A stretch of 63,962 nt of DNA, counting the filler, from Sluysia triapertura (taxonomy: Eukaryota), in NCBI GenBank assembly GCA_046118255.1. It is 5 parts of 5 records of this genome, joined end to end, with 100 filler letters (N's around TTAATTAATTAA, not from the genome) between each part and the next. Parts side by side here need not be neighbours in the genome. Positions count along the whole stretch, not along the records: positions 24,864 to 36,640 come from JBJNIA010171701.1; positions 36,741 to 52,666 come from JBJNIA010214809.1; positions 52,767 to 63,962 come from JBJNIA010187557.1; 2 more parts are not named here. The stretch is one strand, 5' to 3'. Shown piece by piece: positions 1 through 63,962 of this stretch; the stretch's first letter is position 1, and each line of letters opens with the position of its first letter. A model generated the notes under the pieces. The model was not told the origin of the DNA. It made no database searches and was given only the letters and a program-made list of their open reading frames with translations. The position numbers and the translations under genes were made by a program.

Positions 1-14731: not shown

Positions 14732-15125
14732 CTTCATTTTTTTCCGGTAATCTCGATATACGCCAAACTAAAGCCCGATATAAATGTTCATATTTAGCCA
14801 AACCTACACTTGTTTCTAAAACGAGGTTTTGTCCGTCAACTCCTGGTGAAACCAAAGACTGTGCAAACTGGGATATTCTTTCTAAACCTCTAATCTTACC
14901 TGGTCGCTTAGAAACTGAATGAGCAGAACCAAACTTTGTGTGTCTTTCAATTCTTAGATGATATGCCCATTCTTCTGGAATCGGAATTCGAATTTCAATG
15001 GCTTCACAATGTACTGCACCATGTCGGCGACTAGCGGAGAAGAAGCCTGGAACTGACAAATCACATCTAATATCTACTCGACTTCCGTCTATTTTTATTT
15101 GAACAGATGCAGATAGAGGTAACTC
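14732..15125 (-). CDS. stnB: Stonin exon, mu-homology domain
   Basis: ELPL...CEAIEIRIPIPEEW...RPGKIRGLERI...ETSVGLAKYEHLYRALVWRISRLPEKNE. Followed by a 41-nt intron (14691-14731). Confidence 0.93.
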
Positions 15126-16239
15126 CTAAATTACATTAAAACTACTATTTAAAGAGAGCATTAAAAATAAAATATATGTTTGGTTTTTAAAGACCACTTC
15201 TAACTGAATTCATTAATTTTGCATTCAATTTTAAAAAATAATTTTTGATTTTTCAACGTCGCTATCAGCTAAGACAAACATTAATTTGAAGACAGTGGAC
15301 AAAAAGATACATTTTTGTCAAAAAAATCGTCCATATATAAAAGAAATTCGTAAAGATTTGTTGGCACATACATCTAAATAATTTTACTTCAAAATTATTG
15401 AATCTTTATTAAAACTCGATCATTTTACGCGATCATTTCGCAATAATTAGTGTACGTTTTTATATTTTTCAAAATTTAAGTACTTTTAAAAAATTAATAC
15501 TTCTGTTAATGTGTTCACAAATTCGCTTTTGTTATTATTGTTATTTGTTATCACATAATGTAGTATAATGTTGTCAAAATGTAGTATAGAAAGAAATAAA
15601 AAGAAAAATATATACGAAAGATAATTTCTAAATCATCATATTTATAATACGCGATCATCATACTAATTAGTATATGAGAAAACACTTAAGACAAAATAAT
15701 CTCACAATTGGTGTAGTCAAGTACAATTTTAGTCAGTAAAACAAACAAACCAACCAAGCTAGAGAGAAGCAAAGTCTAAAGTAATTAAATTATCGTTAGT
15801 TTGTTAATTTATAAGATTTCATCATTTTAAAATAATGAGAAAATATAGGTAAAATCTTCATAATTTATTTTTAAATTATTAAAAATCATTTTTAAAACCA
15901 ATTCTACCTTATTTAAAGATAAATATCTTTATTTTTATATATATTACCTGGCACTAATTGTTATAAAAATATTAATTCACATGGTATTAACAGAACTTAT
16001 CATTTATTAAACCCTCTGAAATATATAATTAAAAACGGAGTAAAATCATTCATTTATACCTCATTTTAATACCGACACTATAATTATTACGTAAACATAT
16101 TAAGAACTTTCGTGAGTTTCGTAGTAATTAACAACATACTCGCATTAGTTTGAAAATCCTGTGAATAAACTATTAAGTGTGTAAGTCTTAGATCATAGAT
16201 GAACTTATATTTACTTTAACATTTTATATTGGCAAACCA

Positions 16240-16293
<54 letters not shown>

Positions 16294-17190
16294 TTGAAAG
16301 CCAGTGCGGCCTACGTAGAAAATAAGTCATTTTATGAATGAAAAAGCTTACGCGATCTGCGAATTCAGTACTTAAATACTGAACAATAAACAGGAATATG
16401 AGAAGCACTTGATTTAAAAAGTTCAAAATAATCACATAAACAATACTATAATAAAAAGTTGAACCATTATTATAGAATCGATTTAATAGTAGTTTTTAGA
16501 AAATTTAAACAATGATTAATTGAGATGTTTAAGAATTATTAAAAGTTTAAAAAATGAAAAGAAATGAGTCAACATTATTTAATATTTATAACGATTAGTT
16601 TAATTCTTAAGAATATGCTTGTTATACAGCCTAAAATCGCAGTTAAAATCGTATTTAAATACATTTTGAGAGGAAACTTAGTCAACCATAACTTAAATCT
16701 CGGTTTATTATTAATTTTGTATTGCTCAGTTTCGTTTATAGAGGCAATGTTGTTATTTCGCAATATTATTTGGTTTTGATTATAGGTCAGATAAAAAGCT
16801 ATAATTCGAAATTACATATTCGGTTGAAATAAAACGGGTAAATTCAAATTTAGCTTATTTAGAAAGTTTGCCAAGAATTGAATTTAAAGAACGTCAGAAG
16901 AGTTACGATGGTCGCCGAATAGTGATTTTTGAAATAAACGATTTTGTACTTTATCATCTGATGGTAGTTAAGAGAAGTCAAGAGGTTTATTATAATAGAC
17001 ATTAATTTAAAAATGTTAGCATGCACCACGAAAAATATCAGAAATAATTTGAACAAATTACATTGCGGTGACAAAGATCCAAATAATTTAAAGGCAGGAA
17101 GATACTCCCAGAAAAGATGTTTCGGCTCATATTTGCAGGCAAAACGAAATGTACGATTTTGTAAAACAATGCAACATTTTTAAAAGTCTT
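16294..17190 (+). mobile_element. Decayed Tc1/mariner-superfamily (maT-like) transposase in a stonin intron
   Basis: Fragments HFMNEKAY...NNKQ (cf. FTDEKIF...FNKQN) and WSPNSD (cf. WPPNSPDL) lie in the expected order. Many stops. Confidence 0.45.
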
Positions 17191-18157
17191 CAATTTTACG
17201 AAATAAATAACAAAATGTCACTAAATCGAGACAGTTGCTCCACTGAATGACATGATTTACTTATATGTTGACATCAAACACTTGACACAAAGTATCACGA
17301 CAAAAACTCACTTCTTTTGATTTCATTTGTCAAACCAACGTAAATTAAATCTGGCAAGCCATATAAAGTTCCTAATCTTCTAAAAATGATCGATATGATT
17401 AACTTTATTTTTTTCTTCTATGTTTTAATAACTACATCTCATTTTAAAATAACATTTCCTCATATAACTAGCAACTTAATTTTTGATACAGTTTGCTCTA
17501 CTTTTAATAACATCTAACATAGAAAAACCATTTTCACTGCGAAATAAGTCAACGTTAGATTTTTGATTAAATATCACATTCTAGTTTATCCGATTAATCT
17601 TTGTTAGGAGTTAGATTTAATTAAAATTATAATTACCTGCGATATATCCATTAATTTGTATAACAAGACTCCAATTTCAAAAATATCACTTTGATCCAAA
17701 ATTATCTTACAAAACGTATTTTAATTAATTTAATTACGTTACTTGATCAATTTTATAACTTGAAACATATTTCAAGATTTTCACACCCGATTTAACATAT
17801 TTAATTTATTATTTTTTAATATTAAATTAAATTGCATCATTATCGTAAACTGAAAATTAATTCAGATTATGAATTATGCATTTTAATTTTAAAATATTAG
17901 ATTTTGTAAATTGAACTTATGTGGACAAGACCCAAGCGCAGTTAATACTTCTCTTTCTAACCTGCTTAACTTACAGCTTACGTAGTAACCCAGCATTTAA
18001 AGTGAAGTTTAAACGAAAAGAAAACTCATTATTTATTTGAAATTTATTTATTCAACAAATAATGTTTAACAATAAACATAACAATTCAAAAAAAACAATG
18101 TTTTTAATATTACAAACCCCCTTTTATTTAAACAAATATAATTATTAAAACACTAAC

Positions 18158-18539
18158 TCTATTTTCTCTTAAAGGCACTCTAAATCGCATAAGCTCAAAT
18201 TTACATCCGTCAAGTGGATAAAATTTTATCATATGATCTTTATTGTATTCGTCCATGTCAACACAGGAATGAAATTCTGGTTCATAAATTGAAATCCAAT
18301 CATCGTGCATTATCGGTATTATGTCTTTTCGACTAACAATCTCATTACCAAATCGCCATTTATCATTAATACCAAGTATAATGTGCGGTTGACCTGTAAC
18401 AAAAGCAGCAAAAAATATTCTTGTTCTAGCTTTTTGTTTCAGAATACTTCCATTTGAACTTAATTCACATTCATATTCATCATTTACATAGCAACACACT
18501 TCTTCTTTGGTATATTCTAATGACGCATCTCGATGTGAT
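18158..18539 (-). CDS. stnB: Stonin exon, start of mu-homology domain
   Basis: HRDASLEYTKEEV...KARTRIFFAAFVTGQP...LGINDK...EIVSRKDIIP...EFHSCVD...IKFYPLDGCKFELMRFRV is diagnostic of the stonin MHD. Splice phases are consistent. Confidence 0.93.
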
Positions 18540-20492
18540 CTATTAATTAATTATCTAAGTCAAGATTACGTTAAACAATGTTTTCTATTTAAAAGTAAAA
18601 AAAGCAATATAAATAAGAAATAAAGAACGAGTTTGCTGTTCAATATTGTTTATCATACTTTTTTATTTTCTAGTTATTGTTTATGTAAATAAAATGTTTG
18701 TTTCAACGAATTCCATCTATTTTATAAATTTATTTTTATAGAAAACATAATTACCTCAAATTTGCAAAAATCTAAGTCTTGGTAAATGTAGGAAATTGAC
18801 TTTAGAGTTGTGTAGAAAACAAAATGATACAATAATCATTTATTAAAATAAAATTTTGATTTTAAAATTTTAAAATTCTATAGTTGCATTTAATCTGTGG
18901 TTAAACGTATGCGCGGGATACCAGATCATCTAATAATGTTAAAATCTTGGAAATCTTAAAGTAGCTTTTAAATCTTTGAAAACCTTTAAAAATATTACTA
19001 AGTCTAAATTAATTTAAATAAAACCTTCAAACCAAAATTAAAATCTTAATTAAGAAAAATAAGTTTTATGAAACTACTCATGAACAATAAATAATATGTT
19101 AAATAATATGAACGTGTGTTTGGTTTTGTTTTAATTAGACCTTCTGATAGAGATATGATTTGATTGGGTATATATATGCAAGAAAACCTAAATAATGAGC
19201 AAAATCAAATTTAATTAATTTTCAAAAATACGACAAAATCATTTAAACTTAGAATGATACAATGAGGAAGGAAAAAATTTGTTTTATGAAAATAAAATTC
19301 TTATAAAATGTCTTATTTGAGTAAATATCCTTAAAATATTCCTATTTGGAAATTGGTTTTGTCCGAACTGCACTCGGGCCTGACGTTTTCCTGTACACTG
19401 ACGATCTCGAGTTTCGTTCGGGCAAGTTTTGTTTTAACTTGTACATTGTGATTTGCTACTTATTGAGTAAATTTATATTAATAAATGTAGTCAAATAAAA
19501 TAAAAGTCATAATTTTTTAACCCTTTTCTCAAAAAAATCCGACTGTTAGTGGTTATAATAAATTCTAAAATTAAGTGAAAATCTCTATTTTTAAAAGTTA
19601 TTATTTAATCAAATTTGTGCTTTTTAAACAAGTCCGATTTTCATAAGATTTTAAAATGATTCTTATGTTATCTTTTCTAAATGATTGTATGATAATAAAG
19701 TATAAAAATTTTCTTTGCAATTAAAAGTTTTAGACCACAAAAAATTAGAAACACAATTAATTTTGATGCGCCAGTAATGATAATTATGATAATGGCGACA
19801 AAGATCTAAATAGCTACTAATGATGATGATGATGATGATGATATTAATGTAAATATTTGTTTCTTTAATTATTTATAATCAATTAAGTTTTATTAAGTTT
19901 TATTGTAGATTAATTTAATTTAGACAAGTTAAGTTACTTATTAATATTACTTATTAAATTTTGTTAAAATTGTGTTGGATCATTTACTTATAATAGTCAA
20001 TAATAGTAAATTATTAATTGCACTTTCAAATCTCCAAAAATAATACAATACATTCGATTCCTTTTGAAATGATATTTTTAGCAACTGCAAGAAGCATGTG
20101 AACTTGATTACCCATCAAAGGCGACTATATAAAAGGAGAGAGTAGAAATGTTTATATCTGTGAAAAAGTACCGAATTTTTTGTGACAATTTTGCCAAAAG
20201 TCGAATAAACATGTTATTACAAAAATTATGTCTGAGGTCTTCAAGAGAACTCGCGTGGGCATTTAAGGGTTAATGTATTCGGTTATTTGATAAAATAATG
20301 TTGAAGTATTCTTATAAATATAATATTATCATGATCATTATTATAATTAATATTGTGATTATTATCATTATCATTATCAATATTTATATTATTATTATCA
20401 TCACTATTTAAAACATGAAGAAAATTTTAATATTTTTTTTATAAAATAAATTTTTATAAAATTTAAAACACTTTTAATAAAATATATCATAC

Positions 20493-20704
20493 TTTATTGT
20501 CATCATTGAATCTACAATTGCACACATTAAACTCCTCAAAGGTCTCTGATCCAGAGATCCAAATTTAACTATTTCGGTTCTAAGAGACATGTGATCAAGA
20601 ACCATGTTCATTTTAGGTTTATGTGATACTAAATTTTGAAGAGATTTAAGAGAAAACTTTTCCGTTCTCATGCCAACCGTTTCTTTGTACACCACATGAT
20701 TAAC
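20493..20704 (-). CDS. stnB: Stonin exon, stonin-homology domain
   Basis: VNHVVYKETVGMRTE...LDHMSLRTEIVKFGSLD...IVDSMMTI. CAG acceptor and GTATG donor; phase matches the next exon. Confidence 0.88.
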
Positions 20705-20742
20705 CTGTAATTAATTAAAATATTAAGTGAATATAAATTTAC

Positions 20743-20920
20743 TTTGAATATGTGTAACTTTCCATATTTATCATATTGTTGCATTTTATCCCTCGACAAT
20801 TGCATGTACGGTTCAAGACGCACTGTTTTATATGGTTGATCATCTTCTAAATTATCGAACAATTTCAAACATGGTCGATCTTTGTCTTCATCGAGTCTGA
20901 CATAAATTTCACGCCACCAT
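20743..20920 (-). CDS. stnB: Stonin (Stoned-B) exon, stonin-homology domain
   Basis: WWREIYVRL...KLFDNLEDDQPYKTVRLEPYMQLS...QQYDKYGKLHIFK. Canonical AG/GT boundaries, followed by a 38-nt intron (20705-20742). Confidence 0.88.
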
Positions 20921-23900
20921 CTTAATTCAAATAATAAATAAAAGCAATTTAATATTAAGTAACATATATATATACTACTTTAAAACTAACACCTACTGAG
21001 AGTATAATCTTATTCTAATTTAATTTACATACGTACTGATTTAATCAATATTTTTTACAATTGGCTGTAAAGCAGAAAATCAATATTAGTAATTATTTCT
21101 CATACTTTATTAATGGTTGACATTTATTTTTAGAAGAGGAAATAATAATTTGTACTTTTGTAGAATAAAGTCAATAATTTGTAAAATTAATGTTACTATT
21201 TATTGAAAATAAATAAATCGTGAATTTATTTCATTTTAATATTAGTTAATAATTAATAAAGAAATAGTTTATAAATATTTATAATATTCATTTACAAAAT
21301 TTGTACAATAAACGTAATAGAATTATTAAAACTATGTTTATTACTAAAATTAATCATAATTTTAATTAATTAAGGAAATTTAATATTTATTATAGTTAAA
21401 AACTACAACTTATTCGATGTTGTTTAAATTTTAAAGACATGATTATGTTGATGGTTCAACATTTATATTTAAAAGAGAAAGAATGTCACAATTTTCATTA
21501 TACATCAATTATTTCGATAAATTAAACTTATTACAAATTTGAATGCAAAAATTTTATTAATTAACAATGTTATCGAGCACCACATATGCTTCAACATATC
21601 GACACAAAATAATACAAATAATTATAAATTATCTATTTGTAAAAGTAAATATTGACAAAAAGACGTATATAAATTGATCGTACATTAAACAGATGAACTT
21701 TGTGAACTGCTAATTCTGAGGAATTTAAGTTTTTCATATAATAAGTAATCTTATACGGTGCAATCACATTCGCTTTAAGTAATCACAAGGTAAGATGGCA
21801 GTCTGGAAATAATATGTAAAATAACAGTTGGCGATCTATAATAACTAAAATTAAAATCATTTCAAAAATAGTATGAATAATAAATCGCATTCTAGAAATA
21901 ATTGATATGCATGAACTATAATAATATAAATTTCTTACTTACAATAAATGAATATATAAAATACTTATGTGAATAAGTATAATATAAATGGTCAAATAGA
22001 AGCAAAATATATGAAATAAAATTAATTATTATGAAGCAAATTTAACTATAGAGAAAAATGGATCACGAAGAAATTATCATAGAAGAGAATAAGTAAAATT
22101 TGAGTCAAGATATATCAGGAGATGCTTTCTACAACAAAAAGGAGCAAAAGATATTAGAACATACACGCTAGATTAATAGAGAAATCTAAAATTAGATTTG
22201 TGCATTGAATTTAATCGATTTAATAATTTCCTGCATACGGAATTTATTTTATTTGGACGTTATGACTCAACAGATAGTTGGATTAAAATAATTTATTGAC
22301 GTCATAAGGTCTTATTATTAGACAGAAAAAATATACTTTTATAATGAGTCATTTAAAATCACTAAACCAAATATTAAAAATATTTATAAATTATTTTGTC
22401 AAAACTTGAAAATCATTTAGATAATGATAAAATTACCTCAAATGTTGTTTCAACACAATCATATAGTTAATATAACAGAACATACTATAAAAATAACGAA
22501 AGAACTAACAACAAAAATGATAAAATGATTTAAGAATTAATATTTGAAAATCAATGAAAAGTCAATTAATAATTTTACATAATAAAAACAGTCAATACTA
22601 AAATAAATGAATCATAGATGATAAGAAACTAAAAGTCCGGAATTTGGGATACTACATATGGATTCAAAAATGAACATGGAAAAAAAATTAATTGCATTTT
22701 CCAAAAGTGTAAATACCAATTAAAGAGAATATCAAATATTAGAAAATGTATACTAATTAAGATGTTTTAAAACTAATAATATAAATTTTAATTATGGTGT
22801 ATTGTACTCAGTTTCATACCAAAAAGTGTGAAAATTGCAATTACTAATGAATCAAGTATTAAGTCTAATTTTCCAAGAACATCTCATACAACACTACTAA
22901 CCAATAAAAGTAAGAATAAAATTCAATATCGTGACGGAGATTAGAAATGTTGATCTATTGGAATCAAAATGATTTTTTAAAGATAATAATTTATGTAGAA
23001 TATACAGTAATAATAAGATATGTGATAGGTTATATACTGTTTGTTTCAAAAATATACAACCGGCTATCAGAAATATCAAATATTTAAGTATTTAAGAAGA
23101 CAAAGTTATATTTAAAAATTATTGTAATGAATGAATACTTATTTTATAATAGATATAAGCGCTGTAATAAAGATTAATGATTAAGAATTTATCATGGTGC
23201 TTAGGAAGTTTACGAAACAAAATAATTATTAGCTGGACATTTATTATTATTGAAAATTAAGGAAGGCAAAGATTCATTATTATGCATAAAGAATTTATCA
23301 TGGCACTGAGGTGCTTAAGAAAATCACTTATGGGCTTAAGGTCTTTATTGAAATCATTATTAACATTATACCACTTAAGGTTGTGATAAACTTTTAAAAA
23401 CAAAAATTCTGAGTAATCATTGTAGGCGCTTAAATTTTGTTTCTTTGGTGATTAATAACATTTATCAAAGCAAAGTTCATAAAAAGGTATGTACTAACAA
23501 ATCGAGAGTCCAAATTAATTATTATTTGAGCATTATCATTGAATTTGTTTGAACTTTTAATGATATGGAATTGTGAGTTGCATTGCTTAAGAGAGACTAC
23601 AAAACAAAGAAATATTAATTATTTTATGGAATTTGAACGTGATGTTATTAACATAAGGATTAATATAATTAATTACAATATATTTTAAAAGGTTGTCTTG
23701 TAATATTAACTTTAACATTATTATTGAAATGCTTCGTATAAAAATGAAATTATTTATAACTTTATTGTCTTTTACATATTACAACAGTTTTATTAAAAAA
23801 TAAATATAAATATAATGTATTTATTATATATTATTTATAATATAATATATAAATTTATATTCATAAGAATTTCCACTACTCTTTATTAATGTGTTCAAAA

Positions 23901-24688
23901 ACTTTAAAATGAAAAAATTTAGAAATTCGTTAACATTTAACACAAATTCACAAAAGTATTCGTTATCTTTTACATTAGTATTTGAAAAATTTTAAAAAAA
24001 TAAGAAATTCTGTAACATTTAATTCTTTACTAGACAAAAAAGCAAAAAACTTTTATTACACTATCATAACACATAATTCAATAATTACTTTTATTTTGTT
24101 AAGCATAATATCAAAGAAATACATAAATACAATAGTTATGTTTAATCTCATTAAACGTAAGATCGTAAAAAATATTCACTAATGTCATAATAATAATATT
24201 TGACAATTATTCACAAATGTTATATCACATGAAGTTACTGCATCTGGAACGGGTTTAGTTATGATATTTGTGTTCTTAGAAAAAGTGGTGATCTGATTGA
24301 ATTAATATTAGTAAACCATTTTATCTCATGGTGATCATTTTTGAATTAAAAATTAATAATTCTTATCTGAATAACCGCCAATGGATTTCAAACCAGTGGC
24401 GAGAGTAGTGATGAGTATTATTAGTAGTAGTAATATTATTGTCATCATCATAGTATTCATAATAATAATTATTATAATTATAATTATAATAATAATAGTG
24501 ATATTTATAGAAAGTAGTATATCTACTACTATTATTTAAAATATATTAAATTTTTAATAATAAAATTATTGTGAAAATTCTGAATATCTCTTGGAAATAA
24601 TAATATTATATGTAAAATGTGAATCACCACAATTATTATTAATGTAGATGAATATGTGAATAACAATACATAAGAATATGCCATAGGC

Positions 24689-24763
24689 CAGGGGTCTTCA
24701 ACCTTTTATACTTCTAGGAACCCTTCGAGCCCATGGGTTTCGTGAAGGAACCTCATGTTTCTC
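24689..24763. mobile_element. hAT (Buster/Charlie-type) element terminus truncated by a gap
   Basis: CAGGGGTCTTCAACCTTTT terminus, preceded by the 8-mer CCATAGGC, which fits the nnnTAnnn Buster target consensus. Confidence 0.7.
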
Positions 24764-24987
24764 NNNNNNNNNNNNNNNNNNNNNNNNNNNNNNNNNNNNN
24801 NNNNNNNTTAATTAATTAANNNNNNNNNNNNNNNNNNNNNNNNNNNNNNNNNNNNNNNNNNNNGATATTTTAATGAATAAAAGTTTAGTTCGTGCTACAA
24901 TTTTTATTGCTGTATAATATAGATCTAGAGCAAATTTCATTATAATTCATTAATCTAAAAGAATTTTAAATAAATTCATCTCTTACT

Positions 24988-25342
24988 GGTTCTGTTTAAA
25001 TAGAATCGTAGTAAAATCTTCATTAACAACGTTCCTGTAGTGGACGATAAATAATTGCATTTAATCAAAGCGTCAACTATTTAGTTTGGCAATTTAGTTA
25101 CAAGTTATAAAACTTACATAGTTTTAATTATTTTAAACTTATAATTTTAGTGAAATTTGTAATAGGTTTCATTTAAAAAGAAACCAAAGTAAAATGTATA
25201 AATTTATAGAGAACATTTATAAACTCATTAGAAAGTAAGCTGACATCTTTACGGTTTTCATTTAAAAAGAAACCATTTAAAATACGTAAAATTTTGACGG
25301 TTCTGTTTAATAAAGAACCATGATAAACTCGTTAAGAAGTAA
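24988..25342. repeat. Cluster of four ~21-bp imperfect palindromes GGTT..TTTAA..AACC
   Basis: Copies at ~24988, 25165, 25252 and 25299, with shared flanking sequence. Confidence 0.75.
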
Positions 25343-25772
25343 AATTTAAATTTCAAGCAAGATTTTGATTGACTACCGTAACTATTTTTTACTGTCACAG
25401 AATCAAATAGTACAAACGTATTACTATACTTTAACATCCTACGAACTAGCCGTAACGCGTAAGTCCAGGATAATTGGTGAACTCACACATTATATAAACT
25501 ATTTTATTGTATCAGTCAAAGCACAACATTAAATAACAATATAATAATAATGTAAATATAATAATATTAAAATAAAAACAATAATAATATATTGTTTAAG
25601 TATTTAAGTCTTAGTAATATTTCTTAAAACAAGATCTTTCAAAGTCATTGTACTTTTGACCTTCGACTTCTTTTTTTAAATTCTGTGTAGAAGTCACATT
25701 TCGCTGTACGTCTTTGATCAATTAATAGAACCACATCATTATAATAAATGACGTATTTTAGGTGTTTTTGAG

Positions 25773-25817
<45 letters not shown>

Positions 25818-28214
25818 TAATATTAATGACGAATTTGTTGACAATAAATCTTTTTCACACTAATATTGACTTTCAAATAATTTAAACATAATTAAATTTT
25901 AATACATTTGCTTTTCAGTTTATGTGATTTATGTAAAATAGAAGTCAGACCAAAGTGCTACTAGATATATTTAAATATTATCAAAAATTCGTCTTTAATC
26001 GCGAATATTTCATCTGAATAGCAATATTATAAGTATTATGTAATCAACATTTTTCAAACGAACATTTAAATAAATTAAATTACATTTTTCTCATAATCTC
26101 TTTCTGTGGTGAATAAATAATAATAAAATATCAATTTTAACTTTACTTTATTCAAATTTGTTTTATTTTTTAGGTTTGTAATGCATACCTTTATGTTTTA
26201 TATATCGAAAAATACTATTAAGAATTTTTTGTAAAAATAATTAAACTAATGTGAATTTGGAAAGTTATAAGAAAAAGCAGAAACCAGTAAATAAAATTTC
26301 TATAAAACACGTTCACATGCCAATTTAGCCATGTTTCATTTACCATTTGTATTTGTAATAATAAATTAGTTAAAATTGACAAATCTAAACTACCTAAGTC
26401 TTCCCGCAGATGTGGGAATAACTTACTAGTTTTCTCGCTATGAACTCGTTTTTAATATGAATTAGTTTAGAGAATTCTGATTGGTTGAGAATCGTTTATT
26501 GGTTAGAATGTATACTATATTAAATTGGATCTCGATTTTTTAGTTTTTTATAAATTTTTTATTTGCACGCCTACAATCCTAAATGAATAAAACAATCTTG
26601 AGTAACAAGTGTGCATTAGTTTGGCGAGGGCGTTCTTTTGTTGCAAACTTTAATTTTATGTTTTGAATAAATTAAACTAACAAAATTATTAAAAACTTTA
26701 GGAGTAAGGCCCTTTACAACAATTAAAAAGTATAAAGTATACAAATTAACCAATTTAATGAAAGGTTCAATGAATAAAAAGGAAACAAACAGAACAATAT
26801 ATAATAACATGCGTGGGTATATCAAAAGGTTCGATAAATAATTGCTGAATTTGTACTGCGTTTTAGTATCACCTAGCTTTGGTAGTGACATGTCTTTTAA
26901 AATTTCATTACATTTTCATGTTGAAGATTTAGGAGACTCATTTAAATTATGTAAAACTGATTTCATTAAAATGCTAGATGTTGACAGAACATTAGAATAT
27001 CCAATATCATCTACTAAAAATGATTCTGCTACTTTCAATAAATAAAATAAAAAATTATCTTCCTTATTATAACTTTCATTTCATCGTCATTATCATTTTT
27101 TGTATAAATAATTGATTTTTTAATTTCGGCCATTAATTATTATTAATTTTATAAATTTTATATTTTATAATTGCAGGTAGCAGCACTTAACAGTAACATT
27201 AGAATAATTATCTTGACTGATTTGCAACAACTTAGATTTAGATGTTGGAATTTCTTTAAAGTTTAACTTTTTAAAACATGCAGCTGAACTGTTAAATATT
27301 TTCACATGTATATGTTTCGTAATCATAAATAACAAAATTAAGCTATAGTATTATTAAATTATGATAACATTTATTTAGAGTTAAAGTTTTTTATATTTCT
27401 TTTGATTTGGTATTAAAAAATGACAAAAGTTTATTTGATAAAATATTATTAAAATAAGGATTGTCTAATTCATTTATGAGATTCAATTTACTAAAATAAT
27501 TACAAAAACTTGTGTCCTTAATATACAAATGATAAGGATAACGTAGAACACATATAATGGCTGAACAATTAAAATAATTTATAATTAAAATTTCCAGTTA
27601 TATTAATTTACTATGTATAAATTGTAAATGAATATTTTGATTAAACATTCTTGAATATGCTTAAGATACGATTTCAAAATTGAAATAAAATTTTACTAAA
27701 AATAAATAACACAAATGGTCAAAAAATGGTACTTGATATAAATAAGAGAATTGAATTGATCTCAAAAATGTGAATTGATATAGACGTGTTCTACTGAGAA
27801 GTGAAAATTCTGATATAAAAAGTTTCTGCATAATGTCGATAGAAAACATTCAAAGAAATTGTTATGTTCAACAAATAAATGCGTCGTTAGTAAAATATAT
27901 TTTAAGGTTAGATTATATAACATATTATGACATAAATGTTCTTGTTTTTATAAACTTTCATTTGTATTAATATAAAATATTTGTGATTATCTAAATTGTA
28001 TTTAATCAAAAGCAGAAAAAACACGAACTTTGATGACCAATAAAAAGCAACTAATTTTATTGCTCTATGAAATTTCCGTACACAATGAGAGTACATTTAT
28101 ATAATTTCTGACTGAAAAACTGTCATTGTTTGACAGAAATTAAATTAATTTTCTAATAAAAATTGTCATTGTTGACAGTAATCACGATAACGGTAATAAT
28201 AATGATGATGATAA

Positions 28215-28550
28215 TTAGTAATAATAATAATAATAATATTTTATTTGATTCTTGACGAATGCAAGGTTCACGCTAGATTGTTTAAACTTCAATGTTTCGA
28301 GAAGGATCATGTGTTGAGTATAAATGGACTTTCCAGTTTTATCATGGTCATTTTCTTTAATGTCGTGGTAGTATCTCCAGCTTCTACCAAATTTTAAGTA
28401 TATACCTAGTTCATTAGTTTGGAAGAGACACTGTGCTGAACAGTAACGTGAAAACGAAGACGAATTTGGACTAATAGACGTCGGTTTAATGATTACGAGA
28501 ATTGATACTTGCATCAGATTTATTCTTTTGGTTTTCTTTAATGACAACAT
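28215..28550 (-). other. 111-aa ORF of unknown function inside a palindrome-flanked cassette
   Basis: ORF track hit with raised GC. It ends in an (ATT)n tract and is bracketed by twin CTGTCA/TGACAG palindromes. Confidence 0.35.
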
Positions 28551-30822
28551 CGAGTTGCGGTTGTAAGGTTTGAATTTCTTTATACATAATATTTACTTTT
28601 CTGAAATTAAATCGTTAGCCAACGAGTTCAGTGAGAAGTTCAAATTTGATTGCATTACCTGATGACTTAGATAATGAGATACGTCCAATCAAATACACTA
28701 AAACGACAAACAGCACCAAAATAGAATGATATCATGCATTCAGCAACTGTTTAATTGTAAATGTGAGTAATGAGCACAAACGACAATAATCAAACTTTTC
28801 GTTATATCACTGTCATTAATTGACAGTTAATGCAATTATACAGCTTGATTTAAATTAACTGTCAATTATTGGCAGTTGCTAATAAAAAATGGAAATGATA
28901 ATTATTATCATTATAGTAATAATAATGATAATAAAGATGATCACAATAATAACAATAATTATGATGAAATAAATAAGTAGATTAAATTAATAATAATTAT
29001 TATAAAATTATAAAATTACAAAATGATAAAATACATAAACTTTATTGTTTTCTTACACGATCTTGTCTTTTGTTTCGTTCTTTCTTAACATATAAATAAA
29101 TGAGTTTAACTTAAGTAGGGTTTTATTAACCTAAACTATTAAAAATGATTAAAAAGTGTGAGTTTAATGTTTTTCCAATGTGTCGATGATTAGGTGTGAA
29201 ATTATTGAGAACTTGAAATGTATTTTGTAAAGTTTTAACATTTTCTATGATAATTTAAAATGTAAATTGTGATTATAATGTTGTGGCATCGTGAGTTAAA
29301 ATATTTTAATAAAATTTGAAACGTACATTGATGGTTTGAATGAAAACATAATTTTGATGTTGTTGGGTTGTGAATTTAAAATATTTTGAAATGTGAAAAA
29401 GGCTTTGATAAATCTAAAATGTTAAAATGTAAAATGTTAGTAGGTATGATATTTTATGTAAAATGATGGTTATTAATTTTGAATAAAATGTTGGCCACCA
29501 CAAATGCATAATATCTTTACATAAATTCTTGTTTCTTTTATATATTTCTCTCTTTCTTAAAAATATAAATTGTTAACATAAAAGTTTTATTCCATAAACA
29601 TCAGATAAAATGACACTTTGATGATATAAAGGTAGAGTGAACATGAAGTGAAGATTGTGAAGGAATATCAAAGTGTAATAACAAAGTTAAATGTGTTAAA
29701 GGAAATTCCATTTAAATTAATATTGCTATATTTAAATTTAAAATACAAATTTAATAATTTATGATGTTATGAATGCTTTTGGTGTTATAGAAGTGTATTG
29801 AAATGTAATAAAATTTTGTGTGAAGTTCTGTAAAGAGTACTAGATTGTCTATCTTGATTACCATGACCAAACTGATTAATGAAAGTGGCGATTGTCGAAT
29901 TTATGAAGAAGCATCTCGAACACCTTCATCTTCACTTATCACTACTATTCTGTTGAGAATTTAATTACGAATTGCACATATGACAACGCCGTGACTCAAT
30001 AATTTTGTTGGATCATCTTTAGATTTATTAAATTTAAATAAAGTGCGGAAAGAGAATTTTTGATTATCCACTTTTTTAGATTAGCTATTACCGTAAATAT
30101 AAATATTGAATGTATAGAATGTATATTGAAGTATGAAATATTGAAATAAAAATAATTGTGAAGAATATGATTTTAATCTTCTACAATAATATATTATATG
30201 AGTTATTGTTGCATAATACTGATAATGCATAATGGAAACAAAGATTTATAAGTTTTAATTCATTACACAAAGTTATCTCATTAATAATTATCTCTTTATT
30301 ATTATTCATTTTTCAATCCTGTTGAAATGAATCGATAATGAATAGTTTAATGACAAATGAGCAACTAAACATTTTTTCTTCATTGATAGGAAACAATTTT
30401 ACATGCAATATAAGTTATATAACTTTCAAAAGAGCTGAAATATTGTTGTGGAATGGTGATACAAAAATCAAAATAACAATGATTATTATTTTTATTATTA
30501 ATTTATTAATTTATTGTTTATAAATTTAAAACGATTGAATTGAAAATTAAATATTTTTATACCTTAAAGCTAAATTTGATAATTTTTCAAATACTTCTAA
30601 TTATTTTTTATAATTAAATTTTATATAAATTTTTATCATAATTAGTTTGAAAATTAAGTTTAAATGTATTAAATGTATTGCATTTAAATGTATTAAATTT
30701 AAAGATAAATTGACAATATTAATAATAATTAAATTTTTTTAATTTAATTTTTTAATTTATTTTAATTAATTTTTGCACAACTAAATTCTGCTTTTCACTA
30801 AATTAGGCCGAAGTATGATTAA

Positions 30823-31116
30823 GCCCTTCACTGTTTATTTATTTTTCAAGCGTATGGTCGAAAACTGGCTATATTTTATAACTAAAATGTGAAGACAAAA
30901 ACAAATAAAATTAGACAAACAGAGTAATAAAACATACAATGTAATATTAAATAATAACAAAAGTAGTTTATAAAGTTATTTCAGATGTCGTTTTATAAAT
31001 ATTATTAAGATTATGCTTATTATTTCGTTTGATTGTTTTGGTCCGTATGTATACGGGATTTTATGCCTGGTCAGTTTTAGTTACTCCGTAAATATACGGA
31101 ATAAACAGTGAAGGGG
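30823..31116. mobile_element. piggyBac-type MITE, family A copy 1 (294 bp)
   Basis: TTAA on both sides. TIR CCCTTCACTGTTTATT/AATAAACAGTGAAGGG. Homologous to 61689-61918. Confidence 0.9.
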
Positions 31117-31120
31117 TTAA

Positions 31121-31700
31121 GCTTGTTTAAAGGATGTATCGATGATGCTTCAAGTATATTGAACATTTAGAAAAAATATATAAAAATTATTAAAGAAGAA
31201 CTAACGAATGAATTGATAAAATGGTTTGAGAATGAATAAGTAAATGTTTGAAAATCAATTATGATAAGTCAGAATTTATCATTTTCAGAAAGATAAACAA
31301 ATATAAGTGAAACAAAGATAATTGTAAATACTATATCCGAAACTAAAATAATGTAAAATAGGATGAACATGAATGAATATTAGAAAATATATTAATAATG
31401 ACATAGAAAAGCTAATAATATAGATTTTAATAACAGTTCCGTAATATTGCAAAAATTACAATTAATAATAAGGCTTTCAAATGAAAAGAATATCTTGTAT
31501 AATACCTTATCTTAATGAAGTACTTGGGTTACCATTAAAAAAGGTAATAATCTATAAATGCTTACGTTATGGAAGCCTTGAATATTTTTTGGAAGTAATG
31601 AAAAATTCGGAAACTAAAATGAATAATTTAATCAGTATCCACAATGATAATTAAATAACTGACCGAGTACGGACTAATACTTATAAGAAAATATCAAGTA
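31121..31700 (+). mobile_element. Decayed non-LTR retrotransposon reverse-transcriptase fragment (CR1/L2-like)
   Basis: CIDD, ELIKWFEN, LKINYDKSEFIIF and KYLG motifs in the expected order, interrupted by stops and frameshifts. Confidence 0.5.
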
Positions 31701-34700
31701 ATTAGAGGATTTTGAATATATAAAACTTTTACAAATTATAAAACTTTTATTCAAATAAGAAAAATTGTTAATAATTAATCACGTTACAATTTTAAATATA
31801 GAAAAGACAAGATTTGGTGGAACACAATGAAAAAGGCACTGTTGATAATGCTATTAAACTACGCATGAAGTGGCTCAATTCTTGATATTTAAATTTATTA
31901 CTGAATCAGTACGTAACTCATAACATACTTAACAAAATTCCAAATTTAAACCATATATTTCTTAATCATTTCATAGCTCTCTATACATTCTGCATCTTAC
32001 AACCTTTGCAATCAAGCAATTCATTGAAACATTTTAATTTTAAATCACGTAAACAATAATATTACACTAGACAAATTCATCGTACAGATCATCTACAAAC
32101 TCAAACAAATTATAAATTTCGTAAAATCTAATTTATGGAAATTAAACGCTAAAAATTTCTCTTGGAATCATATCTAAATTTAATTGATAATATTTAAGGA
32201 GATTCAGTTTTGTTAAAATTAATATTAAGAATGTTAATGATGCCTTAAAACTGTATTAAACAAAAGTTGGTTATCTAAAGGTCGACCTAATCCACAAAGA
32301 AACTCGTTGATTACCCAGTACTTTCAATTCTATTACTCCATTTACAGCAAAATACGATGCAAGATTATGTTCCTACTTCTGTTTAGATAATTTAGATACT
32401 ATTCTTCTGAGTATATGAGCTTCATGTTATTTAATGAACGAACTCTCGAAACTTTTGTAGTTTCAAAAGCTTGAGTGAACAATGTGAAATAATTTATCCG
32501 ACCATAGCTAATGCAAATATAAACCATCATGTTCCAATGATCCTTTATCTATGAAATTTTTGATACCAAACAGTTTTTTCAATATGTCGATTTGTCAAAT
32601 GTTCTTGAAAATTTGCGTAACCTGTTATAAATACATTTGTTATATCAATTATGATAACTTCACTAAATGCAAAGCGATTAAATTTTCGTGAAATAGATTA
32701 AATGTATTGTTATGTCATTAGATTTTGTATTTGAAACGACTAAAACTTTCCATGTTTCGACAAATTGCTTCTATGTTGGTTATAAAAGTAATTAATTTTA
32801 TAAATATTTTAAATATTTGTATTTTATTTATTATAACTTTTATTTATTAAATGTTCAGTCTCTAAGTAAAATAAATTATAAATTTCTGTTCACGGAAATT
32901 ATAAATGTAAATAAAGATAAAAAAGATAATGAATAAAGTCTTAAAAAGTATTAAATACCCGATATTCAGAGTGAAATAAATCTGAGTCTAGTATCTAAAG
33001 TTAATTTAATAAAATGGTAATGAACATCGTAAGAAATAAAGTAAGAATAAGTAGACTTAAGAATTAATAGACTTACGAATAAGTAGGACACTTGATGAAA
33101 TAATAAATTTGTAAACTGTAATTAAAAATCAATAAGGTTTTGTCTTACAGCTGTAGCAGTTATACTTAATTTCAACTTAATGCATCTTGACTATAATTAT
33201 AAAGTATTTTGAAGGCCATTTGACAATCAGTGCTTACACCATCTTTTAATATACATCTAGAACATACAAATTCTACAATTACCAGTCGACCCAACTATTT
33301 TTCATCAATAAAAATAAATCACATGTAACATCATCCATTAATAATCATTTTAATAAGCTAAAACGTAAAAACGAATTTAAAAAATGTTTGTCTTTCTTGA
33401 TATTGTTTCTTTGAATAATTATTAAAAATGCTTTCTATGTATATTTATAACCTAGTAAAATAAAATTATAATTAAAAAAATAAATATTAAAAAATTTTCT
33501 CCAACATTAAAAATAATCAATCAGTAAAAACATTAATAGTTTATGATATTTTTAGTGACGTTATAAAATGAAAATTATTTACTAATTCATTAAGCAAACA
33601 ACTTATATTTCATTAATATTTTCATACGAGTACGAAAAAAATTCAGAAAATAAATTTACAATGCAATTGAAACTACATAAATTGAAGATGAATGTTTACG
33701 AATTAAAAAGGATAAAAATTTTAATTTAAAAACTGTAAAAATATTTTCTAACAGAAAATTTAAATTTCTTAATAAAATTGAATTTATTATATTATTTGAA
33801 GGTAATATTTTAATTTTAATATTTAAATAAAATTAATTTTATTTTATTAATTTAATGTACTCCCAAAGTTGGCATATGGTATTAATACATCTTTCTTAAA
33901 GGGAAATTAATGTAATAAACGATTTAATGCTCAAAACATTAAATAATTATTTAAAGAAAATTAAAAGAATTGAATTTTAAATTTGTGTTAATTAATTTAC
34001 TATTTAATAAAGTGTATTGGCCAACCTATTTCCTTAATTCGTTTTATAAAAATTTACATAGAATGTTCTTAAAACACTCATCGTAAACATCTATTTTACA
34101 TAAACTTTCGCTAATCTAATAATCATTCTCAAAATCTACAAATCACATTCAAAAATCAATAGAAAACAACATTAAACTAAATCAACAATTTGTGCATAAA
34201 ACCATACTTTTAAACATTTTAACATTATCATATTTATCTCTTTTACTTCCACTAAAAGCATCCTTTTTTATATAAGTTTTTCTCGACACAATGTTTACTT
34301 CCAAATCTACAACCTTATAACATACAAACTACTGTGACATTCAATACTATCAAATTACATTAAAAATTCATCCCAAATATTTTATCCTTCATTTCTTAAC
34401 AATTCAATTTAAACCACATTCTCAACATTGTACAGTCACCTTCTGAACACACTAAGAGTTAAATTATAATTTATCTCCTTTACATTCACTAAACTACACT
34501 CCTCTCAATGTATCTTCAGATCACAATCTCCTAATATTCAAACATTACCTTCACTCAAAAACAGTACTCAGCATCCAAAAATCATTGTAAACATTTACAC
34601 CTTAATAAACCTTCAGCTAGAAACATTATTTTATTTAGAACTTTAAGGATTATGCTAACATCTACAAAACATTCATATTGTTTCAAAACATTTAACATCT

Positions 34701-35313
34701 AAAATTAATTCACTTGAAATGCATAAATAACATTAAAATTAACACTAAAACGCCTTACACAACATAATACATCTTTAAAACTTAACATCTCAATTTTGTA
34801 AGACCCATCTCTTTTTCTTAAGTTATTATGTCCAGAAAATCAAGGATATAAAAGTAAGATCATGTTTAATAAAGAAAAAAAAGAAATTTATGTGTTTAGG
34901 TTAATAATAATAACACTCTTATTATCATTATTATCACCATTTTTAAATGTTATTATTTTTATTTTCAATCAAACTAATAAATTATTTCGTAACTGCCACC
35001 ACCAGTGGTGGCTACATTGATTTACAATGAGATTCAATGTTACCACTGATAGTGGTCCACACATCAATCATTTAACTTTGGTTCTTCATTATTGATCGTC
35101 CAACCAGACTTATTTTTATCACTATTTTTGTACGATTCCCTCGTTGGACGACCAATCAGATTGATTTGTACCACCAAAATTATTATGCTAAAAATTAATT
35201 TGAAAAATCTGTTACAATAACAAAAAGAAACTGAAATTGTACGATTACAAAAATAATCTTGGCAATACTCTTACGACAATTATAAATGTAATCTTAAATT
35301 TTTAACTACATTC

Positions 35314-36178
35314 ATGGAATCTAACAATAATAAAGACGATGATATCGTAGCTAACGATGTCGAAGATGATGATAACGAGGTTAACAATGTTGAAGATGAA
35401 AATTACCCTGAGTAACAACAATAAAGAACACGCTTATCGGTTTCACTACTACAAAGATAATCACTATAAACTTAAAGATTACAAAATTGACATTTTTGAT
35501 TTTAATTAAAATAAAACATAAGTTTACGAATTTAATGAATGTAAAGTTAAGGTACGCGAGTTTATTAATGATAATAATATTTATGAACGTAACGAATATA
35601 AATTTGAGATTTGCGAATTTAACAATGACATTATTAATATTCACGAACTTAATGATTATAAATTTAATGTAAACGATTTTATCAATGATAATAATAATAT
35701 CTATGAATTTAATGAATATAAATTTAAGGTTTATGGAGTGAACGACAATAATAATAATCTCTACTTACTTAATGATTATAAACTTAATGAATTTAAACTT
35801 AATGATAATAAACATAAATATTACAAGTTCAACGATCATAAAATTGCTTGTGTAACTGCTCTTTGTCCATCTTCTACTGACAACAATGGGATATGCTTAA
35901 TGCACGAAATATATTGCCGCCACGCTCATTCTATTTATGAATTAAAGCTAAATAAAGTAGATCAAGCGGGTTGTAATAATCATTTACAAAGAATTGCAGA
36001 ATTACTCAAGAGTATTGGAGTTACCTCTACCACTTCTACTGACGGTATTTTAATGGACTATAACATTAAAGTAAACAATTTTTATATTCATATCCTTTGT
36101 GTTATTATTATTATTTTTTATTAGAAAGTGAAACAACTAAAAGAAGAATCATACTTAGGAACGAAGAAATTAAAATGA
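35314..36178 (+). pseudogene. Disrupted gene encoding an Asn/Tyr-rich 20-aa tandem-repeat protein
   Basis: Acidic start MESNNNKDDDIVANDVEDDD, then a frameshift and two TAA stops. An open frame 35522-36070 holds about five 60-nt repeats and a Cys/His-containing region. Probable 54-nt intron at 36071-36124. Confidence 0.5.
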
Positions 36179-37847
36179 AATTTCTAATAAATAAAATTTT
36201 GCCTTTATTTTCAACTTTTGTCTAAAGAGAATATAACAATTTGTTTAGATTTACAAATTTTAAACCAAAAAATTTTAAAGATAAATATAAATTAAAGTTT
36301 AATTCCGATTTTAACCTCAATTTGAGAAACATAATAATCATTAAACATCCGCAACATAAAGAAACAAAATTAAATTAATTTTTTTCTACAAAATGTATCA
36401 TTAATCATTTCAACGGAAAAAATAAGTTATAGGCGATTAATTTAGATTGGACCATTAAATTTTAATATTATTTATATTCTATAAATTATTATTTATTATT
36501 ACTTATTATACTATATTTTACATTTAAATGTTACATGTGGAAATTGTTTAATCTGACATTATAATTATAAATTTTGTTCTTTTATTTTAAATTTAATAAC
36601 TTTTAATGTTTCACATCAAAGGAATATGAAGATGATTTAANNNNNNNNNNNNNNNNNNNNNNNNNNNNNNNNNNNNNNNNNNNNTTAATTAATTAANNNN
36701 NNNNNNNNNNNNNNNNNNNNNNNNNNNNNNNNNNNNNNNNTTTATTAAATAATTTGTTATTATTTTAAATAAAAGTATCAATACAATATAATTTTTATTT
36801 TATACAATATTAATAATTTTTATTTTATAATATAATAAATATTGAACAATATTAATATAATAAATATTTAACAATATCAATAATAATTACATACTTACAT
36901 TATTTTGGACGATTCAAAATTTGTTTTTAATATTAAATTATCCACAATTGCTTAAAAATTATAACTCCAAATAGATATTAAATTATTGCAATAAAAATTT
37001 GAATTAAAATTAATTATTTTCAATTATTTATAGTTAAAATAATGTGATATGAAAATATAAACTTTAAATGATGTGAAAATATACTTTAACTTTTAAACTT
37101 GAACTTATTTAACTTTATGTGATGTGAACTTTAACTTTACATATATATAATGTGCTTCGGAATTGAAATTCATCTTAAATTCACTTTTTGTTTTAAAATT
37201 AATTGATAAAATAAATATTAATTATAATATGTAATGTTTAAACATTACCATTTTATCGATAAAGTGATTAATCAGCATATTTCATGAAACACGAACTTGC
37301 TCACTCATAAAATTTGATTATTATTTCCTTTACTTTTAGAATAAATATAAATAAACATTGTAGTTTTGTATAATTCTTAAATATTATAATTTTGTTATTT
37401 TAAATATGCAAGTAATGCAAACTAGAAAGAGAACGGTAGACAAGTAAGATAAGAAATGAAAATTAATTACAGTTAAAATTGTTTAAAAAAACTTTATTTT
37501 TATATCTGATTTATCGTTTTTGTATATTCATAAATATTTAAAAATTAATTTATGTAAGCTTAATATTTTTAGACAATAATGATTTTATTAATTATTTATT
37601 ATTATAATTATGCTTAATTTGTGTACGCAAAAAGTATTTTTTTGTTATACTTATAAGACATTTTAAATTAACATTTAATTTAAAATTTGTCAAAATGAGA
37701 GTGAATATTTAAACAACTTAGAGACGTTAATCTAATTTATGTATTTAGTACTGATAAATTAATATAAATACTTTGATAAAAATAAAAAGATTATTTATTA
37801 TTTATTTATTATTAAACAGTAGTAATAATAATAATATTAAACGTTTT

Positions 37848-38378
37848 TCATTTTAAGAACGAAATGATGAAAATGTTTATTTCAATCAATGAATAAGTTT
37901 AATAAATTCGCATTTACTCAAAATGTTCTGTTCAATTTCTTTTACTAAAACTGCAACAATTTTGTCTTGTTTTTTAATGATTGATTTATACTTATCTGAA
38001 GTCGGTCGTTCACTCGTCGTAGATGGAATGATGAAAGTGCAAAAATTTGTTTGCCTAGACTCTAAACACTTTAAAATGTTAAAGTTGAGTTGTATGAACT
38101 CTAAATACCTTTCTTTAATTAAAAAACACTGAATTTAAACAAAATATATTACACAAAATTGTTAACGTCTTAAATTAAATAGTTTATACACCAAAATATG
38201 AAATGCTCGTAATTGTCTTATCAAATATTGTTCTAAAATCGAATCAATCAAATATTATCAAATATCGTTAAGAGTTAATCAGTTAAGTTAATTAATTTTA
38301 CAAGTAAATACCTTTTCGGAATTGATAAATGATTTGTCGTCTAAAATGTCATCCATTTGGTAATGTTGCATAATTGCC
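37848..38378 (-). CDS. Two candidate exons of an unidentified gene
   Basis: AG/GT-bounded exon AIMQHYQMDDILDDKSFINSEK (~38313-38378) splices in phase 0 to a ~93-codon open terminal exon (CFLIKERYLEF...SFLK*). No family recognised. Confidence 0.35.
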
Positions 38379-41300
38379 TATAACTTTTTTAATTACTTTT
38401 TGAATAGATTATTATTCGGCGAAATGCGTTTGTAATTACTTTTCTTCATTAAATTATTCTGTCTAATTACTTATTTAATTGAAAATCCATTAAGATCCAT
38501 CAAGTATAATTTCATAGACAGAATTCAATAATGAAATTATTAACAATATTAAGAATTGATTTTGTGAAATTGCAATTTTTTGCCTAATATTTAATATAAT
38601 TATTGATTTCTTTACGGTCCTTTGTGCAATACCACTGTTCACATTTCAAATAATATACATTCATTAGCGTTAAAATAAATTTTACTTTTAAATTTTTTTT
38701 AAAAACATATTTCTTTAACAGTACACTAATTTGTAAACCCTCTATTTTATTTTCAATTGTAATATTAACCATTTAATATTTATTTTATATTTTACCAAAT
38801 ATAATGTTAAAGCATAAAAATGACTTTAATAAAATATATTTTTCAATACGTTATTCAAATAATATTTACTTTAACTACTTTCTCTGCAATTTTCAATTTT
38901 TCTTTCACACTTCGTTTTAGTTTCTGCTAGAAATTTTCTAATTTAATTATTCTTAAATAACTGTTCTGATAGACTATTCTGTCTTTGATTTTTACAAAAG
39001 AGAAAATTTAATTTCAAGTATAAAATTTTACATTTATAAATACCGCTGAATTTGTATAAAATGCAATATTAAAAAAATCTTTTTTTGCTTTCTCATTAAT
39101 TATAACTAATTTTACTATTTCTTTTGAAATAATTAATTTAAATTTTGTTATTTTTGAAATCTCTTATTGGTCATTTTTGTCTGCTAATATTATAAAACCA
39201 TTAAAAAACCGCAAATGTCTTGGATTAAGTTTCCAATAAACGAATAAGATCGCGTGACCTATGTGAGATTATTACTTATTGATTAAAAATGTATCACTGC
39301 CAATTTCTTATTTTTGAAGTAGTTAAATATTTGAGTTTTACAAGTTACTTTTGTAGCACATATGCGACTGTTGCAGTATGAGTTTGAGATCACTGACATA
39401 TACTAATTCAAAATCACTTTTGTTGTTTCAGCAATGAGAATTAGTACAAAATAATGTAGAAATAAGGTATCTCCTACTCGTAATTTCTAATGTTTTAAAA
39501 TATCAAATAATACAATATTAAATGTCATAACTATCAAATATTACTGGTGACATTTAAAGTAGATAAAAAATTAAAATGAATTTTGAGTTTAAAAAACATT
39601 GTGTATCATTAGATAATTTTATGATAATTGGATAATTTATTAAATTATTCTTTTCTTATAATAATCGGAACAAAATCTATTGATTTACTGCTATATCTGA
39701 AACCAAAGTTTTACAATGAAATACTAGAATATTCTTTAACTTAAAAAAGACTAATTTTATGAGTTTAATCTTGCAAAATGAGCATTGTTTGTATTCTAAA
39801 AGTAATTAATAATATTTTACAATAATAATAATAGTAATATTATTATTTTAAGAAGGATTAAGTAACTATTATTAATTATTATTTAACCAAAATGTTTAAT
39901 TTATGAAAACTAACAAATGATTTTTATTGGCCCAAAATATTCTTATTACAAGATTTGTAATATAATTATTATTCAATGATTTTAAGTGAAATATTATTCA
40001 AACAATAATTTTTTTTATAAATTTTATTTTATAGTCGAATTATTTTTTTATGCTTGCTATGTTTTACTAATTTATATTAATATTTATAATAATATTTTTT
40101 AAATTTATTTTAAAAGTAAAATAATTAGGCATCAATAGTTTTAATAATAATAATAATAATGATGATAATGATAGTAATAATAATAATAATTTTCTTTTTA
40201 AAATTTCTATTAACTATTCTGTTTTGGTTTTATTTTCTCTTTATATATTTCTAAATTTTGACGATATAAACCAAATGAATAATAAAAAAAGAAATATTAA
40301 AAGCAAGATCCCAATATAATCTTCTTATTATAAGACGATAATGCAAAATGAAAATACTTGTGGGTATTTTTAATTACAAAACATAATCCATTTTTTGATT
40401 TTGTTGTTATTCTCTGTTTTTATTAATTATCTTTTTTTTCAAATTTATTTTGCATATTAATTGTTAAAATCAATTTAATAATTTTTTTTCTATTTTTTAT
40501 CTTTAAATTTCTTTTTTTTATTATTTGTCTTTTTATTTATACCTAAATGCATCTTGGTATAGACTAAGTGCAAAGACTAGTACAGTGATGCCTTTCAATG
40601 ATTGACAGAGGTAGTGAAACATGCTTCTATTTTAATTAACATATATCTAATGCATTCATTTATATTTTATAAATTTTATATTTTATATTTTTATATTGTC
40701 ATTTTTATTTTTCAAAAATCATTTGATATTTCACTTGATAAGATTTTCATACTAACTTTTACATCATGTCAAGGTTAACTTAGTTTAAGAAGGTTTGTAT
40801 ATAACTAAAATATAATGGGAAATAATAGTGATAATAATGATGATAAATATATCTGAATAATAATTAAGTAACAAACAAATTAGTAACACTTTTTAGATTA
40901 AAAGTGATATTTTCAATTTTATATGCAAAATTGTATTATTAGTGAAACATTAAAGCAATAGATTTGGTACTTTTATTTAAAACAAGTATTAATTGTTGTG
41001 AATACGAAATTAAATTTTCTACAATAAATAATTTTCGAAAACAAAAGTACTGATAACAATCGTAGTAGTTGCATATTAATTAAATTAATGATTGTTCGTT
41101 ATTACAAACTTGTTGTTTAGTATGTTTATTAATTTTTAAATTAAAATTATAATTTATATAAGACTTAAATCAATTAATACAGGTTTATTTTCTATTATTG
41201 TAATTATTGTCATTAATTATTATCATTATTATTAATTATTATTATCAATATTATTAATTTTATTTTATAAATTTTCATTATTATTTTTATTATTATCAAT

Positions 41301-41453
41301 TTTATTACTTTATTATTTTTATTATTATTTTATCATTATTATTTATTTTATTTTATTTTTATTTTATTATTACCGTTATATGACTTGTTTTGAATCGTAA
41401 TTAAAACAAAAGTTTTAATTACTAAAGGATTTAAAAATTATTACAAATTAAAT

Positions 41454-42656
41454 ATGAGGTTGAATGATTTAACATTGCAAAAGAGTACTGGAATAAGTAA
41501 AGCTGTGCATGGACATTTTTCGGGTATCAAACAACAAGAAATAGCAGTAACAAAAGTGAAAACAATAGATTTATTACGAACTGATCAAAGTTCTGGAAAA
41601 GTTCAAACGTTAATCCCAACAGAAGTTTTTGAATTTAGTTGTTTAGAGAGTGATAGAATGATAGAAACCTATCGATACCTATTAACTTTGCAAGAAAAAT
41701 TTGATACATTCAAGTGCACTTTATCAAACCTTGAATGTTTTATGGATTCTGACATGCCCATTAGAGTTGGTAAAGAATTCCAAGCTATTATTTCAGATTT
41801 ACGTACAGGCGAGTGCGATTTGAGTGTTGAGGATGATTCCAATGAAATGCTACGTTGCAAACCATGTAAATGTAAAGACAGTGATGTAAAACTTTACTTA
41901 ATAAAATATGCTAATAAATGTGGCTATCAAATGATGATAATGCATCATGATAAAGATGCTTTATACCTACTGTTAAGTAACAAGTTTAGTGTTGAGAGGT
42001 TTTTGATTTTTATGTCTGAAATTAATTTTAATATAAGTGATTATTATGTGTCGATCGACTTAATTGATAATGATTTAAAAGAAAAGTATTCTAAATCTTG
42101 CAACTCAAAAAGATTTAGAAGAATGTTGAAGTCGCTATCCAGAAATGTTGGATGCGCTTTAAATGTTGATACGTCATCTAATATAAATAATGAGTTTAAA
42201 TTTGTGTCATTTAGTTTCGGTTGTATTCTTCGAATATGGTCGTTCAAAAGTAATTTAAAAATTGTTATTTGTTCTAATTATTCTTCTTTACCGTTAAATG
42301 TTGTTATTTTATTTGAATTACCACGTTTTACCGAGAGTAGTAAAACTTCCTGTATTGTTGCCTGCGAGAATACTGACAAGACAATTCGAGTTTGGAATGG
42401 AGAATCTGGATCGTGTTTAGCTATAACGTTCGTACATGACAATATTAATAAATTGATAGTAGATACATTAAAAAGTTTTATTAATAAAATTTCAATGTTT
42501 TATGTTGATTTTCGTTTTCTAATTTTTAACTTAAAATATTTCAAGTGCCTCGAGCACATATCTCATAATATTAATTCATTGTATAATAAAGATAAAGCAA
42601 AAATGATAAAGCCTAATCAAAAAAAGAAAACCCCTACGCCCATACTTTTATTTTAG
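41454..42656 (+). CDS. Intronless 400-aa chimeric ORF: SF3B3-like N-terminus (~59 aa), unknown middle, WD40-like fragment
   Basis: MRLNDLTLQKSTGISKAVHGHFSGIKQQEIAV...LLRTDQSSGKVQTLIPTEVF resembles SF3B3 MFLYNLTLQRATGI..AIHGNFSGTKQQEIVV...LLRPDPNTGKVHTLLTVEVF. DKTIRVWNGESGSCL...HDN is a WD40 motif. Longest ORF in the window. Confidence 0.65.
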   Translation: MRLNDLTLQKSTGISKAVHGHFSGIKQQEIAVTKVKTIDLLRTDQSSGKVQTLIPTEVFEFSCLESDRMIETYRYLLTLQEKFDTFKCTLSNLECFMDSDMPIRVGKEFQAIISDLRTGECDLSVEDDSNEMLRCKPCKCKDSDVKLYLIKYANKCGYQMMIMHHDKDALYLLLSNKFSVERFLIFMSEINFNISDYYVSIDLIDNDLKEKYSKSCNSKRFRRMLKSLSRNVGCALNVDTSSNINNEFKFVSFSFGCILRIWSFKSNLKIVICSNYSSLPLNVVILFELPRFTESSKTSCIVACENTDKTIRVWNGESGSCLAITFVHDNINKLIVDTLKSFINKISMFYVDFRFLIFNLKYFKCLEHISHNINSLYNKDKAKMIKPNQKKKTPTPILLF

Positions 42657-45600
42657 TATTTAGTTGATTTGTTGATGAAAGTTCAGTCTTGAAGAAAGAA
42701 GATTAAATATTATATTTCAAAAAAAATACAATTTCTAGTATTTTTGATTGACTGAAAGCAACTAAAAATAAAAACATTCCGTTTTTTACCTTTAATTTCT
42801 CCAATAAATAAATATTTATTAGCATGATCATGACACATTTTAGTAATAATCGTTACATTTATTTTAAATTGATTTAATTTCTTTTATGCTTCATTGTATG
42901 AAAGTTTTAGACTAGAGCAAAATATTTACGTACCCAAAAGCTATCTTAAGTAACAAATACAAAAGTCTTAACGAACGTTTTTTAAAAACTTACGAGAAAG
43001 TAGAAATAGATACTTAAAAAGAATTAAATATTCATGGAAAACATAAAGAAAATAGCCAATAATTTGTTGTAATTAATTAGTACTAATTGAACATAATTAT
43101 TAATGAAACAAAAAATATGCTACAAAATAAATACTAACAAGCACAAACATATATTAGTTAACAAAGCGAATATAAATGAATAAAAGTACATGATTGGTGT
43201 GCTGGTCTGACTCATTATATATGATTTTATTACAATGTCACTTCATAACAAAGTTTTAACCCTTAACATAATTAAAAAAATTTCCACTTTAAATCACATA
43301 ATCGTCAACAATTACACAACCCTTCTCACACTTTATGTCTTACAAGTTTCACAATCAACCATTTAACATTAACATTACACGGGACAAATTCATCTTACAT
43401 ATTATCGAGGACACAAACAATTTATATTCGTGTAACAGTAAAGCAAGAGGTCAACATAATCCAGAAATTCATCCCAGATACACGTCTTTAGAACACCAAA
43501 TAACAATATTTCAAAGACAAAAAGTCGTCACACTTTACAATAGTCAATTCATTTTACAAACGTCGGTCAACAAATAAATCTAATATTCAATTATTCAACT
43601 CGTGATAGAGCGGTTTTTCTCAAATGAAAAAATTCGGTGGTAGTAATAATGTTAACATTAAGCAAACATTACAAATAAATGTACCATTTTTTGCTGATCT
43701 GATTGAAACCTCGATAAATTTTTTGTCGGACAATGCAGCGTTTTGATAGTGAAACAGTTAGTTTTGCCATTTTGTGTTTGTATTTTCCGATTTCTAATAT
43801 GCATTACGGAGATTTCGTTGGATTTGAAGAAACGTTACCATTATTGCACCCCGTGACTATGAAATTGTCTCTTATTCATCACTAGTCATTTCAATTTTTG
43901 ACGAATTAGTATGGCAACTTTTGGAGCAAAAACAAATTTCAAAAAATGCCGTAGTTTACCAATAGCAAAAATTTTACATCACTCCAAAACAATTTCTAAT
44001 CAGATAAATGTAATAAATTAATAGTTCAGTTAATAGTCGAACTAAATTTAGTTCATAGAAGTCAAAATTCGTATTATAAGAGACTTCACATGGTCCTAAA
44101 ATGGCTGGAACAGGATTATCTTCTACTAGCTTCTTGGGAGCTTGTGTTTTTTTTACCGCGTTTCTACAAACATAAATGATACATTCATTTGTTGAGTGTA
44201 CAGGGTAGTCAGATTGATTTAAATAATTTAATTTAATTCTTTAATAACTTTAAATTCCAATCTCAGAAAATCAATTATATTTATATTTTTGTATCACAAT
44301 TAACAAAACTTATAGTTATCATAAATATAAGTTACACAACAATTATCACGAATAAAAGTTAAATATTAAAAAATAAAGATTATAAACATGAAATTTTAAA
44401 TTAAAAATCAAGTACAAGTTAATTAATTATTAAATTTAAAGCACTACTAACAAAAATTAAACAATTAAAAAATTGAATATCTTCACAAAATCAAATCAAT
44501 ATAATCAACGAAATAATAACAAACCATTATCCCACATAATGCAATTTGAATCGAACACAAGGCTTTCCATTTAATGACGTTAGATGAAATATAATTCTAG
44601 ATTCACAATTCCAATAATTTTTGTTGATTAATTAGAAACGAAACCAGCTTATTTATATTGTTAATTTTTATTCATATTTATCTCTAGAATCCATAATTAA
44701 CAAATAACACAAAATCTACATGCACTCAATTTCTTTCTGTGCATGAAACTAATACTCATTAGTCAAACCAAATTAGATTAAGTCCAACATTTTTCACTTT
44801 AATCCGAAGTTATTTTGCAAAACGTACATTAATAAATATAATTTCATCAGTTTTATAACTTAAAACATAATTTAAGGTTTTTTCATGTGTTATCTGAAAA
44901 TGTCTTATCTCATTGCCATTTTTCTTGTTGAAATTGATTTATCCATTAATCATTTTTATTATAATTATTATCATTTTTATTTCTATTATTTATTATTATA
45001 AAAATTTTATTAGTAATTTTGTAATTATAATAATTATTATTAATTTTCTTTATTTCTGCAATTTCTTTCAATATTAATAAATATCTTTAATTTTCAATTT
45101 TATTATTAATTTCAAAATTTCTTCAAATTTTATTATTAAATTAATTTTGTTTTTAATATGATTTTTATTTTAAAGTTAATTATTATTACTAATTTAATTT
45201 TTTAATATTAATTTAATTTCAGATCCACACCTGTAAGATGATTTTTCTATAAGTCCTGAATAGGTTTATTGGGTATATGTTTTTGTGTAAGATATTATTG
45301 TGAATAGAATTTTTGTTCTAAGTATTATGGTTTTGTTGGTTTATAAATAGTATTTGATTTATGTCGAGCATTAATAAAACAAGTGGTTGTCATAAAATTA
45401 TTCGAGATTTCATTATCACATTTTATAGAGTGATAAAGATTGTTTATTTTTGGTTTGTTTTGATGGGTGAATGTGTATAAAAAATTTAATTAAATATAAT
45501 TAAAATTATGAGCAGAAATAACTTTTTAATTCTCAAAGTTTCTTTAATGACCTTATTAATCAAGGCTTTCATTAAAATATGTTTAGATAACAAGTTTCCG

Positions 45601-48600
45601 CTCAAATTTATTTATTTATGCCTGGATTTATTTATTCCTTAAATTTGTATCTTTATGACTCAAATTTATCATGTTAGCGCATAACACATTTATTATGTTT
45701 TGGGTCAGAATTACTCTAAAAGAATAATAGTTGAAACACGTATATAAAACAAAATTGAAACGAATAAAACAGATAAAAATGAACTTTAACAATTACAGCA
45801 TAAATGACTTTTGTTTTTCTTTCTTTCTCGATGAATAGCCTTTCAAACTAGTCAAGTCAGTATCAGACTAAGTTGAATGGAACAGCAACATATTCGATTT
45901 CCTTCTATTTACACTTTTCGCATGAATATGTAAAATTTTATGGTAATTATTTATTTAATTTCTTACGATATTAGACTTACTCACTTAAGGGCAAATACGT
46001 ATAAAATAGTTATTTTGAGGTTTTTTTATATCTTAAAGTGTCAGCAGACTAGTTAAAGAACTATTGCTATAATGTCAGGGATTCAGTTTCTGTCTTATTT
46101 CAATGACAGAATTATGTAATTTACGTCGTATCCCAATTAAAAAGGATCTTCAAAAATGAAATTTAATATTAAACTACCAAAAACACAGGATTTTTGGGTT
46201 AGTTTATAACTATGTAAGTTAAATGCTACGAAAGTAATTTAATTAAGAAAACACAATGTGAATAATTTATATTAGGATAAATCCTGGAAGGCTGCAAATC
46301 TTCGTTATAATAAATATATAAAGATTACAAAAATTCGATACTAATGGTAATAATTTTTTCTTACGATAATTTTTGAAATTAAATTTTACTTCAACCCTTT
46401 AAACGGTTGAATAAAATAATATTAAAAGATTTTAAGTAGGATTTTTTGTCAACACTAAACGGTTCCAAAAACTTAAATAAACTGACCAATGGATTATTCT
46501 TTTGGATGAATATGGTTTTGAATCGATGCCGTTGTTCTCTACACTATCAGAATTTATGTAATATCCAGACTACGTCGAAGGTAAAATTTTTTCTGTGTAT
46601 GATTTTAAAAATTCGTTGATTGACTGTCATAAATTTATGTTGTTAGTTATTGTTGTTGTGAAATATTATGTGAAGTATTATATATTTATACTGAATTTTC
46701 AAGGCCACATGAAAAAATTTAAACAATAGCTTTTTATTAATTAAATATAATTTTACAAATTATTTGTTAAAAATCCATTATTTTAAATAATCCATTAATC
46801 AAATTAAAGTAAACTTAAATTATTATTAATAAATTAATGTTATTGATTATTATTAATTAATGTCATTTAATTAATGTTAAAATAAAATTATACATATAAT
46901 TAAGAAATAGTGATTTTCAATATAAAGTTATACATATAATCAAAAGTTAGATTATTCATAAATTACATAAGTTGACTTTGTTCATAAAAATTACAAACAT
47001 ACAAGTTGACTTTTTACAAATACATAACTTTATATTTTAACTAAATTGTTCATAAAACTTTTTGTAATTTTTGCTATATTTCATCAATTCATCTAACGAT
47101 CCTAAACATTTATTTACCAAATTGTCAGAGATTATATTCATTTTTATTTTATAATATTTTACGATTGATATTCAAAAACAAATCTTCACTGTTAACAACT
47201 TTCATATGGCTCAAATACTCCGCAAAAAATCTTCAAAATTGTGCATGATGCATACTGACTTTAAATATGATTTAATATTATTTGATATTTCGTTTATCAA
47301 ACGAATAAAATAGAACAAAATTCGAAACTCAAACTGACAATAAAATACTTCATGGCTATATAATTCTCCCAGTTTAGATACGTTGGTTTCACATTCTAAA
47401 TTTTGTTTGTTTACTTTATTTTATTTAAAAAGAGGATTCATTAGAAATAACCTGAGTACTTAGGAAAGTAGAACACATATCAACATTCTTTTTGTTCAAA
47501 TTGTGCATTTTTATAAGTACACCTTTCTTTCTCTTAATCTGCCTTGTAATATTTGAGAATTCATTGAATGGAATCATATCTTTAATACTAAAATTGGTAC
47601 TATTATTATATGCCGTTGAAACTGATTGACCATAACGAATAAATATTGTAATTCTCTTGTTCGTTAAAAGGGTAACAGTGGTATTAATTACAGCCGAATT
47701 AATACTGCTGTTTAAAATCTTTAATTTAGATGTTTCCTGGTATATGTTATATTCGAAAACAATCGCATTAAGATTTTAAATATATTAATCATAACTGACC
47801 CTTTACATTACCTTTTAATTTAATTAGCAATTCTTTAACTTCATATATTTCTGTATAAACTGTAAGTAGCTATACCCATTTCAAAAATGATATTATTCTG
47901 AGTCTAAACAGTACCAGATTCAACTGTAGATGCACTTTTAGGATAGACATATAACGTAATGTGATAATAATGTTTCATATTATTACTCTTCTTTATCTTC
48001 AACTAAGATAAAATTCTGATTTTTTTCATTAATTTTAACTAGAATCTAGGCCTAAAATTAAAATCAAATAATAAAAAATAAAAATATTATAATAACGTAT
48101 TGTGAAGATCTGAAATAAAAAATAATTTAAATTGAAATTAATTAATGTAAAAATAAATTAACAAAATTTAATGATTTTAATAAATTAAAGAACGAAATCA
48201 TAAAAATTTTAATGACTTTAATTAAAACGAAAATTAATTCACAAAAATTTTAATTGTGAAATTTAATAGCCAAAATCAAAGGTGATATGAGTAAAAATTT
48301 TATTAGTTAAATGATTTTGTATAAATAGCGTAATGGAGTAATGTTAATTTACAAAAAAAAGAAAAATATAACGATATTAACAGTTAAAGAGGATTTTATA
48401 GTCTAAAGTCTCGTTTAATATCGCAAAAGGATTTTTTCAATCAGTTCCAGATCATTACAGGCCTTTCTTTTATTTCGATAATTCAGTAAGTTTATAATTT
48501 TAAGGTTCTTCTTCCTTAAGGAAGAAACAAAATCAAACTTAAATTTCACCAATTTGCAAGCTAGCTTAAGCTAGTTGAATCTCATTTTTAAAATTTCTAT

Positions 48601-49330
48601 TTTATATTCAAAAAGGAAAAATTTTATTGCACTAATATTTTATTTATTTAATATGTATTGGTGTGACATTTTATATCATAATTGTATAATCTTTTGCATC
48701 ACAACTGTTATGTATACTTTCGTTATTTGCTTATTTTCTTTTAATAATTAACATAGTTAATAGAATAGAGTTATAAAGCTTTAATAATAGTAGATCAGAT
48801 TAACAAGACAGTTAATCTGTTAACTAACGAATTATAAAGAAAATCTTTTAAGGATCGCACTTTTGTTGCAATTAAAACCTACGAATACGTCTTCTATGAT
48901 GCAAACTGTATAACAAATGTGGACTCATGATAATAAGAGTTACTCTATTTTGCTTCGATTTAATATAAAAAACACCGCAGTAATAATAAATTGACAAAAT
49001 TCTTATTAATAAAAATTAATAATAAGAATTACTAATATTTAATAACAATAAAAAATAAAAATTTAATTATAAATATTCGATTTAACAACTAAAAATGACA
49101 AAATAACAATAATAGAAATATTTAGTTGCCGTATTAGCGAAATATTTGATATTAAATGATGTAGAAATAGTCTTAGAGGTGTTTAAGTGCAAAGAAATAT
49201 GAAGATACAATAATAAATGATTGAGTGTGAATTAGTAGTTTTGTGTAAATGTTAAAAATGCATTTTTTGGTATTTGAGATGATGCATTATGATTTGGTTC
49301 ACCACATAGTAATTTGAAAATCTTGTTTAA

Positions 49331-50015
49331 CCCCTTAACGTTCAATTTGTTTTCAAAAAAACTCATTTTTTTATTGTTGCATTATTTACTAAACTATATT
49401 TTAGTGTAATATTTACAAAAAAAATTCAAAAACAAAAAAAACAATGAAAAATATGATATTTATTTGCTTCCAGTCATCAATATCTTCATCACAGGAGCTA
49501 TCTTCAGATTCAGATTCATTATCACTCTCCTCCACATCACTTACTGACAAATCTGCATACTCAAAATCGCTTTCTGAATCACTCATTTTTATTAAATTAT
49601 GCTAAAATAAAAATTAAAATAAAACTTTTCCCTAGACAGGCCTGACTAAACAATAATAAACAATAGTAATATAGATATAAATAAATATAGGTGGACATTT
49701 TATCATCAATATTTGTATAATAAATTTTTATACATAACCTTACGTTTTTATCTACTTATGTTTATTTTATGGATAGAGAAAAACAACATTTTAGGCCGTA
49801 AAAATATTAAAAATATATAAAATTATGTTAATACTAAAGAAATAACCCTTTTCTTATAAAATCGTAAATTTTTCGCATATTTTTTTATTGCTTGAGTTTA
49901 AACGATTGTGATTATTATAGTAATACGAAAAGTGTTGACGCTCGAATTAACTCGAGTGTGCTCATTTCTGCAGGTTTACCTTGCTCGAGTTAATTCGAGT
50001 GTGCGAGTTAAGGGG
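49331..50015 (-). mobile_element. Internally deleted piggyBac element (685 bp)
   Basis: TTAA|CCCCTTAAC ... GTTAAGGGG|TTAA. Retains an acidic N-terminus MSDSESDFEYADLSVSDVEESDNESESEDSSCDEDIDDWK from 49586 (-), typical of piggyBac transposases. Twin CTCGA..TCGAG palindromes lie at one end. Confidence 0.82.
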
Positions 50016-50527
50016 TTAATTGATTAAATTTAAATTACAAAGAATTTTAAAAGATTCATAGTTATTTAACTAAATTTCGGTTAAATCTTACCGACTAACA
50101 TAAATTGCCTACTCTCAGTTATAAGAATTCAAACTCTTCATTCTTGATTGTAGGTTTAATATTTAAAATTAATAAAAACTCCTCAACATTATTTATTGAA
50201 AATTTTTTCTTTTGCAATGCATTATCGTTACAAAAGAAGTGATTATGATGCATGATAAATGCTAAAATTGGTAATGAAATTTTTAATGAATCAATAACAA
50301 ATTCACAAGTAATTGCAACTATTACTGGAATTCACGCCTACTTGAGGTGAAATTAATTATACTCGAGTACATTTTTTTGTATTTTGAAAAAATTTATTTA
50401 TATTTTATAAATTTTGTAAAAACAAATTTGATATAATATACATGGAATGGAATAATTACAAAATAATTATTAAATGCCTTGTTTAATATATCTTATTTTC
50501 TACATATAATACAAAATTTTTAGATGC

Positions 50528-50870
50528 ATGATGAGGAGACGAAGTTATACTATAAAAGAAAAACTTGAAATTCTTCAAAAATTAAGAGAATTAAGAGAAA
50601 TATCTCAAAAACGGCTCGGAAGTGAATGTTGATAATAAAATGATTCGTGACTGGAGAAACAATGATAATAAGCTTTTAAACAGTAGTAAATCAACCACAA
50701 AAAATCGGAAGTGGTAGAAGAGCACAGTTCTGTGAGTTAGAAATACTTTATGCGTCAGTTCGTGAAAGTTCATAAGCGAATATGTTTAAATAGGAGTTGA
50801 GTGCTGAATTAAAAATAGCAGCAAAAGTAAGCAACAGTTGGATTTTGAAATTTCTAAAATTCAGAATCTT
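50528..50870 (+). mobile_element. pogo/Tigger-like transposase remnant (DNA-binding region)
   Basis: MMRRRSYTIKEKLEILQKL..., VDNKMIRDWRN, RAQFCELE and AKVSNSWILKF across frameshifts correspond to the two HTH domains of pogo/CENP-B-like proteins. Confidence 0.72.
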
Positions 50871-51071
50871 AAAAATTCAAACAAAATAAAAACTGCTATC
50901 AAAGCACCAAAGAAGCACTAAGATTATTCTCATTTAAAAGAAAAAAGCATTTGCCATCATTACATAATAACTTAACATTGTATGCAATATAAAATATAAA
51001 TTCCAATATTAATATTTCGCAATTATTGGGAATAAATTCATCTAATTATAGTCTTACTTTAAAATAATTAC

Positions 51072-51209
51072 CTTCCTTCACAAGAGAATAGTCTACAGTT
51101 AACCATAGTTTATTGTCGAAATTTTTAACTTTTCTACCAAACTTTTTCATTTCTGATGGATGATCTGCCTGCATTATTAATTTAGCAGTTTCATTATCTT
51201 TGAAAAATT
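51072..51209 (-). CDS. NADAR (YbiA/DUF1768) domain gene, exon 2
   Basis: CAG acceptor. (E)FFKDNETAKLIMQADHPSEMKKFGRKVKNFDNKLWLTVDYSLVKE fits the NADAR LFxD...PxxxKxxGRKVKNFD...W motif. GTAATT donor. Confidence 0.88.
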
Positions 51210-51319
51210 CTGAATGATAAAATTGCTATTAGGTCTAATACATAAAATCTAATAATGGAAATAAATTAAAAATATAAAAAGTTTGAATGCATTGTATGAA
51301 TTAAATGAATTAAATTAAC

Positions 51320-51449
51320 CTGCTTTCTTAAACATCATATACTGTTCACAACAAGAATATGTTTTATGTCCATCACTAAATGAACTGGGATACCACTGAC
51401 TCAAGATATCATTTTCCAACCAAAAAAGTACAAAATTATTTTTAATCAT
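51320..51449 (-). CDS. NADAR (YbiA/DUF1768) domain gene, exon 1
   Basis: Manual translation MIKNNFVLFWLENDILSQWYPSSFSDGHKTYSCCEQYMMFKKA fits the NADAR pattern FFW...SQWYPSxF...YxxxEHYMMxxKA. ATG start and phase-1 GTTAAT donor. Confidence 0.88.
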
Positions 51450-52816
51450 TTATAATCCCGATAAATTTATTATTAATTCATGATCTTAAGAAAAAAATTT
51501 TCTGACATAAAAAATGCAAATTATAAAATTTGGAGTTTTAAATTTATATATATGTTATGACGAAAATAAATAATTTCAATGTATAACGCGAGAAAATTAA
51601 AACAAATATAACTTTTGGTGCAAGTTTAACAAAATCTATCCAAATTATTATGTTAAAAATATATTGTAATAAGATTTGTGGAAACCAAAATGAATGTATT
51701 TAATAGAAAAATATATTTATAGAATACATAATGATAATAAGATAAATTATGGCCAATTTGCCTGTTCTTTCAAAAACATACAACTGCCATCAACTACAAT
51801 TAATGTATTATTCGTGAACATTAAAATTAAATATTAGTGATATAAATAAATATTTATTATTAGTAGCTATTTAGAAACTTCAAGAGAACCTGTAACAGTA
51901 TTTGTATCTGTTAATAAAGATAAGATTCCAGAACCAATTACAAATGAAGAAACTAAAACATTTCTCGTATATTTGAATCACGACAATGCAAATTTAGATA
52001 ATTTATTCGGTTCGAATTTAACACGATATCAAATCTAATTTAGTTATATTAAGTAGGGTTGACAACCTATATAAGTTTAAAGCAGGAAAATTATTAAGAA
52101 AATTTGGATCAACAGAAAGAGTTAATGAACAAGACCTTAATGTATGTTAAGATAATAATTAATGCTATAATGGAGTGCCAAGATACAACAATGATAAAGA
52201 AAATTATTGAATTATTAAGTTAAACGATCCATCTATATGTTTGGATTGTCAGAAAATAAAGTTACTGAAAGGATATTGCAGCTTGAAGGAAAAGGGATCA
52301 ATATTTATAAAGTTTTACGAAAAATTTATAAGTATATTAATTAATTAGTTAAATTAGAATTGTTTAAAAATCATTTTTAATCAATTGTTTGGATTAGTGA
52401 AAGGTAAAGGTAAACTATATTGAGGAATTTAGATAGGGGATTATGATGAATTGTAATGATAATGTTGATACAACAATGATAATTTATCAATGACTCATTT
52501 TGTTTTCTATTCTTCTCATTTTGTTTAAAAAATTATTTATATAATTTTATTGATTTTATTTTTCAACAATTTTGAAATTTAATTTAAAATAAAGGTACGT
52601 GTAATTTTTGTAATTTTTAAATCTTATTTTTATTAAAATTATTATTTTTAAATTATTTTAACTAAANNNNNNNNNNNNNNNNNNNNNNNNNNNNNNNNNN
52701 NNNNNNNNNNTTAATTAATTAANNNNNNNNNNNNNNNNNNNNNNNNNNNNNNNNNNNNNNNNNNNNCTAAGCGATTTTAAATACTTATTTTATATTAGAT
52801 ATTAGCTCTACATAAA

Positions 52817-52847
<31 letters not shown>

Positions 52848-53319
52848 TGTGTACAACTTTCGTATTATAATTTGAAAATTATTATGTACTTTTGTAAATA
52901 AAATCAGATAAAAGTGCATATTTTCTATCACTTTTGTGTGCGTCTATATTAAATTTGTGTGCTGAATATTATCATAATTACTCTCCCCTGTTCATACATT
53001 TATTTGATTGATTTTGTGCTTCGTAATTGTGTTAAATATAGACCAATATTTTCATTTTTACTGCATGTATGTATGACTAACAAAATATCCTTATTATACC
53101 TAATTATATTGTTTCATATGACTCATTAAATATTTAGAAACATTCGTAGACTATGATTAGTAAGTGGTGTATTTGTTTATTTCGACTTAAAGCTTATTTT
53201 GTCTAGTTAATTGTAATTTTGAAATAGTGTTTTTTAATAAAAAAAATAAACGGAAGTAGTTTCTTTTAGTACATATAAAATAATGATATAAGTTTGTTAA
53301 TACTGTTATTTTACTCTAG

Positions 53320-53427
53320 GGTTATCTGTACAAAAAGTCCAGTAATCAATTAAATAAAGATCGCAAGAATAGAAAATACGTTACATTAACAGATGATGGA
53401 AAATTGACTTACTATGCAAATATGAAT
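53320..53427 (+). CDS. AGAP: AGAP/centaurin-gamma ArfGAP, PH-domain exon
   Basis: [36 protein letters not shown] resembles AGAP GxLxKRSxKSLNKEWKKKYVTLxDxGxLTYH. Canonical splice sites and a 50-nt intron follow. Confidence 0.88.
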
Positions 53428-53477
53428 GTTAGTTCGCGCTTATTTCATTAAACTCACTGTACTGTTGTGTGTTTTAG

Positions 53478-53649
53478 GATTACATGAATCAAGTTCGTGG
53501 AAAAGAAATCAATTTACAATTGACATCTATTAAATTACCAGGTGTGCCGTACAGAAACAGTTGTTTGCCTGTTTCTGCTACTCCGAACAGTGCCAATTCC
53601 GGAGCTCCAAATTTCAATTCTCCAGGTACGGCTACTCAGAAATCAAGTG
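53478..53649 (+). CDS. AGAP: AGAP/centaurin-gamma ArfGAP, split-PH exon
   Basis: DYMNQVRGKEINLQLTSIKLPG resembles AGAP DYMxNVHGKEIDLLRTTVKVPG, followed by a Ser/Pro-rich insert. GTTAGT donor. Confidence 0.88.
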
Positions 53650-53746
53650 GTTAGTAAATCATTAATATTTTTCCTGAACACACCTACGATACTTTATTCA
53701 AATTTACAATTATGATGTTTAATTTTGAAGTAATATTAAATATTAA

Positions 53747-54110
53747 GTGATCATGAAGGTGCATGGGATGCTTGAAATAGAGGTAGAATTTTAAACATGT
53801 GCTTTGGGAGCTGAAATAACTTCAGCGACGTAGAAAGATCTCATAAAGAGTATGCTATTGTTGAACCGCAGATTGAAATGTTTTTAATTAATATAGGATA
53901 AAAGAAGATCAGTTGTTTTCTAAGGTTTGAAACATTCGTACAGTGTTTCTCTGTGAATGTTTATTAGCAAATGCACATATAGATTGAAGTTTTGTTAATA
54001 ATGATGTAGATATTTATTTCTCTGCTGAGTTTTATAGAGTGCAGTGATTTTAAACTTTTTGAAAATAAATCGTTTTACAATTGTTAGTGCACATGCTCTA
54101 GTGGATCATC
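53747..54110. mobile_element. Possible TTAA-flanked (Kolobok-like) non-autonomous element in an AGAP intron
   Basis: TTAA|GTGATC...GCATG and CATGC...GGATCATC|TTAA imperfect termini, with raised GC. Confidence 0.3.
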
Positions 54111-57100
54111 TTAAATAAGCTTATACTCGTGAAGTTTACTTTTAATTTTTGTTGTAACCTTCATTGACTTTATGTCAAGAACAGGTTCAAAATTTACGAC
54201 AAATTTCAGTGAAAATTCAATTACTAGGCGTTTAGAGAGATATTTTGATCTGCTAATCTCTGCAAAATGTCTTATTTTATAATGGGTTCGTTTGTAGTGC
54301 ACGACTTATTGAGGCATACCTATAGAAAAATCTATAATTATAATTTTTATAATGCGAGGGTTTCTTAATAATTTCTTTCCTTAATTCTATATATTTTGTT
54401 TTTATTGAACAGTTTCTCAAACTTATTTCCTTAATCCTCTTTAATATATAAAAAATACATTCCAAACTACACGAATGTTTATTAATACAAAGAGTAACAA
54501 TATTTAGTAAACGTTTCAAAAATATACAATGATGTCAAAATATTCAATTAAAGTATCAAATAAATATGAATAAAACTATCAATTAAATAACTGTTAGGAA
54601 TAATAAAAATAAGAGTAATAATAAAGTTATAGAGGCTTTATTTCTTTTCAATAAATGGTTTTGGTAATGATTTTGTGATTGGTCTAGGACCAACTGTTAT
54701 TAAAGAAAGTTTGTGTGATTTTATAACTCCTGTGAAAAAACGAGAGGATCGCTAATACAAAGACACTTACTACTTGATACAAAAAATATTAGAATAATGT
54801 TTATGTCCGAATAAAACGTGTGATGGTTACGCAGAATTTGATAACTGATTGTGATACCGTTATATGTAGATTAATTTTGTTGTCGATGTCAATTTATCTT
54901 CCTTATGAAATTAAAACTTTTCTAACTAACTGGGTCTTAACTTATATAAACTTCCATTAGCCAATTACGGCATTTTATTCTATTAATTCCATTAAAATAG
55001 TTTTTATTCTAATCATTATTTTTTCATTACAGACATTTTTGTTAACAATGTGTATATTTATTAATTCCATTAAAAATCCATTACCTTATAGATTATAAAA
55101 ATATTTTCATAATTAGAATATTTTATTATATTTGTGTATTATATTTACTTTTGTATCAATATTTTTAACAGATCCACTTACGTATCTTTAAAAAAGGTCT
55201 GTCGTGTAGAGGTGACTGAAAGGAAAATTGATATTAAAGATTCATTATGATAAAATACTAAACATTCTATACTCATGCAATCATTAAGAAATAAAACGTT
55301 ATTAAATTTACCTTTGTAAAATTTAATAATTGTGATTTATAATTAATAATGGCGTGTGTTATGCGTTTAATCAGTCTCACGCATCAATTGGTTTTGGTCT
55401 TTAACTCTTTCTAAAATTTTAATCTCTTAGTAAAGTCTGTAATTTAACTTTATTTAGTGTAAAGTTAATATTTGTTTTCGATTTTGTCACATTATCTTCT
55501 ATCTTAGAAAAAGAGTTCGATAACCGTCTCCGTTGTTCGAGATGGAAGTTCTTAATAGAATAGACTAAGTTATGAATTTTATAAAGTTATAAATTTTACT
55601 CTGTAAATAAACCATAGTTTTCAATCCCTTATTTATTTGAAACCTTAATCAATCAAATATGTATTAGTAATATCACAGTAATAAACGTTGAATATTTTTC
55701 TAAGAGAAATTTTTTTATGAACGTTCATGTTAAGTTATAAATGATTATTCTTATCGTATTTATTTACAAAATTTGCGAGGAAATTTTACGTTAGATAATC
55801 AATAATTTAACATTTATAAGTGAGTAAAACTTTTTTGAATTCGATTAAAATTAAATAATTATATTTATTTTATTTAATTACACTTATTTTATTTTAAATC
55901 TTTACAAAATTTACTAATAAACTTTCTTTCTTTGAAGATATCAGTTGATGTAAAGGTCAACCTATCACTTTGAGAATTCTATCTCCTTTACATCCACTAA
56001 AACATTATTTTTAATTATGGCCTTTAATGAAAATTGATTTTATTTTTCTGTCATCACTCTATTTTTAGTATACCCAATCAGAGTATTTGAGAGGATGGTA
56101 AGGAATATGCACTCTGATTGGTTTGTGAATCATTTTTATTTGTGAATGTGAAACTAACAACCGTCATCAGTACTGACATTCCAATGACGTTTTTAAATAG
56201 TGTTATCAGTACTGATGGCGGCAGCAACTAACTTAATGGTCTCAATCAAAATTATTAAAATTATCTTATATAAATAATAGGAATAATAATAATAACGACA
56301 ATAAGATTACTATTATTATTATTATTACCAAGAAATAAAAATAAAATACATAAATATTCATTTTACTGAAAACAACAATATCTTTTCTATTCTAGATTCT
56401 TTCATTCTGTATATATAAAATTAGAACTAATGGAATACTGTGAAGGACCAACGATAACAAGATATACTAGTCTCAGTTATCGCTGTTGCTTCATACTCAA
56501 AATAATGAACTGTTTAAGACTTTATTAAATTTATTTATAAAGGTAAAAGAAATGACTTGAGTTATACTTAAGACAAATGGTGTTAGAATATCTTACTAAA
56601 ATTTGTTAATATTTGATCCTTGAATATGATAGTTTGAGATGTTTAATGAAAGGTAAAGTTATTTTAGTTTTAAAAGACAATTACAAAATAAATCTTAATA
56701 TATTATAATGTTATTACGAATAAATGCTAATGATGAATATGTATATATGAAGTAGATTTAGCTTGGTGGAGTTGGTTAAATATTTTAATGTAAAAGATTT
56801 ATATTTCTGCGGTGCTTGTTAACGTCGTTGAATGATGTTATTGTGTTTATGATTTGTGTATTTTATATTGTGATTATGGTTTGTTTGTTAGAATATCTTA
56901 AAAGTGAATGTTGTGAATTATTCGAGATTAAATGTCGGAGTTTGTTGTGATGTGGATGGTTAAAAGTGTTAGTCGCATTGTTGATGTGTGTGAGTTAATG
57001 ATATGTTATAAATAGCGAGTGTTGTTTATGGTAATTGTGTTGGTGTAGTTCCATAGTAAAAAGTGTGATTGTTTTGACAATTATATTTTGAACATTGAAT

Positions 57101-60100
57101 GTGGTGTTCTGATGAATTTTAAGTTGTGAGTGTTGGCCACTACATTTATAGTGTTGATTATGTAGTTAACATTTCAGATAATTTTAAAACTAAAAAGGCG
57201 AGTAAAGTTAATACGAACCGTTTAAATGAACGTATTCATGGAGGTCAATATAACGTCTCGAACAATTTTAAAATTCGCAGTAGTGACATCACTGATTACA
57301 TTTTGTATAAAGTTTTTATTACTTCTAAGTCTTATTGTACAAATTATATTAATTCAAAGTTTTGAGATAAGTAGAGACAATGACTTCATACTCGATAAAT
57401 CCGCTGCCCGTAATGAACGTAAGTTTTATATGATTACGGTTGTGTTTTTTTGAATGTTTCACCAATTTTTATAAGGTTTGTCCGATTTATCTAAATAAAA
57501 AATTCTCGTGTTGTTGTTACTTCTGAGTTTGTTTTCATAACAGAATTTTTGAGTGCCTTAATCACCTGATATATAATAACTTTTGTTTTTATGTAAATAA
57601 AACTTTTTATAACGAATAAAATTAGAACCGAAATAATGATAATTTTAATTTCATAAATAATAAAACTAAATTTACAATAAGAAGTAAATTAAATAAAAAT
57701 AGATTGAGTAGAGTAAAAGGAAATGATGGTTGATAATAAATCAGATTTCCATATTTTGTACCTAATAAAGTTTGACAGACCGTACCATGTAATTGTCAAA
57801 GTTGTTATTGTCGGTTGGATTCTCAAAGAGGTTTGAATGATTTGTGTGAGAGAGTGTTTGATTATGAGACTGGGAATTGATTGGATGATGAGAGAGTATA
57901 AAATAAAGATTTCTAAATTTTTTTACACACAATAACAACAATGACACAATTATGCAATTATCCAGTGAAGATCCATGCCTGGGGGTAATGTTCTTGTTCA
58001 TTTTTTATTTTTGTTATTTTATTTTTTTAAAATTAAAATAAGGTAATCAATTGATTTTATTTTTTTGATTTTATTAAAGGGAAAATAATTTTAATATAAG
58101 TTAATATTGTGCTACTTTTATTGTAAGTTCTTTGATTTGATTTTCAGCCCTACACAATTTTTGTAAAAGATTAAATTTGATTTTTAGCCACTTTAAAGTA
58201 GTTTTGTGGGAGACACCATACACAATTTATTTTATCGAAACATTAAATATTTCTACTTTAGATATTACTGTTAAGTTTTAGAAAGGATCTCTGCCCAAAA
58301 ATTTTTATTATAATCGTGACAAGTATTGGTTACGTTAACTAAAAATATTTAAGTAGCATAATTATTATTAACTTTCTAGATATTGATATTGTTAGTGTCT
58401 GTTGCATCTGTTAGATCGCAGCATTCTTAATATTATTAACGCTATTGTTAATTTTGCCACTTTAGTTATTTTTAGTTTGTTTAGTGGAGTCATACTAATA
58501 ACAATAAATTCTAATTTGATTTTTGTTTAATAGTAAATTATGGCCTTATTTTGATTTGATTTTTAAGAACTTAATTTTTGGGGAATAGTTATTAATATTA
58601 AGTAAGAGAATTATTGCAAAATTATACTTGATATAGTGACTACTTAATTTATTAAGATTCTTTTAGTTAATCAAGATAATATTGAGTTATAGTAACTAAT
58701 AATATTTAGAGTCTCAACAACTGTTAATTATGTACATTTTGAAAAAAAGATTGAGCAAACTCAGTGGACTCATTAAAAAAATAATCAATTTTTGAAAAAT
58801 GGACTAAACATGACAGAAAATGAATTTGCTTATATAATATAGCGGTTTTGGATCAGTAGTTTAAAAACAGAACACTATTATAAATCTATCATTATTATAA
58901 TTATAATTCTTATAATTAATGTAGAATATAAGAATTATAATGTAGAATAAGCGCAAATTGAGGTTGTCACGCCAATTCTGATTATTTATTATCAATATAT
59001 CATGTTTAGTTAATCTACTATTTAACACATGTTTTCGAAAACAAATTAAACTTACACTTACATTTAATTAATCATTTATCGATCGAAGTTCAGTAGATAT
59101 AACTGATATAACTTGAATTGTTTTACGTGCTTAGTTAATGATCACCATTAACATTGGATTAAATCTTAACTAAATATTTTAAACGGTTTTAACGCGAATT
59201 TTTAGAAATTTCGCTGTGATCGTAATTTCTAGAAATTATTTCCTACTGTAAAATGATATTAAATTTAATAATAATAATTTGTCATCTGATTTGGTGACGT
59301 AATTTATCACGTTTTGTAACCACTGCCTTTCCTGAAAATGGATTTAATGTATTTTAGATATTTAGGAGAACAATTTATTTTTTAAAAAACTGCATTTTAT
59401 ATACTCAGGTACTCATTGCAATATTTAAAGAAATTTGTATTTTAGTAAAATAATTAAAAAATTAATGAGTAGATTTATTAAATTTTATAAATACAGAAGT
59501 CTCGAAACGATTTAATTAGAAGACAGGTAGAAAAAGTTACTGATACGACTGACCATGTATTTTTATGTATACTTTAATAAATGTGCAACATTAGAATAAA
59601 TGTGATTAATACAATAATTCAAACTAATAATCTTAATTCCTACTTTAATAAATAAACATTAGAAATTATAAATTGATATAAAATAAAATACAATTCATTC
59701 AATTACAAAATACAATTCAAACTTAAATGTTTACTTTCTATTTTTAATTTTCAATTCCTAATATATTTGCTACAATGAATATTTTAATATTTAAGTATTG
59801 AAATTTTTCTTAATTCAAAATATAAATTAATTATAATATATGGATTTTCAAAATATTATCGTGTAACATAATCCTTAAGACAAATTGTGAAGATTTTTGT
59901 CAAATATATAAATAAATATACAAATAAATAAATAAATTTTAAGGTGAAATATAAATTATAGAAAGATTTTAATTTTTAAAAAATGTAAATTTATTTTTAT
60001 TTACTTTTTTGAAAAATTTATTTAGATAAATACTTTGTCAGAAATTGTGAGCAATACCAATAACTAATTTTTGGTAAAATACGAACCAAATTTAAATTTT

Positions 60101-60149
60101 AATAGACTAAATTCAACAAAAACTTTTGAAGGAATCATAATTTTAATGA

Positions 60150-60890
60150 GGGGTCAGAAGTGAGTTTGCCAATTAAAAGTATAAATTGGCGTTATTGGTT
60201 GTATTTATATAAAATTATAAAAAAAACCATGAAAAGTAATAAACTAAGTTATAAGTTAAGATTAAAAAATTAGGTAAGATGGTAACAAGAAGAAAAATTA
60301 TATAATTAATACATGAACTAGTTTCTTTAAGAACGATGAAGAACTTTCTAAAACATCAAGACTAGGAAAAGAATTTATTAAATATAAAAAAATTGGCTTT
60401 AGGAAATTTAAATTTTAAAATCCATTTTGGTCAAATGAATTTTTTAGGTCAAATTTTTTTTAGGTTGGCTTGATTTAGTAATAATAGATAATGTAAATTT
60501 TCGGGAGAATTACATAGGACAGTGATTCCAAATAGTTGTGCAGCATTTAGTTTAATTGACGAAAATATAAAAAGGAAATATTTAGCTATTTTATAAAGAC
60601 ATTTTTTTCTTATTTAAGTAGCATTAATTTTGGATCATTTATTTATTAGTGATAATGCTGCGCTTCATATATCTAGATATGCGAATAATTAAGAAATAGC
60701 ATAAATATTAAAATGGCCCTCTATGGGCCAAATTTCTAATCATTAATTTTTAAAAGAAATAAACTGGAAATGAGGCAAATAGTTAATGTTATAGTAGTCC
60801 ATAAAGATTAAATAAAGGATTTTATAATTAAGCTTCATGATAATTAGTTAGAAAATTATTAAAAATGATTGTAGTTCGTTAAGATTGTAG
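60150..60890 (+). mobile_element. Decayed Tc1-like transposase
   Basis: FWSNE (cf. WSDE), DNAALHISR (cf. DNAPxH) and ILKWPSM (cf. WPxQSPDL) lie in order. Confidence 0.55.
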
Positions 60891-60963
60891 TTTGATTTTT
60901 ATCAATTTTATAAATATTTTATTTGTTAACATATACGCGGGAAACGTCTAAACTCGTATCGTG

Positions 60964-61016
<53 letters not shown>

Positions 61017-61688
61017 AGCGCGGGAACAATTATTTAAAAAAAGAATAAAGAAACAATTTTATATGGAGAAACTGAAAGTTTTATTAAAAATAATCCACAA
61101 TTCAAAAATTATACCAATGTCAAGCAGAAGTAATTTTGCGCAAAAATTGCAAATGGTGATAATTTGCATCCACTTAACATGTGTTAAAATATAAATTTTA
61201 GTAAATTTTTGTAGTGATTATTAGTACTTTTTGCTTATATTAATACAGCGGTACAATTTTTTTAACTCTACATTCATATTTATTTTCATCTTTAAACGTT
61301 AAATTAATAAAAACATTTAAAAAATTCGAATTCATCTAATGCTAAATAGTCGAAGCAGTGAAATAATTTTAGACAAAATTCAACATAATTAAACTTAATA
61401 AATAGTAGCGTTCATATTAGTAAATTCAAAATTGTTCACATAAAACTTTCAATTTATAAATAAATTTAAAAATTATCAAAATTTTTAAAACTAGATCTTG
61501 TTACATAAACTGTTAAGTTTTTCATTAAGTCCCTCAAATAATTTAAATAAATACAAGTTATACATAATTATACATAGTTATACGTAAATGTCGAATTATA
61601 TTTGTATCAACCACATTTATAATGTTATATGTTTTCAATATTCAGAAAACAAATCCATTTTTTAAAATATTTTTAACGTTCTGTTTAA

Positions 61689-61918
61689 TCCCTTCCCGGT
61701 TTATTTATTTTTCAAGTGTATGGTCTAAAACTGGCTATTTTTTTTTATTAACAAAAAAACAAAAGTAGTGTTAATAAATATTACGACGTCGTTTTATAAA
61801 TATTACGAAGATTACACTTATTTTTCGTTTGAATGTTTTGGTGCCGTATATATGCGGCATTTTATGCTCTGGTGAGTTTTAGTTATGCCGTAAATATACG
61901 GCATAAACCGGGAAGGGC
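61689..61918. mobile_element. piggyBac-type MITE, family A copy 2 (230 bp)
   Basis: TTAA on both sides. TIR CCCTTCCCGGTTTAT/ATAAACCGGGAAGGG. Internal sequence is clearly homologous to 30823-31116. Confidence 0.9.
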
Positions 61919-62172
61919 TTAAATGTTAATCTAAAAATTTAATTTAGTTTAAAATTTAAATGATGATACATTTCAATTCAAGGAGATAATTGCGAAATGT
62001 AGAGATATATACTCTTTATTCCGTAAAGCAATAATTAAATATTACAATTTTAATGATGGAAACATAATAATCTTGATATAATAATGATAGTCAATGTTTA
62101 CATTCAAGATTTACTTCAATATGAAATTGTGTAAACGTATTTCTATGTGAAATTTGAAAACACTAAATTTAA

Positions 62173-62506
62173 TTAGGATCTCTTATCTAATCGTCCATCA
62201 GGCTTCTCAGGTGTTGGTATAACAAATTTAGTATATGTTCTAATCGAACCACTAGCAAAAGCGAAACAGTGTTCTTCGTCAGTACATGTTGGATTTGAAA
62301 ATCCTATATCCATAAACTTTAGTTTGTAAAATGTGCGCTTTGCAAGATTTAACATAGCTTCTGACATTGCATTCAATTTTTCATTTTCACGATTTTGTAA
62401 ACACTGGATAGCATACATTAAAATACCAAGTATATGTTGTCCAATAAATGGAACTTGTATAAATAGACAAAAATTCAAGTACATTTCTGGATTTAACGGT
62501 TGTATT
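62173..62506 (-). CDS. Terminal coding segment of an unidentified protein, truncated by an N gap
   Basis: 110 open codons with protein-like composition and raised GC, running into the gap. Confidence 0.5.
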
Positions 62507-63875
62507 NNNNNNNNNNNNNNNNNNNNNNNNNNNNNNNNNNNNNNNNNNNNNNNNNNNNNNNNNNNNNNNNNNNNNNNNNNNNNNNNNNNNNNNNNNNNNN
62601 NNNNNNNNNNNNNNNNNNNNNNNNNNNNNNNNNNNNNNNNNNNNNNNNNNNNNNNNNNNNNNNNCAAAATTTAAGTATGATTTTCTAATACTGAATATTA
62701 GATACTTTAAAATAAAGTTATTTTAATGCGAAACTTCAATAATATCTGAAATAAAAGTTTTTGTACTTTTATCTATTCTTATTTTTGTATCCGAATATTA
62801 TTTTTTAAGTCTAAAAATTTGTAAATATGAAAAATAGATATTTGTGATAATTAATTGAACAGTATTCATTAAGATCTCGATTAGAAAAGAGCTTGTGGTG
62901 TCCCAGTCATGTACCGTACTTTTATTATCATGCAGTCATAATACTTCTTACAGTTCACAACCACAAAACCCAAAATAAAATCATTAACACAAACTATAAT
63001 AATTGATAGTATTTGTATCATAATCAGTTTTGTCGTTATTGCCTCCGTCATCCGCTTTAGCATCATTACTAAGAGCACTTGTATCACTTCTTACATAATC
63101 CTCTTATAAATTTTACACAATTTATAGCTTGTATTCCTTTTTTCTCTTTGGAAACCAGTCCTTACTAATTTTGTAAATGATCATTTATCTATATTAACAT
63201 CAAAATACCCTAATAAAGCAGATTTGCGTTAAGAGCATGATACTATCGTGGTATACTAAGAATGATATACTTAGTCAAATATGGTTTATCTAGATGATTA
63301 AAATACTTCTGAACCACCTAAAGATGAAAATATATTGTGGACCATATAATGCAAATGTTGATGATGATCAGGATGATGATGACGATGAAGATAATAAAGG
63401 TGACGATGATGGTAACGTCGGTAGCGATAGCGTCATAGTTTACGATGTAACACGTGTCAGCTAAATTTATGGTTATACTTTTAATTTCGGTATGTGATTT
63501 TATTGTTGTGGCTATAAAAATATTCTGTATTATTTTGTATGATATTTGATACACATTCTTGTACCACCAGTAAGTAACAATGTAGACAATAAATTAAAAG
63601 TTTTATATTGATGCATTACGAATCATAGGTTTTGTTTTAATAATGCACAAGTCATTTGGTTTTTCACAAATATATAAATATAGAAAGTGGTATATTAAAT
63701 TAGGGAGCATACAAAATTATATATTAAAAGTTACATTTTATATCGTGTTATGTATTTTCATTCAATAATTATCAAAAAATTAATATTTAAGTGAAAACAT
63801 TGAAATTTAAATATTAAAGAGTTTAAGACAAAAAAGCAGTATTTTAAAAACCGATGCAAGATAAGAATATCGGTA

Positions 63876-63962
63876 TAATAATAATATATAATAATAATAT
63901 ATTAATTTATATTGCGCTCATATCTACCGCGAAAGTACTCAAAAGCGCTTAAGGTAAATCAT
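63876..63962 (-). mobile_element. 3' tail of an L2-clade LINE/SINE
   Basis: Minus strand reads AAGCGCTTTTGAG...GAGCGCAATATAAAT..(ATT)n, the stem-loop plus microsatellite tail typical of L2-related retroposons. Confidence 0.55.

Follow-up and report, generated by a model that had tools for sequence, protein, structure and literature searches.

Four modules of two short palindromes each, here called A–D, lie in the window (the whole stretch of DNA analysed, 63,962 nt with filler) from a neodermatan, i.e., parasitic, flatworm; their coordinates and those of the features around them are given in Table 1. Each module was found where a sequence-only reading had placed it, and the order of parts described there also held in 4 out of 4 cases: on the C-rich strand, the module opens with CTG(C/T)C on the 3′ side of an ATT-type tract. 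By score, these tracts belong to the top 0.2–1.1% of background 60-nt windows. The two palindrome centres are 39–49 bp apart (mean 44 bp), with D showing a period of 43.5 bp.

Table 1. Positions in the window of the twin-palindrome elements and their parts, of probable relatives and of the piggyBac MITEs used for comparison.
Feature	Position	Strand	Remarks
Element A, ~1051 bp	34013..35063	+	TGT start, C-rich body, core, (ATT)n tract, twin palindromes, candidate ACA end
A, far boundary motif TGTATTGGCCAACC and skew onset	34013..34026	+	150 nt before, C11/G17; after, C29/G9
A, core	34805..34897	+	TATAAAAG 34847-34854; AATAAA 34868-34873; GT-rich TTTATGTGTTT 34887-34897
A, (ATT)n-type tract	34898..34990	+	
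A, twin-palindrome module	34995..35056	+	inverted copies, centres 45.5 bp apart
Element B, ~0.74 kb	28756..29502	-	start TGTGGTGGCCAAC at 29502; C-rich body
B, core	29029..29125	-	AATAAA 29041-29046
B, tract	28880..29028	-	
B, twin-palindrome module	28809..28876	-	centres 49 bp apart
B, candidate end	28756..28767	-	
Element C, ~1004 bp	56141..57144	-	start TGTAGTGGCCAAC at 57144; C-rich body
C, core	56344..56446	-	TATATATA 56410-56417; AGTAAA 56362-56367
C, tract	56230..56343	-	
C, twin-palindrome module	56161..56221	-	centres 39 bp apart
C, candidate end	56141..56152	-	
D	28120..28245	-	AATAAA 28240-28245; tract 28182-28240; module 28120-28179
E, probable relative	49050..49306	-	TGTGGTG start with skew onset; without module
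F, probable short relative (lead only)	24375..24631	-	TGTGGTG start, ATT tract
G, probable relative	43198..43580	+	start-motif near-match at skew onset; homologous to I
I, probable relative	31866..32130	+	homologous to G
N, probable relative	62894..63200	+	TGTGGTG start at skew onset
piggyBac MITE (comparison, outside the family)	30819..31120	-	TTAA + CCCTT ends; twin palindromes 43 bp apart, at one end
piggyBac MITE (comparison)	49327..50019	-	twin palindromes 43 bp apart
piggyBac MITE (comparison)	61685..61922	-	twin palindromes 44 bp apart; 84-86% identity to the 30819 copy

The paired palindromes at all four loci are genuine, and a chance origin is excluded. A composition-weighted scan for twin palindromes, with thresholds chosen so that A–D all pass, detected 7 loci in the window vs. 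0.03 per shuffle. The sequence-only reading was to be given up if such pairs proved equally frequent in shuffled sequence; of 100 local dinucleotide shuffles, however, 97 contained no locus and 3 contained one. A stricter scan returned 5 loci (two of A–D among them) vs. 0 in 25 out of 25 shuffles. Three of the seven loci are ends of piggyBac MITEs and the remaining four are A–D. DNA folding z-scores were −4.1 for A, −3.8 for B, −2.2 for C and −2.5 for D. Host regulatory or microRNA hairpins, or structures formed by chance, might be invoked here, as the geometry of B is pre-miRNA-like and there are Rfam matches below threshold (22.7 bits vs. a cut-off of 54). However, the shuffles exclude chance and the modules sit within homologous dispersed repeats that share boundaries, making this explanation extremely improbable; searches for RNA families and tRNAs gave nothing above cut-off.

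The two palindromes of a module had been described as inverted copies of each other, and the loci as sharing architecture, not sequence. The first description suits A (inverted 20/27, direct 19/30), B (30/39 inverted vs. 21/27 direct) and C (16/18 vs. 17/22), whereas in D the copies form a direct repeat, scoring 24/28 in that orientation and 18/27 when inverted. The second is not supported, as sequence is conserved along with architecture: A and C can be aligned in register over ~250 nt across the module (z = 15.0) and B and D over ~125 nt (z = 9.5), with weaker similarity in the pairs B–C (z = 5.0) and A–B (z = 4.0). Exact matches to TGTCA-N3-6-TGACA number 3 window-wide, all within B and D. 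The idea that pairing is kept between loci is borne out by A and C, where 14 predicted pairs include 3 compensatory changes, 3 one-sided changes and 0 broken pairs (two sequences only), but not by B and D, which have one 6-bp hairpin without variation. Similarity between loci ends at or shortly past the distal palindrome, and homology of the flanks outside the module was detected in 1 of the 6 pairs (B–C; 17/500 shuffles). Leave-one-out profiles recovered the held-out cores weakly (E 0.6–1.3; best decoy 1.1) and missed the modules of B and D, and the evidence for tandem units B1 and B2 was weak (p = 0.28 overall and 0.045 when restricted to the core).

In each of A, B and C, the module forms one end of an element of 0.74–1.05 kb which opens sharply at TGT(A/G)(G/T)TGGCCAAC, the point at which C-over-G skew switches on, and in which TATA, AATAAA (AGTAAA in C) and GT-rich motifs precede the (ATT)n tract in that order. 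We observe homology, boundaries, a skew switch and a motif order directly. The strand-skewed segment that had been ascribed to every locus is present in A, B and C (C 0.18–0.21, G 0.05–0.07) but not in D (C 0.18, G 0.15), which is a partial homologue of B without core and skewed body. The window holds three copies of TGGCCAAC, which mark the far ends of A, B and C, one copy each and all in the same polarity; a word as rare as this was common to all three in 5 of 400 local shuffles and in 1 of 400 random triples. Skew onset coincides with the start motif in A, B, C and the probable relative E, and a motif-blind change-point scan found a start match (at most one mismatch) near 6 of 37 onsets against a background of 3.5% (4 of 35 when two training loci were removed). 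The 4 nt on the 5′ side of TGT differ in 8 out of 8 copies, and the upstream flanks are without consistent homology. Relative F has a single hairpin built from two short palindromes set closer together.

Homologous dispersed repeats, similarity that stops at the distal palindrome and a second, sharp boundary in A, B and C together support the suggestion, already made by the sequence-only reading, that the modules form the terminus of a mobile element. We consider it very probable (roughly 85%) that each module marks an end of an old copy, devoid of coding capacity, from a family of dispersed mobile elements. None of the comparisons described here gave evidence for a virus-like origin, which the sequence-only reading had also considered.

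The skewed segment had also been called ORF-like, a description that found no support: it has no 3-periodicity, no stop depletion vs. dinucleotide shuffles (under which the apparent depletion on the C-rich strand disappears; Stouffer z = +0.9) and no database match. Pfam searches with 28 + 18 + 115 translated pieces, the last set being picked by complexity and position above 16000 from 236 stop-free frames of at least 48 aa, returned nothing for the A–D bodies. A PDB search with one frame of A gave only E-values of 0.11 and 0.44 to an unrelated channel, another A frame had 0 matches among 1.84 billion representatives, a three-frame alignment of A, B and C matched 0 of 845 candidates, and a D frame had no usable match in the Atlas. 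Two specific candidates found no support: a stonin exon in the body of D (none of 30 stonin proteins matched), and the CCCH frame that follows A as a Saci-2 Gag (0 of 95 candidates), the best Atlas score of this frame, 0.89, reflecting generic CCCH fingers. Apparent likenesses of some frames, by eye, to Penelope reverse transcriptase, GIY-YIG, AP endonuclease and zinc knuckles were set aside.

Penelope-like or LINE 3′ ends would comprise a decayed C-rich frame, AATAAA, an (ATT)n tail and then a terminal palindrome or favoured target. The polarity of our loci suits a tail, and some frames seemed, by eye, to resemble reverse transcriptase or GIY-YIG motifs; Penelope repeats may hold palindromes of 18–38 bp (PMC3846280). 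However, the frames have neither coding statistics nor a family, structure or database match (which decay could hide), the hammerhead is absent by Rfam and, near the modules, by motif, and a common sharp 5′ start with bodies less conserved than ends is the opposite of what is seen in 5′-truncating retroelements. We thus regard such an origin as very improbable.

The most probable superfamily is LTR retrotransposon, a tentative proposal to which we give somewhat less than even odds: A, B and C would be solo LTRs, now decayed, from a Gypsy retrotransposon (CsRn1/Saci-2-like) that carried the palindromes close to the 3′ end of its LTR. A solo LTR is left behind when the two LTRs of one inserted copy recombine. 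On the C-rich strand the order would run from an integrase-end TGT through a C-rich U3, TATA and the polyadenylation signal to the GT-rich element, with a U5 that contains the (ATT)n tract and, directly before the ACA end, the twin palindromes; D would be a partial duplicate of the distal part of B. We infer both the LTR identity and this U3–R–U5 assignment. The palindrome pair may stem from duplication of one site, with the two copies lying about four helical turns from each other and staying alike through selection or template switching. The pair could function within the 5′ leader of the RNA made from the element or, at the DNA level, as two binding sites used together.

The CsRn1 5′ integrase motif, given as TGTGGYG in Table 3 of PMC3601003, fits exactly in B, E, F and N, with 1 mismatch in C and G and 2 mismatches in A and I, and is absent from D; the window holds 10 exact matches, of which only 4 precede C-rich segments. 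The same source gives TATA, AATAAA and a GT-rich motif as the conserved LTR order (PMC3601003), and this order matches in A, B and C, yet such motifs are common in 78% AT DNA (160 TATAAAA and 581 AATAAA matches in the window). Poorly alignable bodies with conserved signals are consistent with the 15–40% LTR similarity among Saci2 families stated in PMC12471100. In the portions of the literature drawn on here (PMC3601003, PMC2582038, PMC12471100), CsRn1/Saci-2 LTRs resemble A–C in the TGTGGYG-type 5′ end, the lack of target preference, the motif order and the fast-diverging body, whereas the (ATT)n tract and twin palindromes are not among the features described there. A–C are also about twice as long as reported flatworm Gypsy LTRs (251–521 bp; 381 bp), and the target duplication, primer site, polypurine tract and gag-pol of these elements were not found here.

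Outside the distal palindrome there is an inverted match to the start, though a weak one (background fraction 0.056 in A, 0.069 in C, 0.098 in B and 0.56 in D), and the 3′ motif MSYYAMA is exact in B only, 47 nt out (0.12 expected per 70 nt). With the 3′ tips uncertain, no 4-bp target-site duplication was found for A, and the candidates for B and C are at chance level with positions that disagree. No TGG primer site adjoins any module end (the nearest lies at least 22 nt beyond the module), and no polypurine tract is found immediately 5′ of TGT. A primer-binding site and a polypurine tract next to the LTR are not expected for solo LTRs. Within the window there were no direct repeats around gag-pol, and searches with translated pieces (Pfam), structures and sequences found no gag/pol remains.

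The 44-bp period is accounted for by piggyBac ends but not by LTRs. The same layout is found at three intact piggyBac MITE ends in the window and has been published for piggyBat of Myotis lucifugus, whose left-end palindromes have a 44-bp period, are absent from the right end and are unrelated in sequence to those of piggyBac (PMC11707139), so that the statement that the modules fit none of the transposon types called in the window is not supported. Because the MITE ends and piggyBat share a 43–44-bp period, the twin-palindrome architecture is not new; and since nearby, ordinary piggyBac elements also carry it, A–D are probably transposon remnants and not a new kind of signal. In the 49327 MITE, the palindrome end is followed downstream by an N-terminus that is acidic and transposase-like (ATG 49586).

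A–D could be read as a non-autonomous cut-and-paste (DDE) transposon in which the palindromes serve as sites for transposase binding, arranged in tandem at one end, and in which the terminal inverted repeat is short and of TGT type; transcription would then involve the G-rich strand. Their mean spacing agrees with that at the MITE ends and in piggyBat, no third palindrome-arm copy rose above decoy near any far end (a piggyBat-like asymmetry), the direct arrangement in D suits binding sites better than a long stem, and, at the offset seen in piggyBac, B has a tip resembling TTAA-CCCT (background fraction 0.023). As in left ends of the piggyBac superfamily, there are two imperfect palindromes ~44 bp apart, at a single end and of family-variable sequence (PMC11707139). 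By contrast, the piggyBac tip test failed in A (0.32), C (0.87) and D (0.27), leaving 3 of the 4 loci without TTAA and a CCCT tip; the far ends are TGT with unrelated, random flanks, not TTAA-CCC; and a TTAA duplication with a CCY terminal repeat was not found at both ends of any locus, only B passing, at its module end. The A–D spacing is also looser, A, B and C fit inverted over direct copies, and Pfam on translated pieces detected no transposase remains in A–D. Ginger1 and Ginger2 share the TGT...ACA ends, but have terminal inverted repeats of 40–270 bp and CCGG/CCGT or RTATAY targets (PMC2836005); A–D have no such repeats and their flanks do not fit these targets. On balance, we find a DDE transposon rather unlikely.

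Rolling-circle elements offer another account of the hairpins. Non-autonomous Helentrons (HINE, DINE-1-like, Helitron2) combine a palindromic subterminal repeat, a stem-loop and a microsatellite, with single-stranded hairpins recognised by a rolling-circle HUH transposase, and HINEs are described with 12–15-bp palindromic subterminal repeats, a 3′ palindrome, optional microsatellites and family-specific sequences (PMC4067079). The modules have a terminal stem-loop and microsatellite, and palindromic subterminal motifs, hairpins and family-specific sequences are shared with Helentrons, HINEs, DINE-1 and Helitron2 (PMC4067079, PMC3627910, PMC11417382). The A–C stem shows compensatory changes, and the far motif contains a TGGCCA palindrome resembling the proximal arm of A (19/500 shuffles). 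However, this motif is unmatched to the modules of B, C and D (83, 80 and 156 of 500), so that matching subterminal repeats at both ends were not found beyond the partial match in A and 3 of 4 loci lack them; two mutually similar palindromes stand at one end; there is no T|T insertion (T precedes TGT in 3 of 8 starts and TT in 1 of 8); and beyond the far motif lies no conserved hairpin, as needed by Helitron2 read the other way (PMC3627910). A Helentron is thus improbable. A canonical Helitron was rejected, as 5′ TC and 3′ CTRR after one hairpin were not seen in the flanks.

The loci might finally belong to an undescribed flatworm family in which a TGT end of integrase type is combined with a pair of palindromic sites that, as in piggyBac, have a 44-bp period. 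It would be either an LTR whose U5 acquired twin transposase-style sites under covarying selection, or a new group of DDE transposons whose ends are Gypsy-like and whose target is not fixed; we hold this to be a doubtful prospect. Twin palindromes ~44 bp apart are a layout common to unrelated element ends in one genome, and hence the layout alone is no basis for a new class. The finding would weigh more only if a new group of transposases, or an RNA structure that is conserved and covaries, came to light in autonomous copies. If the solo-LTR reading is true, A, B and C would represent a Gypsy family with long LTRs and with palindromes in U5, which is unusual, from a parasitic flatworm whose genome is poorly annotated, and the combination of TGT start, skew switch and twin palindrome would provide a cheap marker for old repeats that library searches miss.

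The modules are probably the ends of a dispersed mobile family, a reading to which we give a probability of about 85%. All four twin-palindrome modules (A to D; see table) sit at the coordinates claimed by the sequence-only reading, and the ATT-type tracts beside them rank in the top 0.2-1.1% of background. Each locus was read on the strand richer in C, + in the case of A and - in the cases of B, C and D. A scan for two weighted, mutually similar palindromes 30-60 bp apart, with thresholds chosen so that all four loci pass, returned 7 loci in the window vs 3 in total over 100 local dinucleotide shuffles, while a stricter scan gave 5 loci (A and B included) vs 0 in 25 shuffles.

The remaining three loci of the weighted scan (31049, 49948 and 61850) lie inside elements flanked by TTAA on either side, with terminal repeats of the CCCTT type, features by which we class them as piggyBac MITEs. 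Their palindromes occur at a single end only, with centres 27.5 and 70.5-71.5 nt from TTAA. An acidic transposase-like N-terminus is retained on the minus strand in two piggyBac-type MITEs; in the 49327-50019 copy, where we take it to resemble that of piggyBac transposases, the palindrome-bearing end lies upstream of it. According to PMC11707139, three motifs lie in the left end of piggyBat, at bp 11-16, 55-60 and 99-104, and after every one of them comes an imperfect palindrome to which the transposase binds with its cysteine-rich domains; the right end is described as lacking such motifs and the palindrome sequence as unrelated to that of piggyBac. By this account, a conserved "architecture, not sequence" is already present in a known superfamily (piggyBat/piggyBac). 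The proposed terminus of a mobile element is supported, but not the claim that it fits none of the transposon types called in the window, since piggyBac shares the layout. Palindrome centres are 43.5 (D), 49 (B), 39 (C) and 45.5 bp (A) apart. Membership of piggyBac itself was rejected: a TTAA-CCCT-like tip occurs at the expected offset in B only (background fraction 0.023, compared with 0.32 in A, 0.87 in C and 0.27 in D), and the far ends are of a different kind.

Core sequences had been said to differ between loci, yet A and C align through the module over ~250 nt (z 15.0) and B and D over ~125 nt (z 9.5), with weaker alignments for B-C (z 5.0) and A-B (z 4.0) and none between the bodies of A and C (z 1.3). 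Leave-one-out profiles placed the held-out core correctly in 3/3 cases, albeit weakly (E 0.6-1.3; best decoy 1.1), and recovered the held-out module in 2/4. These alignments and profiles divide the loci into two related subgroups, A/C and B/D, with a loose link between them. The palindromes match better as inverted copies in A, B and C, as had been proposed, but not in D (direct 24/28 vs inverted 18/27).

Upstream of the modules, TGGCCAAC has 3 copies in the window, all directly after TGT(A/G)(G/T): A, B and C have one apiece, 0.68-1.03 kb ahead and with matching polarity; a word as rare was common to three bodies in 5/400 local shuffles and 1/400 random triples. The onset of C-over-G skew coincides with this start motif in A, B, C and the probable relative E (C/G counts over 150 nt on either side, the preceding side first: A 11/17 and 29/9; B 16/17 and 29/7; C 26/19 and 36/10; E, at 49306, 11/17 and 33/9). 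The strand-skewed segment holds for A, B and C but not for D, whose body is unskewed. Nor is an ORF-like character of the skewed bodies supported: 3-periodicity is 0.90-1.04 against a null of ~1.0 (stonin exon 2.08), stop codons are not depleted vs dinucleotide shuffles, and database searches with the skewed bodies gave no match. Of the 37 onsets placed by a change-point scan blind to the motif, 6 have it (<=1 mismatch) within 60 nt (background 3.5%), or 4/35 without the two training loci (p ~0.035, by hand); the scan did not locate the B onset at the B motif. Across the starts of A, B, C, E, F, G, I and N, eight in all, the 4-nt flanks differ, and 4/28 upstream flank pairs reach p < 0.05, though at no shared position. 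The core that A, B and C have in common consists of a box resembling TATA, either AATAAA or AGTAAA, and TTTATGT(A/G)TTT (5 matches in the window, 3 in these cores), followed by tract and module. Just beyond the distal palindrome, the start is weakly matched in inverted orientation (background fractions A 0.056, C 0.069, B 0.098, D 0.56; combined by hand ~0.015 for three loci, ~0.03 for all four).

The window is animal DNA of 22% GC. One stonin exon shows 63-71% identity to the stonins of trematodes, cestodes and monogeneans without favouring any of them, and 61% to that of Macrostomum; on this sequence comparison, the host is probably a neodermatan flatworm that the protein set does not include. 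Elsewhere, the 400-aa frame, judging by its weak matches, resembles a chimera put together from pieces of host genes, with a presumably SF3B3-like start, and was not found in the protein collection searched; the NADAR fragment is probably a host gene. For the frame directly 3' of element A no homologue was found (Pfam E 0.04 and Atlas 0.89 are weak leads).

Positions of features in the window
Feature	Position	Strand	Remarks
Module A	34995-35056	+	
Module B	28809-28876	-	
Module C	56161-56221	-	
Module D	28120-28179	-	
Probable relative E	49050-49306	-	
Probable relative F	24375-24631	-	
Probable relative G	43198-43580	+	
Probable relative I	31866-32130	+	
Probable relative N	62894-63200	+	
Lone B/D-type palindrome	40591-40607		degenerate, partnerless; score 20.6 vs decoy 16.3
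Two palindromes centred on CTTAAG	48509-48574		50 bp apart; under thresholds of both twin-palindrome scans
piggyBac-type MITEs, whole (at least 4)	13844-14372, 30819-31120, 49327-50019, 61685-61922		
piggyBac-type single ends	2009, 13773, 20273		
Stonin exons	14398-20922	minus	Pfam Adap_comp_sub
400-aa frame without introns	41454-42656	+	ATT tract ahead; weak matches: RSE1/DDB1/CPSF1 beta-propeller E 0.0018, ELM2 E 4e-5, WDR41 E 0.012
Frame 3' of element A	35315-36124	+	acidic start, in-frame 60-bp tandem repeats, CCCH-type finger
9-bp inverted repeat	~35098-35153		ahead of 35315-36124 frame
NADAR-domain gene fragment	51049-51400	-	Pfam E 3e-11; apparently with intron
Probable host exon	6718-7164	+	no clear Pfam match; cadherin-like by eye
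Probable host exon	62173-62502	-	no clear Pfam match
A-rich dispersed repeat family, separate	22486-23156, 31179-31431, 51683-51870		pieces 68-79% identical
Another short repeat, two copies	17686-17781, 44794-44881		76% identity
Linker artefact	13538-13637, 24764-24863, 36641-36740, 52667-52766		TTAATTAATTAA between N runs; yields false inverted repeats

As to the kind of element, the best reading, held tentatively and at somewhat less than even odds, is that A, B and C, taken on the C-rich strand, could be decayed solo LTRs whose U5 contains the module. According to PMC3601003, LTRs of the CsRN1 clade carry TGTGGYG as their 5' integrase motif (its Table 3), and the parts conserved in LTRs are TATA, AATAAA, a stretch rich in GT and inverted ends of short length; flatworm CsRn1-like and Saci2-like elements, as described in PMC2582038 and PMC12471100, start with TGT, produce duplications of 4 bp and show no preference for a target. 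Several points count against the LTR reading. Promoter-type motifs (TATA, AATAAA) are common in the window's DNA. No 4-bp target duplication was demonstrated at A, B or C, no primer site adjoins the modules and no gag-pol remains were found; the three elements are also ~2x as long as the LTRs reported for flatworms. Compared with PMC4067079, PMC3627910 and PMC11417382, a Helentron/HINE fits in part: hairpins and a microsatellite are present and the far motif matches the proximal arm of A (19/500 shuffles), whereas matching repeats are missing in B, C and D and insertion between T and T is not seen. Ginger and Kolobok were rejected on ends and targets as given in PMC2836005 and PMC9587614, and Penelope-like elements are unsupported by comparison with PMC3846280, PMC4209133, PMC8557442 and bioRxiv 2026.07.22.740005.

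Between A and C, 14/14 predicted pairs of the long stem are kept, 3 through changes on both sides; this pairing may reflect selection or template-switch copying between arms, which two sequences cannot separate. B and D have only one 6-bp hairpin in common, invariant, and a four-way alignment retains a 7-pair outer stem. In solo LTRs the module would sit in the RNA leader, and palindromes in the RNA leader serve dimerisation in some retroelements. Common to all four loci are two palindromes, 39-49 bp apart and in either orientation, a layout that would suit an RNA stem no better than a pair of binding sites on double-stranded DNA. It is mainly because of this fit to paired sites that we weigh the end of a non-autonomous cut-and-paste (DDE) transposon, its palindromes acting as paired transposase-binding sites, as an unlikely but competing candidate. 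An element uniting an integrase-type end with piggyBac-style twin sites seems distinctly improbable. A non-exhaustive literature search found neither the four-locus family nor an LTR with twin U5 palindromes, and the feature is best filed within known transposon-end architecture.
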